Shown here: piece after piece, positions 1-64,000 of the stretch
How positions within the stretch are numbered: position 1 is the stretch's first letter
Layout of the letters: every line of letters starts with the position of its first letter
Origin: Tangfeifania diversioriginum
GTDB taxonomy: Bacteria; Bacteroidota; Bacteroidia; Bacteroidales; Prolixibacteraceae
Reading direction: 5' to 3'
Assembly: GCA_945873105.1 (NCBI GenBank)
Contig: CAMCBW010000029.1
Coordinates: forward strand, 9,091 to 73,090
DNA: 64,000 nt
Translations under genes and position numbers: made by a program
Notes under the pieces: generated by a model
The model's input: the letters and a program-made list of their open reading frames with translations, nothing else
Databases searched by the model: none
Told to the model about the DNA's origin: nothing

Positions 1-45
1 TCTTGTTAGATCAACCTATCTCAAATATTTTTTGTCTTTTTACAA

Positions 46-1599
46 TCAATTCGAAGGAGTGCTACTTCCCATTTTTGCAATGTATTGAAGGTACCGATCA
101 GTTATGCCGGCATAGTAAAGTAATTTTGACAGGGAGACATCATACCCGTACATGGCCTGTAATTTGTCGATTCTGGTTTTGGCCAGCAGCAGGGAGGCAT
201 CGGCTACTTGTGCAGTGGTTGCCATCCCTTCGCTAAATGCCTTGTTCCGCACCCTGTAGTACTCGATGGCAAGTTCCATGGCAGCATCCAGCATCTGCAA
301 TTGCTCACGGTACATCCCAATCTCCTGGTAATAATTGTGGATGGCAGTGTGAATGTCGGAGGAGCTTTTTTGATAGTAATCTTCTACCTGTAATTTTTGG
401 TAAGACAAGGCTTTCATTTTATTGTTTTGCGACAATCCTTCGAACAGATTCCATTTCATGCCAATTCCCACCATATAGCCGGGCAGGTAGGGTGACAGAT
501 CCTTGCTGGCGATGTCATACATACCGGAGATTGCAATGGTTGGGAATTGTCCGGATCTTTCTGCCTTGTATCCTTCGTTGACCAGCTCTTTTTTCTTTGC
601 AACCTGGGCGAGCAAAGGACTTTTCTCAATCGCCATACGGTAGAAAAACTCTATATTTTCCAGTGAATCAAGATAGAATAGATTGGTTGTTGGTTGAAGC
701 TGATAGGATCCCTCCGTAGCAAGTGTATTGAGTAGTGCATCGTTGAGCTGCTCATTTTGTCTGACAGATTTTTGCCATTCCCGCTCTGCCTCTGCCCAAT
801 AAAGTCGGGCATTCAGCATTTCTACTTTTGCAATCTGACCCTCCTTTTGTAGTTTTTCGGCATCCTGGAAGTGGTGTTCCATGGTACTTTTAACCTCCGC
901 TCTTACGGCCAGCGCCTCTCCTGCAAGAACTTTACCAAAGTATCTTTCAATCAGTTCATTGGTTAGTTCGTATGATTTCTGGCGGTTCTCAATGGTTACC
1001 GCTTCATATTTGATTTGGGACGCCCTGTTGGCGGCATTGATCTTTCCTCCGGTGAAAATCGGCCAGAGAAATCCTGCACTGAGTGTTGCAAACTGCCGTT
1101 CCTGGATGGTAAGATCCCAGTTGGCGCTGGTAACACTGTTCAATCCTTCCAGCATCTTCTTTCTTGCCACCTGGGTAGATACATTTTCAGGTAATATGGG
1201 CATGGTTCCGTTCGTGGCAGGATCTGGGTTTGGAATACCACTGAATACCCCATAGTTGCCCAATGTCTGGTACAAGGGAGTGATGGCATCCCTCACCGGA
1301 GACAAATCAAAATGAATTTTGTCCTCCATCAGGTTGTATCCTGCATGGAGCGAAATCTTTGGGAAATACAACCCTTTGGCACTCTTTCGCTCCTGTTCCA
1401 TCTGTTGAAGCTGGTGATCGGATTGCTTTATCAGGTAGTTGTTCCTGAGTGTCAGCTGTAACGCTTCTTCAAAGGAAATTCTCCTGACTTCTGTTCTGTT
1501 TTCTGATCTTGCTGATAATGAAAGGAATATTAGAATCAGCAAAGGTGTTTTCCATTTGATTGGCTGGTACATCCTATTTATTTTAATGCGTTTATGCAA
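46..1599 (-). CDS. TolC-family outer membrane efflux protein
   Basis: 517-aa ORF with a hydrophobic signal-like N-terminus (PLLILIFLSLSA). Its length and long helical repeat halves are typical of OEP/TolC proteins. It lies immediately downstream of a TetR gene. The start may be the internal Met at 1572. Confidence 0.7.
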   Translation of the reverse strand: MHKRIKINRMYQPIKWKTPLLILIFLSLSARSENRTEVRRISFEEALQLTLRNNYLIKQSDHQLQQMEQERKSAKGLYFPKISLHAGYNLMEDKIHFDLSPVRDAITPLYQTLGNYGVFSGIPNPDPATNGTMPILPENVSTQVARKKMLEGLNSVTSANWDLTIQERQFATLSAGFLWPIFTGGKINAANRASQIKYEAVTIENRQKSYELTNELIERYFGKVLAGEALAVRAEVKSTMEHHFQDAEKLQKEGQIAKVEMLNARLYWAEAEREWQKSVRQNEQLNDALLNTLATEGSYQLQPTTNLFYLDSLENIEFFYRMAIEKSPLLAQVAKKKELVNEGYKAERSGQFPTIAISGMYDIASKDLSPYLPGYMVGIGMKWNLFEGLSQNNKMKALSYQKLQVEDYYQKSSSDIHTAIHNYYQEIGMYREQLQMLDAAMELAIEYYRVRNKAFSEGMATTAQVADASLLLAKTRIDKLQAMYGYDVSLSKLLYYAGITDRYLQYIAKMGSSTPSN

Positions 1600-2159
1600 A
1601 ATTCTACCACCTTTCTCTTGTCGGAATCATTCCAACCATTGATTCCAAAGAATCCTTTGATACGAAGGTTGATAAATTCAATCGGATAAATGATGACCAT
1701 CGTGTAGACCTCTTCCACGGTGAGTGTTTCGTTGAACTCTTCATTTCTGATGCCACTATCGATCACTTGCTGACAAAGAACTTCTATTTCACTCCGCTGC
1801 TGTTCCGATATTTGAAAATTGTAATCGTGCATAAGGACGTGAATAAACCTTATTTCATTTTGAGCGGTCTCCGCCAAAACAAACAGCTCTCCAATGAGCA
1901 ATTCGATCACCGATGTGATGGTTAATTCATGGTTTAAGAACTCTTTTAAATTGACAATCAAGTGATTAATTCTCCCGTACAGGAGGGAGGTGACCAAGTC
2001 TTGTTTGCTGCTGTAGAATCGGTACAGATAACCTTCAGCGACTCCTGCCTTGTTCGCGATGGCAGAAATCGAGGCTCCTCCATAGCCTTTTTCAACTACA
2101 AGTTCCAGGGTAGCTGCATGAATCCGTGCCAGCTTGCTTTCATCTACCAGTCGTGCCAT
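1578..2159 (-). CDS. TetR/AcrR family transcriptional regulator
   Basis: 193 aa with an N-terminal TetR HTH (GYGGASISAIANKAGVAEGYLYRFYSSKQDL). It heads the efflux gene. Confidence 0.88.
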   Translation of the reverse strand: MARLVDESKLARIHAATLELVVEKGYGGASISAIANKAGVAEGYLYRFYSSKQDLVTSLLYGRINHLIVNLKEFLNHELTITSVIELLIGELFVLAETAQNEIRFIHVLMHDYNFQISEQQRSEIEVLCQQVIDSGIRNEEFNETLTVEEVYTMVIIYPIEFINLRIKGFFGINGWNDSDKRKVVEFCINALK

Positions 2160-2424
2160 TGTGTGGTATTTATAAATGAGTGATTATTCATTCAAAATTC
2201 AAATGTATTTCACTTTGAAGTATCAACCAAATAATCGGGGTAATTTTCATTATTATTTAACACTGGGATTGGAGAGGATCTCCGCTGCCCATGGAGTCAT
2301 ATGGATTTGAAAATGCTTTCTTCTTATAGCATAACCCGAAAAAAATGGCACTGAAGCCAAAATGGGGCTTGGTAAGCATTTCAGGTTAGGTGGAAATTAA
2401 CCACCTTTGTAGATAGCAGATATT

Positions 2425-5400
2425 TTGAATCTATTTGACATGTTGAAATTTTCCCCACATACGAAGGCCAGCTGTTTGTTGAGTAGGATGTTGGTGCTTT
2501 TGGGACTGTTTCTGCAGCAGCAACTGCTCAGTGCTCAACCATTTGTCCGGGTGAATTCAGGAACCAAATCGAATATCCTTCGCATCAACATGCTGAATGA
2601 AAAGGAGGGTTTCTTCCTAACCGATAAAGTGTATTCGCTGGGTCAGGGTATTGAATGGAAGAAAGCAGAGATCAATGATAATCGCTCCATTGCCCTTTTT
2701 TCTGCCAATTCGGTCAATGATTTCTGGTATACTACCAATCTGGAGAACAGTACCTCAGTGATCTATCATTCCAAAGATGGCATTGTTGAAAGTATGATGG
2801 GGCCATTTGGGGTGGTCGTTTATTCCATGCACATAACACCGGAAAATGTAGCTTTCTTTTCAAGTTCGTCCGAGGTGGCTATTTTGGAGGATGGTAAATT
2901 TAAAAGAATGGACCTTGTTCCATCAAATTCATTCGTAAAAAAATTAATAGGTAAAAACAGTCATCTGTTTTGGACACTGACCAATAAGGCTGAATTGTTC
3001 CTTTACAGCGGATTAAAATACAAAAGGGTTTTAACCGAAAGACGGGTTACCGATTTTGTACTCATGGATGATAAGAATGGTTTTGCACTTTGTGGAACGG
3101 AGATTGTGAGATTTGACGGACAGGAATCTAAAAGTTGGATGATCCATGAAGAGTTTGGCAAAGCTGAAAAGATTTATCTTGCTCCAAATGGGGATATCTG
3201 GCTGTTGGGAGCCTCTTCCAAAATCCTTCGTATTTCAAATGGAAAGGTTGAAGATCTATCAACCAGGGAAAAGTATCAGTTTACAAATTTGTCTTTTGCG
3301 GGGGAAGGAGAGGTATGGATCTCGGGCAGTGACGGAGTTCTTTTGTACCGTGGCAATAAACAGTTTCCACCCTATGAGACGGATAATCCTGGATTCTCGT
3401 CCTTTAAATTGACCAACTTCGGTATCAATCTCGATAATGAATATGGAGTAGCTTTGGCAGATTTTAACGGCGATCAGAAAATTGACATTTTTGCAGTCTG
3501 CATTTCAGATTTCAATCGACTGTTTATCAATACATTAATTCAGGGTGCAGATAGCCTTACCGGTGTCTTTTTTAGGGACGAAGGAATAATCCGTAAATCT
3601 GAAGGTACTTTTGATACCAAGAGTGAGTCGAGTTATTCTGCATTAAAATTGGGTGTTGCGACAGCCGATGTTGACAATGATGGAGATGAGGATGTATATC
3701 TTTGCTATCTGAACGCTAAAAACAAGCTTTTGTTAAACAATGGCAATGGGATATTTCGCGACGTTTCAGATCAGCCCAACAGGGCCTGTGAGAATTACAG
3801 GCGTTCAAGTGCTGCAGCGTTTGCAGATGTTGATCTGGATGGGAATGTTGATTTGTATGTAACGAGTGAAAATGGCTCCAATAAATTTTTTCACAACGAT
3901 GGTACCGGTCATTTCAAGGATCTTACTCCTGACGCTGGTCTTGAAACAGTTTCAGGTGGTTCTTGTGCTACTTTCAGTGATATCAACCAGGATGGGTATC
4001 CGGATCTGTGCGTTACCTTTTGGTACGAAAAAAACAGGATATACTTAAATGAATCATGGCATGGCAGTGTCAAGTTCAGAGATATCTCAGACGAGACCGA
4101 TCTTGCAAAATCATCACCCGTAAAGACCAACGGGGCAACCTTTGCCGATATCAACAACGATGGTTTTCCAGATCTGTTTATAGCCAACAAAAACGAGGAA
4201 AACAAGTTGTACCTGAACAATGGAGCAGGCATTTTCATGGATGTTACGGCCAGTTATCTCGAAAAAAACACCTATTTGTCGAATGGTGCCGTGATCGCTG
4301 ATTTTGATTTGGATGGATACCAGGATCTCTATCTCTCGAATATTGGAAGTAATATTTTGTACAAGAACATAAGCGGTTTATTCTTTAAGGATGTGACGGC
4401 ATACTTTGGTGCTGAGATGAGTGGTTATTGCACTGGTGCAGGGGTCGCCGATTTTAACAACGATGGCAACAATGACATCTACGCTGCCAATTTTCTGGGA
4501 GGCAGCAGCAAGGTCTTTGTCAATCAGAGCAAAAATAGGCAGACGATCAAAGTAAAGCTGGAAGGGACACATTCCAACCGTGATGCAATTGGGGCAAAAA
4601 TTTATCTGTATGCAGAGGATCAGGAGACCAAAAAAATTACATTGGATGGCTTCCAGGAGATCAGCGGTGGCGGGGGGTATGCCTCCATCTCTGCCAAGGA
4701 GGCAATTTTCCCATTGAGAACTGGATACAAGTATTTTGCCATTGTAAAATTCCCATTTCCCGGAAGCGAAAAACGAATAGACAATTTAGAACCGGGAACA
4801 TTGAAGGTTAGTGAAGAATCTGGATTGGACGCCTTTACTGTCCGGTTTGTAAAGGCGATCCAGCGAATCGTTAAGGATCCGGATATCTTAAAGGAGTATG
4901 CCAAGGCTGGAATTTTGCTCCTCCTCTTTTTTGTTTATTTCAGGCTATTTATTCACGGAAGAAGCAGGATTAATTGGATAAGAAAAATTTCGGTGGTAGT
5001 GATTTTTGTTTTTTCCCTCTTCCTCAATTTCTTCTTCCTCTACAGCTCCTCACTCCTGTTGTTTTTTGTTCCGACTTTCATTTCAATTGTACTGTTGGTC
5101 ATTACGCATCTGGTAACGGAACGTATTCAGATTGCCGATGAAGTGTCGAAGCAACGGCTCAGTCTGAGGGAGAAGATTTCACGTGATTTGCACGATGACC
5201 TCGCATCGACCCTTGGAAGTATTGCTATATATGCAGATACCATGAAAAGGATGACGGATCCTGTATTGGTGGAAGACAGCAATTTGTCGTCGAAGATTGC
5301 TGATTTGACGCAATCAGCCTTGCAGTCCATTACCGATATCATCTGGATGACCTCACCCAGGAATGACACCTTGCAGGGGCTGCTTGCCAAGGTTAACAAC

Positions 5401-5772
5401 CTGTTGTATGAGGTATTGACCGACATTGGTGTGCAGTACCATGCTGATATAAATACCCCTGATCAAATGATTCTCATGCCGGATGAGCTTAAAAATGACA
5501 CTTTTTTAATATTGAAAGAGGCCGCTCACAATATCATTCGTCATGCAGATGCAAAAAATGTGACGTTTATTGCCGAAGTCAATGACCATATTTGTACCAT
5601 CAGTCTGATAGACGATGGAGTAGGTTTTGACGAGAAAAGCATCAAATTGGCTGTGTCTCACGGGAATGGGCTACTTAATATCCGTCAACGGGCCTTGGAG
5701 TCTAAAATTGACCTTGCCATACATACATATCCCGGGAAGGGCACCTTTATTCACATGGCATTCCAAATATGA
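2425..5772 (+). CDS. Sensor histidine kinase with an extracytoplasmic propeller-like region, 7 FG-GAP/VCBS repeats and an ASPIC/UnbV-like domain
   Basis: 1115 aa. Seven D-x-D/N-x-D-G-x-x-D Ca-binding FG-GAP motifs are present (ADFNGDQKIDIF, ADVDNDGDEDVY, ADVDLDGNVDLY, SDINQDGYPDLC, ADINNDGFPDLF, ADFDLDGYQDLY, ADFNNDGNNDIY). They are followed by NRDAIGAKIYLY...GGGGYASISAKEAIFPL (UnbV/ASPIC-like) and hydrophobic TM segments at about aa 830-900. Next come a HisKA_3 H-box (RDLHDDLASTLGS) and HATPase N/G boxes (HNIIRHA, DDGVGFD, GNGLLNIRQRA). The ORF-track start is TTG; an ATG lies 5 codons downstream. Confidence 0.85.
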   Translation: MNLFDMLKFSPHTKASCLLSRMLVLLGLFLQQQLLSAQPFVRVNSGTKSNILRINMLNEKEGFFLTDKVYSLGQGIEWKKAEINDNRSIALFSANSVNDFWYTTNLENSTSVIYHSKDGIVESMMGPFGVVVYSMHITPENVAFFSSSSEVAILEDGKFKRMDLVPSNSFVKKLIGKNSHLFWTLTNKAELFLYSGLKYKRVLTERRVTDFVLMDDKNGFALCGTEIVRFDGQESKSWMIHEEFGKAEKIYLAPNGDIWLLGASSKILRISNGKVEDLSTREKYQFTNLSFAGEGEVWISGSDGVLLYRGNKQFPPYETDNPGFSSFKLTNFGINLDNEYGVALADFNGDQKIDIFAVCISDFNRLFINTLIQGADSLTGVFFRDEGIIRKSEGTFDTKSESSYSALKLGVATADVDNDGDEDVYLCYLNAKNKLLLNNGNGIFRDVSDQPNRACENYRRSSAAAFADVDLDGNVDLYVTSENGSNKFFHNDGTGHFKDLTPDAGLETVSGGSCATFSDINQDGYPDLCVTFWYEKNRIYLNESWHGSVKFRDISDETDLAKSSPVKTNGATFADINNDGFPDLFIANKNEENKLYLNNGAGIFMDVTASYLEKNTYLSNGAVIADFDLDGYQDLYLSNIGSNILYKNISGLFFKDVTAYFGAEMSGYCTGAGVADFNNDGNNDIYAANFLGGSSKVFVNQSKNRQTIKVKLEGTHSNRDAIGAKIYLYAEDQETKKITLDGFQEISGGGGYASISAKEAIFPLRTGYKYFAIVKFPFPGSEKRIDNLEPGTLKVSEESGLDAFTVRFVKAIQRIVKDPDILKEYAKAGILLLLFFVYFRLFIHGRSRINWIRKISVVVIFVFSLFLNFFFLYSSSLLLFFVPTFISIVLLVITHLVTERIQIADEVSKQRLSLREKISRDLHDDLASTLGSIAIYADTMKRMTDPVLVEDSNLSSKIADLTQSALQSITDIIWMTSPRNDTLQGLLAKVNNLLYEVLTDIGVQYHADINTPDQMILMPDELKNDTFLILKEAAHNIIRHADAKNVTFIAEVNDHICTISLIDDGVGFDEKSIKLAVSHGNGLLNIRQRALESKIDLAIHTYPGKGTFIHMAFQI

Positions 5773-5786
5773 CCCCAAAGGGCTAT
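5766..5786 (+). repeat. 21-nt exact repeat AATATGACCCCAAAGGGCTAT, copy 1, containing the kinase stop codon
   Basis: Identical 21-mer to 6463-6483. The TGA of the kinase ORF is at 5770-5772, inside the repeat. Confidence 0.9.
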
Positions 5787-5828
5787 GTCCACTTCAAAAT
5801 TTAAATGGTTACTTAGAAAAAAAATGCA

Positions 5829-6458
5829 ATGGCTGTTTCCGTAGGTATTGTCGAAGATCATGCTGAGTTTAGAAAGAGCCTGGTCTTTTTGGTTTCATCC
5901 ATCGAGGATTACAAGGTTATCTGGTCATTTGGATCTGTCGAAGAGGCGATCGAAAAGGGATATACCCCGGATGTTGTTTTGTTGGATATTAATCTTCCCC
6001 GAATGACAGGATTGGAGGCTATCGCACTTTTTAAGAGCAAATGGTCGGATGCAAAAATAGTTATGCTCACCATTCTTGAAGATGAATACAATATTCTGAC
6101 GGCTATTAAGAATGGGGCAGATGGCTATATTCTCAAAAAAACCAATCCGCAAAAAATTTTGGATGCCATCCAGCAGGTTTTTGACGGGGGAGCTGCCCTG
6201 ACCCCGATGGTTGCCAAACAAGTGCTCTCTTTTTTCAAGGATGAAAAAAAGGAGCAAGAGCAAGCTTCGATTCTGACCAAGCGTGAGCAGGAAATTCTTA
6301 CCTGTATTGTCAGCGGATTGACCAATGATAAAATTGCTGCGATGTTGTTTATCAGTACCCAAACTGTTAGAAACCACATTAAGAACATTTACGAAAAGCT
6401 TCATGTGCATTCCAAAGCCCAGGTAGTTGCCAAAGCATTGAAAGAGAAAATGATTTGA
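5829..6458 (+). CDS. NarL/LuxR-family response regulator
   Basis: 209 aa. REC domain (VGIVEDH...VLLDINLPRMTGLEA...KIVMLT) plus a C-terminal LuxR HTH (LTKREQEILTCIVSGLTNDKIAAMLFISTQTVRNHIKNIYEKL). Confidence 0.95.
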   Translation: MAVSVGIVEDHAEFRKSLVFLVSSIEDYKVIWSFGSVEEAIEKGYTPDVVLLDINLPRMTGLEAIALFKSKWSDAKIVMLTILEDEYNILTAIKNGADGYILKKTNPQKILDAIQQVFDGGAALTPMVAKQVLSFFKDEKKEQEQASILTKREQEILTCIVSGLTNDKIAAMLFISTQTVRNHIKNIYEKLHVHSKAQVVAKALKEKMI

Positions 6459-6462
6459 CCTG

Positions 6463-6483
6463 AATATGACCCCAAAGGGCTAT
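6463..6483 (+). repeat. 21-nt exact repeat AATATGACCCCAAAGGGCTAT, copy 2, 5 nt after the regulator stop codon
   Basis: Identical to 5766-5786 and followed by a T6 run. Confidence 0.9.
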
Positions 6484-6589
6484 TTTTTGGCCGGACAATC
6501 CAGCGTACATTTATTGGTGAATATTGGCGAATTGTTTGAAAGGACAAATCGCCAGGAATTTGGTCCATAATTAAACCTAAAAACTCAAC

Positions 6590-7825
6590 ATGAAACTGCA
6601 ATTTTTAAAAATGATGGTATTCGTTACCCTGTTTTCCTTTGTGTCATCCTGTGATTTATTGAACAAGAAGGATACAGAGGAGCCTACACAATTGGTCCAG
6701 GATTTTAATTCCAATGTAACCGAACTCCATGATGCGCTTGAAAATTTTGTCATGAAGGCACAGGCTTATGAGAATGCAAAATTTTCAACATTGAAAGCAG
6801 CCCAGACCAAAATTATTGTGGATGAATACATTGCGGCTGGTGAGAAATTCGTAAAAGTGATGGGTGAGATTCAGGCAGTTCAGAATCAAAACAAATCACT
6901 GCAACTTAAGAGTGCCATGGATTTACCCTGTAGTCCGGTAGATTTTATTCCGGATGCCACCTCCGGGATCTCTCCCGGATTGGTTAAAAATGTGGCCGAC
7001 CTTATCAGCGAGACCAAGGGAGACATGGCTGCCATCCAGAAAAAGTTTGACAACAAGGAGATTGATGAGAATACCTACAATGAAGCCTGCAATCAGTTGA
7101 AAAAGAACAAGACTGTCAAGGCCGTCAATACCGGTATCGGTGCAGTACTTGGAACCGGAGCTGCCATGGGAGCCGGTTTGATCGTAGGTGCAACCACCCT
7201 TCCGGCCATCGCTACTGTTACGGTAGTAGGTGTTGCTGTTGGAACTACTGTTACCTGGTTTGCCAATTGGTACACAGGAGTAAAAAGCACGTCGGCAGCG
7301 ACGCAACAATACATTGTCAGTGGCAAAACCACGGTAGGAGGAAAACTCCCGGTACACCTGATCGGCCAGGGGGCTACTGTTACGTTGGCAGTTCAGGGAC
7401 AAGCACCAGTTGTCATGAAGAATTTTGCACTACCTGCAGCTGGTTACAACAAGAAGATTGAAATTACACCGGTAAAAATCGGAGATGCTACTGCCGGCGG
7501 CTCATCGAATGTTTGTGTGTTGGATGAACTGATGGCGGCCAGTACCTGCAGTGCCGTTGAGTTTGTCACGGGAAGTCCTTCTCCGGTGGATCCTGGTCCC
7601 GGAGTTGGTGTTACTGTAACCGGTACCCTTATTCCCAAAGTTGCCAACTGCTCCATCTCTTTTTCAATTGTGGGTACAGATGGGTATTCCAATTCCGCAA
7701 CGAAAACTACCAATGCAGAAGGACAGGCGACTTTTTATATTCCCGGTGGTGAATCTGGCGTATTTGACAAGGTGACAATTTCGTCCAGCAATGGAAAAAC
7801 CTATGTTGTTTCCTATACTTTTTAG
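6590..7825 (+). CDS. Lipoprotein of unknown function with a Gly/Ala/Val/Thr-rich hydrophobic core and a C-terminal Ig-like segment
   Basis: 411 aa. Lipobox-like signal (LFSFVSSC), a glycine-zipper-like stretch (GIGAVLGTGAAMGAGLIVGATTLPAIATVTVVGVAVG) and a C-terminal beta-rich segment (VTVTGTLIPK...SFSIVGTDGYSNSATKTTNAEGQATFYIPGG). It sits directly downstream of the two-component pair. Confidence 0.55.
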   Translation: MKLQFLKMMVFVTLFSFVSSCDLLNKKDTEEPTQLVQDFNSNVTELHDALENFVMKAQAYENAKFSTLKAAQTKIIVDEYIAAGEKFVKVMGEIQAVQNQNKSLQLKSAMDLPCSPVDFIPDATSGISPGLVKNVADLISETKGDMAAIQKKFDNKEIDENTYNEACNQLKKNKTVKAVNTGIGAVLGTGAAMGAGLIVGATTLPAIATVTVVGVAVGTTVTWFANWYTGVKSTSAATQQYIVSGKTTVGGKLPVHLIGQGATVTLAVQGQAPVVMKNFALPAAGYNKKIEITPVKIGDATAGGSSNVCVLDELMAASTCSAVEFVTGSPSPVDPGPGVGVTVTGTLIPKVANCSISFSIVGTDGYSNSATKTTNAEGQATFYIPGGESGVFDKVTISSSNGKTYVVSYTF

Positions 7826-7853
7826 AGGAATGATATTAGGTTCCAGTCTGGTA

Positions 7854-7915
7854 TATAATTAAATTCAGTACAAAAATAGCCCCAATGGGCTATTTTTGTA
7901 CTGAATTTAATTATA
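7854..7915. terminator. 29-bp perfect inverted repeat with a 4-nt loop (probable terminator or protein-binding palindrome)
   Basis: The left arm 7854-7882 (tataattaaattcagtacaaaaatagccc) is the exact reverse complement of the right arm 7887-7915, with loop caat. The core ATAGCCCCAATGGGCTAT resembles the 21-nt repeat at 5766 and 6463. Confidence 0.6.
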
Positions 7916-8433
7916 GAAATTTGCCGCATACTATTTCAACAAGGTCAACTTTGCTCTTCGTTCCAATTTTTTGAGCAGAATAGGCTAAAGATATTCGCAT
8001 TCAGTCTTCTTTTCGAAGACCAGGAGGCGACTAAACCCACCACCAGGAGAATCTGCAAGGTGGCTTACGGCAGAGGAGTAATCTACACCAATGGTGCCGT
8101 AAGCCCCTTTCTCTCCATCGATCCCTCAAATGGCACCCGGTGCCAAATCATCGTAAAATTCCGTTGCTATTTTGGTGGTTTTTTCCATCGATTTTGCATA
8201 GGTGATTATTGTACAAATAATTGCGTCGCTTTTTATTCTTTCCGACGCTGGCCTCCTTGCGCGATATTGTTCACAACTTTACAGATCAAAGTAATTTGAA
8301 TCTGCGGCATTCCATTTTGCTTCTAATTTAGTACCTTGCAATAGCTATTTCAATGCGGTAAAACCACATTCGGATTTCAGGTATGGAAGAGAAGGATGAT
8401 ATTCAGGTCGTAAATCACATTAATTATCAAAAT

Positions 8434-9849
8434 ATGAAGAAAGTATTGTTTCTTGCCTTTTTGTTGGCAATGCTTCTATGTCAAACGAATGGAGCTTTTG
8501 CAGAAGTGCGCCTCCCTTCAATCCTTGGAAGTCACATGGTGCTTCAACAAAAAAGTGAAGTCAATTTGTGGGGATGGTGCAATCCATCCGAGAAGATTCA
8601 GGTGAAATGTTCCTGGGATACCACCAGTTACAGCACCAAAGGCACTTCGGGTGCAAAATGGAGCCTGAAGATCAAAACACCTGTAGCGGGAGGACCATAT
8701 ACCATCACCATCAACCAAAAGATGCTCCTGGAGGATGTGATGGTCGGTGAGGTTTGGCTCTGCGGAGGACAAAGTAACATGGAATGGAGCGGTGTACAGA
8801 AATTGAAACAATCTTTGGAGGAGGCACCTTTGGCGACCAACCAAAAGATTCGCTTTTTTTATGTACCCAAGGCGACTGCCGACACACCCCAGGAAGATAC
8901 CAGGGCAGGCTGGAAAGTTTGCACTCCCGATGAGATGGTTCGATTCAGTGCCATTGGCTATTTTTTTGGCAAGAAACTGCAACAGGTGCTGGATTTGCCG
9001 GTGGGCCTGATCAACAGCAACTGGGGAGGAACCCCTGCTGAAACCTGGACTCCCAGGGAGGTGGTTGAGCAAGATCCTGTGCTGAAGGAAGCCTCCCTTA
9101 AACTTCGCCCAGCAGATGGATGGCCGATCACACCCGGATCCAGCTACCAGGCAATGATTGCCCCCCTGGTTAAATTCAAAATTGCTGGAGTAATATGGTA
9201 CCAGGGGGAGAGTAACACCCAAAACTATCCCTCCTATTCCCATTTGATGGAGCGAATGATAGGGTCGTGGCGAGCCTCCTGGGCAGATAATTTTCCATTT
9301 TACTTTGTTCAGATTGCCCCATTTTCCTACGGATTTTACAATGTAGGAGCGCTGATCAGGGAGCAACAGACGAAATGCCTCACCATTCCTGCTACAGGAA
9401 TGGTTGTGGTTCACGACCTGGTGGACGATGTCAACAACATTCACCCGGTGAAAAAACGTGAAGTGGCCCTGCGACTGGCCGATCTGGCATTGGCCGAAAA
9501 TTATGGTGCTAAGGGTGTTGTATACAAATACCCCATGTACAAAGGTATGGTCATCGAGAAAAACCGGGTTCGTATTCTTTTTGACAATGCGGAAAATGGA
9601 CTTGTCGCAACTGACAAGGTCCCCAACGAATTCTATGTAGCAGGCACTGATCAAAAATTTTTGTACGCAAATGCAAGAATTGAGGGGAAAAGTGTAGTCG
9701 TTTGGAACAAAGCGGTGAAGGAACCTGTTGCTGTAAGGTTTGGATTCAGCAATACCTCTGTTCCCAACCTCTTTAACAAGGAGGGAATGCCCGTAAATTT
9801 GTTCCGTACAGATCAGTGGGAGGTGAAAACCGAGGCGGTCGTAAAATAG
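8434..9849 (+). CDS. Sialate O-acetylesterase family (SGNH/DUF303) protein
   Basis: Signal peptide MKKVLFLAFLLAMLL. Catalytic-serine block WLCGGQSNMEW, then NSNWGGTPAE and VIWYQGESN blocks typical of sialic-acid 9-O-acetylesterases. The ORF opens at 8383, but the Met at 8434 precedes the signal peptide. Confidence 0.82.
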   Translation: MKKVLFLAFLLAMLLCQTNGAFAEVRLPSILGSHMVLQQKSEVNLWGWCNPSEKIQVKCSWDTTSYSTKGTSGAKWSLKIKTPVAGGPYTITINQKMLLEDVMVGEVWLCGGQSNMEWSGVQKLKQSLEEAPLATNQKIRFFYVPKATADTPQEDTRAGWKVCTPDEMVRFSAIGYFFGKKLQQVLDLPVGLINSNWGGTPAETWTPREVVEQDPVLKEASLKLRPADGWPITPGSSYQAMIAPLVKFKIAGVIWYQGESNTQNYPSYSHLMERMIGSWRASWADNFPFYFVQIAPFSYGFYNVGALIREQQTKCLTIPATGMVVVHDLVDDVNNIHPVKKREVALRLADLALAENYGAKGVVYKYPMYKGMVIEKNRVRILFDNAENGLVATDKVPNEFYVAGTDQKFLYANARIEGKSVVVWNKAVKEPVAVRFGFSNTSVPNLFNKEGMPVNLFRTDQWEVKTEAVVK

Positions 9850-9870
9850 CCAAGGACTGGATTCATTTGT

Positions 9871-11292
9871 TTATTTAAGATTCAACTGCACTTTCAGAAA
9901 CTTGACTGCGGATTCTACATCCAGCCTTTTGGCCACAATTTTTTTGTTTTTGTCGATAATGTAAATGATCGGCGTACTGGTTACATCGTAGAGCCTTCTG
10001 AAATTGGAGGTATACATGGGATCCCAAACATTGGTCCACTCCTGGATTTTATACTCCTGGATTGCTTTCATCCATTTCTCCTTGTTGTTCTGGGTGAGTA
10101 CGGCGTAAATGTCAACTCCTTTGCCTTTCAACTCCTGAAACAGCTCTTTGTTCAACTGGGGAGTGGTTTTCTGACAATGGTTGCAGTCAGGTTCCCAGAA
10201 GTACAACAAGGTGAACTTTGCATTCATCTGTCTGAGGCTGTAATAGTTGCCTTCCGAATCCTGCAGCTTTAGCTCGGGTGCAGTATTTCCTATCAGGTTT
10301 GGTTTAACCGCAATAACCCGCTCCCGTATTTTGGCGACGACCGCTGTGTCGAGCCAGGGTTTTGGATCATTGAGCACATATTTTTCTGATAGCGCGACAA
10401 AAACCTTGTCCATTCCCATGATTTGAGACTGGTTGGATTCGTTGAGCAGATACAGGAAAACATAGCGGTAGACCTCTTCATTTTGCTTGGATTTCTCGAT
10501 GACCCTGATCATGGGATGAAGCAGGGAATCCGGTATTTGAAGAATCATATTTTTGAAGTAGGTATTTAGTTTCTCCTGGAACAAAGGGGTACGGATTAGT
10601 CCGGATTGTGCAAAATTGAAATTGTCCCAGTAATGATCCTTCAGGAATGTGTATTTGTGGACCCATTTGAGTGAATCAGGATTCTTTGCCGAAGCAGGAA
10701 TGGTGGGTTCATCTGCGACAGGGATCATCATGGATAGGAAAAAATCGGCAAGAAAAGTACCCTTGTATTTGTTGGCGGTTTCTCTCCAGTATCTCTCCAT
10801 GCCATTGTTAAGTTCTGAAAGCTCTTTTTGATAGATGGGTATTGAATCACTTTTGGGTGTAAGTTGTTTCAGCCTGTTTTGATAATTTATCTGCTTTGCC
10901 TTTTGCTTGTTGAGATAATACTGGTATTCATGGAAGGCAACACTTTCTGCCGCACCATTGAATTTGTTTTGGGTGCTGTTTTTGAAATCAGCCTCAATCG
11001 AGAACTGCTGGTCATTGCCCATTAAAAATTCAAAATAATTTTTGTCATTCAGGTAAAAGAGGTAGAGCCCCTCTTTGAATGGCTTTTCTCGCTCCAGCAT
11101 ACCTGCGCCTTCATGGTTCAGCCTGACAGAGTCGGCCTTGAGTATCTTATCCCCATAATAATTGGCTAAAAAGAGCGTCGTATCCTTGAGCCCTTTCATT
11201 TTAATACCAATCTGGCACTTCATCATGGGTTTCTGAGCGGAAAGCAGGATTCCGGCTACAATTAGTATCAAGAGATTTGATCGTCTGAACAT
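9871..11292 (-). CDS. TlpA-like thioredoxin-fold thiol:disulfide oxidoreductase with an N-terminal extra domain
   Basis: C-terminal thioredoxin fold with a CxxC motif (FWEPDCNHCQ). Signal-like N-terminus MFRRSNLLILIVAGILL. The ORF-track start at 11325 is TTG; the ATG at 11292 is preferred. Confidence 0.72.
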   Translation of the reverse strand: MFRRSNLLILIVAGILLSAQKPMMKCQIGIKMKGLKDTTLFLANYYGDKILKADSVRLNHEGAGMLEREKPFKEGLYLFYLNDKNYFEFLMGNDQQFSIEADFKNSTQNKFNGAAESVAFHEYQYYLNKQKAKQINYQNRLKQLTPKSDSIPIYQKELSELNNGMERYWRETANKYKGTFLADFFLSMMIPVADEPTIPASAKNPDSLKWVHKYTFLKDHYWDNFNFAQSGLIRTPLFQEKLNTYFKNMILQIPDSLLHPMIRVIEKSKQNEEVYRYVFLYLLNESNQSQIMGMDKVFVALSEKYVLNDPKPWLDTAVVAKIRERVIAVKPNLIGNTAPELKLQDSEGNYYSLRQMNAKFTLLYFWEPDCNHCQKTTPQLNKELFQELKGKGVDIYAVLTQNNKEKWMKAIQEYKIQEWTNVWDPMYTSNFRRLYDVTSTPIIYIIDKNKKIVAKRLDVESAVKFLKVQLNLK

Positions 11293-11556
11293 ATTATTGC
11301 AAAGAGGTTTGAACATAATTTTCAAGCCGCAAGATCCTTCTGATAACCGGTTGGTTGGGGTGTGCCCTTACCAACCAATGGTTCAAAGAGGAAGCTGCGG
11401 CTTGCGATAACTTCACTCACATCACTGTGCGAAGTTATATACTATTTGGATTTTTTCAAATCAACTCTGAAAGGGAAATGATGATATGCCAAGTGACGTT
11501 TGAGCAGGGTTAAAAAGTAAGCTGCTATTTGAACATGTGCTCCAATCGGGAGGTCA

Positions 11557-12588
11557 TTACTTGATAAGAATCACATTCCCGTAACTACTTTCTACCGCTA
11601 CTGTTGATTTCGGGGAATCTGAGTTTCCGATGGTCCCATCAACTTCATAGCTGTTGTCCTCTTTCATACGGTTCAGTTTCCCGCTGGGATGTTTGATGTC
11701 ACAATACCTGACATTCCCCTTGAGCCTGTAGGAGGCGGCAGGGTCAATACCCAACCTGATGGTGGCATAACGGCTGCTGACCTTGATACTGTTGAAATTA
11801 GATGGAATGGAGGTTATACTCATATCCCCGTAGCCATTGGTAAAAGTCAGGGAGGAGATCAACTCTTCTATTTTGTAGCCGGTATACATCGAGTTGGAGG
11901 TCAGATTTTCGACGCTTTTTATTTTGATGTCGTCATATTTTGATTCTATTGTTGCCTCCTTACACACTCCGATGTTCAATCCGGAATACCTGGAGTCAAG
12001 TTTGAGATTTTCCCCTTTGGCAAGGGTGATTTTTGAATACCGGATGTTGAGATCGAGGTTCCTGGTGGCATCCAGGTAAACTTTGCTGTAGGCAATCTCC
12101 ATGTTTAGTTGCGGTGCCAGCAGCTCTTTGCCCCTCAGTTCACCGTATTTGATGTCAAAAACACCTTTCCCGGTTAGGTTGTTCATGTGGACATTCCCGT
12201 ATTTTTGAGTGACTGTCAGATTTCTGTCAGCAGGAACCGAAACCACATAATCGATGCTAAACTCCAGGTTGTTGTTGTTAAAGTCATTCCTAAAATCTGT
12301 TGTTGCAGAGACGGTATTTCCATTGGTTGCAATATTGACGCTGATATTGTCCAGCAATCGCTGTGCACGGCTGCCGGAACCCTCCACCCAAATCTCCGCG
12401 CTGATGACTACTGAATCTTTCCGGTTGTCGTCAATTTGTATATTCCCATATTTGTTGGAAAGTTCCAGCGATGATACCTGGCTCAGAGGGAAACTCCTGT
12501 AAACTCTTTTGGTAATTTTCTGTGCCTGCAGTTGAAGTGAACCTACCATCAACAAAACCAGCACCAATCTAAAGCTCTTTGTTTTCAT
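11557..12588 (-). CDS. DUF4097-like beta-strand repeat protein (putative adhesin fold), third gene of the ECF operon
   Basis: Signal peptide (MKTKSFRLVLVLLMVGSLQLQA) and repetitive beta-strand modules (YGNIQI, YGNVHM, YGDMSI, YGNVILI). It lies downstream of the sigma and anti-sigma genes. Confidence 0.65.
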   Translation of the reverse strand: MKTKSFRLVLVLLMVGSLQLQAQKITKRVYRSFPLSQVSSLELSNKYGNIQIDDNRKDSVVISAEIWVEGSGSRAQRLLDNISVNIATNGNTVSATTDFRNDFNNNNLEFSIDYVVSVPADRNLTVTQKYGNVHMNNLTGKGVFDIKYGELRGKELLAPQLNMEIAYSKVYLDATRNLDLNIRYSKITLAKGENLKLDSRYSGLNIGVCKEATIESKYDDIKIKSVENLTSNSMYTGYKIEELISSLTFTNGYGDMSITSIPSNFNSIKVSSRYATIRLGIDPAASYRLKGNVRYCDIKHPSGKLNRMKEDNSYEVDGTIGNSDSPKSTVAVESSYGNVILIK

Positions 12589-13123
12589 TTTTGTTATTTT
12601 TAATTGTTTGAACATTTTGCAGATCCGACTTTATTTTTTCGATGATGTCTAGTTTGGTTTGGTAATAGGCTATCATGGCATTTACCACCCTTTCATCATC
12701 TGGATTTTCGCGGTACTCTTTTCGCAGATCATCGTAGAGCTGGTCCATCTCTGCCAGTTCCTTCTCAACCTGCACGAGCTCCTGGTTGCTCCCGATTCCC
12801 TTGTCCGCCATGCTCTTCAGTTGTAAAATTCCACTGTGGATGCGAACATTGTAAAAGCGGGCTGTCTCATTCATCTCCTTGTTGGCAAAGCCCTTTGTCA
12901 CTTTCCCCGATTTGGATGGCAGCAGGTAAAGGAAAAGATTGGCTGAAAGCAGGAAAATGATCAGAACTGAAGCGATTTTTAGGAATGGCCAACGATTGCC
13001 CTTTGGTTTTTGAAGGGCGTGATATTGATCCAATTTGGTTTCAAATCGCTGGAAGTGACCCGCTACCGGCTCCTCCTCGAAGGCCTCACGGTGATCCTGA
13101 AATATTTTAGTTAATTTATCCAT
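12569..13123 (-). CDS. Putative anti-sigma factor (single-pass membrane protein)
   Basis: 184 aa with one central TM segment (FLKIASVLIIFLLSANLFLYLL). It overlaps the stop of the ECF sigma gene by 8 nt. Confidence 0.6.
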   Translation of the reverse strand: MDKLTKIFQDHREAFEEEPVAGHFQRFETKLDQYHALQKPKGNRWPFLKIASVLIIFLLSANLFLYLLPSKSGKVTKGFANKEMNETARFYNVRIHSGILQLKSMADKGIGSNQELVQVEKELAEMDQLYDDLRKEYRENPDDERVVNAMIAYYQTKLDIIEKIKSDLQNVQTIKNNKNENKEL

Positions 13124-13676
13124 GTTGTTCGAATGTCAATTGTTTAACTCTTTTTTCTATCAGCAAATTGCGGAGCTGCTGTTTGGCCCTGCTGAGTTGG
13201 GTCCGGCTGGTGACATTGCTGATTCCCAGAATTTCACTGACCTCCTCGTGGTCGTATCCTTCCAGCAACAGCAACGATAAAATGGTCCTGTATCCATCCG
13301 ACAGCTGAAAAATAGCCTGCTTGATCTCTTCCAGCGTAAAGGCAGTTTCATCCTCACGTTCCTCTTCCAGGATGGCATGTTCCGGACGAACCTCCTCGAA
13401 TTCAACTTTGCGCCTCCTCAGGTAATCCAAAGAACGGTTGATTACGATGCGCTTCAGCCAGATGCCAAAACTAACCTCTCCCTTGTAAGTGTCAAGTTTC
13501 TGAAAGGCTGTCAGAAAAGACTCCTGCATGATATCTTCCGCATCATCGGTTTGATTCACAATTCTGAGCGAAGTGTTGTACATGGATCGGTAATACAGTT
13601 TGTAGAGACTAAACTGTGCCGTCTTGTCATTTTGAATACACCTGTCGATCAGTGGTTGATGAATGTTGATGTACAT
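13116..13676 (-). CDS. ECF-type RNA polymerase sigma-70 factor
   Basis: Region 2 (AEDIMQESFLTAFQKLDTYKGEVSFGIWLKRIVINRSLDYLRRRK) and region 4 HTH (GYDHEEVSEILGISNVTSRTQLSRAKQQL). The start is taken at Met 13676; the ORF opens at 13742. Confidence 0.9.
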   Translation of the reverse strand: MYINIHQPLIDRCIQNDKTAQFSLYKLYYRSMYNTSLRIVNQTDDAEDIMQESFLTAFQKLDTYKGEVSFGIWLKRIVINRSLDYLRRRKVEFEEVRPEHAILEEEREDETAFTLEEIKQAIFQLSDGYRTILSLLLLEGYDHEEVSEILGISNVTSRTQLSRAKQQLRNLLIEKRVKQLTFEQHG

Positions 13677-13881
13677 CGTTTTTCTGATTTCTCTTATTTT
13701 TACTACAATGACGCTGCTGTTCACCAAATGTTGCACCTGCAACCAATATTTTTTTTATTCAGGGACGAAAGAAGCACAATTTACCAATTCTTTGGCTTTT
13801 GACGGAAAAAAAAGGATGGTAAACCGATTCTTTGCCCGTTGGTTCAATCTTATTGCCTAATTTTAGAAGGTCAGAATTTTA

Positions 13882-14319
13882 ATGCCGATGAAGAGCTACG
13901 ATCCCCAGATGCATTCAGCCGAGCACATCCTGAACCAGACCATGGTCCGGCAGTATGGATGTGAACGATCTTTTTCCAGTCATATCGAGAAGAAAAAGTC
14001 AAAATGTGATTACCATTTCGACAGACCGCTAACGGTAGAGGAGGAGCTTGCGCTTGCCGGTCAGGTCAACCAAATCATCAGCGGTAACCATTGTATCACA
14101 GAGCAATTGGTGGCAATGGAAGAAGCAATGCATACCTTTAACCTGAAGAGGTTACCTGAAGCGGTAGGTAGTTTCGTTCGAATAGTCTCCATTGGGGATT
14201 ACGACCACTGTCCATGTATTGGCCCACATGTTCAGAATACTTCTGAAATAGGTGTTTTCCAACTGGTTTCAACCAGTTTTGAAGAGGGCATTTTGCGGAT
14301 TCGTTTCAAACTGAAGTAG
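13882..14319 (+). CDS. AlaX-type alanyl-tRNA editing domain protein (tRNA_SAD)
   Basis: 145 aa with Zn-binding motifs HxxxH (HSAEH) and CxxxH (CPCIGPH), characteristic of Thr/Ala-tRNA synthetase editing domains. Confidence 0.8.
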   Translation: MPMKSYDPQMHSAEHILNQTMVRQYGCERSFSSHIEKKKSKCDYHFDRPLTVEEELALAGQVNQIISGNHCITEQLVAMEEAMHTFNLKRLPEAVGSFVRIVSIGDYDHCPCIGPHVQNTSEIGVFQLVSTSFEEGILRIRFKLK

Positions 14320-14328
14320 AAAGATTCC

Positions 14329-17300
14329 ATGGAAAACAACGGTGGTCTCAAGATTTACAAGGCATCTGCAGGATCCGGTAAAACCTTCCTACTGGTAGAG
14401 GCCTACCTGAAGATGTTGTTCGCCAATCCGCATTCCTACCGCAATATTCTTGCAGTAACTTTTACCAACAAAGCAACTTCTGAGATGAAGGAAAGGATAC
14501 TGAAAGAACTTGCCAATCTTGCGGCAGGCAGGGGTTCAGGCTATTCCGAAACCTTGAAGGAATTTGGCAGTGAGTTGAAAATCAAGAGCCAGGCATCGTT
14601 GATCTTGAAAAAAATCTTACACGATTATTCGCGGTTTTCCGTCATGACCATTGATAGTTTCTTCCAAAAAATCATCAGGTCTTTTGCCAGGGAGATACGG
14701 TTAAATGCCTCTTTTAAAACGGAGATAGACAATAAGCAGGCGATGGAAGACGCCATCGACCGGTTGTTTCAGGAGGTTGACAGCAATGAGTTGCTAATGG
14801 ACTGGATGATGCAATTTCTGGAGGAGAATCTGGATGACGGCATCAGCTGGGACTTTAGAAAGGAGCTGGTAAAATTTGGGAGGGAGGTTGAGAAAGAGGC
14901 CTTCAAGGTTCATGGAGATGAATTTCTGGATACCCTCACCGGGAAGGAGAAATTAAGTGGGTACATCAGTGAGGTCAAACAAGCCGGAAATGCAGCCGAA
15001 ATGCATTTGAGATCATTGGGACAGCGGGGAATTGTGTTGATGGCAAACGCTGGAATAGCCTACGACCAGTTTAAGTCAGGAAGAAACTCCTTTGCCAACC
15101 TTTTCAATAAACTGGCCAACGGGAAGTTTGATATCCCGGGAAAAACTGTCCTGGAAGCTTGTGACAACCTGGAAAACTGGTTTAAAAAAACGGATACACC
15201 ACAGTTCAAAAAGCAGGCAGAGGAGCTGTACAACAATGGTTTGAACAGCTTGCTGAGAGAGTCAATTGAGGCATTGGATCATCAAATGTGTATCGTCAAC
15301 AGCTGTCAGGCCATCCTGAAAAACATCTACCCTTTTGGCCTTTTGGGAAATATAGCATTGAAGATAAAAGAGGTTCTCCGAGAAAAAAATACGGTGTTGC
15401 TGAGTGATTCTGGCCGGATGATCGGCCGGATCATTGATGGGAATGATACCCCTTTCATTTATGAGAAGGTAGGATTGATTTACCGCTATTTCATGCTGGA
15501 TGAGTTTCAGGATACCTCCAGACAGCAATGGGATAATTTTAAACCGCTGATAGAGAATTCTTTGGCGTCAGGATATCCCTCTTTGGTGGTGGGTGATGTC
15601 AAGCAATCAATTTACCGATGGAGGAACGGAGACTGGAATCTGTTGGCAAACCAGCTGGCGGAAGATCTGCGCCACCAAAATGTTACCGTAAAGAATTTGG
15701 AGAAAAATTGGCGAAGTGGTAAGAGTATCCTGGATTTTAACAATTCACTCTACAGGTTTGCGTCGCAATATCTGAACGACTACATCAAATCAGAAACCGA
15801 TGAACCCGGATATGCAGCACTTCATGGGGTAATCGCCAGTGCTTATGAAGGGCATTACCAGGAGAAAGCCCTGTCCGGATCAGCGGATGGACTTGTGGAG
15901 ATGCGATTCATTGAACCGGATGGAACAGCAAGCAAAGGAGCATTCAGGGAGAAAGCATTGAAGTTGCTCATGGAGGAGTTGGAAAGGGTTCAGATCGCAG
16001 GTGTAAAAGCTGAGGATATTGCCATTTTGGTAAGGGAAAATTCTGAAGCCGGATTGATTGCCAATGCGCTATGGGAAAGGAAAAAATGTGCTGCTGTGCC
16101 AGGGTGCAGCTACGATGTAATTACCAGCGACACCCTTAAAATAGGGCAATCCACTGTGGTGGGTTTTGTCGTCAATTTCATGAAATTTTTCCTTCGACGG
16201 GATTCATTGCAGCTGCGGGGAGAACTGTTGTATACTTACTACCGGATACTGCAACCCCTGATGATCCAGGATAACCAGAGTTCCCCCAAGGATCTTCATG
16301 AACTTTTCGATGCTGAAAATCCTTTGCCTGACCTTTTCCGGGAGTGGCTGGAAATGAATCCTCAGTCGGATTTTCAGAATGGTTTGCTTGCCTTGCCTTT
16401 GTATGAGCTTGCGGTGTCGGTGATCGAACATTTTGCCCTGGGAAAGATGACAGGAGAGAAGGTTTACCTGCAGGCTTTTCTGGATATGGTACTCGAATAC
16501 GGAAGGGAGGAGAGTGGCGGCATTCCTGGATTTCTTTCGTGGTGGGAGGTAAGCGGAAGTAACAAAACTTTGAATCTTTCCAATGTAAAGAATTTTATAC
16601 GGATCTCTTCCATTCACCAATCCAAGGGGTTGGAATACCACACCCTGTTTATCCCGTTCTGCAATTGGGAAATTGGATTGAATTCAAGAAAGCCGAATTA
16701 CATTTGGGCATTCCCTGGAGCAGCACCATTCAATGGACTTTCCATGGTTCTTTTAAAATGTGATCCACTGCTGAAAAATTCAATTTTTACCTACGACTAT
16801 TACCATGAATTGCTATACAGCATCATGGACAATCTTAACCTGCTCTATGTAGCTACTACCAGGGCCATCCATAACCTCTACCTGATCCTTCCTTACAAGG
16901 AGGGAAAACAAAAGACCAGCAATGTTGCTGAGTTGATCCAGGAACTGGTAGAGTCTCCTTACCAGGAAGATACTGTTGACAAGCAGAAATTCAGGGATTT
17001 GGGAGCCTTTTGGGATCCCGGCCGCAAGTATTTTAAGCTGGGATCACTGGTCTCCTCTGCCAAGGATCCCAAAATGGAGATAGACCTGCAACATGCCGGT
17101 GAACCTTTGATACTCAACCCCAACAACAGAATGAAGATCCGGTTGCACAGCAAGGACTATTTCCAGCTTTCGGGTGATGATAAGAATCAAAGAATCAATC
17201 AGGGAAATATGATGCACCAACTTTTTGAAAGAATAAAAAGCCGGAAGGATGTTGGAAATGCTGTTGCACAAATGGTTGCAGAGGGATTTCTAACAGCGCC

Positions 17301-17622
17301 CGAGGGGGAGTATTTCTTTGGGAAAATTGATCGGGTTTTGCAGGAATTGCCTTATTCGGATTGGTTTTCTGATCAGTGGAAAGTATTGAATGAGCGGGAA
17401 ATCCTGAGAGTCGGAGCATCAAGGCACCGCCCCGACCGCGTGCTGTTACAGGGAAACAGGGCAGTCGTAATTGATTACAAAACGGGGGAGGAATCAGAAA
17501 AGGATATTCGGCAAATGAAGGGATATCTTCAGGATCTTCAGAAAATGGGATACCTTTTGTGTGAAGGGAATCTTTGGTACCTTCAAAACAATGTGGTGGT
17601 TAGGGTAGGGGCGGAAATTTGA
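14329..17622 (+). CDS. UvrD/Rep-family helicase fused to a RecB-type PD-(D/E)XK nuclease (AddA/RecB-like)
   Basis: 1097 aa. Walker A (ASAGSGKTF), motif II (LDEFQDTS), motif III (VGDVKQSIYRWRNGD) and a late helicase motif (SIHQSKGLEY). The C-terminal nuclease signature is RPDRVLL...VVIDYKTGE. Confidence 0.85.
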   Translation: MENNGGLKIYKASAGSGKTFLLVEAYLKMLFANPHSYRNILAVTFTNKATSEMKERILKELANLAAGRGSGYSETLKEFGSELKIKSQASLILKKILHDYSRFSVMTIDSFFQKIIRSFAREIRLNASFKTEIDNKQAMEDAIDRLFQEVDSNELLMDWMMQFLEENLDDGISWDFRKELVKFGREVEKEAFKVHGDEFLDTLTGKEKLSGYISEVKQAGNAAEMHLRSLGQRGIVLMANAGIAYDQFKSGRNSFANLFNKLANGKFDIPGKTVLEACDNLENWFKKTDTPQFKKQAEELYNNGLNSLLRESIEALDHQMCIVNSCQAILKNIYPFGLLGNIALKIKEVLREKNTVLLSDSGRMIGRIIDGNDTPFIYEKVGLIYRYFMLDEFQDTSRQQWDNFKPLIENSLASGYPSLVVGDVKQSIYRWRNGDWNLLANQLAEDLRHQNVTVKNLEKNWRSGKSILDFNNSLYRFASQYLNDYIKSETDEPGYAALHGVIASAYEGHYQEKALSGSADGLVEMRFIEPDGTASKGAFREKALKLLMEELERVQIAGVKAEDIAILVRENSEAGLIANALWERKKCAAVPGCSYDVITSDTLKIGQSTVVGFVVNFMKFFLRRDSLQLRGELLYTYYRILQPLMIQDNQSSPKDLHELFDAENPLPDLFREWLEMNPQSDFQNGLLALPLYELAVSVIEHFALGKMTGEKVYLQAFLDMVLEYGREESGGIPGFLSWWEVSGSNKTLNLSNVKNFIRISSIHQSKGLEYHTLFIPFCNWEIGLNSRKPNYIWAFPGAAPFNGLSMVLLKCDPLLKNSIFTYDYYHELLYSIMDNLNLLYVATTRAIHNLYLILPYKEGKQKTSNVAELIQELVESPYQEDTVDKQKFRDLGAFWDPGRKYFKLGSLVSSAKDPKMEIDLQHAGEPLILNPNNRMKIRLHSKDYFQLSGDDKNQRINQGNMMHQLFERIKSRKDVGNAVAQMVAEGFLTAPEGEYFFGKIDRVLQELPYSDWFSDQWKVLNEREILRVGASRHRPDRVLLQGNRAVVIDYKTGEESEKDIRQMKGYLQDLQKMGYLLCEGNLWYLQNNVVVRVGAEI

Positions 17623-17623
17623 G

Positions 17624-17668
17624 TTGTTTGGAATGTTTGAAAAGTTTGAAATGTTTGAAATGTTTGAA
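17624..17668. repeat. Tandem 9-nt word array (AATGTTTGA, about 5 copies)
   Basis: ttgtttgg aatgtttga aaagtttga aatgtttga aatgtttga, starting 2 nt after the helicase stop codon. Confidence 0.9.
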
Positions 17669-17722
17669 GGGCAAGTGACGGATCATTGTTTCTAGACAAA
17701 GGGGTGTCACCTCCGGATTGGA

Positions 17723-17730
17723 TAAATTTG
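17723..17730 (+). promoter_or_regulatory. Bacteroidota-type -7 promoter box TAAATTTG
   Basis: Matches TAnnTTTG and lies 9 nt upstream of the 17739 ATG. This implies a very short or absent leader. Confidence 0.4.
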
Positions 17731-17738
17731 TATAAAAT

Positions 17739-18227
17739 ATGGCAAGAAAGATCTTAAATCCTTACCTGACTTCTGGTCGGAAGGATTACCACTGTTTTGG
17801 TTGTTCTCCCAACAATGACAAGGGTTTGCAGTTGAAATTCGAATTGGATGGAGACGAGGTGGTTGCAGTCTGGAATCCCCAAAAGTGGGCAGAAGGCTTT
17901 CGGAATGTTTTGCATGGTGGCATTCAGGCGGCCCTGCTGGATGAGCTCTGCAGCTGGGTCGTCCAGTCGCTTGGCAAGACGGTGGGCGTAACAACCTCTA
18001 TGGAGATCAGTTACAGGAAGGCGGTATTGATCAGTGACGGAGCGATTGTTTTAAGGGCAAAAATGACCGAGCAAACGACCCGGATGGCATTTGTCGAGGG
18101 TCGATTGCTTGGCAACGATGGAACCGTATGCGCTACGGCAAAATGCAAATTCTTTTTATTCCCTGTCGACAAGGCCATGTCTGAGTATGATTATCCGGGG
18201 GCGGAGGCATTTTTTGAAGAAGCATAG
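17739..18227 (+). CDS. PaaI-family hotdog-fold thioesterase
   Basis: 162 aa with an N-terminal CFGCSPNNDKGL motif and the catalytic-region motif VLHGGIQAALLDE. Confidence 0.72.
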   Translation: MARKILNPYLTSGRKDYHCFGCSPNNDKGLQLKFELDGDEVVAVWNPQKWAEGFRNVLHGGIQAALLDELCSWVVQSLGKTVGVTTSMEISYRKAVLISDGAIVLRAKMTEQTTRMAFVEGRLLGNDGTVCATAKCKFFLFPVDKAMSEYDYPGAEAFFEEA

Positions 18228-18326
18228 GGCAGAGAGCATAGGGCAGAGAGCATAGGGCATAGAGTTAGCCCATGCCCCATGCCCCATGCCCCATGCCCCA
18301 CGCTCCATGCCCCACGCCCCATGCCC
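18222..18326. repeat. Inverted pair of tandem word arrays: (GCATAGGGCAGAGA)x3, then (CCCATGC)x8
   Basis: The left arm 18222-18263 begins inside the thioesterase stop codon (TAG at 18225-18227). The right arm 18268-18326 is partly complementary to it (GCATAGGGC versus the reverse complement GCATGGGGC). Confidence 0.85.
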
Positions 18327-18448
18327 TGGTACAAAGCCATTGGCAGCCTTCAGAAACCTTTGCCTAATGTTACAATTGGGTTTGGCAACGATAAAAATTG
18401 CCATACGGAGCGCAAACCAGAATAGTGATAGGAACTCTTCTTTGGACT

Positions 18449-18679
18449 GTCACACCAGAATCGTAGACAATCACTCCTGCTCCATCGAAGGTCATACCTG
18501 AATCATAGACAATCCCTCCTGTTCCATCGAAGGTCGTACCTGATTCGTAGACAGTTATACCTGAATCATTGACAGTCATCCCTGAGTCATAGACAGTCAT
18601 CCCTGAGTCATAGACAGTCATCCCTGAATCGTAGACGGTCACTCCTGCTCCGTGGTAGGTCATACCTGGATCATTGACA
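18449..18679. repeat. 21-bp tandem repeat, 11 units, two alternating subtypes
   Basis: Units such as gtcatccctgagtcatagaca (two exact adjacent copies at 18575-18616) alternate early in the array with atcactcctgctccatcgaag. Only one minus-strand frame is open, giving the 97-aa ORF 18370..18663 with heptads MTVYDSG. Confidence 0.9.
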
Positions 18680-18745
18680 GATACTTGTCATTTCCCGAAG
18701 GGGGGGGTGTCGTTTTGCCCCCTCCAGCCCAATGATTTTTCTTAC

Positions 18746-19486
18746 TTATTGTGGCTGTGGTGTTCCCGGTGTGACGGGCATATCTGCCTCTTTTTTTGAA
18801 ATGCGTCGTACCCGTTTTTTCAGTGCGGCGAGGGTATATTCCTGTTGTTTTACCGCATCCTTGCCCTGGTACAGGATTTTTCCGATTCGTAAAATCTCTG
18901 TTAACTGACTGTTCAGAACGTTTAGGGTTTCAACATTGCTTTGCACCAATGCTTTCCGGTTCGTAAGGATTTGGTACTGCAACTGCCGGTCGGTGTTTAA
19001 GGAAGCATGAGCATTCAGTAGTTTGGTCTCCAGCAATTCGGTAAATCCTTGTTCGGCAAGGGCCGCCTTGTAAGTCGCTATGTTTTTGTTCACCTCTGTC
19101 ATTCGGTCTAGCACCTTTTCCGGATCTCCGTTGTTGATTCCTTTCCGCAACTCAGAGAGTCCGAAATCGGCAGCAGAGAGGTTAATGCTGCTGCCGGCCA
19201 TTTTGAGGTAGCCCCCCAGATGTTTGACATGGTCCAGTACATCATTCATCCCCGAATAGATCCTGTCGGTAATTTTTTTCATCTCGGCGGTCTCCGAAGC
19301 GGGGGAAAGTAATTCTTCAACTTTGGCAATTCCGGATTCGAAAGTAGCCAGGTAGGTTTCGCCCAACTTTGGCGAGTAAGCAGTAAAATCGGCCAGGTCG
19401 CGTCTCAGGCTAATCGCTGAAAACCTGCATAAAACAGCCAATTCTTCGTCTTTGCAATTGTAACTGCGGTTCATGTTCAAGTTCAT
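18746..19486 (-). CDS. Hypothetical protein (helical, no recognised motif)
   Basis: 246-aa ORF with host-like base composition. No catalytic or recombinase motifs were seen. Confidence 0.5.
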   Translation of the reverse strand: MNLNMNRSYNCKDEELAVLCRFSAISLRRDLADFTAYSPKLGETYLATFESGIAKVEELLSPASETAEMKKITDRIYSGMNDVLDHVKHLGGYLKMAGSSINLSAADFGLSELRKGINNGDPEKVLDRMTEVNKNIATYKAALAEQGFTELLETKLLNAHASLNTDRQLQYQILTNRKALVQSNVETLNVLNSQLTEILRIGKILYQGKDAVKQQEYTLAALKKRVRRISKKEADMPVTPGTPQPQ

Positions 19487-20191
19487 TTAAAATAAATTTA
19501 AGGGATTAATAATAAATGTTTGAGAACTATAGGATGGTTAAACCCGTTGGTCAGCGAGTGACTTTAATCCACCTTCTGACATACTTCGCTTAACGTATCA
19601 TTCCGGAGTTGTAGTAAGTTCTGAATCAGCGATGATGGGTAACGCTTGTGTTGAAATTCGAAGGAACCGGATTATTGCAGGGGCCAATTTGACAACCAGG
19701 TAAGCGGTCGGTAGCACAAAGGGCAGCTGAGTGCCGTTTTCTGTATATTAATACCCAAATGGGGCGAGAGGTTACCCTCAAAATGAGAAAAAAACAAAAT
19801 GGTCATTTAGGGCGTTGCCGGAATGCACCTCCTTCATTTCCGTAGCCCGAAGGCTAAGGCTAGTCAGGTCGGTCGAATAACGAAACCGCAACAATCGAAA
19901 TGACATGTATTTCGCAAAATGGTAATTGACTAGCAACGCCATTTATGGCGGTGTTTTTATGGCGTTGACCAAATACACCCCTATTCCGCCAAGGCTTTAG
20001 CCGAAATATTGGCAGTTACCAACCGTGCCCAACCCAGGCATGTCCGGCACATTTTCCCTTTCTAAAGCTTTGGTATTCAAATATTATTAGGTAAGTTTAT
20101 CGTGCCTGTAACACCCAACAAACCTGCCTCAATTTATCGCAAATCACAGTCTAAACCTAGGCTTGTAGTGGGTATATAAGAGCTAGGCGTA

Positions 20192-20962
20192 ATGCTATGT
20201 AACAAAATAACATTAATTGACATGAGAAATTTTAGTGAATTTGAGAAGAAAATAATTAATAAGTTAATTGCTATTGATCCCAAAAATTCAAATGCTGGAA
20301 CTTTCATTGCAGACACAATCCTTGAAAATAGGGGCATTAAGATAGAAGAAGAAGAAAGAATTATATCTCTTTGGTATCTAAAAACTGATAAAAATGCCAT
20401 AAGCGAGTTTTTTGAATTGATATCAGTATTAAACTATTTAGAAAAAAACGATTTAATTTTCATTCATTCAAATCTGGAAAGACCAATAGGGACAAGAGAT
20501 TTTCTTACAAAGAATATTGACCAGCCTTATTTTGACAGCAGAAACGGCGACTTAATGAGTATGCCAATTCCCACTGACATATTTGACCGAATCGTAAGAT
20601 ATTTAAGAAGTTATTTAATTTGTGGGACAGAGATAAAAGTATTAGTTACGAATGAGTTTAAAACACAAGAACAAATAGACCATGAAGCCGAAATGAAAGA
20701 AGCTATTTCGCAGACGAGGCTTTCGAGGTACTCACTTTATGTTGCCTTTGCTGCTTTAGCATTTTCATTTTTATCACCATTAATTTTTGACTCAACAATA
20801 GACAAAACTCAAATAAACAAAATAAACACTGCTGATCAGGCCCAAGTTGACAACTTAGTAGACATTAAAAAATTTCTAAAAGAAAGTATTGACTCAATGC
20901 ATAAACAATCACATAGGCCTAACAGCACTTTTCCAAAAGCGGGGCAGACAAAAGTTAAATGA
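20192..20962 (+). CDS. Hypothetical protein with one C-terminal transmembrane helix (orphan island gene)
   Basis: 256-aa AT-rich ORF with a TM segment (SLYVAFAALAFSFLSPLIF) near the C-terminus. No recognisable motif. The start may be the Met at 20222. Confidence 0.55.
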   Translation: MLCNKITLIDMRNFSEFEKKIINKLIAIDPKNSNAGTFIADTILENRGIKIEEEERIISLWYLKTDKNAISEFFELISVLNYLEKNDLIFIHSNLERPIGTRDFLTKNIDQPYFDSRNGDLMSMPIPTDIFDRIVRYLRSYLICGTEIKVLVTNEFKTQEQIDHEAEMKEAISQTRLSRYSLYVAFAALAFSFLSPLIFDSTIDKTQINKINTADQAQVDNLVDIKKFLKESIDSMHKQSHRPNSTFPKAGQTKVK

Positions 20963-20988
20963 AGATTCGTACAACTAATAAATTTTGT

Positions 20989-21048
20989 GGTAACTTGACA
21001 GGATAGTGTTCTGAAAGCCCCGCCTTCGCCAAGCCGAAAACCGTTATG
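20989..21048 (+). repeat. attC-like spacer J1 (about 60 bp)
   Basis: ggTAACTTGACAGG...GCCCCGCCttcgCCAAGCCGAAAACCGTTAtg. TAAC and GTTA termini, CTTG/CAAG pairing next to the termini, and a GCCCCGCC box. Confidence 0.35.
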
Positions 21049-21142
21049 TGCAATTGTACGACGCTTTGTCGAGCGGTTTTTGGTTGATAAATAGGCTAAA
21101 ATATTTTCATTTGAATTGCATTGATTAGAAGCCATAAAACTT

Positions 21143-21150
21143 TAAATTTG
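21143..21150 (+). promoter_or_regulatory. Bacteroidota-type -7 promoter box TAAATTTG
   Basis: Matches TAnnTTTG, 21 nt upstream of the methyltransferase ATG. Confidence 0.5.
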
Positions 21151-21170
21151 AGATTTAATAAAGTAAATCC

Positions 21171-22148
21171 ATGGAGAGAATAAAATTTATAGATCTATTT
21201 TGCGGAATAGGAGGCTTCAGAACTGCAATGGATCAAGCCTGCATCGAGAATGGACTCATTCCTAACTGTGTGTTTTCATCAGACATTGACACATTTTGCC
21301 AAGACAGCTACGAAGCAAATTTTGGACATAGACCGGCAGGAGACATAACCAAAATCGACGAAAAAGATATACCTGATCACGACATTCTTTTTGCAGGTTT
21401 TCCATGCCAGCCATTCAGTATAATTGGACAAATGCAAGGTTTTAACGATATTCGTGGCACTTTATTCTTTGACATTGCAAGGATTATAAAACATAAAAGA
21501 CCAAAAGCCTTTATCTTAGAAAATGTAAAGCAACTTGTTGGACACGATGGGGGTAAAACACTAAAGACTATCATAAAAACTTTAGAAAAGGAATTAGGTT
21601 ATAATGTGCAATTTGCGGTATTAAATGCACTTGATTACGGACTTCCACAAAAGCGCGAACGTGTTATCATAGTTGGACACCGTGAACCTATAATGTTTAG
21701 TTATCCATCGCCTGTCAGACCTTTTAAACCACTTTCAGAAATCCTTGAAACAAAGGTTGACAAAAAGCATTTGGCATCTGATTACATTGTACAAAAACGC
21801 AAAGACAAACATAATTCGGCTTATCCGCTTTCTATTTGGCACGAGAACAAAGCAGGTAATATTTGCTCATATCCATATTCTTGTGCTTTACGTGCAGGAG
21901 CCTCTTATAATTATTTACTCGTAAATGGAGAAAGACGATTGACTCCAAGAGAAATGCTTCGGTTACAAGGATTCCCAGACAGTTATAAAATAGTAGTAGC
22001 TGATGGACAAGCCAGAAAACAGGCTGGGAATGCTGTTCCTGTTAATATTGTTAAAGCAGTTATTTTAAAATTACTTCCGTTTGTTGCAACCTCATTGGAT
22101 ATGACTTCGGTTTTAAGAGAATATGAAGTAAGCTATGGAAAACGATAA
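21171..22148 (+). CDS. DNA (cytosine-5)-methyltransferase
   Basis: Motif I FIDLFCGIGGF, motif IV FAGFPCQPFS, motif VI ENVKQL, motif VIII QKRERVIIVG, motif IX RRLTPREMLRLQGFPDSY and motif X GNAVPVN. The segment YLLVNGERRLTPRE resembles the M.HhaI-type region before motif IX. Confidence 0.93.
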   Translation: MERIKFIDLFCGIGGFRTAMDQACIENGLIPNCVFSSDIDTFCQDSYEANFGHRPAGDITKIDEKDIPDHDILFAGFPCQPFSIIGQMQGFNDIRGTLFFDIARIIKHKRPKAFILENVKQLVGHDGGKTLKTIIKTLEKELGYNVQFAVLNALDYGLPQKRERVIIVGHREPIMFSYPSPVRPFKPLSEILETKVDKKHLASDYIVQKRKDKHNSAYPLSIWHENKAGNICSYPYSCALRAGASYNYLLVNGERRLTPREMLRLQGFPDSYKIVVADGQARKQAGNAVPVNIVKAVILKLLPFVATSLDMTSVLREYEVSYGKR

Positions 22149-22887
22149 AGCACCAAAACTACGAACTGTAAATAAATCCGTTTCGGCCTTCCCCTTAAAT
22201 GAGTTTCCCAAAGAGTTTCCTTATCTACTTGGCAAAGAGTTAATCTACTTGCTTGCTTCAAAAGGGAAGCCTGAACTTGAAGGCTCAGAATGGGAAAATA
22301 TTTTCGCAAACTGTATTGGTGCAGACTGGAAGCCATCCAATGTTGGACTTGACGATGTTGTAATGGGCAATACTGCTTGGGGTGCAAAAACTGTAAAAGC
22401 AACCAATCCATCCACACAAAAAAAGGTGAGATTAATCTCTGGTCGTAATTCTCCAAATTATTCATTTGGGGAACGTAGTGATCAGGGAGCAGATGCACAG
22501 CTAATTGGTAAGCTTGTTCTTGAGATTTGGAATGAAAGGGTTTCTTCAATTCGTGAAAAGTATAAACATTTGAGAACAATCGTTCTTCTCAAATCCAACG
22601 ACCTTTCAGAAGTTGTAGTCTTTGAATTCGATACGATTCGTTACGACCACGAACTTTATAATTGGGAATGGAACAAAAACAATAACTTAGTTGGAACTCA
22701 CAAACAGACTGGTGAACATTGTTTTACTTGGCAACCACACGGCTCACAATTTACTATTATCGAAGACGTTCCAGCTAAAAGTTTGGTGATAAAGATCAAA
22801 CAACCTCCAATTTTAGACAAAGTAAAGATACTAACAGCCCTTGGATTTGATAATACTTGGATTACGATAATTCACAAAAATGACTGA
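22135..22887 (+). CDS. Putative type II restriction endonuclease (partner of the m5C methyltransferase)
   Basis: 250-aa ORF that overlaps the methyltransferase stop by 14 nt and has the same AT-rich composition. No family motif was recognised, so the call is by position only. Confidence 0.5.
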   Translation: MENDKAPKLRTVNKSVSAFPLNEFPKEFPYLLGKELIYLLASKGKPELEGSEWENIFANCIGADWKPSNVGLDDVVMGNTAWGAKTVKATNPSTQKKVRLISGRNSPNYSFGERSDQGADAQLIGKLVLEIWNERVSSIREKYKHLRTIVLLKSNDLSEVVVFEFDTIRYDHELYNWEWNKNNNLVGTHKQTGEHCFTWQPHGSQFTIIEDVPAKSLVIKIKQPPILDKVKILTALGFDNTWITIIHKND

Positions 22888-22927
22888 CACGCTTAGGAGA
22901 AATCTTAAGAAAAATTAGCAACAGCCC

Positions 22928-23053
22928 ATAACTTCAGCTACCCGTCAAGCGCGGCAGCAGTGGTTTTCGGTGGGCATCTTTCCGCCCGGTCATCTTTTCG
23001 GCTTGACAGGAAATCGCCCGCAATCCGCCCCTGCGTGTAGCTTCCTACTTTAC
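22928..23053 (+). repeat. attC-like spacer J2 (about 126 bp, degenerate 3' end)
   Basis: The 5' end is cATAACttcAGCTAC and the 3' end is GTAGCTtcctacTTTAC. There is an internal 9/10 inverted repeat CCCGTCAAGC (22941-22950) / GCTTGACAGG (23001-23010). It shares TTGACAGG and TTTTCGGCTTG words with J1. Confidence 0.3.
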
Positions 23054-23063
23054 TAGTAAGTAT

Positions 23064-23576
23064 ATGACACGACAGCTCATACATAGAATTTTTGCTTGGA
23101 CAATAGACTTTGGAATTATTGTTTTGTATGCCATTTTGCTTTTCGCAGTGACGAGCTTGTTCTTTGACGTTAGACAAGCAGGCTTGAACCCATATTTCGG
23201 ACAGCTAATCGGCTTTTTGACATTGACATTGCCAGTAATAACCTATTCGTATTTGACAGAGAAAGGTAATTGGAAAGCGACCATCGGAAAAAGAGTACTT
23301 AATTTGATAGTTTTGACTCCTGAAAATAAGACGAACAAGAGCATTTTGATAAGGAATCTATTGAAATATTTACCTTGGGAACTTGCTCATACGGGAGTTC
23401 ACTGGATTATCTATTTTGAATCAGTTGGTAGAGAAACACCAATTTGGACATGGATTATTCTAATTGTGCCACAAGTTTTGGTGATTGTTTACTTTATTAG
23501 CATAATTCTTAGTAAGGGACAGGCCAGTGTTTATGACAGGATTTCAGGAACAAGACTGCAACTTAGAACTGTTTGA
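23064..23576 (+). CDS. RDD-family membrane protein
   Basis: 170 aa and multi-TM. It has an N-terminal R...IDF motif (HRIFAWTIDFGII), a central GKRVLNL and a C-terminal YDRISGTRL, as in RDD-domain proteins. Confidence 0.65.
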   Translation: MTRQLIHRIFAWTIDFGIIVLYAILLFAVTSLFFDVRQAGLNPYFGQLIGFLTLTLPVITYSYLTEKGNWKATIGKRVLNLIVLTPENKTNKSILIRNLLKYLPWELAHTGVHWIIYFESVGRETPIWTWIILIVPQVLVIVYFISIILSKGQASVYDRISGTRLQLRTV

Positions 23577-23594
23577 TTGGAAGAAATACCTACT

Positions 23595-23723
23595 GGTAAC
23601 AGCACATTTGCAACAGGCTGGGTTTCGTGCTCCGCAAACAGTTTTGTGGTACCGGAAATTCTGTGCTCCGCATCATCATTTGCGGTGAAAAGCCCGCCCA
23701 TCGCAAATCTGCAAAACGTTATG
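23595..23723 (+). repeat. attC-like spacer J3 (about 129 bp)
   Basis: ggTAACagcacATTTGC...AAGCCCGCCcatcGCAAATctgcaaaacGTTAtg, with an internal stem CCGCAAA / TTTGCGG and a duplicated GTGCTCCGCA. Confidence 0.38.
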
Positions 23724-23782
23724 AGTCATAGTCGAGAAAATCATAATCTGAAAACAGTTTCTATATAACGAAACTTTTTATA

Positions 23783-23790
23783 TATCTTTG
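23783..23790 (+). promoter_or_regulatory. Bacteroidota-type -7 promoter box TATCTTTG
   Basis: Matches TAnnTTTG, 21 nt upstream of the toxin ATG. Confidence 0.5.
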
Positions 23791-23810
23791 CTGTATCAAG
23801 AATCATGTGA

Positions 23811-24170
23811 ATGGACAATTTTTTTGACATTGTATTATTAGATGAAGCATATGAATTTCTCAGTAATCTTGAAAAGAAACACTACGAAAAGATCCTTTTT
23901 AATATTCGTAAAGCTCAGACAAGGCAAGATCCAGAACTATTCAAAAAACTGAAAGATGAAATCTGGGAATTCAGAACGCTATATCAAGGAATACATTACA
24001 GATTGTTTGCATTTTGGGACAAGACTAATATTGGAAATACCCTTGTTATTTCAACACATGGAATAGTCAAGAAAACCAGTAAAGCTCCTGATAGCGAAAT
24101 CCATAAAGCAAAACAAATACGATCACGATATTTTGAAGACAAAGAAACCGCTAAAACGACAAAGAAATGA
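23811..24170 (+). CDS. higB: RelE/HigB-like (Gp49-type) toxin
   Basis: 119 aa and basic. It lies upstream of, and overlaps by 4 nt, an XRE-HTH gene, which is the HigBA gene order. The core WEFRTLYQGIHYRLFAFWD is typical of Gp49/HigB toxins. Confidence 0.7.
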   Translation: MDNFFDIVLLDEAYEFLSNLEKKHYEKILFNIRKAQTRQDPELFKKLKDEIWEFRTLYQGIHYRLFAFWDKTNIGNTLVISTHGIVKKTSKAPDSEIHKAKQIRSRYFEDKETAKTTKK

Positions 24171-24481
24171 AAACACATACTTTAGACGAAGTCCAGGATA
24201 AACTTATCGGTAAAATTGGTACGCCCAACCGAGACCGATTTGAATATGAATTACAAATGGACCTAATTGGCCAAGCCATAAAACAGACTAGACAGGAGCG
24301 AAAATTAACCCAGGAAGAATTAGGTAAACTCATTGGGGTACAAAAAGCTCAAATATCAAGAATTGAAAATAATGCCAGCAATGTTACTATTGAGACCCTT
24401 ATGCGGGTATTTAATGCTTTACAGGCTAAAGTAATGTTAAGTGTTGAATTGCCTCACTTCAAAATCAGTCTGGGGCAATAA
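24167..24481 (+). CDS. higA: XRE-family HTH antitoxin (HigA-like)
   Basis: 104 aa with the HTH LTQEELGKLIGVQKAQISRIENN. Confidence 0.8.
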   Translation: MKTHTLDEVQDKLIGKIGTPNRDRFEYELQMDLIGQAIKQTRQERKLTQEELGKLIGVQKAQISRIENNASNVTIETLMRVFNALQAKVMLSVELPHFKISLGQ

Positions 24482-24490
24482 CTACGGCCC

Positions 24491-24614
24491 ATAACAAACG
24501 CCAAATTCCATAGGGGGTCAATAGATCATATTCATTTACTCCTGCCAGAAACACAAACCAAACTAAAACTAACAAACATCATAAACCCGCCCGGCGTTTG
24601 ACGTCAAAACGTTA
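24491..24614 (+). repeat. attC-like spacer J4 (about 124 bp)
   Basis: ATAACAAACGCC...AACCCGCCcGGCGTTTGacgtcaaaacGTTAaa. AACAAACGCC pairs with GGCGTTTG, and the spacer begins 10 nt after the antitoxin stop. Confidence 0.4.
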
Positions 24615-24786
24615 AAAAAAGCACTACCGCTAATAACTAAGGCTTCGTGTGGTTGAGGGAGGAAACCCAATGGAAAGCCCTGTTGCACGGAATTTGTGCC
24701 TGGGAGTGGCATCAAATCAAAAATTCCAGAAAATTCGCCTAATAAATGAGCTGAAATTCTGAATCAGGATAGGCATCAGCCTAGAT

Positions 24787-25389
24787 TCACACCGTCAGGA
24801 TAAATGTCACCAGAAACGGCACCAATATGGTAAGAACAATTCCGCTGAAAACGGCTATAACTGCATAGGATTTGCCAGAGTATCTGGTGATAACCGGCAA
24901 GGTGGTATCCATGGCAGTGGCCCCCCCCGAGGCTATTCCTGCCAGGTTGCCAAAATATCTTACCAGGATGGGTGTAAGCAGTAAAGTGGCTACTTCCCTG
25001 AAAATATTCGATAGCAGCGCCACAACCCCCAATGAATGACTGTGTAGCTGTGTGATAAATACACTGGAGAGACTGTAATACCCAAAGCCTGCTCCAACTG
25101 CCAGTGTTTCGCGCAGGGTGAGGGAGGGCAAGAGAAGTGCCGCCAGTGCTGACCCCATCATCGTGCCTGTCACGATGGTTACGGGCACCCAAATGATCTT
25201 GTAATTGTGGGAGGCAAGGACACTCCATGAATTTTTGTCACTACCGATGCTGATACCGGCCAGCAACATCAATAGGTAGAGCGCATAACTGCCAAGTTTG
25301 TCAAAATCAAAGCCTGCTGGCAACTTCCCGGAGAGTCCGGCAAAAACCCCGGCAACAAAGAAGCCAAAAATGATAAGGCTACTTTTCAT
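24787..25389 (-). CDS. LysO-family (DUF340) membrane protein, large part
   Basis: Multi-TM protein starting MKSSLIIFGFFVAGVFAGLS. It is paired with a 92-aa DUF340-like ORF upstream, the usual two-gene arrangement. The ORF opens at 25464, but Met 25389 is preferred. Confidence 0.65.
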   Translation of the reverse strand: MKSSLIIFGFFVAGVFAGLSGKLPAGFDFDKLGSYALYLLMLLAGISIGSDKNSWSVLASHNYKIIWVPVTIVTGTMMGSALAALLLPSLTLRETLAVGAGFGYYSLSSVFITQLHSHSLGVVALLSNIFREVATLLLTPILVRYFGNLAGIASGGATAMDTTLPVITRYSGKSYAVIAVFSGIVLTILVPFLVTFILTV

Positions 25390-25657
25390 GCTTAAAGAAT
25401 AGGCGTTTAAAGAGGAAATAGGAGAGCAGCACGCTTCCTGCAATCGAGAGCGACGCAATGGCAATGGCTTCCAAACCTATTTTACCAAGGTTCCGAATGA
25501 CCTCCTGGTTGGTCCCCACTGAAATCCCCAACAAAAAGAGCAGGAGATAAATGGCCCAGTTCAGCAAGTTGTTGTTGATGACATGGAGCCTTGGATAACT
25601 TATGATCAGCAGTCCCAGCACAATTCCGGCGGATAGTAACAGCAAGATGGTAATCAT
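25379..25657 (-). CDS. LysO-family (DUF340) membrane protein, small part
   Basis: 92 aa with 3 TM segments. It overlaps the downstream partner by 11 nt. Confidence 0.6.
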   Translation of the reverse strand: MITILLLLSAGIVLGLLIISYPRLHVINNNLLNWAIYLLLFLLGISVGTNQEVIRNLGKIGLEAIAIASLSIAGSVLLSYFLFKRLFFKHEK

Positions 25658-25672
25658 CTGTAAAGAGTCAGG

Positions 25673-26185
25673 TTATCTGAATTGGTATCGTATGGCAAAT
25701 CCAACACTTACGCCGCTTCCATGATTGTATATTCCCAATTCTGGTCGCACATCCACGGCGAACTGGATGCCTCCGGCAAGGCTGTACTCTATGCCTGCAT
25801 CCCCGGCTGCCACAACGAAGGGTCCGTTGTTGTACTTGGAGTCATATTTTTGGCTGGAGCTCCAGAATCCCAACCTTGCACCCGGACCTGCATACCAATT
25901 TAAATTTTCATCCAGACTCTTCAGGGTCCATACCCATTGGTAAAGTCCGGTCACTGCCCAGCTGTTGTAGTCCTGCCTTAAATTGCTGATGTATTCGTAA
26001 TTGCTGTTGTATCCCAAATCCAGTTCAATCCTTTTGTCGGGTGAGAGTATGTGTTGATAGGAGGCTTCTGTTCCCAGGCCGAATACCGTCCCATACCTTA
26101 GTCCGATCGAATTCTTAACCAGCTGCGCAGAGGCTGCCTCAGAGACCAGGAGGGCAGTTGCCAAAATGAGTATTGCTTTTTTCAT
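25673..26185 (-). CDS. Small outer-membrane beta-barrel protein (paralog 1)
   Basis: Signal peptide MKKAILILATALLVSEAASAQ, alternating beta-strand pattern and a C-terminal aromatic end (AIRYQFR). It is similar to the adjacent ORF. Confidence 0.65.
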   Translation of the reverse strand: MKKAILILATALLVSEAASAQLVKNSIGLRYGTVFGLGTEASYQHILSPDKRIELDLGYNSNYEYISNLRQDYNSWAVTGLYQWVWTLKSLDENLNWYAGPGARLGFWSSSQKYDSKYNNGPFVVAAGDAGIEYSLAGGIQFAVDVRPELGIYNHGSGVSVGFAIRYQFR

Positions 26186-26233
26186 AGGACAAATGTTGTC
26201 AATTTTTATCACAATCCAATTGAACCCAATATT

Positions 26234-26737
26234 TTAACGGAATCTATAGCGCACCGCCAATCCGACATTGATGTTGGTCCCATGGTTGATCAATCCAAAT
26301 TCAGGACGGGCATTCAAGGCTACCTGAATCCCTACCGGGAAGGTGTAGTCAACACCAATGTCGCCGGCCGCAACCAGGAAGAAACCATTTTGGTAGTTGT
26401 GCACGAATCCCTGTTCATGGTACAATGAACCAATTTTGCCACCGGGGCCAATGTACCAATTGAGCTCATTTTCAATCTTGAATACCCAATGGTAGAGTCC
26501 GGTTAGTCCCCAGCTGGAGTAGTTAAACGTTCCATTGGGCTGGTTTTCATGGTGGCTGTTCATCCCAAGATCGATCTCCAGTCGGTTGACAGCCGATAGA
26601 CCATGCTGATAGGAAACTTCAGTGCCAAACCCATCGCCCGATCCGAAACGAAGCCCCAGCACATGTTGGGCAATCTGTGCAGATGAGGAAACTGAAAGGG
26701 TGAGTGTCAACAGGAGGAACAGAATATTTTTTTTCAT
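26234..26737 (-). CDS. Small outer-membrane beta-barrel protein (paralog 2)
   Basis: Signal peptide MKKNILFLLLTLTLSVSSSAQ. Blocks shared with 25673..26185 include GLRFG/GLRYG, SYQH, E(I/L)DLG, LTGLY(H/Q)WV, NWY.GPG and VAAGD.G..Y. The C-terminus is AVRYRFR. Confidence 0.65.
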   Translation of the reverse strand: MKKNILFLLLTLTLSVSSSAQIAQHVLGLRFGSGDGFGTEVSYQHGLSAVNRLEIDLGMNSHHENQPNGTFNYSSWGLTGLYHWVFKIENELNWYIGPGGKIGSLYHEQGFVHNYQNGFFLVAAGDIGVDYTFPVGIQVALNARPEFGLINHGTNINVGLAVRYRFR

Positions 26738-26850
26738 TTTGTCATGTAAAGTATTTCATTGAATGAGTTGAAGCAATTTAAAATTTGCCGACTCTTTTAA
26801 TTGCCAATCTGTCTGGTAAGACGGATCAAATGGCAAGGAGCATGAGCAAA

Positions 26851-28329
26851 TTAAAATTCCCTGGCAATCTTCCTGAATTTTTCAAATTCAACCTCCCATA
26901 AGGCTGTCTCCTCGGGTAGGAAGGTCTTGGTTTCAAAGGAGTTTCCTACCATCTTCCGGATCTCCGCCAGACTTGCCAAACTATTCAACGCTTTTGCCTG
27001 GACCAGAATATTCCCAATGGCAGTTGCTTCTGTTGGTCCTGCCTTGACCGGTATTCCAAGTGCATTGGCACTGTATTGGCAAAGCAATTCATTGTTAGCA
27101 CCCCCTCCGATGATGTGTACCATATCGATGGGGTAGGAGATGACCGAACGGATCGAGTCAAGGGTAAACCGGTACTTCATGGCAAGACTCTCGAAGATAC
27201 AACGAATAAATTCTCCATGGGATTCTGGTGGGGTCTGGCCGGTTTTGATACAGAAGTCGATGATGGCCTGAGGCATATCTGCAGGATTCAGAAACGAGGG
27301 ATCGTCAGGATCAATCAGGCATTTAAAGGGTTGGGCAACCTTGCTTAATTCAACCATTTCACTCCAGGAGTAGTTGATTTTGGCGGACCAAACCCTTCTG
27401 CACTCCTGAAGCAACCACATTCCCATGATGTTTTTAAGGAACCGGGTAGTACCCTCCACTCCACCTTCATTGGTGAAGTTTAGGTTTAATATTTCCTTGG
27501 ATATCAGTGGTTGCTCTGATTCAATTCCCATTAGTGACCAGGTGCCAGAACTGATGTAGGCCCAATTTCTGCCACTGGCAGGAACAGAGACAATTGCGGA
27601 GGCGGTATCGTGGGAGGCAACCGCAATGACGGGGATTGCCCTGCTGCCGGTCTCTTTTTGCACCTCAGGTTTGATATTGCCCAGGATGGTGCCGGGCAAA
27701 ACCAGCTCCTGCATGATGGATGGATCGACACCAATTGCTTCAAAAAGGCTTGTTTCATAGGTAAGATGACCAGGCTTCAGCAATTGTGAGGTTGAAGCGA
27801 TGGAGAACTCATTCTTTTTGATCCCACAAAAGAGGTAGGAGAGGGCATCCGGCATGAAGAGCAAATCTTTTCCGTCCAGGTATTGGGCTTCTTTGGTTTG
27901 CTGGTGAACGAAAAGCTGGAAAAGGGAGTTGAACTGCATCAGCTGAATACCGGTCTTTAGGTAAAGTTGCTCTTTCGGCATGATTTTGTAAAAATCTTCC
28001 ATGGCATGATCGGTACGATGGTCACGGTAGGCAAAGGGAAGGGAAGCTATCATGCCATCCTTGTCCAAAAAGGCAAAATCCACCCCCCAGGTATCTACCG
28101 CGATGGAATCCGGTTGAATGCCAAAATCACGGATGCATTTTTTGAGGCCGGTTTTCAGTTCATCGAAGAGGGAGAAGATATTCCAATAAAAGTGATGGTC
28201 GATTTCTACCATTCGGTTTTCAAAACGGTGAACCTCCGTCAATTTCAACTGCTGGTTGGCTATGGTGCCCAATATGGCTCTTCCGGAGGATGCTCCCAGG
28301 TCGAAAGCCAAAAAATTGTTGTTGTTCAT
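26851..28329 (-). CDS. FGGY-family carbohydrate kinase, rhamnulokinase-like
   Basis: 492 aa from Met 28329. N-terminal phosphate-1 motif (FLAFDLGASSGRAILG), FGGY_N/FGGY_C layout and GGGANNELL near the C-terminus. Confidence 0.72.
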   Translation of the reverse strand: MNNNNFLAFDLGASSGRAILGTIANQQLKLTEVHRFENRMVEIDHHFYWNIFSLFDELKTGLKKCIRDFGIQPDSIAVDTWGVDFAFLDKDGMIASLPFAYRDHRTDHAMEDFYKIMPKEQLYLKTGIQLMQFNSLFQLFVHQQTKEAQYLDGKDLLFMPDALSYLFCGIKKNEFSIASTSQLLKPGHLTYETSLFEAIGVDPSIMQELVLPGTILGNIKPEVQKETGSRAIPVIAVASHDTASAIVSVPASGRNWAYISSGTWSLMGIESEQPLISKEILNLNFTNEGGVEGTTRFLKNIMGMWLLQECRRVWSAKINYSWSEMVELSKVAQPFKCLIDPDDPSFLNPADMPQAIIDFCIKTGQTPPESHGEFIRCIFESLAMKYRFTLDSIRSVISYPIDMVHIIGGGANNELLCQYSANALGIPVKAGPTEATAIGNILVQAKALNSLASLAEIRKMVGNSFETKTFLPEETALWEVEFEKFRKIAREF

Positions 28330-28352
28330 GCTCCTTTTTATTTCACGCAATA

Positions 28353-29309
28353 TTATAAAATTTTCCACACAGCGAGCCAAAATGGGATGGCAATCAGGCA
28401 AAAAGTATAGGATATCAGCATCAGGCTTCCGGTCTGCTGAACTTCTCCTCCCCAGTTTTTGATCTGAATCATGATTGCGATGGCAGGTGGCAAAGTTGCT
28501 TGAATCAAGATGACATCGCTCAGAAGTGGCTGGGTTGCCTTTAGATTGAAATATAGCATCAGCAGAAGCGTGATCAACGGAATAATGAAAAACTTGATGC
28601 TGATGACTTTGAGTACATCCAACACCGGAGGCCAGATGCGAAGAGAGATACCCCCCAAAACAGCCCCCAATATAAAATTTGCCATTGGAACAGTTGCCGA
28701 ACCTGTGAGATCAATTACCTCCACAATGGATGGTGGAATGAACCGTTGTAAACCTGACAAGACCAATGTGATGGCAATCAAAAGTGCCACCAGGGGAGGA
28801 GTCACCAACTGTCTCCACGAGAACTTCTGGTTTGGATCAGCGGTATTCAAAAATTTGCCAATGCTCCAAAGAATGGGATTCAGGCCAATAATGATCAGAA
28901 AACAGTACAAGGCATACAAGTCGAATTGATCGGGATAGATGGCTTGTCCAAGCGGCAGCGCAAGGTATCCTGCATTCTGCATGGAGGAAATGGGGATCAT
29001 GTTTCGTTTGGCCTTGAGGTTATTGGCATAAAAAAGCAGGGCAAAAAGTACTCCAATCAATATCAGCCCAATGCCTATTAACGGCAATACCCACCACATC
29101 GGAAACTCTCCAGGCTTCAGCGTCAGAATTATCTTCGAGAAAATCATGGCCGGTAAAAGCACCTTAATCATCAGGGAGGAGAAACTACTTACATCCCCGG
29201 AGGAAAAAACTTTTCTTCTAAAAAACCAGGCCCCAACCAACGCAATTAGGAATATTCTAAAAAGAGCACCAGCTATATTCAGAAGTGTAGCGAAAAAAAT
29301 TTCGTTCAT
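28353..29309 (-). CDS. AEC (auxin efflux carrier) family transporter
   Basis: About 318 aa from Met 29309 (MNEIFFATLLNIAGALFRIF) with about 10 TM segments. Its ATG overlaps the TGA of the upstream YeeE gene (ATGA). Confidence 0.65.
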   Translation of the reverse strand: MNEIFFATLLNIAGALFRIFLIALVGAWFFRRKVFSSGDVSSFSSLMIKVLLPAMIFSKIILTLKPGEFPMWWVLPLIGIGLILIGVLFALLFYANNLKAKRNMIPISSMQNAGYLALPLGQAIYPDQFDLYALYCFLIIIGLNPILWSIGKFLNTADPNQKFSWRQLVTPPLVALLIAITLVLSGLQRFIPPSIVEVIDLTGSATVPMANFILGAVLGGISLRIWPPVLDVLKVISIKFFIIPLITLLLMLYFNLKATQPLLSDVILIQATLPPAIAIMIQIKNWGGEVQQTGSLMLISYTFCLIAIPFWLAVWKIL

Positions 29310-30304
29310 TTTTTCGGATAGAAATACTTGCCTGTCAGCAACAAACCAGCGAAGACGAACAGTGCAAAGATCAGGCTGCTGGCAGCCAATTGCATGCCAC
29401 CGGATATTACATGTCCTGAAGTACAGCCACCCGCCATACGTGCTCCGAAGATCAGGATAAACCCGCCGGTGAAGGCCCAAAAAACCCTTTTCCCATAATT
29501 GTTGCCTTTGTATCGTTTCCAATTGTCATGTACCATCCTGATTTTAAATTCCTTTCTCAGCAGTGAGACGATTAGGCCGGAAATCAGACCTCCAGCCAAG
29601 AATGGCACTTCCCAACTTCCTGATTTTGTTATTTGCTTGAAATAGGCGTTGTCAATGACTCCAAAAATGGTGTCTGCTACGTATGGGAAGAAGGTGGATG
29701 CACCAATGGGCCGGTCAGCAAAATAGAAGACAAAGGTGTTCAGTACGGCAATCCCAATCCCAGCAATGATCCAGCTTTTATCCTTGCTTTTTTCAAAACG
29801 GTGAACCACAAATGCCAGTGCAATAAAGATGAGTCCGGTAGGAACCATCAGGGAGTAAAACAGGAAGGGGTTGGCACCAAATGCCGTATACAAAGAGTAA
29901 CTGCCAACATTAGGACCCAATAGACCGGAGATGGAAGGTAAGACAAGGGTGTAGACCAATCCGCCGGCCAAACCTCCCAGTATGCCAACCAGTGCATCCA
30001 GCGAACCTTCCCCTGCAGATACCATCACAGTGCCGGGACAGTAACCAAGAATGGCCATTCCGGATCCAAAAATCAAACCTCCAAGGATTATACCGCCCAA
30101 AAGCAGAGGTTTGATATGATAGGTGGCGAATCCCAGCCCGATTTCCAAATTCAAAAGGATCACGCCGGTTCCGATGGCAAGGGCAATGGCCTTTGCAACC
30201 TTAAAGTTTTCGAGCGTAGCCATTCCGCTGATGGTATCAAACCGGTTTAACCTGGCACTTTGGAGCAGGATGCCAAAGAGGAATCCAAAGATGAGTGAGC
30301 TCAT
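29306..30304 (-). CDS. YeeE/YedE-family sulfur-compound transporter-like membrane protein
   Basis: 332 aa and polytopic, with the two conserved Cys loops GYCPGT and GGCTSGH typical of YeeE/YedE. Confidence 0.72.
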   Translation of the reverse strand: MSSLIFGFLFGILLQSARLNRFDTISGMATLENFKVAKAIALAIGTGVILLNLEIGLGFATYHIKPLLLGGIILGGLIFGSGMAILGYCPGTVMVSAGEGSLDALVGILGGLAGGLVYTLVLPSISGLLGPNVGSYSLYTAFGANPFLFYSLMVPTGLIFIALAFVVHRFEKSKDKSWIIAGIGIAVLNTFVFYFADRPIGASTFFPYVADTIFGVIDNAYFKQITKSGSWEVPFLAGGLISGLIVSLLRKEFKIRMVHDNWKRYKGNNYGKRVFWAFTGGFILIFGARMAGGCTSGHVISGGMQLAASSLIFALFVFAGLLLTGKYFYPKK

Positions 30305-30367
30305 GTTTATTCTGTTTTAAGTGAACTGGAATATCTTTCAAAGATAGAAAATCGGGCCAATTTTAAT

Positions 30368-30375
30368 TAGATTTG
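30368..30375 (+). promoter_or_regulatory. Bacteroidota-type -7 promoter box TAGATTTG
   Basis: Matches TAnnTTTG, 23 nt upstream of the esterase ATG. Confidence 0.45.
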
Positions 30376-30397
30376 TTGGGGTGTTATCCAATTAACC

Positions 30398-31282
30398 ATG
30401 AAATTTCGTATGAAGACTTTCCTATCGCTCGCTCTCCTTCTAATGTTGTCTTTTGCCCTTTGTGCTCAAAATGGCAAAGTCATTGAATCATTGGTTTTTA
30501 CCGCCAAGTCAGGTTCTCAAATGAAATATTCGGTCTACTTACCGGGGGATTATGCTTTTTCCCAGCGAAGCTATCCCGTTGTCTATTTGCTGCATGGTTA
30601 TTCGGATGACGAAACCGGGTGGATTCAGTTTGGGGAGGCTAACAGCATCGCAGACAAGGGTATCTCAGAAGGCAAGATACCTCCCTGCATTCTGGTTATT
30701 CCGGATGGGAAGGTAACATGGTATTGCAACAGTTTCGATGGTAAGATAAGCTGGGAAGATGTTTTCATCCAGGAATTCATGCCATGGATTGAGAAGGAAT
30801 ACAGAATCAGACAAAAGAAGGAGTTCAGGGCCATCGCAGGACTCTCCATGGGTGGTTATGGCGCACTGAAACTCACCATGAGGCACACAGATCTTTTTTC
30901 GACCTGCATCGCCCTAAGCTCAGGCACATTTACCAACGAAGAGATCCTAAAAATGGCTGATGCAGATTACAATCGTTATTTCTCCGGGTTATTTGGTAAG
31001 AGTTTGCATGGAGAAGCACGTTTGAGCGAGGCCTGGAAAGCCAATAATCCGCTGGACCTGATCCATACTGTACCCATCGAAAAGCTAAAATCGGTCCGAT
31101 TCTGGATCGATTGCGGGGATGATGATTTTCTTTGCAACGGCAACTCACAACTTCATGTTGATATGAAGAAACTGGGCATTCCGCATGAATACCGTGTCAG
31201 GGATGGAAGCCATTCCTGGAGTTACTGGCGAAGTGGATTGGCTACCGGATTGGAGTACATCGGAGAGAAGTTCCACCGCTAA
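30398..31282 (+). CDS. Secreted esterase-family alpha/beta hydrolase (putative esterase / esterase D type)
   Basis: Signal peptide, YPVVYLLHG, nucleophile elbow GLSMGG, and C-terminal DCGDDD and GSHSW blocks. Confidence 0.8.
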   Translation: MKFRMKTFLSLALLLMLSFALCAQNGKVIESLVFTAKSGSQMKYSVYLPGDYAFSQRSYPVVYLLHGYSDDETGWIQFGEANSIADKGISEGKIPPCILVIPDGKVTWYCNSFDGKISWEDVFIQEFMPWIEKEYRIRQKKEFRAIAGLSMGGYGALKLTMRHTDLFSTCIALSSGTFTNEEILKMADADYNRYFSGLFGKSLHGEARLSEAWKANNPLDLIHTVPIEKLKSVRFWIDCGDDDFLCNGNSQLHVDMKKLGIPHEYRVRDGSHSWSYWRSGLATGLEYIGEKFHR

Positions 31283-31284
31283 AT

Positions 31285-31393
31285 ATTTTGGATTTTGGAT
31301 TTTGGATTTTGGATTGCGCTACGAGCACAATTTTCTTTGAATAATGGGCATATGTTGATGGCCCGTATTCCAAAATCGAAATTCCAAAATCGA
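31285..31393. repeat. Inverted tandem-word arms between convergent genes: (GGATTTT)x4 ... (TTCCAAAATCGAAA)x2
   Basis: The left arm 31285-31315 starts 3 nt after the esterase stop. The right arm 31367-31393 ends 4 nt before the ygiQ stop. The arms are partly complementary (ATTTTGGA / TCCAAAAT). Confidence 0.88.
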
Positions 31394-31396
31394 TAA

Positions 31397-33232
31397 TTAC
31401 TTGTTGAACAGTATCTTCTCCAGATCTGGTCGCTTGATCATGCGCAGTTCTGCGATCAGCTCCTTCCTGAATTCACTTTTGTACCAGAAGAAAAACTTTC
31501 GCTGGGCTTGTTTTTGAGCGGCTGTTTTGGCAGTATATACTTTTTCGAGTGTATACGGGTGATATCCTGAATAATAGATGGCTGTAGCCAGGGTCATGGG
31601 AGTGGGCGTGAAATCCTGGACTTGCTCCAGTTTAAAGTTAAGCGCCTTCGTCTTGGCGGCAAGGTCGGCCATGGATTCCACCGTACTACCCGGATGGCTG
31701 CTGATGAAGTAGGGAATCAGCTGTTGCTTTAGTCCATATTTCTCATTGGCATTGTCAAAGAACTTCTTGAGTTGGGCAAATTGTGAGAAGGAGGGCTTTC
31801 GCATGATCTCCAGCACATCATCAGAGGTATGCTCAGGGGCTACCTTTAATCGGCCGGAGACATGTTTGCCGATTACCTGGTCGAGGTAATCCAGATTTCC
31901 CTTGTTGACTGTATCATCTGCCACCCGGTTGAAAATGATGTCATAACGTATGCCACTTCCGATGAATGCCTTCTTAACCCCCTTTAGTCCTGCGATTTGG
32001 TTATAAAGGTTGGTCATGGGACGATGGTCGGTATTCAGGTTCTTACAGACGGAAGGGAAGATGCAGGAGGGTCTTTTGCAGGATTGGCAAATGGAGAGAT
32101 GGATTCCCTCCATCTTATACATGTTGGCCGACGGACCGCCAATATCCGAAATGTATCCCTTGAAATCAGGCATCTCGGTAACTTTTTCTGCCTCCTTGAG
32201 AACGGAAGCTTCCGATCTGGAGGCAATAAATTTTCCCTGGTGGGCAGAGATGGTACAAAAACCGCAGCCACCAAAACAACCCCTGTGGATGTTGATGGAG
32301 TGCCGGATCATTTCATAGGCGGGAATGGTCCCCTTGCCATGGTATCTTGGATGCGGCAGCCTGGTAAAAGGCAAATCGCTGTAATGGTCTACATCTTCCA
32401 CCGAAAGTGGAGGCCAGGCCGGATTGATGACCACTTTTTGATCCCCGTGCGACTGAAGGAGCCTGATCTCTGGCTCCATTTTGTTGGACTCCTCTTCGAT
32501 AATCTTGAAATTGCGGGCATAGTTGATCTTTTCTTCCCGGCACTGCTCCAGACTGAAAAGTTCGTGGTCTTTCCAGAAGGAATAGGCGGGAATGGTTCGG
32601 TCCTTCTGAACCCGATAGGCAGTCTGGGGAATGTCTGTCATCTCCTGGATCTGAGCTCCGTTTTTAAGCTGGTCAATCATGGAGATCAGGGATTTTTCTC
32701 CCATGCCATAAAATAGCAGATCTGCCTGGCTTTCAATAAGTATACTGGGTTTTAACTGGTCAGACCAATAGTCGTAATGGGTTACCCTTCTGAGTGAGGC
32801 CTCAATACCGCCGATGATCACAGGCACGTCCGGATATAACTTTTTGATGATGTTGGAATAGACAATGGTGGCATAATCCGGACGCGCACCGGCTCTGTCA
32901 CCGGGAGTGTAGGCATCGTTGGACCGTTTTCGCTTGTTCGCGGTATAATGGTTGACCATCGAGTCCATACAGCCCGCTGTAATGGCGAAAAAGAGCCTTG
33001 GCTTCCCCATCTTTTTAAAATCACGCAGATCATCCTGCCAGTTGGGTTGAGGCACGATTGCCACCTTTAACCCTTCACGTTCCAGAATCCTGCCAATCAC
33101 GGCTGCCCCAAAAGAGGGATGGTCTACATAGGCATCCCCGGAGAAGAGTACCACATCGACCTCTTCCCAGCCAAGTGCCCGAACCTCCTTGATGGTGGTG
33201 GGAAGCCAACTGTTCAAATGAAATTCATTCAA
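31397..33232 (-). CDS. ygiQ: YgiQ-family radical SAM protein
   Basis: 611 aa with the radical-SAM cluster motif CFGGCGFC (CxxxCxxC) and the conserved N-terminal B12-like/UPF0313 region (WEEVDVVLFSGDAYVDHPSFG). Confidence 0.88.
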   Translation of the reverse strand: MNEFHLNSWLPTTIKEVRALGWEEVDVVLFSGDAYVDHPSFGAAVIGRILEREGLKVAIVPQPNWQDDLRDFKKMGKPRLFFAITAGCMDSMVNHYTANKRKRSNDAYTPGDRAGARPDYATIVYSNIIKKLYPDVPVIIGGIEASLRRVTHYDYWSDQLKPSILIESQADLLFYGMGEKSLISMIDQLKNGAQIQEMTDIPQTAYRVQKDRTIPAYSFWKDHELFSLEQCREEKINYARNFKIIEEESNKMEPEIRLLQSHGDQKVVINPAWPPLSVEDVDHYSDLPFTRLPHPRYHGKGTIPAYEMIRHSINIHRGCFGGCGFCTISAHQGKFIASRSEASVLKEAEKVTEMPDFKGYISDIGGPSANMYKMEGIHLSICQSCKRPSCIFPSVCKNLNTDHRPMTNLYNQIAGLKGVKKAFIGSGIRYDIIFNRVADDTVNKGNLDYLDQVIGKHVSGRLKVAPEHTSDDVLEIMRKPSFSQFAQLKKFFDNANEKYGLKQQLIPYFISSHPGSTVESMADLAAKTKALNFKLEQVQDFTPTPMTLATAIYYSGYHPYTLEKVYTAKTAAQKQAQRKFFFWYKSEFRKELIAELRMIKRPDLEKILFNK

Positions 33233-33563
33233 GATAAAATCTGTTTTAAGTAAAATTACTTCATTTTGTAGTTATACGGTATTTTTGGCGATTGGTATTT
33301 AAAAATTAAACAATGGGAGCAAATAGGATATATATGCTTGAAATATAATGTTATAATCTAATTTTTCAATCGGAAATCCTTGGCTGTTTTCAGTTAATTG
33401 TAAACTTTAAGCAGTTTGTAACCTTCATCAGCACCTTTTATACGGCTAATTATTTAAATTTGGGATGAAAGGGAGCAATTTTGTGCCAGTACTGCTGGCT
33501 TGAAAAAAATGGTTGACAATTGTTTTCCCGCCCATCATAAATTGTGTTTCAATAAATTCTGAT

Positions 33564-35363
33564 ATGAAGCTGGTCAAACCACAGGATTTAATCAAGGCCG
33601 CTCCTTTTATTCAATACGTTGGAGGTGAATATTTTGCCAAGATATTGATGCATTTGTTGAGTTTTCACAAGATCAATGATCTTTACGAAAATGTCAGTCA
33701 GAAGCATGGGGTAGAATCGATTGATGCAATCATTAAGTATCTGAATGTCAATTTGGAATTTGATGAAAATGATTTGAAAAAGTTACCGGCAGAGGGTGGT
33801 TTCATTACCGTATCGAACCATCCTTTTGGTGGAATTGATGGGATTCTGCTCATTAAACTACTCTCTCTGGCAAGGCCCGATCACAAGGTAATTGCCAATT
33901 TTTTGCTAAAGAAGGTAGAGCCGATCTCTGAATTCTTCCTGGCGGTGAATCCTTTTGAGCATATGCCGGAGGCTGGATCCAGCATTGCCGGCCTGAAGAC
34001 TGCCATAGACCACCTGCAAAATGGCGGAGTTTTGAGCCTGTTCCCTGCCGGAGAGGTTTCCACCAATTACGCCTCCTCCCTGATCACAGACCGGGAGTGG
34101 CTGGTTTCTGCCCTTCGTTTCATTAAAAAAAGCAGGGTGCCTGTTGTTCCCATCTATTTTCACGGCACCAACAGCCGGATGTTTCATCTCCTTGGCCGCA
34201 TTCATCCTTCCTTGCGTACGGCAAAACTTCCTTCAGAGCTGATCAACAAAAGAAACAAAACCATCAAGGTGAGGATCGGCAATGCAATCCCAGTCAGGGA
34301 GCAAGAGGAATTTACCGATATTCACCGGTTTGGGAGATATCTTCGGGCCAAAACCTATTGTCTGGATTCTGGCATGGAAGTGAAGAGGTTCTTTGATTAC
34401 TCCCTGAAGGGTGAGCCACAACAGGAAACCATCGTCTCACCCCAGCCTGCGGAGTTGGTTGAACAAGAAATCGGATTGCTCAGGAAGGAATGGCTGCTTT
34501 TCCGCGTGAAGAACTACGAAGTATTCTGTGCGCCGACCAAGATTATTCCGGTTATTCTGAATGAACTGGGACGGCTCAGGGAGACGACCTTCCGGGAGGT
34601 TGGCGAGGGCACCAACAGCGCCACAGATGTGGATGAGTTTGATCTATACTACCATCAGTTGGTTATTTGGGAGTGTGAAGTGAAAAAGATTGTAGGCGGC
34701 TACCGCATTGGAATGGGTGCTGAAATTATGGAACAGTTTGGTGTCCGTGGTTTCTACACCCACTCTTTGTTCAAGATGGGCAAAGGATTCAGGGAGACGC
34801 TTCGGCAATCCCTCGAATTGGGCAGGTCATTTATTGTCTGCGAATTTCAGCGAAAACCACTTCCGTTGTTCCTTTTGTGGAAGGGGATACTCTATTTTCT
34901 CCTCAAGAATCCGGAATACCGTTACCTGATTGGCCCGGTTAGCATCAGCAATACCTACTCCGAAAAATCCAAGGAGTTGATCATTCGATACATTATGGCC
35001 AATTTCTACGATTATGAAAAGGCTGCCTTGGTAAAACCACGCAATCGGTTTAAGGTCAGGACCAACGATCCCCATCTGAACGATGCCTTGATGAACCTGA
35101 CCGGCGAGATCAGTTCGCTGGATAAATTTATCGGGGATGTAGATCAGAAAAACAATGGATTGCCTGTGCTTTTGAAGAAATACCTGGGGTTGAATGCAAA
35201 AATAGTAGCCTTTAATGTGGATCCAAAATTCAACAATTGTGTCGACGGAATGCTGTTGCTGGACATCTACAACATCCCCAAAACTACCATCGATTCTCTG
35301 ACCAAAGAGGTAAACGATATGAACCTATTGAACCGGTTCTGCTGCCCCGGTTCAACCACGTAG
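33564..35363 (+). CDS. Bifunctional lipid acyltransferase, OlsF-like (PlsC-type O-acyltransferase N-domain plus OlsB/GNAT-type N-acyltransferase C-domain)
   Basis: The N-terminal HX4D-type motif is NHPFGGIDG, followed by FPAGEVS. The C-terminal half (RETTFREVGEGT...DEFDLYY.QL..W) resembles OlsB/hemolysin-type GNAT acyltransferases. The start is taken at ATG 33564; the ORF track opens at TTG 33513. Confidence 0.62.
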   Translation: MKLVKPQDLIKAAPFIQYVGGEYFAKILMHLLSFHKINDLYENVSQKHGVESIDAIIKYLNVNLEFDENDLKKLPAEGGFITVSNHPFGGIDGILLIKLLSLARPDHKVIANFLLKKVEPISEFFLAVNPFEHMPEAGSSIAGLKTAIDHLQNGGVLSLFPAGEVSTNYASSLITDREWLVSALRFIKKSRVPVVPIYFHGTNSRMFHLLGRIHPSLRTAKLPSELINKRNKTIKVRIGNAIPVREQEEFTDIHRFGRYLRAKTYCLDSGMEVKRFFDYSLKGEPQQETIVSPQPAELVEQEIGLLRKEWLLFRVKNYEVFCAPTKIIPVILNELGRLRETTFREVGEGTNSATDVDEFDLYYHQLVIWECEVKKIVGGYRIGMGAEIMEQFGVRGFYTHSLFKMGKGFRETLRQSLELGRSFIVCEFQRKPLPLFLLWKGILYFLLKNPEYRYLIGPVSISNTYSEKSKELIIRYIMANFYDYEKAALVKPRNRFKVRTNDPHLNDALMNLTGEISSLDKFIGDVDQKNNGLPVLLKKYLGLNAKIVAFNVDPKFNNCVDGMLLLDIYNIPKTTIDSLTKEVNDMNLLNRFCCPGSTT

Positions 35364-35389
35364 AAAGGCATGCCTTGTCTCTTACAACG

Positions 35390-37450
35390 TTACCGTTCAA
35401 TTCTGATTCTGGCATCTACGGCAACAATTTTGTCTTTGTTGCCCATGAGGGGATTGATGTCCATCTCCTTGATTTCTGTGGCAAAGCGAAGCATGGAGGA
35501 TAATCGGACAATAATTTCGGCGAATTTCTTCCTGCTGACACCGCATTTCCCCCTGAAACCTTTGATAATTGGGTAAGCCTTCAGGTTCCGTATCATTGAA
35601 TTGGCCTCCTCGAAGGTAAGTGGAGCCAATCCGGAGGTGGTGTCCTTCAATACTTCAACGAAAATACCGCCGATGCCGCACATCACCACATGCCCAAATT
35701 TAGGCTCATAACTGGCGCCCAAAAACAGTTCGATTCCTTCAGCTTGTTCGGCTAATAAGATGGCTGTCGTATTTTTGATTTGCATCATTCTGTTGAATTC
35801 GACAATCACCATCCCTTCAGAACGTACATTCAGGGTAACTCCGGCTACCTCTGTCTTGTGCAGGGGCCCAACCACTTTCATTACCAAAGGAAAGCCTATC
35901 TTTCGGGCTGCACGAATGGCTTCAGTTTCGGAGTTGGCAACGATTTCATTCACCATGGGGATGGAGGCAGCTGAAAGAAGTTGTTCGATTTTGTCCGGCA
36001 TTAGGTAGCCATTCGGACAACTGTCTATGATTCTCCGGATTTGCGGAACATCTACCCCTTCCAGGTAGATCTCCTGGCCGCATGGTTTTGGCGTAAGCTT
36101 GACCCTGGTGAGTGCTTTGCCAAGCAGAACTTCGTCAGGGAAATTGACATTCCCATGGGAAAGGAAATAGGCCAGGTCCTTTTTGACGTTCATCACCGAT
36201 GGCAGTATGGGATAGATGGGCTTTTTGCACTGTTTCATCTTCCTGTCGAGTACCTCATAGACATCCTTGACGGAGGTAAGACCCGGACTTCCGAATATTA
36301 CCGCCATTCCGTCAATATCCTCCAGCTCATTTTCACAGGTGTCGATGATAACATCCAGCTGTTCTGCTGTACCCGTTGCCAGAAAGTCTATCGGATTTTC
36401 AACGGAGGAACCGGGATAGAGTGCCTCCTTTAATTTTTGTTTTGCCGAAGAATCAGGTATATTGGGGATATTGATGCCACCTGACTCCAGTGCATCAGTC
36501 AACATCACCGCCGGTCCACCGGCATGGGTGATGATGGCCATGTTTTTGCCTTTCATCTGTTTGGACATCAATACACAGGCGACAGTAGTCAGTTCTTCCC
36601 GCCCATAGCATCTGACAATTCCAGCCTTGCGGAAGAGTGCTTCCACAGCGGAATCAGAACTTGCCATGGCTCCGGTATGGGAAGAGGCAGCCCTGCTGCC
36701 GGCTTTTGAGCTGCCAGCCTTGATGGCGGCGAGCCTGAATCCTTTTTTGACGAGGGAGGCTGCATGGAACAGAAATTTATCGGGATTGTGAATCGCCTCT
36801 ACATAAAGCAGTTTTACGCGGGCTTCCGCCTCTTTTTCTGAATGGTGATCCCAATACTCCAGCACCTCTTCAACCCCGATCTGAGCCGAATTGCCGACCG
36901 AGATCACCCTGGAAAATGTCAAGCCTTTCGGAATGGCCGATTCCATGATAAATACGGCGGTAGCACCTGAACCTGAGACAAAATCTACACCAGTAGGCTC
37001 CAATCGCGGGATAGGTTCGGTAAATACCCCTGCATAATCATGGGTCAGCATACCGATGCAGTTGGGTCCAATGAGGCAGGATCCCGAATCATTGACCAAT
37101 TTTACGAGGGAAGCCTCAAGCTCCCTTCCATCCTCACCCATCTCACTGAAACCGCCTGAAATGATGATAAAAGCACGGGTACTCTTCTCTTTGGTCAAGA
37201 TGGCCACTGCTGCTTCACAGCTTTTTGCCGGAATGGCCAATATGGCCATCTCCACTTTCGGCAGATCGCTGACTGATGCAAAGGTAGGCACACCCTGAAT
37301 GGAAGCATCATTGGGATTAACTGCATAAAGCTGTCCCTTAAATTCGTGCTCCAGCAGGTTTTTAAGAATCTTTCCACCTGGCTTTGTAATGTTGTTGGAG
37401 GCACCTACCACAACTATGCTGGTGGGGGAGAGGAGTTGTCGGTTGAGCAT
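35390..37450 (-). CDS. ADP-forming acyl-/acetyl-CoA synthetase (fused alpha-beta, CoA-binding plus ATP-grasp)
   Basis: 686 aa. N-terminal CoA-binding domain (SIVVVGASNNITKPGGKILKNL), phosphohistidine loop region (SSHTGAMAS) and a C-terminal ATP-grasp domain. Confidence 0.85.
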   Translation of the reverse strand: MLNRQLLSPTSIVVVGASNNITKPGGKILKNLLEHEFKGQLYAVNPNDASIQGVPTFASVSDLPKVEMAILAIPAKSCEAAVAILTKEKSTRAFIIISGGFSEMGEDGRELEASLVKLVNDSGSCLIGPNCIGMLTHDYAGVFTEPIPRLEPTGVDFVSGSGATAVFIMESAIPKGLTFSRVISVGNSAQIGVEEVLEYWDHHSEKEAEARVKLLYVEAIHNPDKFLFHAASLVKKGFRLAAIKAGSSKAGSRAASSHTGAMASSDSAVEALFRKAGIVRCYGREELTTVACVLMSKQMKGKNMAIITHAGGPAVMLTDALESGGINIPNIPDSSAKQKLKEALYPGSSVENPIDFLATGTAEQLDVIIDTCENELEDIDGMAVIFGSPGLTSVKDVYEVLDRKMKQCKKPIYPILPSVMNVKKDLAYFLSHGNVNFPDEVLLGKALTRVKLTPKPCGQEIYLEGVDVPQIRRIIDSCPNGYLMPDKIEQLLSAASIPMVNEIVANSETEAIRAARKIGFPLVMKVVGPLHKTEVAGVTLNVRSEGMVIVEFNRMMQIKNTTAILLAEQAEGIELFLGASYEPKFGHVVMCGIGGIFVEVLKDTTSGLAPLTFEEANSMIRNLKAYPIIKGFRGKCGVSRKKFAEIIVRLSSMLRFATEIKEMDINPLMGNKDKIVAVDARIRIER

Positions 37451-37484
37451 GCTGAAGTTATAGAAATTAGTTCTTTTATTTACA

Positions 37485-37593
37485 AGTGCCTAGAGTGCCT
37501 AAAGTGTGCTAAAGTGCCTAGAGTACTTAAAAAAGTAAATATTGGGAGTCCAAACTTTAGGCATTCTAGGCACTTTAGTTCACTTTAGTCACT
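37485..37593. repeat. Inverted tandem-word arms, family GTG(C/A)(C/A)CTA(A/G)A
   Basis: The left arm 37485-37526 is agtgcctagagtgcctaaagtgtgctaaagtgcctagagtac. The right arm 37554-37593 is actttaggcattctaggcactttagttcactttagtcact. The right arm contains the nupG stop codon and its last 5 codons. Confidence 0.9.
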
Positions 37594-38813
37594 CTTTCAT
37601 GCTTGTATTTGAACAAGAACGGGAATGCCAATCCCAGCACCAGGGCATAGGCTGCAAACACCAACCAGATACTCGGCCAGTCTTTTACACCATCTTTTGT
37701 GAAGAGGTCGACCACAAAGCCGCTGGAAACACCTCCCAGATAGGCCCCAAATCCATTGGTCATAATCATGAACAACCCTTGTGCACTGGCTCTGATGCCA
37801 GGTTCAGCCTCCATTTCAACGAAGAGGGAACCGGATATGTTGAAAAAATCAAAGGCCATTCCATAAATGATCATGGAAAGTATCAGCAGGGCTAATCCAC
37901 TCCCCGGATTACCGAACCCGAACAATCCAAATCGCAATACCCAGGCAAATATGCTGATGATCATCACCTTCTTGATGCCAAAACGCTTCAGGAAAAAAGG
38001 AATGGTCAGGATGAAGAGGGTTTCCGATATTTGGGAAATGGAAAGCAATAAGGTAGGATGCTTGACGGCAAATGAATTCTTGTAAAGATCAAAATTGGAG
38101 AAATCATCCAGGAAGGAACCACCAAAAGTATTGGTGATCTGAAGGGCTGCTCCTATCAGCATGGCAAATATAAAAAATACCGCCATTTTCCTTTGTTTGA
38201 ACAATACGAAGGCATCCAATCCCATGGCCGAGAGCCATGAACCATCCCTTTTTGCACGGGTAGGTGGACAGGCCGGCAGTGTGAAGGCATAGATCGCCAG
38301 GAACATCGCAGTAATTGAACTGACATAGAGTTGAGCGGGTGTTCTTGCCCAGCCAAGCAGATCGACAATCCACATGGCAAAGATAAAACCAACGGTACCC
38401 CACACCCGGATCGGCGGAAAATCCTTGACCACATCAAATCCTTTCTGTTGAAGAATATTGTAGGAAACTGCACTATTGAGCGCAATGGTGGGCATGTAGG
38501 CCATGGCATTGAACAGCATTACCCAATACATCACTGTTGGATCGGTTACGGTGGAAGCCCAAAAGAGCAGAAAGGCCCCTGCAAGATGACATAATCCAAG
38601 TACCTTCTCTGCATTGATCCAGCGATCGGCTACGATCCCCATCAATCCCGGCATGAAAAGTGCAGCAAGGCCCATGGTCGCGTAAACACCCCCTACCTGG
38701 CCACCCGTGAACTTCAGGGGTCCCATCATGTATCCGCCCAAAGAAATGAGCCAGGCACCCCACATGAAGAACTGAAGAAAGTTCATCAGGGTAAGCCTTA
38801 TTTTAATATTCAT
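37575..38813 (-). CDS. nupG: NupG/XapB-family MFS nucleoside:H+ symporter
   Basis: 412 aa and 12 TM segments. The N-terminus (IRLTLMNFLQFFMWGAWL) is characteristic of the Nuc_H_symport family. Confidence 0.8.
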   Translation of the reverse strand: MNIKIRLTLMNFLQFFMWGAWLISLGGYMMGPLKFTGGQVGGVYATMGLAALFMPGLMGIVADRWINAEKVLGLCHLAGAFLLFWASTVTDPTVMYWVMLFNAMAYMPTIALNSAVSYNILQQKGFDVVKDFPPIRVWGTVGFIFAMWIVDLLGWARTPAQLYVSSITAMFLAIYAFTLPACPPTRAKRDGSWLSAMGLDAFVLFKQRKMAVFFIFAMLIGAALQITNTFGGSFLDDFSNFDLYKNSFAVKHPTLLLSISQISETLFILTIPFFLKRFGIKKVMIISIFAWVLRFGLFGFGNPGSGLALLILSMIIYGMAFDFFNISGSLFVEMEAEPGIRASAQGLFMIMTNGFGAYLGGVSSGFVVDLFTKDGVKDWPSIWLVFAAYALVLGLAFPFLFKYKHERVTKVN

Positions 38814-38942
38814 AAAGTTTTAAGTTGTATGGTGAGATTTATTTCTGGGTACTAAAACTAAACAATTTTGTTGAAAGGAAATAGGATTTTAGACAATCAA
38901 ACAAGAAGAAAATAAGACAGGACAAGAAATTCATTTTATACT

Positions 38943-38950
38943 TATCTTTG
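38943..38950 (+). promoter_or_regulatory. Bacteroidota-type -7 promoter box TATCTTTG
   Basis: Matches TAnnTTTG, 20 nt upstream of the antitoxin ATG. Confidence 0.5.
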
Positions 38951-38969
38951 AGTTGATAAAATAGATAAT

Positions 38970-39212
38970 ATGGATATTCAATCAAGAAAAATACATTTTG
39001 TACAAGAATTTCTCCGAGTTACAGACGATGAACTTGTTACTAAACTTGAAAATTTGCTTCGAATTGAAAGAGCGAAGAAATTTAATCTAGAAATGCATCC
39101 GATGTCTTTGAATGAATTTGATGAAATCATCGAAAAATCTGAAGAGGACATTAAAAATGGAAGAGTAATTGATTCAAGAGATATTCTTATTCAAATTGAC
39201 AAATGGAAGTAA
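38970..39212 (+). CDS. Putative antitoxin (small acidic protein upstream of a ParE-like toxin)
   Basis: 80 aa and AT-rich. It overlaps the downstream toxin gene by 10 nt. Confidence 0.6.
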   Translation: MDIQSRKIHFVQEFLRVTDDELVTKLENLLRIERAKKFNLEMHPMSLNEFDEIIEKSEEDIKNGRVIDSRDILIQIDKWK

Positions 39213-39520
39213 AGGTTCTTTGGACTGATACATCCCTTACTCAGCTTCAGGAAATATTTGATTACTATAATTTTAGGGCAAATAGTTCAGTCGCAAGAAA
39301 AATTGTAAAACGATTAGTAGAAAAGTCACTTCTCCTAGAATCAAATCCATTAATTGGAACTTTGGAACCACTGCTTGAAGATAGAATCTTTGAATATCGC
39401 TATTTCGTTGAGCACAATTATAAAATGATCTACAGGTTCACTGATAATATTGTAAGGATTGTTTCAGTATTCGACTGTAGACAAAATCCTGAAATGATTG
39501 GAAATTTTGAAGAGAAATAA
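39203..39520 (+). CDS. parE: ParE/RelE-family toxin
   Basis: 105 aa. The layout W....L.....Y........A..........L...P..G is followed by a RelE/ParE-type beta core (YRYFVEHNYKMIYRFTDNIVRIVSVFDCRQNP). Confidence 0.75.
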   Translation: MEVKVLWTDTSLTQLQEIFDYYNFRANSSVARKIVKRLVEKSLLLESNPLIGTLEPLLEDRIFEYRYFVEHNYKMIYRFTDNIVRIVSVFDCRQNPEMIGNFEEK

Positions 39521-39578
39521 ACGCTGGTTTACCTTCTTATTATAGCAAAAGTGAAACAGGTATCAACCAGTTTTACCT

Positions 39579-40139
39579 TTAAACTTTCTGAACAACTTCC
39601 AGATTAGCCTGTCCAACCTCAATGGCTTTCAAATTGAGCGGTATCAGTTTGTGGTGCCTCTCGGGCAATGATTTTTCCAGTCCCTTCTTTACATTTTCCA
39701 ATTTAATGACCGGCTTGGCTTGCAGGAATGCCCCAAGAACGATCATGTTGAAGGTGAGTGGATTACCCATTTCAACGGCCAACCGGGCACCCTCAACTTT
39801 GTAAATGTTGATGTCTTTACGGGAAGGTTGTTTGACAACTCCGTTGGGATCGTACAACAGGGTTCCTCCCGGCTTGACCATCTTCTCAAATTTGGTCATG
39901 GATTGCTGGTTGAGGATGATGGCCGTATCAAATTCATGCAATACGGGTGAACTGATCCTGTCGTCACTCAGAATAACGGTAACATTGGCCGTCCCGCCCC
40001 TCATTTCAGGGCCATAAGAGGGAAACCAGGCAACTTCCTGGTCCTGCATCACCCCGGAATAGGCAAGGATCTTACCCATGGAGAGTACTCCTTGTCCGCC
40101 AAATCCTGCTATGATAATTTCTTCCGTCATTGCTTTCAC
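39579..40139 (-). CDS. 2-oxoacid:ferredoxin oxidoreductase, gamma subunit
   Basis: 186 aa with IIIAGFGGQGVLSMGKILA...PSYGPEMRGGTA, typical of the POR/KOR/VOR gamma domain. Confidence 0.88.
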   Translation of the reverse strand: MKAMTEEIIIAGFGGQGVLSMGKILAYSGVMQDQEVAWFPSYGPEMRGGTANVTVILSDDRISSPVLHEFDTAIILNQQSMTKFEKMVKPGGTLLYDPNGVVKQPSRKDINIYKVEGARLAVEMGNPLTFNMIVLGAFLQAKPVIKLENVKKGLEKSLPERHHKLIPLNLKAIEVGQANLEVVQKV

Positions 40140-40183
40140 TATTATTTATTCAACTGTCAGAAATTGTAGTCGAGAGAAAGATG

Positions 40184-40378
40184 AAGTTTAAAGTTGAAAG
40201 GGAAAAGGGGAAAACGCACTGATTATCCTGGCTGATTTCTCCATCAATCTCATCTTTCTTTACCCATCTTACTGTCTTTAACCAAAGCCTTCTTATTCTG
40301 GCTAAAAGTCTACCCAACCTTTAACCTTTAACCTTTAACCTTTATCCTTTAACCTTTATCCTTTAACCTTTAACCTTT
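40184..40378. repeat. Inverted tandem-word arms inside the oxidoreductase operon: (GTTTAAAG-like)x4 ... (CCTTTAAC)x8-9
   Basis: The right arm 40317-40378 consists of 8-nt units and includes the beta-subunit stop codon. The left arm 40184-40214 (aagtttaaagttgaaagggaaaaggggaaaa) is its imperfect complement. About 100 nt separate the arms. Confidence 0.88.
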
Positions 40379-41182
40379 CATTTGAAACGGTTCCGTCGCC
40401 TCTTTTCCCCCATCCTTCAAATCACCCAACGGGAAGAGTGGAAACATCTGTTTGACCATCCAGTCATTGGATTCGACAGGGGTCATCTTCCAACCTGAAT
40501 TACAAGTAGATACCACTTCGACGAAACAGGTGCCAATATTCTTCTGAGAAAGCTCGAAGGCTTTTTTGATGGCTTTCCTGGCTTTTCGCACTGCGCCTGC
40601 CGTGTGAACACTCTGACGGGTTACGTAGGCTGCTCCCGGTAGTTGTGCGATTAATTCGGTGATCTTTAGTGGATAACCGTTGAGGTCAACATTCCTGCCA
40701 TAGGGTGTTGTGGAGGTTACCTGACCCAAAAGTGTCGTTGGGGCCATCTGGCCGCCGGTCATCCCATAAATGGCATTGTTGATAAAGATCATGACGATAT
40801 TCTCCCCGCGGTTGACCGCATGCATGGTTTCTGCCGTACCAATTGCCGCCAGGTCACCGTCGCCCTGGTAGGTAAATACGGTCTTTTCGGGCATGATGCG
40901 CTTGATACCGGTAGCAACGGCCGGTGCCCTGCCGTGGGCTGCTTCCGACCAGTCGATATCGATGTAGTTGTAGGCGAAAACGGCACAACCTACCGGGGAA
41001 ACCCCGATGGTTTGATCCTGGATTCCCAACTCTTCGATGACGTCGGCAATCAATTTGTGGACCACGCCATGGCTACAACCCGGGCAGTAGTGCATCGTCA
41101 CATCGTTCAGGACGGATGATTTCTTATAAACCTGATTCTCAGGCCGTATGATACTTTTGAGTCTCTCTGCAATTTCTGACAT
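40370..41182 (-). CDS. 2-oxoacid:ferredoxin oxidoreductase, beta (TPP-binding) subunit
   Basis: 270 aa with CPGCSHG near the N-terminus and the TPP motif GDGD...NN.IYGMTGGQ. Confidence 0.9.
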   Translation of the reverse strand: MSEIAERLKSIIRPENQVYKKSSVLNDVTMHYCPGCSHGVVHKLIADVIEELGIQDQTIGVSPVGCAVFAYNYIDIDWSEAAHGRAPAVATGIKRIMPEKTVFTYQGDGDLAAIGTAETMHAVNRGENIVMIFINNAIYGMTGGQMAPTTLLGQVTSTTPYGRNVDLNGYPLKITELIAQLPGAAYVTRQSVHTAGAVRKARKAIKKAFELSQKNIGTCFVEVVSTCNSGWKMTPVESNDWMVKQMFPLFPLGDLKDGGKEATEPFQMKG

Positions 41183-41185
41183 GGT

Positions 41186-42271
41186 TCAACCTCCTATCAA
41201 TTTTTGGTGCAAGGCTTTTTCAACTTCATCCGGTGAAGGAAGAATGCCACCCATCCGACCGAAATATTCAACTTTGGTTTGTCCGTTTGCTGCAAGCTTT
41301 ACATCGTTGACCATCTGTCCGGCATTGAACTCAACGGTCAGGAATCCCTTGATTTTTGGGGCCATTTCTGCAATGACCCTTTCAGGGAAGGGAAATAGGG
41401 TGATGGGACGCAGGAGTCCGACCTTGTATCCTTTCGCCCTTGCCAACTGTACCGTTTTCTGGCAAATTCGTGCTGCGCAGCCAAAAGCTACCAGAACATA
41501 TTCGGCATCCTCACAATCAATGAGTTCGTAACGGACATCCTCCTCCTTCATCCGCTGGTATTTGGCCTGGAGGCGAAGGTTGTTCTCCTCCATGATGTGT
41601 GAATCCATCTCGAGGGAGGTAATCACATGTTTGTTGCGATCTTTGCTTTTACCACTGGTAGCCCAGCTTCCCGTAATCTCTTTCAACTGCTGGTCGCTCC
41701 ATCTGGGTTGCTGGTCCATCAGCTCCACCTTCTCCATCATCTGTCCAATCACCCCGTCTGCCAGGATCATTACCGGATTTCGGTATTTGAAGGCAAGTTC
41801 AAAGCCCAATCCCACAAAATCGTTCATCTCCTGAACGGAGGAAGGTGCAAGAACCAACAGCGAATAGTCGCCATGTCCACCCCCTTTGGTGGCCTGGTTG
41901 TAATCTGCCTGGGAGGGCTGAATCGTACCAAGTCCCGGACCACCCCGCTGAACGTTGACGATTACGCAGGGAAGTTCCGACCCTGCTATGTAGGAGATAC
42001 CTTCAGCCATCAGGCTGATGCCTGGACTGGAACTGGAGGTCATCACCCTTTTCCCGCATCCGGCAGCTCCATAAACCATGTGAATGGAGGCAATTTCACT
42101 TTCAGCCTGTAAGACGACCATCCCGGTGGTCTCCCAAGGGCGTTGCGCCATAAGGGATTCCATCACTTCTGACTGTGGGGTGATCGGATACCCGAAATAA
42201 CCATCGCAACCGCAACGGATGGCCGCTTCGGCGATTACTTCGTTTCCTTTCATCAATCTTAATTCACCCAT
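41186..42271 (-). CDS. 2-oxoacid:ferredoxin oxidoreductase, alpha subunit
   Basis: 361 aa with GNEVIAEAAIRCGCDGYFGYPITPQSE...SSSPGISLM motifs of the POR_N/transketolase-like alpha subunit. Confidence 0.9.
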   Translation of the reverse strand: MGELRLMKGNEVIAEAAIRCGCDGYFGYPITPQSEVMESLMAQRPWETTGMVVLQAESEIASIHMVYGAAGCGKRVMTSSSSPGISLMAEGISYIAGSELPCVIVNVQRGGPGLGTIQPSQADYNQATKGGGHGDYSLLVLAPSSVQEMNDFVGLGFELAFKYRNPVMILADGVIGQMMEKVELMDQQPRWSDQQLKEITGSWATSGKSKDRNKHVITSLEMDSHIMEENNLRLQAKYQRMKEEDVRYELIDCEDAEYVLVAFGCAARICQKTVQLARAKGYKVGLLRPITLFPFPERVIAEMAPKIKGFLTVEFNAGQMVNDVKLAANGQTKVEYFGRMGGILPSPDEVEKALHQKLIGG

Positions 42272-42297
42272 ATTTGGATATTTTTAATTGATTGTTG

Positions 42298-42525
42298 CTA
42301 TTCTACTTTTAACCTGTAAACAGTAATGCAGCTATCCGGACATACGGATGAACAGTTGGAACATCCGATGCAAGATTCGGGATTTTCCATGTAGGAATAG
42401 TGATACCCCTTGCTGTTTACATCGCGGTTGAGCCCCAAAGTCTGTGTTGGACAAGAGACAACACAGAGATTGCACCCCTTGCATACTTCTGCGTCAACAA
42501 CTACTGCTCCTATGACTTTAGCCAT
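42298..42525 (-). CDS. 2-oxoacid:ferredoxin oxidoreductase, delta subunit (2x[4Fe-4S] ferredoxin)
   Basis: 75 aa with two CxxCxxCxxxCP motifs (CKGCNLCVVSCP, CIGCSNCSSVCP). Confidence 0.9.
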   Translation of the reverse strand: MAKVIGAVVVDAEVCKGCNLCVVSCPTQTLGLNRDVNSKGYHYSYMENPESCIGCSNCSSVCPDSCITVYRLKVE

Positions 42526-42626
42526 TGTCTTAGTTATTTTTATTCAAATTTCGGAATAGGAATCGAGGTCAATCATGACTTTTATCCTGTATTCGTTTTC
42601 TTACATATTTTTTAAAAACAGGCCAT

Positions 42627-43958
42627 TTAACTTTCAGTCTGTAAGCCGACCGGAAAATCCCGATGAAACTGATTCAATCTTCTTTCGAGATCTTCGAATT
42701 GCTCACGCCGTACATTGGAGACGCATGCCCGCAATCCCTGTTTCGAACTCCCGGTATTGCCCAGAGAGATGGCACTGATGCCATAAAACAGGAGGTGGTA
42801 CAGCAATTTGGCTTCGTCCATACCGGGATAACAGATGGTGAAATAGAATCCATCTCCAACAGGTTTGTCAAGGTCTGTTGCATAAACGATTTCGAACCCA
42901 TTTGCCACGAAAAGTTTTTTCATGATGCTGGCCTTCTCCCCATATTCCCTGACTTCTGCGATAAAATCATAGGTTCCGTTGTTGGCATGGCGGAACATGG
43001 CAGCCAGGGCATATTGGGCGGAATGGGAGGTGCCGGAAGTCATCGCATAGAGCACGCGGTGAACAATGGCATTGCCAAACCCATGCACCCGAAGCCGGTC
43101 GCTAAGATTTTGGGAGTGGCGGTGGTACAACTGGTCGGCGATGATCAAAACACCGATCCGTTGGCCGGCATAGGAGAATACCTTGGAACTGGAGATCATC
43201 AAAACCCAGTTGTTGGTATACTTTGCGACAGTTGGCTGATAGGGCGGGAGACCAGGTTTTGACAGATCCAGACGGAAGTCCATGGCAAAATAGGCAAGAT
43301 CCTCGATTACTACCACATCGTATTTTGTAGCCAATTCACCAATGATTTTCAACTCCTCGTCTGTCAGACAGATCCAGGATGGGTTGTTGGGATTGGAGTA
43401 TACGATGTTGCAGATATTCCCTTTCGAGAGGTAAGATTCCAGTTTCCCGCGCAGTCGCTCTCCCCTGAAGTCAAAGACATCAAACGAGGCATATTTCTGG
43501 TTCATCACCAACATCTGTTGCTTTTGAACAGGAAATCCCGGATCGATAAAAAGGGCCGTATCCTTCTCCTTTTCCCGGGCAGCTGTCACCAGGAAGGCTG
43601 CATAGCTCCCTTCCATGGAGCCAACGGTCGGGATACATCCTTCCGGATTGACATCCACATCCATAAACAACTTTACAAAACGGGAGGCCTCCTTTTTGAG
43701 TTCAGGAATACCGTTGATCTGTGGATAGATGGAGGCTACATTGTTGCGCAATGCCTCTATTTCAGCTTCAACACCTACCCTGGAAGGAGGTAAACCCGGT
43801 ATGCCCATTTCCATCCGGATGTACCTGATCCCTGTGGCAGCTTCGATGCTGCTGACCAGCTGTACAATCTCCCTGATGGAGGCATAACCTATCTCGTCGA
43901 CTTCGAGAGCGGCAATTTGCTCTTCTACAATGGATGCCGGTACCGGTGTCTCTCTCAT
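42627..43958 (-). CDS. Class I/II PLP-dependent aminotransferase
   Basis: About 443 aa from Met 43958. The PLP-lysine region is SSSKVFSYAGQRIG, with an upstream NPNNPSW block. Confidence 0.8.
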   Translation of the reverse strand: MRETPVPASIVEEQIAALEVDEIGYASIREIVQLVSSIEAATGIRYIRMEMGIPGLPPSRVGVEAEIEALRNNVASIYPQINGIPELKKEASRFVKLFMDVDVNPEGCIPTVGSMEGSYAAFLVTAAREKEKDTALFIDPGFPVQKQQMLVMNQKYASFDVFDFRGERLRGKLESYLSKGNICNIVYSNPNNPSWICLTDEELKIIGELATKYDVVVIEDLAYFAMDFRLDLSKPGLPPYQPTVAKYTNNWVLMISSSKVFSYAGQRIGVLIIADQLYHRHSQNLSDRLRVHGFGNAIVHRVLYAMTSGTSHSAQYALAAMFRHANNGTYDFIAEVREYGEKASIMKKLFVANGFEIVYATDLDKPVGDGFYFTICYPGMDEAKLLYHLLFYGISAISLGNTGSSKQGLRACVSNVRREQFEDLERRLNQFHRDFPVGLQTES

Positions 43959-43960
43959 GA

Positions 43961-44479
43961 CTAGAATTCTTTCAGCAGGGAGTTGACCCAAGCTGTTACC
44001 CTTTCCTCCGTTAACTCTGGTTCAAAATCTTCATCCACGGGTAGTCCAATGAATTTTCCTTCAGAGATCGCTTCTGAATCCTGGAAAGTGTAACCCTCCG
44101 TACTGGTTGCTCCGAAGAGTTCTCCTCCCTGTTTCCGGATGGCTTTGCCAAGGAGTCCCATGGAATCGACGAAATGATAGGCATAGGTGATGTGGTCGCC
44201 CAATCCAAAAATGGCTACCCGCTTCCCGGTAAAATCGAAAGAGGTGACGACCGGGAAGAATTTTGACCAGTCGTTGTTGTCAAACTTCTGCTGCCAGGTA
44301 TCTTTCCCAATGGTGGAGATGCCAAAAATAATCCTGGTATATTTTTCCAGATCTGAGGCAGATGCTGCCGCAATGTGTACCAGGTCGACTTTGTCGTCCC
44401 CAATCTTGGAGGCAACCAATTTGGCAATCCGGTGAACAGAACCATTCAGAGGTCCAAAGAAAATGGCTATTTTTTCCAT
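43961..44479 (-). CDS. Long-chain flavodoxin
   Basis: 172 aa. N-terminal FMN phosphate loop region (IAIFFGPLNGSVHRIA), a GDHITYAYHF-type loop and a C-terminal DEDFEPELTEERV... segment, as in FldA-like proteins. Confidence 0.75.
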   Translation of the reverse strand: MEKIAIFFGPLNGSVHRIAKLVASKIGDDKVDLVHIAAASASDLEKYTRIIFGISTIGKDTWQQKFDNNDWSKFFPVVTSFDFTGKRVAIFGLGDHITYAYHFVDSMGLLGKAIRKQGGELFGATSTEGYTFQDSEAISEGKFIGLPVDEDFEPELTEERVTAWVNSLLKEF

Positions 44480-44491
44480 AAAAATTGTATA

Positions 44492-45319
44492 TCAGGAGTT
44501 TATGTCTGCTTTTTTGTATTCGCCAAGAATGGCAAGACTTGATACATTCTTTAAAATCAGGTGGATGGCCCGTTCATAATCCCCTTCCGAATCCCATTCC
44601 ACATCCACGTGCATGGTGTATTCATTGGGTTTTCCCAGGACAGGTACCGATTGGATCTTGTTCAGGTTGATCTTATTTTCGGCAAAGATGTTGAGAACCC
44701 TGGCCAATGCGCCATAATAGTGACCAACTTCGAAGCACAGCGATGCCTTGTTGTTGTGCTCATTTTGGGTGGTGTGTTTGGAAAGTATCCAAAAACGGGT
44801 GTAATTCTTCTTGTTGGATTCGATTCCTTTTTCAAGAATCTCGAGTCCATAAAGGTTCGCCGAGCGAAGGTTACTGATGGCGGCTGCATGCAGGATCTTT
44901 TCATCCTGGATGAGCTTGGCCACCTTGGCATTGTCGCCCAACTCCTTGCGTTCAGCATTGGGGAAATGTCGTTCCAGGTAATCGGAACATTGCAAAAAAG
45001 AGACCGGATGGGAATAGATCTCCTTGATCTCCTTCTTCTTTACCCCAGGGAAAACCATCAGGTTCATCTGGATATGAATGTAAATCTCTCCGATTATTTT
45101 CAGATGGTAATCCCGTATCAGGGCATAATTCTGGAGCAAACTTCCGGCAATGGAGTTCTCGATGGCCATCACGGCACAATCTACCTCATCCCTGTCGAGC
45201 ATTTCGCATACCTTTTTGAAGGTGCGGCACTCAATGATTTCCCCCTCTTCCTTGAAATACTTTAGCGCAGCATCTTCGTGAAAACTACCTTTGATTCCTT
45301 GTATTGCGATTTTCTTCAT
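44492..45319 (-). CDS. pheA: Prephenate dehydratase (PDT plus ACT domain)
   Basis: 275 aa with IAIQGIKGSFHE, an AIENS..G block, a NYTRFW.L block and a C-terminal ACT domain ending ILGEY. Confidence 0.85.
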   Translation of the reverse strand: MKKIAIQGIKGSFHEDAALKYFKEEGEIIECRTFKKVCEMLDRDEVDCAVMAIENSIAGSLLQNYALIRDYHLKIIGEIYIHIQMNLMVFPGVKKKEIKEIYSHPVSFLQCSDYLERHFPNAERKELGDNAKVAKLIQDEKILHAAAISNLRSANLYGLEILEKGIESNKKNYTRFWILSKHTTQNEHNNKASLCFEVGHYYGALARVLNIFAENKINLNKIQSVPVLGKPNEYTMHVDVEWDSEGDYERAIHLILKNVSSLAILGEYKKADINS

Positions 45320-45418
45320 GAATAGATTTCTATGACAAATTAGTTTTCAGGATCTGTCAGATCCCTCCTTGAAAACCCGAACGCAAGGTAAAAAAAAAAC
45401 AGCAAAGTGCAGCCCCTT

Positions 45419-45844
45419 TTATATCCGGTATAGGTCGCTGGCTTTCACCAGCTCCATACTGTGCTGAGTGAGAACGGTTATGCACATCTCCAGGTTATCC
45501 GGCTTCAGCACCACATTGGCCGAATCGCCCAATGAAAAGGCATAGAGGTATTCGATGGATACTCCATTTTCGGATAGAATCTGCAAAGCCCTGGCCAGTG
45601 CCCCCGGTTGATTGGGGCAGTTGAGGCAGACTACATCGGTAAGGCTAACCGAAAAGAAGTTTTCTCTCAGTACCCTGAAGGCTTTTTCATGATCAGAGAC
45701 GATCAACCGAAGGATTCCGAATTCAGAGGTGTCAGCAACCGAGAAGGCCGACATATTGATTCCTTCCCTGCCCAAAATGGCAGAAACTTCATGCAGCCTG
45801 CCCGACTTGTTCTCCAGAAAAACAGAAAGTTGTTTGATTAGCAT
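45419..45844 (-). CDS. Tandem ACT-domain protein (the type usually found next to PaaK)
   Basis: 141 aa with two ACT-like halves (QLSVFLENKSGRLHEV..., VVCLNCPNQPGALARAL...). Confidence 0.72.
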   Translation of the reverse strand: MLIKQLSVFLENKSGRLHEVSAILGREGINMSAFSVADTSEFGILRLIVSDHEKAFRVLRENFFSVSLTDVVCLNCPNQPGALARALQILSENGVSIEYLYAFSLGDSANVVLKPDNLEMCITVLTQHSMELVKASDLYRI

Positions 45845-45951
45845 GATGAGGAGTAATGAATGATGAGTTATGAGTGATAAGTTATGAGTTATTATTTGAT
45901 TTGTGGTTTGATTAGCAGCGCATTATAACTTATAATTCATAACTCATAACT
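45845..45951. repeat. Inverted tandem-word arms, family TTATGAGT / ACTCATAA
   Basis: The left arm 45845-45893 abuts the ACT-gene start codon. The right arm 45922-45951 lies about 40 nt beyond the paaK stop. Units are about 8 nt. Confidence 0.88.
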
Positions 45952-45991
45952 TGCTGGCCAAAGATCCAATGTATATGTCCACTAAAAATTT

Positions 45992-47293
45992 CTATACAAG
46001 AGATCGTTTGTCAATCACCCGTTGTGCTTTGCCCGCTGTGCGTTCGATGGTTTTTGGCTCTACAAGTTTGACATTGACGGAGATCCCCAGCAGGCTCTCC
46101 AGCTGGCGGGTTATTTTCATTCTTAACTCCTGAAGTTTTCTGACTTCATCCGAAAAGAACTGCTCTTGAACCTCTACCATCAGGGTGACTGAATCTAGTG
46201 TTCCTTCCCGCTCGATGACCAACAAGTAATGTGGTTCTACTTCGCTGATTTGCAACAACACTGTTTCAATCTGGGAAGGAAATACATTGACACCACGAAT
46301 GATGAGCATATCATCGCTTCTGCCTTTGCACTTCTGCATCCTGACCAGCGTCCTGCCGCAGGCACATTTGTCATAAATGAGCCTGGTGAGGTCACGGGTA
46401 CGGTACCGGATCAGTGGAATCCCCTCTTTGGTGATGGTGGTAAATACCAGTTCGCCCATCTCACCCTCCGGGACTGGTTGCAGGGTTTCAGGATCAATGA
46501 TCTCTGGCAGGAAATGGTCTTCGTTGATGTGCATCCCACATTGGTGTTCGCATTCGCAGGAAACTCCCGGACCAACAATTTCACTCAGTCCATAAATGTC
46601 AATGGCCTTGAGGCCAAGTTTGGATTCGATCTCCTTCCGCATACCTTCGGTCCAGGGTTCGGCACCGAAGATGCCAACCCTCAGTTTCAGGTTGCGGGGA
46701 TCAACCCCCTGTTCCTTCATCACCTCTGCAATGTTCAGGGCATAGGATGGGGTACAGCAGAGGACGGAACTACCGAAATCCTCCATCAATTGGATCTGTT
46801 TGGTGGTATTGCCCCCGGAAATTGGGATAACTGATGCTCCAAGGTTCTCGGTGCCATAGTGGAGGCCCAGTCCGCCGGTAAAAAGTCCATAACCATAGGC
46901 AATCTGGACGATGTCGTGGTGGTGTACCCCGGACATGCACAAAGAGCGTGTGACCACTTCCGACCACATCTGGATATCCTTCCGGGTATATCCCACCACG
47001 GTGGGTTTGCCGGTTGTTCCGGAGGAGGCATGCAACCGCACAATTTCGCTCATGGGCACGGTAAAGAGGCCGAAAGGATAGTTGTCGCGCAGGTCTGCCT
47101 TGGTGGTGAAGGGCAGTTTGTTCAAATCATCCACTCCATGAATATCGTGCGGGGTGAGTCCCAGCTCCTGCATCTTCTTCCGGAAGGAAGGAACCGCATG
47201 GTAAATTCGCTGTACGGTCTCTTTTAATCTTTGAGATTGAACCGATCGCATCTCCTCCCTGGAGGCACATTCCATTTTTTCGTTCCAGATCAT
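45992..47293 (-). CDS. paaK: Phenylacetate-CoA ligase
   Basis: 433 aa with the AMP-binding core [14 protein letters not shown] and the conserved PaaK C-terminal domain ([20 protein letters not shown]). Confidence 0.9.
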
Positions 47294-47302
47294 GTCGCAA
47301 TG

Positions 47303-48562
47303 TTAGAAATAATAGGTCATTACCATTCTGACTCCATGGTTAACAGTAGCATGGGTACTGCCATAAAGTCCATCTTCAAAATTGATCTTTCCGGTACCAT
47401 ACGCTGCAGCCGTTAGTTCGTAGGCCAGCGAGAGCAGATATTTGCTGACGCTGTAGGAGAGGAACGGACTGATCCTGTAATCGCTCTGTATGTTGGTTGA
47501 CATACCCCATACGGTTGGTGATTCGGCCCCGGAAACCGTAAATTTATACAATGGTTTGCTGGTTCCCAAATTTTTTGCGTAACCCAGGAGAATTCCTGGT
47601 CGCCATTTCTCCCCATACGAGAGATTGAACATGGTGTAGAGGCCATTGTAATTGGTATACTGCTCTTTACCTGTGGATGGATCGTAGGCAGAGACACCAT
47701 AACCACTGTTAAGGGTCAGGTGCGTTAAATTCTGACCCAGGAACCCCTGGAACAACATCATCAGTTTCTTGCGCTGGTATCTTCCGTACACCATGTAGGA
47801 GAGGCTGCTTAGAATCTGGTCAGCATTGTAGATTTTGCCATTGGCTCCGTTGGTGGTAACCCTTGGTTTGATGGTATTGTAGTCGATGTTTGCCCCAAAG
47901 TTGAAGCCCTGCTTTCCATAATCAACACCCAGGACCATCTCCGGAATGACAGCATCGCGCTTGTAGCAACTGGAGGCTCCCAGGGGGCCGTAAGAGAGAT
48001 ATTGCTGCTGGTAAGCTCCCGTCAGGGAGGTGGTCCAGGCTCCTGTCCTGTAATCCATTCTTACCAGCGGTGAGCGGTTGAACGGGCGGAATGGGTTGCC
48101 GGTATTGAGCGATGGTACCGTAGGGAAAACATCCCCTCCACCAAATGGGTGCCAGGTTTGACCAACCAAAAGGGTTGTTTTCTCCCAGTTGAAAACCATG
48201 TAGGCTTTGCGCAGACGAAAAAGATAAATTTCAGGTTTACCTGCAAAATCGGCCTCGAGGCAGCCGGTTGTTTTTGCCCCAAATATCTGGGGACCGGTGA
48301 TGTTCAGACCAAACCTTGTAACAACGGAAAGAAAGTTTGCAGAAGTTTGCCTGTTGATATCATCTCCGTTGGCATCTACGCCGATGTAATTGGGGTAGAG
48401 GTAGAAGAGATCGTTGAAGGCGTTTAAACCCTTGTAGGTGTCAAGGTAAAAATCGTTGCGGATGAAACCGTAAAGTGTTGCGGTGGTCTCTTTCTTGGTC
48501 TCTTCTGCTACCAGGGTGGCAGAGAGTAAAGATACCAGCAAGAGGGTACAAATTAAACGCAT
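47303..48562 (-). CDS. Putative outer-membrane porin / beta-barrel protein
   Basis: 419 aa with a signal peptide (MRLICTLLLVSLLSATLVA), an aromatic-rich alternating pattern and a C-terminal YYF. Its stop lies 9 nt upstream of the paaK start. Confidence 0.6.
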   Translation of the reverse strand: MRLICTLLLVSLLSATLVAEETKKETTATLYGFIRNDFYLDTYKGLNAFNDLFYLYPNYIGVDANGDDINRQTSANFLSVVTRFGLNITGPQIFGAKTTGCLEADFAGKPEIYLFRLRKAYMVFNWEKTTLLVGQTWHPFGGGDVFPTVPSLNTGNPFRPFNRSPLVRMDYRTGAWTTSLTGAYQQQYLSYGPLGASSCYKRDAVIPEMVLGVDYGKQGFNFGANIDYNTIKPRVTTNGANGKIYNADQILSSLSYMVYGRYQRKKLMMLFQGFLGQNLTHLTLNSGYGVSAYDPSTGKEQYTNYNGLYTMFNLSYGEKWRPGILLGYAKNLGTSKPLYKFTVSGAESPTVWGMSTNIQSDYRISPFLSYSVSKYLLSLAYELTAAAYGTGKINFEDGLYGSTHATVNHGVRMVMTYYF

Positions 48563-48899
48563 GAATAGAATCTTTTGATGTAAATAATTAATTAACTGAT
48601 AGATATAAATCTAATTTTTCACAAAATAATTTTCATACCACTATTTTTCAAGTCGGACAGATCATTGAAAAGTGTATGTACAGTGTTGTGAGGTTTAGGA
48701 ATGTAAAAATAGGGGTTTGCCCTAAACGGGCTGAATCTGAAGGGCTCAGCGAATGAATCGTAACAATTTTTTCATATTGCAGGGATGCAATGGCATTTTT
48801 TCCGGGATGAATGCTTGCCGGAGTCTGGAAATCCAAACTTAACAGGTTATTTTACTTGCTTGCTGAGCTCTTCGCTCCTTAAAGTCAGCGAGCCTTTGG

Positions 48900-50414
48900 T
48901 TACAACATGGGGGAGAGCAATCGGACCGTTTTTTCAAGCAATTTCTTGATTTTTGGACGATCTTCCCATTTGTTCGGATCCACCCTGATAGCGTTTTTTA
49001 CGTCGTTGAAATAGACATTCCGAAGTTCATGGGCAACTTCCTTGTCAAACACGATGGCATTGACCTCGAAATTCAGGTCAAAACTTCGGTCATCCATGTT
49101 GGCTGTACCAATGGTAGAGATACTGCCATCCACAACGACAGTCTTTGCATGAATAAAGCCCTTTTTGTATTCGTAAATTTCGATTCCGGCTTGCAACAAC
49201 TCGTCGTAGTAGGATTGGGAGGCCAGGTTGATAACCAGGGAGTCGTTGCGTTTTGGAACGAGTATTTTTACATCGACTCCTCCAATGGATGCCAACACCA
49301 GTGCATTCAGCAAGCTTTCGCAGGGGATCAGGTAGGGAGTGGTTAGCAACAACTCTGATTCTGCGGTATTGATCAATTCCAGCAAGGAATACAATATGAT
49401 GGAAGTATCTGAATCCGGACCACTCGCGGCGATCTGAATCTGTTTTGTACCATAGTTGACGGGGCTTTCAAAGGTGGGAAAATACTCCACGGAGAGGGGA
49501 AGGGTGGATTCAGAACAAAAGCTCCAGTCGCAAAAAAAGAGAAATTGCAGGTAGGATACACCGTCGCCCTCTATCCGCATGTGGGTATCACGCCAGTACA
49601 TCTGGTCCCACCTTCTTCTCCTTCGCCTGATTCTTGGCCGGTTGATGTACCGGTCGCTGATGTTTATACCCCCAATGAATCCAATGCTGCCATCGACGAT
49701 AATAATCTTTCGGTGATTCCGGTAGTTGATCCGGTTGGCAAAGGCGATGAAAACAATCTTGTTGAAGGGATTCGTTTCAATTCCTGCTGCAGCCAATCTT
49801 CTAAGCAGGGTTTTCCGTACCGACCTGCTGCCAAAATCATCGTAAATCAGTCGTACGGTAACACCTTCCCTTACTTTTTCAACGAGTGCATTTTCGATCT
49901 CCCTGCCCGTACTGTCATCTTCAATGATGTAATACTCAATGTGAATGTGGTGTTTGGCATTTTTGATGGCCTCGAGCACTTCCGGTATTTTCTTCTCTCC
50001 ATTGAGTAGAATCCGGATATGGTTGTTGGAGGTGACAGGGTTTATTCCATTTTGGTTCAGGAACCGGATCAGCCGTTTGTTTTTATCCATCAAGGCAAGA
50101 TTGTCCTTGTCGGCTGAAGGAGCAAAGATCATCTTTTTCTCAAGCAGGGAGAGGCCAATGACATTGTCGGAGATGATCTTTTGGCGGTACATCTTACGTT
50201 TTCTGTAATTGATGCCCACTGAAAAGTAGAAGATGATGCCTACCACCGGGACAAATATGGCAAACAAAAGATAGGATATTGTTTTGGGCGCACTGCGTGT
50301 ATCGTAGATAATTCTGATACACGAGAATATCAGCAACAACAGATAGAGGATCTCCAAGATCAGCGGCAAATTCACGGAAGTACAATTTTTGGGGGAAGGT
50401 TCCACAATGGCCAT
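48900..50414 (-). CDS. cls: Cardiolipin synthase (PLD superfamily)
   Basis: Two N-terminal TM helices and two HKD motifs (HRKIIIVDG..GGINISD and HAKTVVVDG..IGTANMDDRS). Confidence 0.92.
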   Translation of the reverse strand: MAIVEPSPKNCTSVNLPLILEILYLLLLIFSCIRIIYDTRSAPKTISYLLFAIFVPVVGIIFYFSVGINYRKRKMYRQKIISDNVIGLSLLEKKMIFAPSADKDNLALMDKNKRLIRFLNQNGINPVTSNNHIRILLNGEKKIPEVLEAIKNAKHHIHIEYYIIEDDSTGREIENALVEKVREGVTVRLIYDDFGSRSVRKTLLRRLAAAGIETNPFNKIVFIAFANRINYRNHRKIIIVDGSIGFIGGINISDRYINRPRIRRRRRRWDQMYWRDTHMRIEGDGVSYLQFLFFCDWSFCSESTLPLSVEYFPTFESPVNYGTKQIQIAASGPDSDTSIILYSLLELINTAESELLLTTPYLIPCESLLNALVLASIGGVDVKILVPKRNDSLVINLASQSYYDELLQAGIEIYEYKKGFIHAKTVVVDGSISTIGTANMDDRSFDLNFEVNAIVFDKEVAHELRNVYFNDVKNAIRVDPNKWEDRPKIKKLLEKTVRLLSPML

Positions 50415-50514
50415 CCTCCCTGCCCAAATTTATTACATTTTTTCCATCGAACGGTATTCCACTGAAATATTAGAAGTGGTGAGTGGTGCACAAATCTAAG
50501 GGAGCCGGCACAAG

Positions 50515-50844
50515 CTACTGTTTTTCTTTCAGCCAATACTCTTTAACACTCGCAGTAGACTCCTGGTTCCAGTAAGCAGCAGTCACTGGTTCACCCCCGG
50601 AGGTTTTGAGCGACAACTCATAAACGGCTATCACAGGATTGAAGACAAGGTCGGTTACTCCAATGTTGTAAAGTTGAAGGTTTGATTCTTCTGTTTTTGC
50701 AACCTCTTCAACGATCACCTCGAATTGATTGCTGCGAAGCAGATCTTTCAGAAAATCAACTCTTTTTTTATCAATGCCTTTTTCGACAATTGTACAGCGC
50801 TTGCCGCCGAGCTCTTCAACGATATGTTTTGCTTTGAGTACCAT
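50515..50844 (-). CDS. Hypothetical protein
   Basis: 109-aa ORF with host-like composition between nuoN and cls. No motif recognised. Confidence 0.45.
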   Translation of the reverse strand: MVLKAKHIVEELGGKRCTIVEKGIDKKRVDFLKDLLRSNQFEVIVEEVAKTEESNLQLYNIGVTDLVFNPVIAVYELSLKTSGGEPVTAAYWNQESTASVKEYWLKEKQ

Positions 50845-50891
50845 GGTCTGTTTCTTGAATCAATGTGTTTGTGAAAGAATGCCTTTTTCGG

Positions 50892-52313
50892 TCAGATTCC
50901 AAATGAGAGGTTGTTGATAAATTCGTACACCTGGCTCCAGAAACCCAATACGAAAATACCTAGTGCACACAGCATCAATCCGATTTTGGTATAGCCATCA
51001 CTCTGGAAAGTTGCAATAGGATGATCGCTCTTGTTGATAAACATCGCTTTGACCACCAGCAGATAGTAATAAAGTGAGATGGTAGCATTTAATACAGCGA
51101 TGAAAACCAGCCAGTAGTAACCCCCAGAGGCTGCAGAGGTGAAGAGGAACATCTTCCCGAAGAATCCGGCAACCGGTGGAATGCCTGCCAGTGAGAACAT
51201 GGAAAGCATCATCAAAAGGCTCAGCTTTGGATTGGTAAGGTACAAACCATCGTAATCGTCCATCGACTCTTTTCCGGTTTTTGCGGCAATGGCTGCTACC
51301 ACCCCGAAGGCTCCAAGGTTGGAGAAGATATAGACCAGAACAAAATAGACGACGGAAGTCATTCCCATCTTATTGGTACCCAGGATACCCAGAAGGATAA
51401 ATCCTGCCTGTGCGATGGAGGAGAAGGCTAGGAACCGTTTCATGTTCTTTTGACGCATGGCAAAGAGGTTACCGATGGTCATGGTAAGAACTGCTACCAG
51501 GTAGATCATATTCTTGTACACAGGAGCCAGTTCCTTAAAAACGGTAAACATCACGATTACCAGGATAAATGCGGCAGCTCCCTTGGAAATGACCGAGAGG
51601 TAGGAGGTAATGTTGATCGGGGCGCCTTCGTAAACGTCTGCAGTCCAGAGGTGGAAGGGGACGAGTGAAATTTTGAAGGCCATTCCGGTAAAGAAGAAGA
51701 TGAATGCCAGTACCTGCAGAGGTACATTGACATAGGCTGCACCAATGGTATCAAAGTAGATGGATCCGGTAGAACCGTAGATCATGGAGATTCCATAGAG
51801 CAAGATTCCCGAAGAGAGCGCTGAAGAGAGGAGTAACTTGATCCCCGCTTCTGAAGATTTTGTGTTGAAATGAGTGAAGGCGGCCAGGGCTGCAACCGGA
51901 ATGGTAGCCAGTTCAAGTCCGAGGTAAAGCATCAGGAAATCGCCGGACGAGATCATGAAATTCATCCCGATCAGAGTGGTAACTAAAAGGAAGAAGTATT
52001 CACTGATCTTGGTACTGTTGGCCGGGCTCCTCAACCAGCTGACAGATTGGAAAAGTATGATCAAAACACCAATGTTGAGAATGTTCTTCATCAATTGAAC
52101 CAATCCGTTGGTATGGTACATGCCTCCAAAAATGGTCTGATCGGGTTGCGGGATGAATCCTATTAAAGTGACAACCAAAAAGAGGCCGATCGAAATGGGG
52201 ATCATCCGCTCTTTTTGGGCATGGTTCAGATTCAAATCGATGATGAGAAGGATCATGGCCATTATGGTCAGAAGCAGCTCATTTCTCATTGCCAGAATTT
52301 CGATTAAACTCAT
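50892..52313 (-). CDS. nuoN: NADH-quinone oxidoreductase subunit N
   Basis: 473-aa polytopic antiporter-like subunit. It is the last gene of the nuo operon. Confidence 0.9.
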   Translation of the reverse strand: MSLIEILAMRNELLLTIMAMILLIIDLNLNHAQKERMIPISIGLFLVVTLIGFIPQPDQTIFGGMYHTNGLVQLMKNILNIGVLIILFQSVSWLRSPANSTKISEYFFLLVTTLIGMNFMISSGDFLMLYLGLELATIPVAALAAFTHFNTKSSEAGIKLLLSSALSSGILLYGISMIYGSTGSIYFDTIGAAYVNVPLQVLAFIFFFTGMAFKISLVPFHLWTADVYEGAPINITSYLSVISKGAAAFILVIVMFTVFKELAPVYKNMIYLVAVLTMTIGNLFAMRQKNMKRFLAFSSIAQAGFILLGILGTNKMGMTSVVYFVLVYIFSNLGAFGVVAAIAAKTGKESMDDYDGLYLTNPKLSLLMMLSMFSLAGIPPVAGFFGKMFLFTSAASGGYYWLVFIAVLNATISLYYYLLVVKAMFINKSDHPIATFQSDGYTKIGLMLCALGIFVLGFWSQVYEFINNLSFGI

Positions 52314-52347
52314 ATCTTAAGATTTTATTTTGCTAAAATTAGGATTC

Positions 52348-53859
52348 TTACATGCCAGGAAGCTGGACTGTTGCCAGTTTTTCGATCAGGGGAGCCAAAC
52401 TGAAATTTATCATGTCTGACAACCAAAGTGGCGCCACTCCGATGAAAGTAATTCCGATCACCAAAGTGATGGTTGAAAGCCTTTCGTACCAGTTGGCATC
52501 TTCCAGGTGCAGGAAATGCTTGTCTGTGATGGGGCCCATCAGCAAAGTGCCAACCACCCTTAAAATGTAAACAGCCGTGATAACAATGGAGGATACTGCC
52601 ACGATGGTGGCAACCCTGTGGAAAAGATCGACATGTTCGTAGGCGCCAAAAAAGATGGTCATTTCAGCAACAAACCCGCTGAAGCCTGGCAAGCCCAGAG
52701 AAGCCAAACCGGCGATGACATAAACTACGCCAAGGAAGGGAATTACCTTCATCAATCCGCCCATCTCATTGATCATTCTGGTGTGGGTCCGGCCATAAAT
52801 CATCCCGATCAGGGCGAAGAAGAGGGCCGTCATCAAACCGTGGGAGATCATCTGGATCACAGCACCGGTAAATGCGGTTTGGTTCATCATCAGTACTGCG
52901 AAGAGAACAAGTCCGCAGTGGCTCACCGAAGAGTAAGCATTGATGTATTTCAGGTCTTTCTGGAAGATGGCTCCAAATGCGCCATAAACCACACTGATGG
53001 AAGTTAGGATGATGAAGATCCATGCTTGCTCCTGCGCCGCTTCAGGCATCAGGTAGATGGCTACACGGAAGGCACCGTAACCTCCCAGTTTCATCAATAC
53101 GCCTGCATGAAGCATCGAAACTGCCGTTGGTGCAGAGGCATGTCCATCGGGCGACCAGGTATGGAAGGGGAACAAGGCTCCAAGAATCCCGAATCCTACG
53201 AAGGTGAAGGGGAAGAGGAAGCGTTGCATCTCAATTGGAATCTGGTGCTTGGCAATTTCCAGCACATTGAAGGTCAGCTGTCCGCCTTCGGGAACAGAGA
53301 AGAAATAGATTCCAAGGATACCCACCATCAGCAAAGCAGAACCACCCATCAACATCAGGGTCAGTTTCATGGCAGAATATTCTTTCGGTCCGGATCCCCA
53401 GATTCCTATCAAAAGGTACATTGGGATCACGGCGATCTCGTAAAAGAGGAACATGGTGAATAGGTCGAGGGAGATAAAGAACCCAAAGACCCCTGTGGCC
53501 AAAAGTATGAGGGAGATAAAAAATTCGCGTGAGAGAAACTCCATTCTCCAGGAGGCGAAAATTCCGGCGAAAACCACCACTCCGGTGAGGGCGATCATGG
53601 CAACAGATATGCCGTCGACACCCACAGCATAGTGGATATTCAGTGCAGGAAACCACAGCGCATCAAAGGTAAAGAGCATGGGAGCCATGTTGCCGGCCTG
53701 ACGTTCTGTTACATATAAATATACCAGAATGGCCGATAAAATTAATTGCACTGTCATCCCGATGGCACTCACCATCCGGGATTGCTTCAGGTCTTTTGTG
53801 AATAGGATTCCGGCTACGGTCAGAACCGGGATCACTACAAAAAGGGTCAGAATATTCAT
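52348..53859 (-). CDS. nuoM: NADH-quinone oxidoreductase subunit M
   Basis: About 503 aa from Met 53859. Antiporter-like subunit placed by operon position. Confidence 0.9.
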   Translation of the reverse strand: MNILTLFVVIPVLTVAGILFTKDLKQSRMVSAIGMTVQLILSAILVYLYVTERQAGNMAPMLFTFDALWFPALNIHYAVGVDGISVAMIALTGVVVFAGIFASWRMEFLSREFFISLILLATGVFGFFISLDLFTMFLFYEIAVIPMYLLIGIWGSGPKEYSAMKLTLMLMGGSALLMVGILGIYFFSVPEGGQLTFNVLEIAKHQIPIEMQRFLFPFTFVGFGILGALFPFHTWSPDGHASAPTAVSMLHAGVLMKLGGYGAFRVAIYLMPEAAQEQAWIFIILTSISVVYGAFGAIFQKDLKYINAYSSVSHCGLVLFAVLMMNQTAFTGAVIQMISHGLMTALFFALIGMIYGRTHTRMINEMGGLMKVIPFLGVVYVIAGLASLGLPGFSGFVAEMTIFFGAYEHVDLFHRVATIVAVSSIVITAVYILRVVGTLLMGPITDKHFLHLEDANWYERLSTITLVIGITFIGVAPLWLSDMINFSLAPLIEKLATVQLPGM

Positions 53860-53872
53860 AATTAAAAAAATC

Positions 53873-55789
53873 TTAGAGTAGGTAAACAAAAATCAACACC
53901 AGCGCGACAACGCCGCTCACAAATACAAAACCATACTGTTGTACTCTTCCGGATTGAAGTCCCTTGATGTTGAAAGAGCAAAATACCACCAGGTTGGCAA
54001 TGCCGTTCATGGTGCCATCCACGATGTGGCGGTCGAACCAAGCCACTGGCCTGGATATGTAATTGAATATGATTTTCTTGGTAACAAAAAGGTAAACCTC
54101 GTCGATGTAGAATTTCCGGTAGGACCATCGGTAAAGGTGGCTGAATGTTTTGGCAACTGCTGCAGGACGTGAATTTTCGGTCTTGTACATGAGTGTCGCA
54201 ACTGCAATCCCAACCACCCCTATGAGGATCGATGGGGCGGCTATCATCCAGTCGATGTGCGAATCAAAACCCAATCCGTCGGAGGTAACCAGATGATGGA
54301 ATGGCAGAAGTCCGGAGAAAATAGAACCAAAGGCCAGGATCATCAGCGGTATGGTCATCACCAGCGGTGCTTCGTGCGGGGTATGGTGGTAGTGCCTGTC
54401 GTGACCCCAGAAGATACTGTAATAGAGACGGAACATGTAAAAAGCGGTAAGGCCGGCTACCAGGTATTCGATACCGAAGAGAATTTTGTTGGAATGGAAG
54501 GCTGCCACCAGAATTTCGTCCTTGCTGAAAAATCCGGAGAAAGGCGGAATTCCGGCGATGGTAAGGCAGGCGATCAGGAAGGTCATGTGGGTAATGGGCA
54601 GGTATTTTCTCAAACCACCCATTTCGCTCATGTCGTTGCTGTGAACGGCATGGATGACAGCCCCGGCTCCCAGGAACAACAATGCCTTGAACATGGCATG
54701 GGTGAAAAGGTGGAAGTTGGAGGCCATAAATCCCAATCCCTCTTCGCCTCCGTAACCGGATACACCCAGTGAAAGCATCATGTAGCCGATTTGTGACATG
54801 GTGGAAAAGGCCAGCACCCTTTTTATATCTGTCTGTGTGAGTGCAATGACGGCCGCGAAAAGAGAGGTGAAAGCACCTACCCAGGCTACGACCTCGAGTG
54901 CTACAGGACCTCCCAGTGCATAGACCGGAAAGAGGCGGGCAACCAGGTAAACCCCGGCAACCACCATGGTGGCAGCATGGATCAATGCGGAAACCGGCGT
55001 CGGACCCTCCATGGCATCCGGTAACCAGATGTGGAGCGGAAACATGGCCGATTTACCGGCGCCCCCGACGAAGATCAAAATCAAAGCCCAGGTAAGAAGT
55101 GAAAGTCCCATGAAAGCGGCTCCTCCTGCTGAAGAAATCGCCGGACCGTTGGGATCTACCAGGGTTTGAAAATCAAATGTTCCGGTGGTAAATGAGAGAA
55201 TCAGGATACCGATCAGAAACCCAAGGTCGGCGAACCTGGTAACGATAAATGCTTTTTTTGCGGCTGAAAAGGCGCTTGGTTTTTCGTAGTAGTAGCCTAT
55301 CAACAGGAAAGAGGAGACACCCACCAACTCCCAGAAGATGTACATCTGAAACAGATTGGTCGCCAGGACCAAACCCAGCATGGAGAAGCTGAACAATGAC
55401 AAGAAAGAATAAAACCTGGCAAAGCCCCTTTCTCCTTCCATGTATCCAAGGCTGTAAATGTGTACCATGAAAGATACAGTCGATACAACGATTAACATCA
55501 TCACAGAGATTGGGTCTATGAGGATACCCAGGTTAATGGTGAGCTTTTCGGTCAGGTGAAGCCAGGTAATCTCGAAGGCCTTGACAGAAGTATAGGCTGT
55601 TCCATGCACATGGTCAGTGATAAAATACTTAAATGCTGTATAGTAGGAGAGGAAAGTGGCAATGCCCAGTCCTACCGTACCAATCAAGCCACCCAGTTTC
55701 CCTTTCAGTTTGTCTTCGGCCATACCGACGAAGAGAAAAACAAAGAAGGGAATAAGAGGTATTAACAATGTATATGCGTAACTATTCAT
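53873..55789 (-). CDS. nuoL: NADH-quinone oxidoreductase subunit L
   Basis: 638 aa, the longest antiporter-like subunit, with a C-terminal lateral-helix extension. Confidence 0.92.
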   Translation of the reverse strand: MNSYAYTLLIPLIPFFVFLFVGMAEDKLKGKLGGLIGTVGLGIATFLSYYTAFKYFITDHVHGTAYTSVKAFEITWLHLTEKLTINLGILIDPISVMMLIVVSTVSFMVHIYSLGYMEGERGFARFYSFLSLFSFSMLGLVLATNLFQMYIFWELVGVSSFLLIGYYYEKPSAFSAAKKAFIVTRFADLGFLIGILILSFTTGTFDFQTLVDPNGPAISSAGGAAFMGLSLLTWALILIFVGGAGKSAMFPLHIWLPDAMEGPTPVSALIHAATMVVAGVYLVARLFPVYALGGPVALEVVAWVGAFTSLFAAVIALTQTDIKRVLAFSTMSQIGYMMLSLGVSGYGGEEGLGFMASNFHLFTHAMFKALLFLGAGAVIHAVHSNDMSEMGGLRKYLPITHMTFLIACLTIAGIPPFSGFFSKDEILVAAFHSNKILFGIEYLVAGLTAFYMFRLYYSIFWGHDRHYHHTPHEAPLVMTIPLMILAFGSIFSGLLPFHHLVTSDGLGFDSHIDWMIAAPSILIGVVGIAVATLMYKTENSRPAAVAKTFSHLYRWSYRKFYIDEVYLFVTKKIIFNYISRPVAWFDRHIVDGTMNGIANLVVFCSFNIKGLQSGRVQQYGFVFVSGVVALVLIFVYLL

Positions 55790-55817
55790 ATCGTGAGTTT
55801 TCTAAACAGTTAGTGGT

Positions 55818-56135
55818 TCAAAGTTTCATTTGGTCAAGGTTCTCCACATCAATCGATTTGAAGTTGCGGTAGATGTTGATGATAATGGCAATCGCCACTG
55901 CAGCTTCCGAAGCTGCGACCGCAATCACGATCAGGCTGAAAAAGTGGCCGTGAAGCAGGTTGGGATAGAGAAATTTGTTGAAAACCACAAAATTAATATT
56001 CACTGAATTGAGAATCAATTCGATCGACATCAACATGGTAATCAGATTTCTTCTGGTCAGGAAACCGTAGATGCCGATGAAGAACATCAGGGTACTGATA
56101 ACAAGAAATGAGTTAAGTGGGATATTGTCTATCAT
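55818..56135 (-). CDS. nuoK: NADH-quinone oxidoreductase subunit K
   Basis: 105 aa with 3 TM segments and conserved Glu residues (SIELILN, ASEAAVAIAI). Confidence 0.92.
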   Translation of the reverse strand: MIDNIPLNSFLVISTLMFFIGIYGFLTRRNLITMLMSIELILNSVNINFVVFNKFLYPNLLHGHFFSLIVIAVAASEAAVAIAIIINIYRNFKSIDVENLDQMKL

Positions 56136-56695
56136 GATTTGGATGAATTATCAGGATTAATTTTGGGTTGATTGCCAGCTGTTGCCAGGTGCTTCTCTTT
56201 CTTGGCCAAAACGATGGCACCAACCATTGCTGCAAGCAAGAGTATGGAGATCACCTCGAAAGGCAATGCAAATCCGTCCCTGCCGTAGGATACCAGTGCC
56301 AGTCCTACATTGTGGACATTGGCTTCCACTGCAGGGGAGGCAGATGGCGTAAAGGCATACTGCAGGAAAGTGAGGATGGTGAGTGCGGCTCCGGCTGCAG
56401 TGGCCAGGGCCGAGAATATTTGCTGCCTCACGGGTGCCACCACCGCTTTTTCACTGACATGGCTGGTTAAAAGGATGGAGAAGATGATCAGTACGATGAT
56501 ACCTCCTGCATAAACGGTTAACTGAACAGCCGCAAGGAAATTGTAATTCAGCATGAAGTAGATTCCTGCCGTTGAGACCAGCACGAAAAGCAGGTAGACG
56601 GCTGATCTGAGGATTCTGCGACTGGTGACGGTCAATACCGAAAAGGTAAGGATTGAACCGGCAAACAGGTAGAACATGATATCGTTGAGCGTCAT
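56132..56695 (-). CDS. nuoJ: NADH-quinone oxidoreductase subunit J
   Basis: 187-aa membrane subunit, placed by operon position. Confidence 0.88.
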   Translation of the reverse strand: MTLNDIMFYLFAGSILTFSVLTVTSRRILRSAVYLLFVLVSTAGIYFMLNYNFLAAVQLTVYAGGIIVLIIFSILLTSHVSEKAVVAPVRQQIFSALATAAGAALTILTFLQYAFTPSASPAVEANVHNVGLALVSYGRDGFALPFEVISILLLAAMVGAIVLAKKEKHLATAGNQPKINPDNSSKS

Positions 56696-56720
56696 AACTA
56701 ATATTTTTTGATGCAGTTGA

Positions 56721-57203
56721 TTACTCTTTCACTCCTTGTGCAATTTTTGAACCAGGCTGATTCAGCACTTTGGTAAGTTTTGAACGATCCCAAACGGCAT
56801 GTTCAAAATTCTGACCCATTACAATGGCTCCGGTCGGGCAAGCCTTGATACAAAGATTGCAAAGCGTGCACATGCCAAGATGGTAGATATGCTGGTCGAT
56901 GGCCCGTTTTTTCTTTCCCTCTTCGGTCAGCTCCATTTTGCTGATGATTTCAATGGAACCGTTGGGACAGTTGATTTCGCAGATTCCGCAACCGGTACAG
57001 AGGTGTTCGTTGTTCTCGTTGTGGGTCATGATGACTTCACCGCGAAAACGATCAAACATCTTCAGGGTATCACGGTTCTCGGGATATTGCTGGGTGACGT
57101 TGTTCCAGGGTGTAAAAACATACTTTCCGGTAATTTTCATACCTGTCAGAAGTGTTCCTACTCCTTTGAAAACGGTGCTTATATATTGAAATAGCGCGTT
57201 CAT
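56721..57203 (-). CDS. nuoI: NADH-quinone oxidoreductase subunit I (2x[4Fe-4S])
   Basis: Two ferredoxin motifs (CTGCGICEINCP, CTLCNLCIKACP). Confidence 0.92.
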   Translation of the reverse strand: MNALFQYISTVFKGVGTLLTGMKITGKYVFTPWNNVTQQYPENRDTLKMFDRFRGEVIMTHNENNEHLCTGCGICEINCPNGSIEIISKMELTEEGKKKRAIDQHIYHLGMCTLCNLCIKACPTGAIVMGQNFEHAVWDRSKLTKVLNQPGSKIAQGVKE

Positions 57204-57216
57204 ATAGCTATAATTT

Positions 57217-58305
57217 TTACAGATGGAATTTGGTTAATACGACCAGGCTCATCAGCAGGATATTGATCAGATTGATGGGCAACAGGTACTTCCACTCGAG
57301 GGTCAGGATCTGGTCAACCCTCAAACGGGGGAAGGTCCACTTGAACCACATGATCAGGAAGATCACACCCAGTACCTTCATGAAGAACCAAACAAGCGGC
57401 GGGATAAAGTCCATGACCACATTGAAGGATTCGAAGGAGCCAAAATGCAACGGCATCCATCCTCCCAGGAATACCGTGGTAGCCATTGCAGCTACAATAA
57501 ACATATTGATGTATTCGGCCAGGAAGAAAAAGGCGAATTTAATTCCAGAGTATTCGGTATGGAAACCGGCAGTAAGTTCCGACTCTGCTTCCGCGAGGTC
57601 GAAAGGACCACGGTTGGTCTCTGCGGTACCCGCAATCAGGAAGATCACAAAGGCAATCAATGCCGGAATATGCCCTTTGAAGATAAACCAGGCGTCGCGC
57701 TGGCTTTCAACCACAACAGAAAGTTGCATGGATCCGGCAAGAATAATAATGGTAACCAGGGAGAGTGAGACAGACAACTCATAACTGAGGATCTGTGCAC
57801 CACTACGCATGGCACCAATCAGGGAGTATTTGTTGTTACTTGACCAGCCGGCGATCAGGATTCCGATCACACCAACGGAAGATACTGCGGTAACATAGAA
57901 GATGCCAATGTCAAAATCAAGGGTTTGCAAACCTTTGGCGAAGGGCAATACTGCCATGGCCAGGAACGTGGCGATCATGACAATGAAGGGGGCCAGGTTG
58001 TAGAGGAATTTGTCGGCACTTTTTGGCATGATCAGCTCCTTCATCAGCAATTTGATGAAGTCGGCGATGGTTTGAAGCAAACCCCAGTAACCTACCCGCA
58101 TAGGGCCCAAACGCTGCTGGAAGGCTGCACAAACTTTTCTTTCTGCATAGACCAGGAACAATCCGAAGAGTGCAACAAAGAGCATGTAACTGACCCCGAT
58201 GATGGTCCATTCAACAATGGTCGTAGCCGTTGGAGACATCCGCTCCAAAAACCACAGGTGCATGTTGTGGGTCATTCCTGAAAAATCGTAAATGTTGAAT
58301 CCCAT
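57217..58305 (-). CDS. nuoH: NADH-quinone oxidoreductase subunit H
   Basis: 362 aa with conserved ERKV.A..Q.R.GP and PFDL.EAESEL motifs. Confidence 0.93.
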
Positions 58306-58348
58306 TAGATTTGATGATTTTCGATATAGTCAATCGTGTTAGTACTAA

Positions 58349-59482
58349 TTACCTGTCAATGTCGGGGATCACCAGGTCGAGCGTCGACATGATGGCAACA
58401 AGGTCAGCAATTTTGTGACCAGCAGCCATTTTGTTCAGCGCGAACAGGTTGGAGAATCCCGGCGAACGGAACTTCACCCGGTAGGGATTCTTCTTGCCAT
58501 CGCTGACAATGTAGACCCCAAATTCTCCCCTGGCCGTTTCGACCCTTTGGTAGAATTCGCCCTCCGGCAGTTTGACAACCCCCTTCATCTTGACCGCATA
58601 ATCCCCTTCCGGGATGTTGTCGATCAACTGTTCGATGATGTGGAGTGATTCATACATCTCCTCCATTCTCAAACGGTAGCGGGTAAATGTATCTCCCTTG
58701 GTTGCAAGTTTTTCTTCAAACTGCACCAGCGGGTAGGCACTGTAAGGCTGGTGTTTCCTGACGTCACAGGAGAATCCGGAACCACGGCCCGAAGGACCGG
58801 TTACACCCCAGGCGATGGCATCTTCCAGCGAAAGATAACCTATGTCATTGGTGCGCTCCTGGAAAATGACATTGCCGGTGAGCAATTGATCGTATTCAGG
58901 CAGCTTCTTTCTGAACTCTTTGATGAACTCTTTCACCCTTTTCTGAAAGTTGGGGTGAATATCGAACATGACACCCCCGGGAACGCTGTAATTGAGCGTC
59001 ATCCTGGCACCACAGGTCTCCTCGAAGATATCGAGAATGTGTTCACGGTCACGAAGGCCGTAAAAGAAGGTGGTCAATGCCCCGAGGTCCATCCCCATTA
59101 CACACCACCAAAGCTGGTGGGAAGCCAGACGGCTCAACTCGTCCATGATGGTTCGGATGTATTTGACCCGCTCAGGAACTTCGACCTGGAGCGCGTTTTC
59201 GATACAAAGTGCCACTGCTTCGTTGTTCATGTGGGCCGAGAGATAATCCATCCGGTCGGTCAGGTGAATGACCTGCGGGTAGGAGATGGCCTCGCACATT
59301 TTTTCGATTCCGCTGTGGATGTATCCGACATGGGGCTGGATGTTGTGAACCATCTCACCTTCCAAACGGACAAGCAGCCGAAGCACCCCGTGTGTGGAAG
59401 GGTGTTGGGGCCCCATGTTGACAAGATACTCATCGGTATGAATCTTATCAGAGGTAATGATAATCTCTTTGGTTTCAGACAT
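58349..59482 (-). CDS. nuoD: NADH-quinone oxidoreductase subunit D
   Basis: 377 aa with NMGPQHPSTHGVLRL and C-terminal DLVIPDIDR motifs. Confidence 0.93.
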   Translation of the reverse strand: MSETKEIIITSDKIHTDEYLVNMGPQHPSTHGVLRLLVRLEGEMVHNIQPHVGYIHSGIEKMCEAISYPQVIHLTDRMDYLSAHMNNEAVALCIENALQVEVPERVKYIRTIMDELSRLASHQLWWCVMGMDLGALTTFFYGLRDREHILDIFEETCGARMTLNYSVPGGVMFDIHPNFQKRVKEFIKEFRKKLPEYDQLLTGNVIFQERTNDIGYLSLEDAIAWGVTGPSGRGSGFSCDVRKHQPYSAYPLVQFEEKLATKGDTFTRYRLRMEEMYESLHIIEQLIDNIPEGDYAVKMKGVVKLPEGEFYQRVETARGEFGVYIVSDGKKNPYRVKFRSPGFSNLFALNKMAAGHKIADLVAIMSTLDLVIPDIDR

Positions 59483-59486
59483 AAGG

Positions 59487-59942
59487 CTATCGTTCTACTA
59501 TTCTTACTTCGTCTTTAAAATCTTTCCGCAGCGGGAATCCGTAGTCGTCATCCAGGAAAAGCCGGCGCAGGTCAGTATGGTGGTTGAATTTCACCCCCAA
59601 AAGGTCGTAGACCTCCCTTTCGTGGTATTTGGCAGTCTGCCAGACATCACTGACGGTATCGACTTTGGGATCCACACGATCGGCGGTATTTACCTTCAGT
59701 ACCACCATGTGGCGGTGTTTCACCGATTCGAGGTGGTAAACGATCTGCATCGATTCAGGGTAGTCTACTCCGGTGAGGCAAATCAGGTAATCAAATGATA
59801 ACTCCGGCACCCCTTTGAGTTGCACGGCTGTTTCATGCAGATCGGCTGCCTGAACCAGGATTTCCAGGTACTGCTTGCCGGGCTTCACCTCGGCATTAGA
59901 AAACTTACCTGCAAGATAAGCTTGTAGTTCTTCGTTTATCAT
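59487..59942 (-). CDS. nuoC: NADH-quinone oxidoreductase subunit C
   Basis: 151 aa with the W..A.YHEREVYDL.G motif. Confidence 0.9.
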   Translation of the reverse strand: MINEELQAYLAGKFSNAEVKPGKQYLEILVQAADLHETAVQLKGVPELSFDYLICLTGVDYPESMQIVYHLESVKHRHMVVLKVNTADRVDPKVDTVSDVWQTAKYHEREVYDLLGVKFNHHTDLRRLFLDDDYGFPLRKDFKDEVRIVER

Positions 59943-60012
59943 TTAACTTAATATCAGTTTGTTAAGTGATTTATTGTAGGTTTGATAGTGATTCCGGTCA
60001 TGCTGGTTGGCT

Positions 60013-60585
60013 TCAGGGCTGGGGTGCATTCTTCTTCTGTTTTCTGGAGAAATAGCGCTCCCGCTTGATTTTCTTTTGCAGCTGCATCATCCCATACAAC
60101 AACGCCTCAGGCCGCGGAGGGCATCCGGGTACGTAAACATCCACCGGAATAACATGATCGGCACCCCTGACAACTGCATAATTGTTGTAATAGAAGGGAC
60201 CCCCGGAGATGGCACAGCCACCCATGGCAACGACATACTTGGGATCGGCAATCTGATCATACAACCTCTTGAGCACAGGGGCCATTTTGTAATTGATGGT
60301 TCCCGAGATGATGATCAAATCGGCCTGCCGGGGAGTTGCCCGGGCTACCTCCATACCAAACCTGGCCATGTCGTGCCTGGAGGCACCAACGGCCATGAAT
60401 TCAATGGCGCAGCAGCGGGTTCCAAACGTAAGCGGCCACAATGAATTGGAACGTGACCAGTTGATCAAATCATCCAGTTTGGCAAGGATGATGCTTCCAC
60501 CCTCGTATTCGGCCAGGATCGGATAATCGTTGGCCTCGAACTCTTTTTTACTCTTTACTCCCATTTCAATGCATGTTTTTTCCAT
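60013..60585 (-). CDS. nuoB: NADH-quinone oxidoreductase subunit B
   Basis: N2-cluster cysteines ([27 protein letters not shown]). The start may be the Met at 60564. Confidence 0.93.
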
Positions 60586-60905
60586 CCGTAAAACAATCCC
60601 AATCCCAATATGGCAAAGAAGATCAGAATCTCGATAAACCCTGTCATTCCTACTTCTCTCATTACAGTCGCCCAGGGGAAGATAAAGACGGTCTCCACGT
60701 CAAATATCAGGAAGAGAATGGCAAAAAGATAGTACCCGACGGTATATTGGTTCCAGGTTTCTCCAATGGTCTCAATTCCACATTCGTAAGGCTCAAATTT
60801 TGCCGTATTGTACGATGTTGGAGGGACATAACTGGAAAAGACCAGTGCCAAACCAACCAGTGAAATGGCCGTTATGAAGAAAAGTAAGAGTGCACTACTT
60901 TCCAT
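60555..60905 (-). CDS. nuoA: NADH-quinone oxidoreductase subunit A
   Basis: 116 aa with 3 TM segments and the YECG and FLIFDVE motifs. Confidence 0.92.
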
Positions 60906-61189
60906 GTTAAATGGTTTTAATTGTTAATAAGAATTGTTCTAAATAACAGTGTATAAGGAACTTCAACAAACAGCGACAAAAATAGAAATTTATCCTTAAC
61001 CCAATCCCCCGACTTCCGAATTATTTAAAAGTTATTAAAATATCTTAATTAGTAGATACATTGAACCAGGTACCGGGTAGTACAAACAAACACGAAAACA
61101 AGCCCTTGCGGAGTTGAGGAATGGCATGCATTCTGAAAAAAAACTTATGAACAAGATCCGGGATAGTTGTTGATATTGGAGAAAAAGAA

Positions 61190-61262
61190 GTGAACTAAAG
61201 TGACTAAAGTGTACTAAAGTGACTAAAGTGTACTAAAGTGAACTAAAGTGAACTAAAGTGAA
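61190..61262. repeat. Tandem word array (GTGAACTAAA / GTGACTAAA / GTGTACTAAA, 7 units)
   Basis: Seven 9-10 nt units, the same word family as 37485-37593. The array is the reverse complement of the array at 62101-62145 on the other side of the DUF1080 gene. Confidence 0.92.
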
Positions 61263-61331
61263 GGGCATTTGTGGCCAATTGCTAACAGCAAATAGCCCAA
61301 AGTCTAGGTTACTATAAGGAAGAGTGCTGAT

Positions 61332-61931
61332 TTACAGTTCAGTGATCTTCAGATTCTTCCATCGTACCTTGATGCCTCCGCCATCGTGGATCTGAAGGGC
61401 AATGGAACCATTGGCAGCCCCTATTTTCTGATCCGTGAAGTCAGTCATGGAGGTACCATTCAGCCAGGTTTGTACGTGATCACCAACTACTTTGATTCGC
61501 ATGGTATTCCATTCACCCGGTTTGAGTACATTTTCCTTTTCAGGCGGAATCTGAACCAGCCATCCGCGGCCATAGGACTCATAGATTCCTCCTGAATCAT
61601 GGTCTTTTGGGGCAACTTCACACTGCCAGCCGGCTATTTTGGTGCCGGTAACCGTCGAGCGGAAAAAGATGCCGCTGTTGCCATTGCTCTCCTGGAGAAA
61701 ATCGCAGGTGAGGTCAAAATCCTTGTAGAATTTCTCGGTGGCCAGGTAGCCGTATTTCTTGTCAGGACCGCTTTCGCACACCAGGTTTTTGTTGTCGACG
61801 TACCATTTCTCGGTACCATAGATCTTCCATCCGGTCAGGTCCTTCCCGTTGAACAATTTGGTTTTCTTGCCGAAAGATTGGGAAATTGCCAGAACAAAGA
61901 TCATTCCCAGTATTAACAATTGTTTCTTCAT
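61332..61931 (-). CDS. DUF1080 (3-keto-disaccharide hydrolase-like, concanavalin-type) secreted protein
   Basis: Signal peptide followed by LFNGKDLTGWKIYG, NSGIFFRS, EVAP... and IALQIHDGG blocks typical of DUF1080. Confidence 0.75.
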   Translation of the reverse strand: MKKQLLILGMIFVLAISQSFGKKTKLFNGKDLTGWKIYGTEKWYVDNKNLVCESGPDKKYGYLATEKFYKDFDLTCDFLQESNGNSGIFFRSTVTGTKIAGWQCEVAPKDHDSGGIYESYGRGWLVQIPPEKENVLKPGEWNTMRIKVVGDHVQTWLNGTSMTDFTDQKIGAANGSIALQIHDGGGIKVRWKNLKITEL

Positions 61932-62012
61932 GAAATCCTGTATTAATTTAGTCGGACTATAAAATGTTGGAGATGCTAATTTCTATGCTATCAGTCATTT
62001 ACAATAAGTGTC

Positions 62013-62145
62013 TCGCAAAGGCGCAAAGAGCGCAAAGAAATAGGCAAAATGAGGTTATTCAGGCACTAGTCATCTCCCACCATCAACAAGCGTAGCGAAG
62101 TACTTTAGGCATTTTAGTTCACTCTAGCGCACTTTAGGCACTTTC
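62013..62145. repeat. Two tandem word arrays: (GCGCAAAG)x3 at 62013-62037 and (CACTTTAGG-type)x4-5 at 62101-62145
   Basis: The first is tcgcaaaggcgcaaagagcgcaaag. The second is tactttaggcattttagttcactctagcgcactttaggcac, which ends 1 nt before the stop of the TIM-barrel gene. Confidence 0.88.
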
Positions 62146-63069
62146 TTAAAAATTGTCCACCTTCCGGTAAGCCTCAATCAATGCCAGCTCACCCTCTTTC
62201 CCTTTGACACTGCGGCCATGCTCCATGCAGAGCGGATCATCATAGCCCTTGCTTTGGATGAACTTGAAGATGTTGGTGAAGTTGATCTCTCCTGTTCCTG
62301 GCTCTTTCCTGCCGGGATTGTCCCCCAGGTGAAGTGCGGCGATCTCGCTCCAGCAACCTTCCAGGTTGGGAATCAGATTGCCCTCTGTAATCTGTTGGTG
62401 GTAAAGGTCATCCACGATCTTGCAGGCGGGACTGTTCACCCCCCTGCAGATGGCATAGGTCTGGGGCATATCGGTCAGAAACAGTCCGGGATGGTTGAAT
62501 TTGTTGAGTGGTTCCAGCACAATGGTCATTCCTCCCTGGAGGGCGATTTCACTCAGTTCGCGCAAAATATCTATCACGTTGGCAGTTTGGTAACCCCAAT
62601 CCATCTTTTCGTTGTAACGTCCCGGAACCATCAGCGCCCATTTGAGACCGGTTCGCTGGCAGACTTCAACACCTGCCTTGACCTTGTCGACCAGCATCTG
62701 GCGGATTTCTGCATTTTTAAGCACCATCGACTCCTTGCTGAAATCAGCATAGAGGACAAAGGGTCCCATCTTCATGTTGAGGCGTGTCATCTCTGCGGTG
62801 ATCTTAGCCTGGTCTTCTACCGGCCGGCCCATGAAACCATTGTCGAACATGGCCCTGAATCCCTGATCGTTGCAGAATTTGATCTGATCGATCGGATCTT
62901 TGCCTGCCAGTTCATTGAAGGTCCCAAATCCGGGTGCATACCTCAATTTGAAAAATGCGCTGTTGGAGGGTTGGGCCTCCTGAAAACCGGGCATTCCGAA
63001 GAGGGAGCTGCCAGCACTGGTCAATACAGCGGCAGCGGCAGATTTTTGTATGAAATTTCTTCTTAGCAT
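62146..63069 (-). CDS. Xylose-isomerase-like TIM-barrel protein (sugar phosphate isomerase/epimerase, hydroxypyruvate-isomerase-like) with a Tat-type signal
   Basis: 307 aa. Twin-arginine N-terminus (MLRRNFIQKSAAAAVLTSAGS), and LEPLN and HLGD-type metal-binding blocks. Confidence 0.78.
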   Translation of the reverse strand: MLRRNFIQKSAAAAVLTSAGSSLFGMPGFQEAQPSNSAFFKLRYAPGFGTFNELAGKDPIDQIKFCNDQGFRAMFDNGFMGRPVEDQAKITAEMTRLNMKMGPFVLYADFSKESMVLKNAEIRQMLVDKVKAGVEVCQRTGLKWALMVPGRYNEKMDWGYQTANVIDILRELSEIALQGGMTIVLEPLNKFNHPGLFLTDMPQTYAICRGVNSPACKIVDDLYHQQITEGNLIPNLEGCWSEIAALHLGDNPGRKEPGTGEINFTNIFKFIQSKGYDDPLCMEHGRSVKGKEGELALIEAYRKVDNF

Positions 63070-63162
63070 AAGTTATTGGTTGTTTAATGGTCAATGCAAT
63101 TCATTCCGCGTGAACCTGTTGCTCAGCGGATCTTTCGTTGAATTGAGCCAATGGATGGATAT

Positions 63163-63378
63163 TTAGAAAATCAAAGATTCTTTCGGAACGATGATCCACA
63201 TGATCAGATAGGCCAGTACCCCGGTACCTCCGATCAGAACTGCCAATACAAAGATCAGTCGGATGATGGTTGGATCTATTTCAAAATAATCGGCAAGTCC
63301 TCCGCCTACTCCAGCAAGCATCTTGTCGCTGACCGATCTTTTCAATCGCTTGGGGCCCTCTTTTTGAATAATTTCCAT
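63163..63378 (-). CDS. PspC-domain membrane protein
   Basis: 71 aa with R....DKMLAGVGGGLADYFEIDPTIIRLIFVL plus one TM segment. Confidence 0.8.
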   Translation of the reverse strand: MEIIQKEGPKRLKRSVSDKMLAGVGGGLADYFEIDPTIIRLIFVLAVLIGGTGVLAYLIMWIIVPKESLIF

Positions 63379-63382
63379 GGTA

Positions 63383-63477
63383 AGTGATTAGTTATGAGTT
63401 ATAAGTTATGAGTTATAAGAAAACCAGTCTATTTGTGTTTTAAATTTTCACATTTTCACATTTTCCAATTTCCACAT
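63383..63477. repeat. Two tandem word arrays: TTATGAGT family (63383-63419) and ATTTTCAC family (63444-63477)
   Basis: The first is agtgattagttatgagttataagttatgagttataag, 5 nt from the PspC start codon. The second is aaattttcacattttcacattttccaatttccac, ending 3 nt before the stop of ORF 63480. Confidence 0.88.
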
Positions 63478-63479
63478 TG

Positions 63480-63740
63480 TTATTTATCCTCCTCTTCATC
63501 CAGTTTGTCCAATTCCTCTTCATAGTCAAGTTCAAGCTCCATAAACTCCTCCGCCTGTTCCAGCAGTTCAGCCTTCAGTTCGGCACTTTCGGGCTCCTCG
63601 TCAATCCAGTGAATCTCCTGATCCACATTGAATCCCTCCAGGTCACACCCTACAATAAAACGTGGCGCCTCCGTATGAATAATAAAGATGGTGTCGGGCA
63701 GTACCTGTGAGTTGTCTGCTAGTAAAAATTTTGGAAGCAT
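63480..63740 (-). CDS. Small hypothetical protein with a highly acidic C-terminus
   Basis: 86 aa from Met 63740 (MLPKFLLADNS...) with a C-terminal EELDKLDEEEDK. The longer 156-aa version has a low-complexity, non-protein-like N-terminus. Confidence 0.42.
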   Translation of the reverse strand: MLPKFLLADNSQVLPDTIFIIHTEAPRFIVGCDLEGFNVDQEIHWIDEEPESAELKAELLEQAEEFMELELDYEEELDKLDEEEDK

Positions 63741-64000
63741 GGTTTTGAATTTAAATGGGAATGGATGATTAAGATAATACCCCAAATATAAGTGTTTTTT
63801 TTGAACAGTTTCAGCGTGCGGGACAGACAGTTTTTTTTGTGTGTGTAATGGTACAGCAACTGCTTCCAGAAATGAAAAATATGACATATTAGCATGATAA
63901 TGAGGAGAATGTGACTTTTTGACAGATCGTTCAGGGGTGGTGAATGTCATTTTGTCCTGGGGATTTTGCCGGGTTTTGTATCATTGGGCTGATAATTAAT

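Follow-up and report, generated by a model that had tools for sequence, protein, structure and literature searches.

What kind of element is formed by the arrays of short tandem words that lie between the genes of the window, as the whole 64 kb stretch of DNA analysed here is called? The survey covered the window, from a Prolixibacteraceae genome, and ~1.45 Mb of sequence from relatives, and arrays were counted with TRF (period 5-20, at least 2.8 copies) on a simple gene map. TRF finds 14 short-period arrays in the window, spread over all nine places named by the first-pass annotation, and all 14 are intergenic, in a total of 7,121 nt (11% of the window) where 0.01 are expected from 100 dinucleotide shuffles of the window. 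By TRF and the simple gene map, none was found inside the 56.9 kb of coding DNA. Among the relatives, 100 of 114 arrays are intergenic, intergenic DNA being 14% of the sequence, and period 7 accounts for 55 of these 100. More than 50 distinct array words were counted. The intergenic arrays are real and limited to spacers, as that annotation had described them. Array density is uneven across related species, giving a patchy distribution.

Site a (17625..17668, + strand) shows a single array, TGTTTGAAA x4.9 by TRF, 2 nt past the stop codon (17620-17622) of a UvrD/PD-(D/E)XK helicase-nuclease gene and 70 nt ahead of the start of a 4HBT thioesterase gene; it has no inverted partner and its folding z is about 0 against shuffles. 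Site b (18221..18326) is a foldback in which the 14-mer GCATAGGGCAGAGA (3.1 copies, 18221-18264) faces CCCATGC (8.3 copies, 18269-18326), with the thioesterase stop codon TAG at 18225-27 within the GCATAGGGCAGAGA arm. Site c (31285..31398) is a foldback between two convergent genes, an esterase gene (+) and a radical-SAM gene (-): GGATTTT x4.4 (31285-31315) begins 2 nt past the stop at 31282, and the second arm, TTCCAAAATCGA(A/T)A x2.2 (31367-31398), overlaps the stop at 31397-99. The word family of this site is also present at other sites in three loci of relatives (L003, L090 and L005). Site d (37484..37593, - strand) is a foldback of the CACTTTAG family in the spacer that separates an MFS transporter gene from one for an ADP-forming acyl-CoA synthetase, and contains 9-mers x4.4 (37484-37524) and x4.3 (37554-37593) by TRF. 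In the sense direction, its 5' arm takes in the end of the MFS frame, with the codons of the last 4 residues and the stop (37575-77), and its 3' arm terminates 33 nt before the next start. Site e (40184..40378, - strand) lies between korB and korC, within korA-korB-korC, and shows (AAAGGTT/AAAGGAT) x9, detected by TRF at 40316-40378 as AACCTTT x9; the array begins in the korB stop codon (40370-72) and is followed by an interior of ~100 nt in which words are degenerate, then by a complementary arm that has decayed (40184-40215). Site f (45846..45952, - strand) is an AGTTATG/CATAACT foldback of the TAACTCA family (TRF, 45846-45892 and 45923-45952), and its 3' arm in the sense direction ends a single nucleotide ahead of an ACT-domain gene, whose start codon is at 45842-44. 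Site g (61188..61262, - strand) shows a single array of a 10-mer of the CACTTTAG family, GTGAACTAAA x7.7, located 69 nt past the stop of a 3-keto-disaccharide hydrolase gene and in the long leader of nuoA. Site h (62014..62144, - strand) shows an array of the CACTTTAG family (62102-62144), 1 nt off the stop of an AP_endonuc_2 gene, and a second array, GCGCAAAG x2.9 (62014-62038), complementary only in part. In the sister species L093 this element is retained upstream of the hydrolase gene despite a different upstream neighbour. Site i (63390..63478, - strand) shows two unrelated arrays: ATTTTCAC x4.4 (63444-63478), 1 nt off the stop at 63480, and AGTTATG/AGTTATA x4 (63390-63419), which stops 11 nt short of the start, at 63378, of a gene with a PspC domain; the ATTTTCAC family makes a foldback at another site, in locus L004 of a relative. 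The genes flanking the window arrays are housekeeping genes: kor, nuo, and genes of amino-acid and CoA metabolism.

At seven of the nine sites a stop codon adjoins the array or forms part of it, lying within the array at four of them (b, c, d and e) and 1-2 nt off the array at 17622, 31282, 62146 and 63480, and two arrays come to 1 nt (site f) and 11 nt (site i) from a start codon, so that the claim that arrays abut or even contain such codons stands. The relatives show enrichment beside stop codons, at a distance of 5 nt or less in 13 of 77 arrays where 4.0 would be expected (p = 1.5e-4), and divergent spacers contain only 5 arrays against ~18 expected from spacer length. Pairing was examined by the MFE z-score of array pairs against shuffles on both strands. 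It is strong at site b (z = -5.0 on the + strand and -7.4, with -80.9 kcal/mol, on the - strand), site c (-5.0/-5.4) and site d (-6.0/-7.2), weak at site f (-1.8), and no better than shuffles at sites e and h, in which the second arm is degenerate. The two arrays of site i are mutually non-complementary, and sites a and g have single arrays. Convincing inverted pairs are thus found at only about four of the nine sites, fewer than the "usual" arrangement that had been proposed. A partner that is a strict reverse complement was found at 250 nt or less for 28 of 86 arrays, where 0.4 would be expected, and the loops between arms are 25-100 nt long. No strand preference in folding was detected (sense 17, antisense 11, p = 0.57); both strands fold equally well, with the antisense strand more stable at sites d and f, so folding gives no specific sign of selection on RNA over DNA.

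The enrichment beside stop codons and the depletion in divergent spacers, together with convergent-pair foldbacks in which both arms touch stops (site c; L004), would fit REP-type 3'-end elements of the host, that is, post-stop hairpins independent of any IVS-like element, which would terminate or attenuate transcription, shield the upstream mRNA against 3' exonucleases or hold up ribosomes at termination. This explanation is unlikely, since loops are 25-100 nt long, many copies lie inside operons that need downstream expression (korB-korC, sucA-sucB, hisC-hisB), the sense strand is not favoured, and some arrays are at gene 5' ends (f, i, and h in L093). The terminator role suggested at first finds no support: no array matches the canonical hairpin-plus-T-run pattern, terminator-like matches are at shuffle expectation and many arrays lie within operons.

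Comparison with relatives shows both constancy and turnover. The site d spacer is identical to that of the sister species at 121 of 124 nt, against 77.7% identity at third codon positions; the three differences are all in the loop, the arms show 0 changes in ~80 nt where the synonymous rate predicts ~18, and divergence of the flanking coding DNA is of the normal degree. At site f, all of the 5' arm (38/38) matches the sister species, and a 14-nt (two-word) indel separates the two versions of the 3' arm. Compensatory changes occur in 4 of 35 pairs at site d and 7 of 20 at site f. At the two sites compared (d and f), the arms have changed far less than synonymous positions and have kept their complementarity between species through double changes, and arm length varies by whole words. 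Site g has one 10-nt unit fewer in L093. The window and ENA contig k141_767445, two assemblies of the same population, are set apart at site i by a 14-nt (two-word) indel (63389/90), and 31.7 kb of comparison gives no other indel between them; their arrays d, e and f do not differ. The arrays are slippage-prone, as had been suspected, with unit number varying at f, g and i. Contingency loci, in which a change of unit number toggles adjacent genes in the manner of phase variation, would account for such differences between close relatives, including the 14-nt change that, within one population, precedes the PspC-domain gene by 11 nt, but they are very improbable: the flanking genes are housekeeping, no array is placed within a coding frame, d, e and f are the same in both assemblies, and periods of 7-10 nt are the class that Mrazek's survey, as cited in PMC4679880, linked to non-pathogens and not to phase variation.

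The korB-korC spacer is 230 nt long at site e against ~10-35 nt in ~60 relatives; it has 12 nt in L083-86, and in L090, with 95% nucleotide identity to the window, it has 143 nt and a different, GGATTTT-type array. The site e word is the native gene end, and AAAGGTTAA and CAAGGATAA are also found in species without the array, so amplification in place fits better than insertion. The compared sites showed neither target-site duplications nor clean insertion junctions. That the word is the native korB end in each species is one argument for a neutral by-product, in which ready slippage on units of 7-10 nt would, in some lineages, expand any spacer word, without function or mobility, inverted partners would arise by hairpin-templated strand switching, and arrays would end at start and stop codons because coding DNA purges them. 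The predominance of period 7, as in Mrazek's survey of long simple-sequence repeats (as cited in PMC4679880), the whole-unit indels at f, g and i, the patchy density, the more than 50 words and folding without strand bias also agree with this possibility. We hold it rather unlikely, given the unchanged arms of site d and three further observations: identical word families at sites that are not orthologous, in further genera and in contigs that differ widely in GC; their fixed polarity; and a tight tie to one gene family, PF05635.

The core CACTTTAG/CTAAAGTG is common to sites d (37.5k), g (61.2k) and h (62.1k), and AGTTATGAGTTATAAG, of AGTTATG type, is common to sites f (45.9k) and i (63.4k), with 93.8% identity over 32 nt. 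Positions 62092-62143 of the window (site h) show 96% identity over 52 nt with L007 14787-14837, which is the ortholog of site d and thus non-orthologous to site h. Words of the CACTTTAG and AGTTATG types are found again in other species, where the sites are not orthologous, and in metagenome contigs, CACTTTAGGCACTYTAG being present in more than 120 of these contigs, with GC of 30-60%; the 97 matches examined, from 80 of those loci, all fall in arrays. The polarity 5'-(CCTAAAGTG)n...(CACTTTAGG)n-3' is constant (38:0). Word families are dispersed over sites, species and many environmental contigs with fixed polarity, contrary to the first-pass view that the word differs from locus to locus. The argument against REP or MITE elements that had been built on locus-specific words fails because families are shared between non-orthologous sites and species; the exclusion of CRISPR is supported. 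A 14-kb contig (L131) contains five copies, each close to a gene end, and L216 and L218 contain clustered, BIME-like copies. Some copies are followed by TTTTT or TTTTGT. These T-runs, and the four of five L131 copies located at about 30 nt or less from a called stop codon, count for the REP-type explanation, as does work of Liang, Rudd and Deutscher in 2015, in which E. coli REPs at 15 nt or less from the stop codon reportedly affect translation.

The CACTTTAG family has a constant 8-nt core and a variable linker of 1-2 nt, with period 9-10, and TAACTCA arrays finish 1, 11 and 4 nt before the starts of three unrelated genes in 'forward' orientation. Both features might suggest landing pads, at which an OB-fold RNA binder (S1, Csp) or CsrA would bind several sites and tune downstream translation or, in another version, a DNA binder would read words one helical turn apart. 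Bacteroidota are not known for strong Shine-Dalgarno use, which also counts for such a binder. TAACTCA is also one base from TAACTGA, and its layout at start codons agrees with PMC4679880. Landing pads are nevertheless improbable: each lineage has dozens of unrelated words, beyond the reading of one protein, no candidate binder gene was found in the window, and arrays are mostly beside stops, not starts.

An association absent from the first-pass annotation concerns genes of family PF05635/TIGR02436, labelled '23S rRNA intervening sequence protein', which encode a four-helix bundle. The gene within the foldback of L110 belongs to PF05635 (E = 2.5e-21) and also to TIGR02436. In the examined loci, every PF05635 gene lies between tandem-word arms, at 11 of 11 distinct sites, six of which were found via the array pattern itself and only five by unbiased picks. 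The unbiased picks are five operon sites (korD-korA, hisC-hisB, porP-PKD, sucA-sucB and hdrB-hdrA), all armed, within operons and co-oriented with their neighbours. At least five reverse-complement 8-mers are shared by 19 of 20 PF05635 flank pairs, which are not all independent and represent the 11 distinct sites, against 4.6% of 1,178 control genes (p = 4e-15). Six of the 11 sites carry CACTTTAG words of the window type. No PF05635 gene or remnant was found in the window or its genus-mates. The family link to PF05635 elements is direct for only three window sites, those of the CACTTTAG family (37.5k, 61.2k and 62.1k), and at the other six a link may be proposed by analogy, from shared architecture.

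We consider, with a probability of about one half, that the window arrays are arms, or solo arms, of gene-less IVS-like intergenic foldback elements, kin to the 23S rRNA IVS. The full-length element would consist of a PF05635/TIGR02436 gene between two inverted arms, each with a word of 7-10 nt repeated 3-10 times in tandem, and would be placed between co-directional operon genes, often starting in or beside the upstream stop codon; the window copies would be hairpins or half-hairpins of 45-250 nt that have no gene. Such elements may be co-transcribed with host operons, their arms pairing as a long imperfect double-stranded RNA stem that probably undergoes RNase III cleavage, as in the rRNA IVS, or at the least forms a structured cistron boundary, with a role in processing and not in termination. 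RNA processing or stability is the most plausible of the roles suggested at first. The elements would spread, and would grow or shrink through replication slippage, and selection, possibly with hairpin-templated repair, would hold the two arms matched. Points against the IVS-like reading are the lack of PF05635 genes in the window and its genus-mates, the discovery of six of the 11 PF05635 sites via the arrays, the better fit of site e with amplification in place, folding no better than shuffles at sites e and h, the lack of strand bias and the lack of insertion junctions.

Long inverted arms of short tandem repeats, variable in length, are also known from the foldback (FB) transposons of Drosophila, which are eukaryotic, kilobase-sized and unrelated in sequence and mechanism. 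A close likeness is to the 23S rRNA IVS with an S23p/PF05635 ORF of Salmonella, Leptospira and Coxiella (PMC4990558): both show a terminal-inverted-repeat stem enclosing a PF05635 ORF in full-length copies, are embedded in and co-oriented with the host transcript, and have no transposase genes. In Coxiella, the IVS is an inverted-repeat stem around the S23p ORF, with strain-variable tandem heptamers upstream of its start codon (PMC4990558). Unlike the rRNA IVS, located in helix 25 or 45, the present elements lie between protein-coding operon genes, have arms built of tandem words and, in the window, no ORF, and their cleavage by RNase III is putative. REP, BIME and REPIN sequences (Bertels and Rainey 2011, PMC3116915) are likewise abundant extragenic palindromes, often just past stops, with hairpin-forming inverted doublets and clusters (here L216 and L218), but here the conserved GTAG head is absent, arms are variable-number tandem words, PF05635 is the only cargo gene seen and no RAYT gene was seen in the examined loci. 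Xanthomonas has 70-75 intergenic convergent inverted pairs of GGGAATC heptamer arrays (Rehm 2015, PMC4692102), which also keep their position between species, vary in length and sequence and preserve the pair type, but consist of a single G-rich, quadruplex-prone word, whereas the present words are varied and mostly AT-rich. The TAACTGA repeats of Beggiatoaceae, Cyanobacteria and five Bacteroidetes, the last also with other intergenic heptamer arrays (MacGregor 2015, PMC4679880), lie a few nt from starts in fixed orientation or overlap stops, and close relatives have shorter, repeat-less spacers; protein binding that tunes translation of the downstream gene was proposed for them. That paper has one indirect repeat in 170 sets and does not make the PF05635 link, whereas inverted pairs are common here and many words are used, not one. 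Its five Bacteroidetes qualify the first-pass statement that no description for the phylum was known. The cyanobacterial STRR, the analogue named at first, and other long simple-sequence repeats with 5-11-nt units (Mazel 1990, Mrazek 2007, as treated in PMC4679880 and PMC4692102) do belong to the same descriptive class: they are heptamer-dominated and intergenic, with many word families per genome and patchy phylogeny in both cases. The present arrays belong to another phylum and have other words; beyond STRR, their arms are under purifying selection and undergo compensatory change, and they have a relative that carries a gene. The STRR/LSSR-type class is thus already known, including in some Bacteroidota, and the association of such repeats with PF05635, which appears to be undescribed before, would connect a kind of bacterial repeat that has long lacked an explanation with one specific element.

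The window shows a GC content of 45% and a dense housekeeping gene content, in which gene annotation gives the nuo operon, korD-korA-korB-korC (2-oxoacid:ferredoxin oxidoreductase), aromatic amino-acid genes, and genes encoding an ADP-forming acyl-CoA synthetase and a UvrD-type helicase-nuclease; no Rfam family, rRNA or tRNA was found in the 64 kb. TRF detects short-period arrays at all nine intergenic places named in the first-pass annotation: 17.6k, 18.2k, 31.3k, 37.5k, 40.2k (the korB-korC spacer), 45.9k, 61.2k, 62.1k and 63.4k. Arrays counted with a period of 5-20 nt and at least 2.8 copies are all intergenic (14 of 14, in 7,121 nt), with none in the 56.9 kb of coding DNA of a simple gene map, and 100 segment-wise dinucleotide shuffles give an expectation of 0.01 intergenic arrays. 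The array feature is real and non-random, and it has the properties of STRR and long simple-sequence repeats, i.e., head-to-tail units of 5-11 nt, beyond chance and mostly intergenic. The units are contiguous, without spacers, which agrees with the earlier exclusion of CRISPR, and reading of the sequence bears out that arrays in the window abut or contain stop or start codons: a stop codon is within the array at 18225, 31397, 37575 and 40370 and 1-2 nt off it at 17622, 31282, 62146 and 63480, and the distance from array end to start codon is 1 nt at 45844 and 11 nt at 63378. A copy number of ~4.4 as a meaningful value (e.g., one word per pentamer subunit) was rejected, because this value lies only slightly over the TRF score threshold and is thus an effect of detection.

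Two regions near array sites show other features. Close to 18.2k, a tandem repeat with a 21/42-nt period (18449-18680, 5.5 copies of 42 nt) coincides with a putative 97-aa ORF on the minus strand (18370-18663), whose product would have heptapeptide repeats of the (V)YDSGMT(V) type and which shows no Pfam match. Between this ORF and a 246-aa ORF (18746-19486, minus strand) there is a G8 homopolymer (18699-18706) within a small hairpin (18689-18709); a frameshift fusion of both ORFs across the G8 tract was rejected, since a stop codon intervenes after a one-base slip. Between korC and an MFS gene, a ParE-toxin and antitoxin pair is on the plus strand at 38970-39520, where the sister species (L083-L085) has a GntR-Band_7-hypothetical trio, and this is therefore a variable islet adjoining two array sites.

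Inverted pairing of the arrays, described earlier as usual, holds for part of the sites. Folding is strong against shuffles at 18.2k, 31.3k and 37.5k (z -5 to -7), and these three show the terminal inverted repeats forming a long stem that are characteristic of an intervening sequence (IVS). At the remaining sites it is weak (45.9k, z -1.8) or absent with a decayed second arm (40.2k and 62.1k), 17.6k and 61.2k are single arrays, and 63.4k combines two unrelated arrays. In 28 tandem-context foldbacks, i.e., pairs of inverted array arms, no bias between sense and antisense folding was found, and the antisense strand is more stable than the sense strand at 37.5k and 45.9k; the folding test therefore cannot tell whether the role is in RNA or in DNA. 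Canonical intrinsic terminators, one of the roles proposed at first, were rejected, as pattern scans of 17-64 kb gave no terminator-like match overlapping an array and counts equal to the shuffle expectation.

A protein-anchored scan, with one genome per species, assigns the window to the Prolixibacteraceae (Bacteroidota), and the nearest species in it show a KorA identity of 91-93%. Exact-protein look-ups found a sister species at ~90% nucleotide identity (contigs L083-L088 and L093) and two contigs at ~95% (L089 and L090), and gave no match for the korC and thioesterase proteins. The ENA metagenome contig ERZ27280308 k141_767445 belongs to the same population, with six clustered substitutions and one indel in 31.7 kb alignable. 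These six changes, the sole substitutions, are spaced by 3 or 6 nt in a 22-nt stretch at the nuoL 5' end (55748-55769) and suggest a short patch of recombination or gene conversion. Across 1.45 Mb of related loci, whose counts take in some orthologous sites, come from a crude gene caller and are indicative only, 100 of 114 arrays are intergenic when intergenic DNA is 14% of the sequence, and period 7 is the commonest (55 of the 100). Density is patchy: most loci have no array, and high values are found in the genus of the window and in some contigs of Draconibacterium and Maribellus. Divergent, promoter-only spacers are array-poor (5 observed against ~18 expected from their length), 13 of 77 arrays are at most 5 nt from a stop codon (4.0 expected, p = 1.5e-4), and 28 of 86 have a strict reverse-complement partner within 250 nt (0.4 expected). 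The median distance between array and stop codon in relatives is 79 nt, and the tight abutment in the window is therefore a tendency, not a rule. A REP-type function at the 3' ends of genes, a rival explanation, has on its side the excess near stop codons.

The earlier view that each locus has a private word proved wrong: 37.5k, 61.2k and 62.1k have the common core CACTTTAG, and AGTTATGAGTTATAAG is common to 45.9k and 63.4k. Words are also dispersed among relatives. Window positions 62092-62143 are 96% identical over 52 nt, non-repeat bases included, to an arm of the 37.5k ortholog in L007; the ATTTTCAC array has its match at another site in L004 and the GGATTTT array at the 45.9k ortholog in L003, and CACTTTAG foldbacks lie between korD and korA in another clade (KorA identity 74-76%). 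A pattern scan found CACTTTAGGCACTYTAG in at least 120 metagenome contigs. In 80 analysed loci, with a GC content of 30-60%, all 97 matches are within arrays of period 9-10 that combine a constant 8-nt core with a linker of 1-2 nt, and where the partner arm is present the polarity is 5'-(CCTAAAGTG)n...(CACTTTAGG)n-3' (38 against 0), an order not forced by symmetry. Five CACTTTAG-family hairpins are in the 14 kb of L131 (1-14253) and three copies in the 64 kb of the window; four of the five have a called stop codon within ~30 nt, and an uncalled ORF precedes the fifth. Dispersed word families are a REP- or MITE-like behaviour, which removes the argument by which both classes had been set aside. 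Arms are present as in MITEs, with no target-site duplication in filled-versus-empty comparisons or at the outer ends of metagenome copies, and no transposase was found among the genes annotated around arrays.

Several dispersed copies have features of their own. Three L131 hairpins printed in full show loops of AAAGTTATAACTTT type, and the L131 genes at 1123-3048 and 3423-5288, both on the minus strand, have a near-identical 100-nt upstream region in common. In L102, L108, L117, L118, L124 and L128 the CACTTTAG array is within a longer conserved module, with AACCATG or GAATCCA word arrays upstream and ...CTCTACAAATCAGCTACTTTTTATGCAAAACAAACCCAAT downstream, which is a larger dispersed element. 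Two predicted viral contigs (L243, 13326-13466, and L247, 10509-10631) contain at least 14 perfect GTGCCTAAA copies to the end of the fetched stretch, which would fit a terminal repeat, a prophage border or the end of an assembly.

Some elements carry a gene. In L110, the gene inside the foldback encodes a protein of PF05635 (E = 2.5e-21) and TIGR02436 (four helix bundle protein), the family annotated as 23S rRNA IVS protein (S23p). An iterative profile search of the fetched loci gave ten PF05635 sites, and tandem-word arms enclose each of the ten. At four of them, in Prolixibacteraceae loci, the gene stands between korD and korA and its arms are AAATAAG/CTTATTT heptamers; at the other six, metagenome loci chosen through the array pattern, (AGTGCCTAA)n is upstream and (CACTTTAGG)n downstream. 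Because of that selection, further homologs were drawn from two protein searches (4,058 and 7,993 hits, E up to 1e-10, mostly short contigs). These unbiased picks extend the arrangement beyond korD-korA, to a PF05635 gene with arms between hisC and hisB, between porP/sprF and a PKD/OmpA gene, between sucA and sucB, and between hdrB-like and hdrA-like genes. At every unbiased site the PF05635 gene runs in the direction of its neighbours, with a 5' arm whose start is at or within the stop codon upstream and a complementary arm after the gene; in L238 the end of the upstream gene, ...GAGAGTGCCTAG, is itself a word, and L228 and L232 have an identical PF05635 protein at the same site with 5' arms of ten and three words, respectively. 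At least five shared reverse-complement 8-mers were found in 19 of 20 PF05635 flank pairs, which are not all independent and represent 11 distinct sites (five from unbiased picks), against 4.6% of 1,178 control genes (p = 4e-15). This measure replaced RNAduplex energies between gene flanks, which were uninformative (control median -52.6 kcal/mol). The PF05635 flanks also show periodicity at lags 7-10 (p about 1e-11). PF05635, not a transposase, is the sole cargo seen in the elements. Upstream of korA, L216 (1080-2380) and L218 (1-1840) show many tandem gene-less foldback units of ~115 nt with AATAAGG/CCTTATT arms on both sides of the PF05635 gene, a BIME-like cluster at which assemblies probably break.

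No PF05635 gene or remnant was found in the window or its genus-mates, and a PF05635 ORF is found in same-word elements elsewhere. The best remnant match, in L008 (E = 0.003), was rejected as the antisense strand of an FGGY kinase gene. Both words occur in viral contigs (16 and 19 stretches), and no PF05635 gene was found in the sequence fetched around them, which therefore gives no evidence for a phage vector.

Orthologous sites show how the arrays change. The korB-korC spacer is ~10-35 nt in some 60 relatives and 170-245 nt in the window, L006, L007 and L008, where in all four the spacer is a foldback, and its first word starts within the korB stop codon. This first word is the species' own gene end (AAAGGTTAA in the window and CAAGGATAA in L008), and an interior GAGATGA-type array is common to both, so that the island is old; the same spacer is 12 nt in the sister species and has a different GGATTTT-type insert in the 95%-identical L090. 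The word at this site looks amplified from the native gene end, a weak point for an origin by insertion of IVS-like elements.

At 45.9k, 37.5k and 31.3k there is a foldback in each species and words vary among species. Third codon positions are 77.7% identical to the sister species, and the 124-nt spacer at 37.5k shows three changes, all in the loop, with none in the ~80 nt of arms against ~18 expected at the synonymous rate. A recombination tract as the cause was rejected, since the flanking coding DNA diverges at a normal rate. Alignment folding of a small sample (4-5 sequences) gave pair-preserving double changes in 4 of the 35 pairs of the 37.5k consensus stem and in 7 of 20 at 45.9k. Unchanged arms and compensatory pairs argue for arms constrained in sequence over short times and in pairing over longer times, as these alignments show for the two testable sites only. 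Lengths change by whole words: 14 nt (two words) at 45.9k and 10 nt (one word) at 61.2k against the sister species, and 14 nt (two words) at 63389/90 between two same-population assemblies, the sole indel in 31.7 kb. Neutral slippage would account for these steps, with the unchanged arms at 37.5k on the other side; contingency switching by word number would draw on the same-population indel. The sister-species nuoA leader (L093, 1083-1096) has an extra 14 nt (TTAGCTATTAGCTT) beside TTAGCAATTGG, which looks like a nascent heptamer array at a place with one copy in the window. The 37.5k ortholog in L008 (7888-8613) has a 726-nt spacer with a decayed foldback followed by a putative small toxin-antitoxin module, which looks like a second kind of cargo beside a foldback.

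Arrays confined to spacers, dispersed word families of fixed polarity, length changes by whole words and the association with PF05635 are observed, and we give a probability of about one half to the reading that the arrays are arms, or solo arms, of gene-less IVS-like foldback elements. The neutral slippage and REP-type explanations overlap with this reading and do not exclude it. Arrays as protein landing pads, another rival, would be consistent with the constant 8-nt core. Besides the korB-korC word, the IVS-like reading is weakened by the direct PF05635 family link for only three of nine sites, and by comparisons that gave no insertion junctions, no target duplications and no sense-strand folding bias. 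The elements would be co-transcribed with the host operon, because their place is inside operons and the full copies have the same orientation as the genes around them. Pairing of the arms may give a long, imperfect dsRNA stem, a possible RNase III substrate by analogy with rRNA IVS, and cleavage would separate cistrons without terminating transcription. The elements presumably spread between sites, with microhomology to stop-codon contexts such as CTAAAG or AAGGNTAA as a candidate target preference, and slippage plus selection or hairpin-templated repair would keep the arms matched.

A wider proposal, to which we give a minor chance, is that stand-alone PF05635 (Avd/S23p-like) genes and their arms form a widespread, unnamed, operon-resident IVS-like class, that STRR-type heptamer arrays of Bacteroidota, perhaps also those of cyanobacteria and Beggiatoaceae, are its gene-less derivatives or footprints, and that the pentameric nucleic-acid-binding PF05635 protein recognises or propagates the arms, possibly with a reverse transcriptase, in the manner of Avd. 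Catalogues of short tandem heptamer arrays (STRR, LSSR, TAACTGA) go back to 1990, and neither an origin nor a function has been accepted for them; thousands of stand-alone PF05635 genes are equally unexplained. If both are parts of one element, word binding, RNase III cutting, and density against copy number become testable. The elements insert inside core operons (kor, suc, his, nuo), with a potential effect on operon expression. Metagenome assemblies appear to break at them, as most PF05635-carrying contigs are below 2 kb, and strain-level variation in word number could serve for typing.

Among known systems, the Coxiella IVS is an inverted-repeat stem around an S23p ORF (PMC4990558); 23S rRNA IVS elements are defined by insertion in helix 25 or 45 of that gene, and the window has no rRNA and all copies are between protein-coding genes. 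PF05635 also includes Avd, which partners the reverse transcriptase of diversity-generating retroelements (PMC10053308). In the searched library, no literature was found that links stand-alone PF05635 genes to tandem-word arms or mentions the array words. Long simple-sequence repeats dominated by heptamers, as well as the STRR of cyanobacteria, have long been known, as cited in PMC4679880 and PMC4692102, and Xanthomonas has 70-75 convergent inverted pairs of heptamer arrays (Rehm, PMC4692102). Intergenic TAACTGA arrays beside start codons were described in Beggiatoaceae, cyanobacteria and five Bacteroidetes, with shorter repeat-free spacers in relatives (MacGregor, PMC4679880), so that the array class, first thought undescribed in Bacteroidota, is partly known there. 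The TAACTCA word of the window is one base apart from TAACTGA and shows the same layout at three genes. Compared with these systems, what is new is the evidence of selection on the arms, a common vocabulary of words and, above all, the PF05635/IVS connection.

Follow-up and report, generated by a model that had tools for sequence, protein, structure and literature searches.

In canonical attC sites, the spacers between the R and L boxes measure about 5 and 5–6 nt, and IS1111-attC elements and group IIC-attC introns insert specifically into such sites. The pdif modules of Acinetobacter plasmids are Xer-dependent and use 28-bp duplex XerC/XerD sites in alternating orientation. CALINs and the Vibrio superintegron with its VCR-type attC sites (Cury 2016, PMC4889954; Néron 2022, PMC9024848) share with the locus described here co-oriented short ORFs, each with a 60–140-nt imperfect palindrome and xAAC...GTTR cores, and sites that are similar within one lineage whatever the cargo. 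Among complete Bacteroidetes genomes, In0 elements have been reported and complete integrons nearly none (PMC9024848).

We analysed a 64-kb stretch (the window) of a Prolixibacteraceae (Bacteroidota) chromosome, which holds an AT-rich island of ~5 kb with four cassettes and all ORFs on the + strand. Window positions 20.0–24.6 kb are likely to be a four-cassette integron-type array without a neighbouring integrase (CALIN-like), situated 3' of a promoter-bearing leader in a thioesterase–lysO hotspot. The integron-like reading is largely right; membership of the integron family is not proven.

Four cassettes in a thioesterase–lysO hotspot

The GC content of the island is 0.30–0.39 versus 0.45–0.50 in the flanks, and all six ORFs listed in the initial annotation were present on the + strand, as it had described. 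Each cassette consists of one or two ORFs and, 3' of them, a site of ~130 nt. Cassette 1 (20181–21043, +) encodes a predicted membrane protein of 246 or 256 aa (20192 or 20222 to 20962) upstream of site J1; the ORF had no family match in Pfam, NCBIfam or PADLOC, and a protein 90% identical to its product (a protein-level comparison) occurs in another gene context. Cassette 2 (21044–23049, +) combines a type II m5C methyltransferase (21171–22148; PF00145, 6.9e-89; TIGR00675; PADLOC MTase_II, 1.6e-109) with an overlapping 250-aa ORF (22135–22887) and site J2. This 250-aa ORF, which likewise matched no family in the three collections, is probably the restriction partner of the methyltransferase. 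The remaining genes all matched known families: cassette 3 (23050–23718, +) carries an RDD-family membrane protein (23064–23576) and site J3, and cassette 4 (23719–24611, +) carries a HigB/Gp49-like toxin (23811–24170), an XRE-family antitoxin (24167–24481; PF05973, 1.5e-17 and PF01381, 3.3e-13 for the pair) and site J4. A toxin–antitoxin pair 57–60% identical to the latter lies among different neighbours in another array (L009). Restriction-modification, toxin–antitoxin and small membrane proteins are typical cassette cargo. Read by eye, most cassettes also appear to have their own promoter of Bacteroidota type, in agreement with the promoter boxes noticed initially in at least two modules.

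The thioesterase–lysO interval measured 11–190 bp in seven relatives (L004–L006, L011, L015–L017) and 1.6–6.6 kb, filled with differing co-oriented AT-rich ORFs, in five others (L003, L008–L010, L012) and the window. The hotspot turns over between species, and this comparison, which the initial annotation had proposed, supports its picture of a modular co-oriented cassette array; the hotspot is hypervariable, being differently filled or empty in relatives. The left border of the variable interval is a long hairpin (18214–18317) directly 3' of the thioesterase gene, for which an E-value search of Rfam returned generic miRNA-hairpin models only; at its position, relatives carry repeats of GGATAAAG type paired with inverted copies 5' of lysO, empty sites included. 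Within the interval and outside the array lies a 246-aa ORF (18746–19486, −) with no confident family match; a homolog (47% identity) at the corresponding position was found in the closest relative, L002, and in no other.

Cassette 1 is preceded by the leader, or platform (20012–20180, +; ~170 bp). It opens with a palindrome (20012–20028) of GCGGTTAC[C/A]AACCGC type, which had been mistaken for a weak half copy of a spacer ending at 20018. Its promoter is of Bacteroidota type, with TTTG at 20069–20072 and TAAGTTTA at 20092–20099, judged by eye against the known −33/−7 consensus, and its 3' end, ...GTATATAAG, lies immediately 5' of cassette 1. The leader is 73–87% identical to DNA 5' of the first ORF in six other loci (L003, L007, L008, L010, L012, L014); it is common to all occupied hotspots and missing from empty sites. 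The junction between leader and cassette 1 is GTT in just two of seven loci.

Covarying structure of the cassette sites

Re-reading confirmed the spacer sequences quoted in the initial annotation, with one change of extent. J1 (20916–21050, +) is 135 nt long, with R'' GCCTAAC at 20917–20923 and R' GTTATGT at 21043–21049, and overlaps the end of ORF1, inside which its 5' core lies; the 60 nt originally assigned to it (20989–21048) are only its 3' half. An element 3' of an SMR gene in L060 shares 87% identity with that half. J3 (23593–23725, +) has TAAC at 23597–23600 and R' GTTATGA at 23718–23724, and J4 (24488–24618, +) has TAAC at 24492–24495 and R' GTTAAAA at 24611–24617, with five copies 79–82% identical to it standing 3' of unrelated ORFs in L009, L036 and L037. 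J2 (22925–23056, +; TAAC at 22929–22932) is 86–90% identical to copies in L009, L035 and L058. Its odd 3' end stems from a G>T mutation at position 23049 (G in relatives), which turned the 3' core into TTTAC. The other three J2-type copies read CCTAC|GTTAAC, CCTAC|GTTGGC and CCTAC|GTTGTG. J2 and J4 together are 79–90% identical to elements of other species and metagenomes that lie 3' of unrelated genes, and the homology ends at xAAC and GTT. All four sites are members of repeat families spread over Bacteroidota, 3' of unrelated genes; the spacer motifs first seen in the window recur elsewhere and mark homology breakpoints. The site families are shown to be common to different Bacteroidota classes.

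The fold shared by 14 elements of other arrays is xxTAAC-A-[20-bp helix]…[helix]-AAAAC-GTTAxx. In their alignment, 80.9% of cells were paired versus 64% in shuffles, changes on both sides occurred at 17 pairs, and the covariation score was 0.402 versus 0.126, a value reached in none of 500 shuffles, with slid controls at 0.02–0.08; one helix position of the consensus never pairs. The J2-type consensus folds into a 35-pair hairpin over the whole element, and the J4-type consensus has 16 closing pairs. The sites are structured, with covariation, and the original description of the spacers as structured sites with inverse TAAC/GTT cores stands. Bottom-strand DNA folding of J1–J4 as single sequences, proposed at the same time, was significant for J3 alone (z = −2.55) and not for the others; single-sequence folding is weak evidence, and the structure rests instead on covariation across family members.

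A covariance model trained solely on elements of other genomes, with the window sequences left out (R2), matched all four window spacers on the + strand at the expected boundaries. The matches to J1 (68.2 bits, E = 2.9e-12), J3 (75.7 bits, E = 7.5e-14) and J4 (E = 0.011) were significant, and that to J2 was weak (E = 2.6). Over 867 kb, R2 gave 45 matches at E ≤ 0.1, every one in loci with arrays or elements, and zero at this threshold across ~500 kb of array-free loci (L004–L006, L011–L034). Applied to class 1 integron DNA, R2 placed true attCs at the top, at exact coordinates, but with E = 1.6–4.5. R1, a proxy for the canonical attC model that was derived from 18 real attCs, missed every one of these elements at E ≤ 10; with this proxy, the attC-model search suggested by the initial annotation came back empty on the island. 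The proposed match to integron attC sites holds for the xAAC/GTT cores, the cassette boundary and the cargo, and does not extend to R1 or to the R–L box spacing, which in the training consensus is 1 nt on the 5' side versus 5 nt on the 3' side. The inequality of this spacing had been pointed out before, and other family members likewise have the longer spacer on the 3' side. The 3' ends of the sites are like those of real attCs (...GCCCGCCCC..AAAC|GTTAG).

A mobile RDD cassette and its possible recombinase

High-identity boundary mapping covers one of the four window cassettes, the RDD cassette, which recurs at 84–96% nucleotide identity in seven loci of six other arrays (L065–L071), with hosts that include a Galbibacter isolate and a Saprospiraceae MAG (92.5% identity over 650 nt). 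Homology begins, in the window as in six of the seven loci, at the (G)TTAC core, which directly adjoins an unrelated element at its 3' end; in L070 and L071, a segment of ~130 nt lies between the upstream element and ATTAGCAG. These two loci are 99.8% identical across a shared 8 kb, and two of three indels between them have one breakpoint at G|TT; one deletion lies off the core sites at both ends. The loci compared show the RDD ORF and its downstream site moving as a single unit whose left limit is the GTT core, and this cassette, which supplies the decisive evidence, is the best-documented mobile unit of the window. The earlier notion of ORF-plus-site modules shifting at GTTA points is upheld by the RDD module and departed from by the off-core deletion.

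As a folded single strand, the site has the form xxTAAC-A-[long imperfect helix]-loop-[helix]-AAAAC-GTTAxx. We propose that a tyrosine recombinase acting in trans on folded sites would insert and excise cassettes, with an IntI-like crossover at G|TT. The gene for this recombinase may lie elsewhere in the genome or be carried by a visiting element. As stated initially for the window, no integrase is in view: IntI was found neither in the 64 kb nor in any locus compared, nor adjoining any of ~10 arrays examined, and the arrays in L068, L069 and L070 also begin beside housekeeping genes without an integrase. Since an integrase is absent nearby, "CALIN-like" is a fair description.

The array might instead be served by a non-integron recombinase, for example a Xer-like tyrosine recombinase, making it a Bacteroidota-specific integron analogue whose sites are non-canonical and whose promoter platforms occupy chromosomal hotspots without an integrase. 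Such a system would accommodate the failure of R1, the 1 versus 5 nt spacing and unpaired helix position, the lack of IntI beside the arrays, the near absence of complete integrons alongside In0 in Bacteroidetes (PMC9024848), and the fact that tyrosine recombinases in related arrays are without the IntI-specific domain. However, the latter are Xer-like genes belonging to a multicopy IS, the xAAC/GTTR cores, AAAC|GTT junction and cargo types are traits of IntI systems, and the IntI search spanned the window and the loci compared. We regard this explanation as unlikely.

The IS in question left a remnant in the window. E5 (24631–24693, +), 16 nt after J4, is the solo oriIS-side end of an IS91-family IS with a Xer-like recombinase; it is a fifth repeat after J1–J4 and not a cassette site. 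The reverse complement of E5 ends complete IS copies in L035, L059 and L060 (~2.4 kb in L035 and L060), a copy in L062 ends in a diverged version, and 17 aligned E5-type copies have a mean column identity of 81%. The IS encodes a Y2 HUH enzyme as well as the Xer-like recombinase, and all four full copies adjoin the R'' end of an attC-like element. From E5 to the lysO stop codon runs a tail (24694–24786, +), for which L010 alone has a counterpart at this position (87% identity).

If the spacers were non-autonomous HUH-type (IS91 or IS200/RAYT) or MITE-like elements inserted singly between ordinary island genes, TAAC/GTT would be target-site remnants. E5 and the adjoining IS copies fit this idea, as do AAAC at both ends of J4, the J4-less junction CAACAAAC|GTTA in L036, a Y1 transposase gene in the L003 hotspot, and a J2-type and two other R2-type elements among opposite-strand ORFs of a phage-like contig. 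It is nonetheless improbable: the RDD ORF retains the core of its downstream site in eight contexts with varying upstream neighbours, and in seven of these the break falls at the GTT core; each element pairs from one end to the other into a single hairpin, without separate subterminal hairpins; target duplications are absent; R2-type and J elements are restricted to accessory-gene arrays and phage-like DNA, with none in ~500 kb of non-array loci; and 15 of 17 E5/J2 copies point in the direction of the upstream gene. Least probable is an ordinary horizontally acquired island with GC-rich spacers as mere terminators or regulatory hairpins, which suits the 3' position and hairpin capacity of every spacer and the cassette promoters read by eye, but is already contradicted by the cross-genome boundaries, as terminators would not be expected to be 80–90% conserved across classes 3' of unrelated genes, to retain xAAC/GTT cores or to mark exact homology breakpoints.

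Comparison with known systems

Viewed as a CALIN-like array, the locus can be set beside four described systems. One-ended rolling-circle mobilisation by ISCR/IS91 elements (PMC13181058) resembles it in the lack of target duplication, tetranucleotide ends (GTTx), palindromic ends and accessory genes; this mechanism accounts for E5 and fails for the J sites, which form end-to-end hairpins and move together with the ORF 5' of them. Like IS1111-attC and group IIC-attC introns, the IS91-family IS targets attC-like sites, which it adjoins in its full copies, with a solo end after J4, yet it combines a Y2 HUH enzyme and a Xer-like recombinase, in contrast to a DEDD transposase (IS1111) or a reverse transcriptase (group II introns). 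The pdif modules are similarly small accessory modules, toxin–antitoxin included, reshuffled at short recombinase sites without a dedicated adjacent integrase; the sites here are ~130-nt hairpins in a single orientation.

Compared with CALINs and superintegrons, the sites are missed by the proxy canonical attC model and have R–L spacers of 1 versus 5 nt, most cassettes apparently carry their own promoter, several species have a conserved leader with promoter but without intI at a fixed hotspot of the chromosome, and the host phylum is nearly without reported complete integrons. Shared with them are the cassette boundary at G|TT, a cargo of toxin–antitoxin, restriction-modification and small accessory genes, and an integrase that may be absent.

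Turnover of the thioesterase–lysO interval

The 1097-aa helicase/nuclease-like protein flanking the island is 86% identical to a protein from an "uncultured Tangfeifania" MAG and 62–67% identical to its other Prolixibacteraceae counterparts. The source of the window is a Prolixibacteraceae (Tangfeifania-like) genome, and the same DNA is also present in ENA assembly ERZ27280308. The island lies between a thioesterase gene (17739–18227, + strand) and lysO (24787–25464, − strand), which are 6.56 kb apart. Six ORFs, all on the + strand, fill 20.2–24.5 kb, and the GC content of the island is 0.30–0.39 versus 0.45–0.50 outside, bearing out the AT-rich, co-oriented island described in the initial annotation. 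Cassette 1 (+ strand) holds a 246/256-aa ORF with no family match. Cassette 2 (+) encodes a type II m5C methyltransferase (PF00145), overlapped by 14 nt by a 250-aa ORF which has no family match and an unassigned fold, and for which we propose a putative role in restriction. An RDD family protein is encoded by cassette 3 (+), and a Gp49/HigB toxin and XRE antitoxin (PF05973 and PF01381, 4-nt overlap) by cassette 4 (+). Both type II toxin-antitoxin and restriction-modification cargo can be recognized from their overlapping gene pairs and from the domains these encode, as expected for such systems. A tRNA scan found no tRNA genes in the window, and no Rfam family reached its gathering threshold there; at E≤1, the sole Rfam match in the window was a generic hairpin (18214–18317). 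Tandem repeats at 18370–18680, which read through as MTVYDSG-like pseudo-ORFs, separate the thioesterase hairpin from the 246-aa ORF.

We compared this interval among 15 related genomes in which the thioesterase gene and lysO are syntenic. Seven genomes (L004, L005, L006, L011, L015, L016 and L017) have an interval of 11–190 bp; in another four (L003, L008, L010 and L012), it is 1.6–4.9 kb long and contains wholly different AT-rich, co-oriented ORFs. In L009 an oppositely oriented array takes up at least 4.3 kb, and the intervals of L007 and L014 are occupied, their contigs stopping inside. Among Prolixibacteraceae sequences, CAXXMN010000001.1 has an occupied site and OY760498.1 an empty one. 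The interval is a hotspot, nearly empty or differently loaded in relatives, and the six genes of the window do not persist there in conserved synteny, in keeping with the modular reading of the initial annotation. The closest relative (L002 12181–13991; 86% flanking-protein identity) shares only a homolog of the 246-aa ORF and two short non-coding stretches; because its interval content otherwise differs, fast turnover is indicated.

Every occupied site with a + strand array has in common a leader of ~170 bp before the first ORF (window 20012–20180), which is absent from empty sites. The leader starts with a palindrome, followed by a −33 TTTG / −7 TAnnTTTG-like pair; with this promoter-like pair it precedes the first cassette in seven loci, with no intI attached. 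It ends in AAAC|GTT in two of the seven and in AAAC|GAT or another sequence in the remaining five, so that an attI recombining at G|TT fits the leader end in two loci only. What had been taken for a weak half copy of a site ending at 20018 is the leader palindrome. That palindrome, ATGCGGTTAC(A/C)AACCGCAT (window 20012–20028), recurs upstream of other promoters in L003 (13955–14389, − strand, and 14373–14427), L037 and L038 (about 4675–5250). The L038 copy stands ahead of the promoter of a gene judged by eye to be UvrA-like, and the L003 copy adjoins an IS200-like Y1 transposase gene (PF01797, 5.3e-22). Possible identities for the palindrome are a REP-like element and an operator. In relatives, short repeats of the GGATAAAG type lie as inverted copies at both edges of the interval, empty sites included.

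Cassette boundaries and site structure

Four co-oriented sites, J1–J4, each closing one cassette, lie within 3.7 kb in a 64-kb window without an integrase. Their sequences read as quoted in the initial annotation, and the TAAC...GTTA termini reported there are present in J1, J3 and J4; J2 deviates at its 3′ end (TAAC...TTTAC), where its three other copies have GTT. Across 14 elements aligned from other arrays, TAAC and GTT are each invariant (14/14), and the base following GTT is A in 12 and G in two. Thus, R′′ and R′ cores (RYYYAAC ... GTTRRRY) stand at the site ends. Searches of the window with the word CAAAACGTTA by itself gave matches not above chance.

J2 is 86–90% identical to copies in L009, L035 and the phage-like IMG/VR contig L058, and J4 is 79–82% identical to five copies in L009, L036 and L037, so the spacer motifs do occur outside the window. 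Upstream genes of these copies are unrelated, and homology is bounded by xAAC (left) and GTT (right). The spacers are discrete repeat families independent of cargo. The J2 and J4 consensus folds are whole-element hairpins, in families too conserved for a covariation signal. A query of J4 together with E5, a repeat at 24631–24693, had no match in a plasmid collection; scans of viral contigs returned one copy of J2 and none of J4 or E5. L058 (UViG_3300027792_000002, 64.6 kb) carries three attC-like elements on the + strand (2197–2327, 3004–3137 and 3573–3704) amid small minus-strand ORFs, and cassette sites may also occur in viral DNA. One cassette, 90% identical in L036 and L009, lies upstream of both L036 1950–1973 and L009 17858–17872; in L009 it terminates in a complete J4 site and in L036 in a collapsed TACAACAAAC|GTTATAG junction without hairpin, which would be a site deletion between two AAAC repeats.

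The RDD cassette provided the decisive test. Homologs of its protein at 80–98% identity include named ones from Saprospiraceae, Flavobacterium, Galbibacter and Bacteroidia. Seven contexts (L065–L071) are each a long co-oriented array, that of a Galbibacter isolate comprising at least 22 genes over 16 kb, and no integrase lies within 5–10 kb of these arrays. Genomes with arrays of this kind include Galbibacter sp. EGI 63066 (GCA_026241135.1), Saprospiraceae MAG GCA_016714315.1 and the MAG to which contig k141_767445 of ENA ERZ27280308 belongs. Nucleotide identity to the window cassette is 84–96%. Six of the seven other loci agree with the window in that homology starts at (G)TTAC(C/T)AGTAAGTATATG, immediately following a 3′ end (...CAAAAC, ...CCAAAC or ...CCTAC) that belongs to a different, unrelated element; in L070 and L071, a segment of ~130 nt separates the upstream element from ATTAGCAG. 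In every case the ORF is accompanied by the 5′ core (ACCTACTG[G/C]TAAC) of the site that follows it. ORF and downstream site together make up the RDD cassette, one of four in the window; of its eight contexts, seven have the break at the GTT core. For this module the modular-cassette reading holds: its organization is that of an integron cassette, in which ORF and site travel together and the junction falls at G|TT of the preceding site. L070 and L071, 99.8% identical over a shared 8 kb, differ by three indels, two with one breakpoint at G|TT and one without.

Two RDD arrays have further peculiarities. In the Saprospiraceae array L066 (5514–6731), the RDD site matches J3 for only about 150 nt, and the match to the 3′ part of J3 resumes about 970 nt on, past an ORF which by eye resembles a hydroxylase/desaturase; either a cassette is nested here or an insertion has split the site. 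In L065, most genes are preceded by a repeated 700–1100-bp module (1–1109, 1989–2712, 5166–5966 and 8096–8788) containing short repeats in tandem (GACAACCAC... and CGACCTTCAGAC...) together with a promoter-like segment that is conserved, an intergenic repeat of another kind than the attC-like sites.

We aligned 14 elements from L066, L068, L070 and L071 structurally, end to end. There is strong support for the consensus xxTAAC-A-[20 bp]...[20 bp]-AAAAC-GTTAxx: 80.9% of cells are paired, versus 64% in shuffles, and 17 pairs, with 15 of the 20 in the helix, show changes on both sides. The covariation score of 0.402 (0.126 in shuffles) was reached by none of 500 shuffles, and sliding the partners gave at most 0.084. 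One helix position never pairs and is the putative counterpart of an extrahelical base. The imperfect hairpin, with its L′′/L′ pairing, is therefore kept by selection.

A covariance model of this alignment, R2, which includes no window sequences, matched J3 at 23593–23725 (+ strand, E=7.5e-14), J1 at 20916–21050 (+, E=2.9e-12), J4 at 24488–24618 (+, E=0.011) and, at E=2.6, J2 at 22925–23056 (+). J1 therefore exists as a site, as first proposed, with an extent of 135 nt, from GCCTAAC inside the end of ORF1, rather than 60. Over 867 kb of fetched loci, R2 gave 45 matches at E≤0.1, all in loci holding arrays or elements, and none at that threshold in ~500 kb of loci without them. Folding the sites singly, another check suggested at the outset, gave significance for J3 and not for J1, J2 or J4, and because only J3 was significant, single-sequence DNA folds were dropped as a test.

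Recombinases and an IS91-family element

Neither the window nor ~1 Mb of fetched loci contained an IntI, and none of the 300–420-aa window ORFs tested was a tyrosine recombinase, consistent with the earlier statement that no integrase is in view. Array-embedded tyrosine recombinases were considered as the cognate integrase and rejected. Those seen score 164–200 bits on TIGR02249, versus a cutoff of 265 bits, and lack the IntI-specific insertion (IntI1 residues 208–250). Because they belong to a multicopy insertion sequence and have no such insertion, they are not evidence for an integron integrase.

This insertion sequence belongs to the IS91 family, on the strength of its Y2 HUH transposase, subterminal palindromes, multiple copies and lack of target duplication. 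It consists of a 304-aa Xer-like recombinase, whose gene is upstream, and the transposase (NF033538 at 1.6e-127, PF04986, PF14319), spanning about 2.4 kb in L035 and L060. Full copies lie at about L035 688–3117, L060 3911–6359 and L059 3900–6340, with a diverged copy in L062. These independent copies have both ends in common (the ori end of L062 being diverged), different flanks and no target duplication. The element starts with GTTGCACTAAATCCC and a hairpin, and ends with the E5 hairpin and TTAGTTATTA. E5, present in 11 metagenome contigs, is thus its oriIS-side end, and the window keeps only these 63 nt; the independent copies rule out E5 as a minimal 58-nt attC. The recombinase has >6400 homologs, and most of those listed come from contigs no longer than a few kb. 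All four full copies abut the R′′ end of an attC-like element. The IS appears to target these sites, paralleling the attC-targeting IS1111 elements of classical integrons, and is a second, independent sign that the hairpins are used as single-stranded DNA structures.

Interpretation and relation to classical integrons

We consider it probable that the island is a CALIN-like integron-type array, one in which a tyrosine recombinase supplied in trans would act on folded sites and exchange cassettes at G|TT. Structure, boundary and turnover are established by the comparisons above; the enzyme and the strand are what we infer. A circular cassette junction would then join R′ to the cassette start, e.g. 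...CAAAAC-G|TTACCAGTAAG. That the same architecture is served by a non-IntI recombinase seems rather unlikely. Much less probable are HUH- or MITE-type elements inserting by themselves: the linkage of RDD ORF and site, with its G|TT junction, argues against spacers that insert alone, as does end-to-end pairing. J1–J4 have no target duplications, elements of their type are missing from ~500 kb of non-array loci, and the J3 5′ core stays tied to the RDD ORF across contexts, which counts against MITE or REP-like repeats. Plain terminators are scarcely credible given conservation across classes and exact breakpoints.

More speculatively, and as an idea we hold to be doubtful, Bacteroidota may have an integron-like system of their own, with sites of distinctive geometry (TAAC-A-helix...helix-AAAAC-GTTA), integrase-less, promoter-bearing platforms at conserved hotspots and a trans-acting recombinase other than classical IntI. 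Such a system would swap cassettes between classes (Bacteroidia, Saprospiria, Flavobacteriia), be missed by integron finders and be parasitized by a dedicated site-targeting IS91-plus-recombinase element. Integrons and CALINs are well known and already listed for Bacteroidota, and complete Bacteroidetes genomes are reported to contain essentially only In0 elements and one complete integron, in Salinibacter (PMC9024848). Complete integrons are almost unreported in the phylum, yet the arrays described here occur in at least four families or classes, with one cassette common across class boundaries at 92–96% nucleotide identity. None of the papers found in our literature search described these Bacteroidota sites, the leader platform lacking an integrase or the IS91-recombinase element that targets the sites. 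If standard tools miss the sites, a large mobile pool of accessory genes, including defence, toxin-antitoxin and beta-lactamase-like genes, would be invisible to current surveys of a phylum dominant in both environmental and gut communities. Two questions can be put concretely to these arrays: which recombinase acts on arrays that lack an integrase, and how much drift the geometry of attC tolerates.

A CALIN is recognized by two or more attC sites that share an orientation and lie within about 4 kb, with no neighbouring integron integrase, and whether J1–J4 qualify as attC is a matter of which model is applied. Instead of the attC covariance model first suggested, we used a proxy for IntegronFinder's, R1, built from 18 real attCs of class 1 and Pseudomonas-type integrons in plasmids. 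R1, which is narrower than IntegronFinder's model, recovered all real attCs at E≤2e-6 and none of the Bacteroidota elements, J1–J4 included, at E≤10. Conversely, four of the six best R2 matches in integron DNA were true attCs at exact coordinates, at only E=1.6–4.5. A hand-written scorer of L boxes and spacers was dropped because shuffles often scored as high, even for real attCs. Canonical attCs have R–L spacers of about 5 and 5–6 nt and extrahelical bottom-strand bases, and the 18 measured here likewise had near-equal spacers. In contrast, the 14-element consensus departs from that geometry: its R–L spacers are 1 nt (A) at the 5′ end and 5 nt (AAAAC) at the 3′ end, an inequality already noted in the initial annotation. 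The 3′ ends are alike, ...GCCCGCCCC-TTAACC-AAAC|GTTAG in real attCs and ...GCCCGCCC-...-CAAAAC|GTTATG in J3. Thus, without matching the proxy attC model, the Bacteroidota elements share the cores of attC sites and work like them, and are candidate members of that family.
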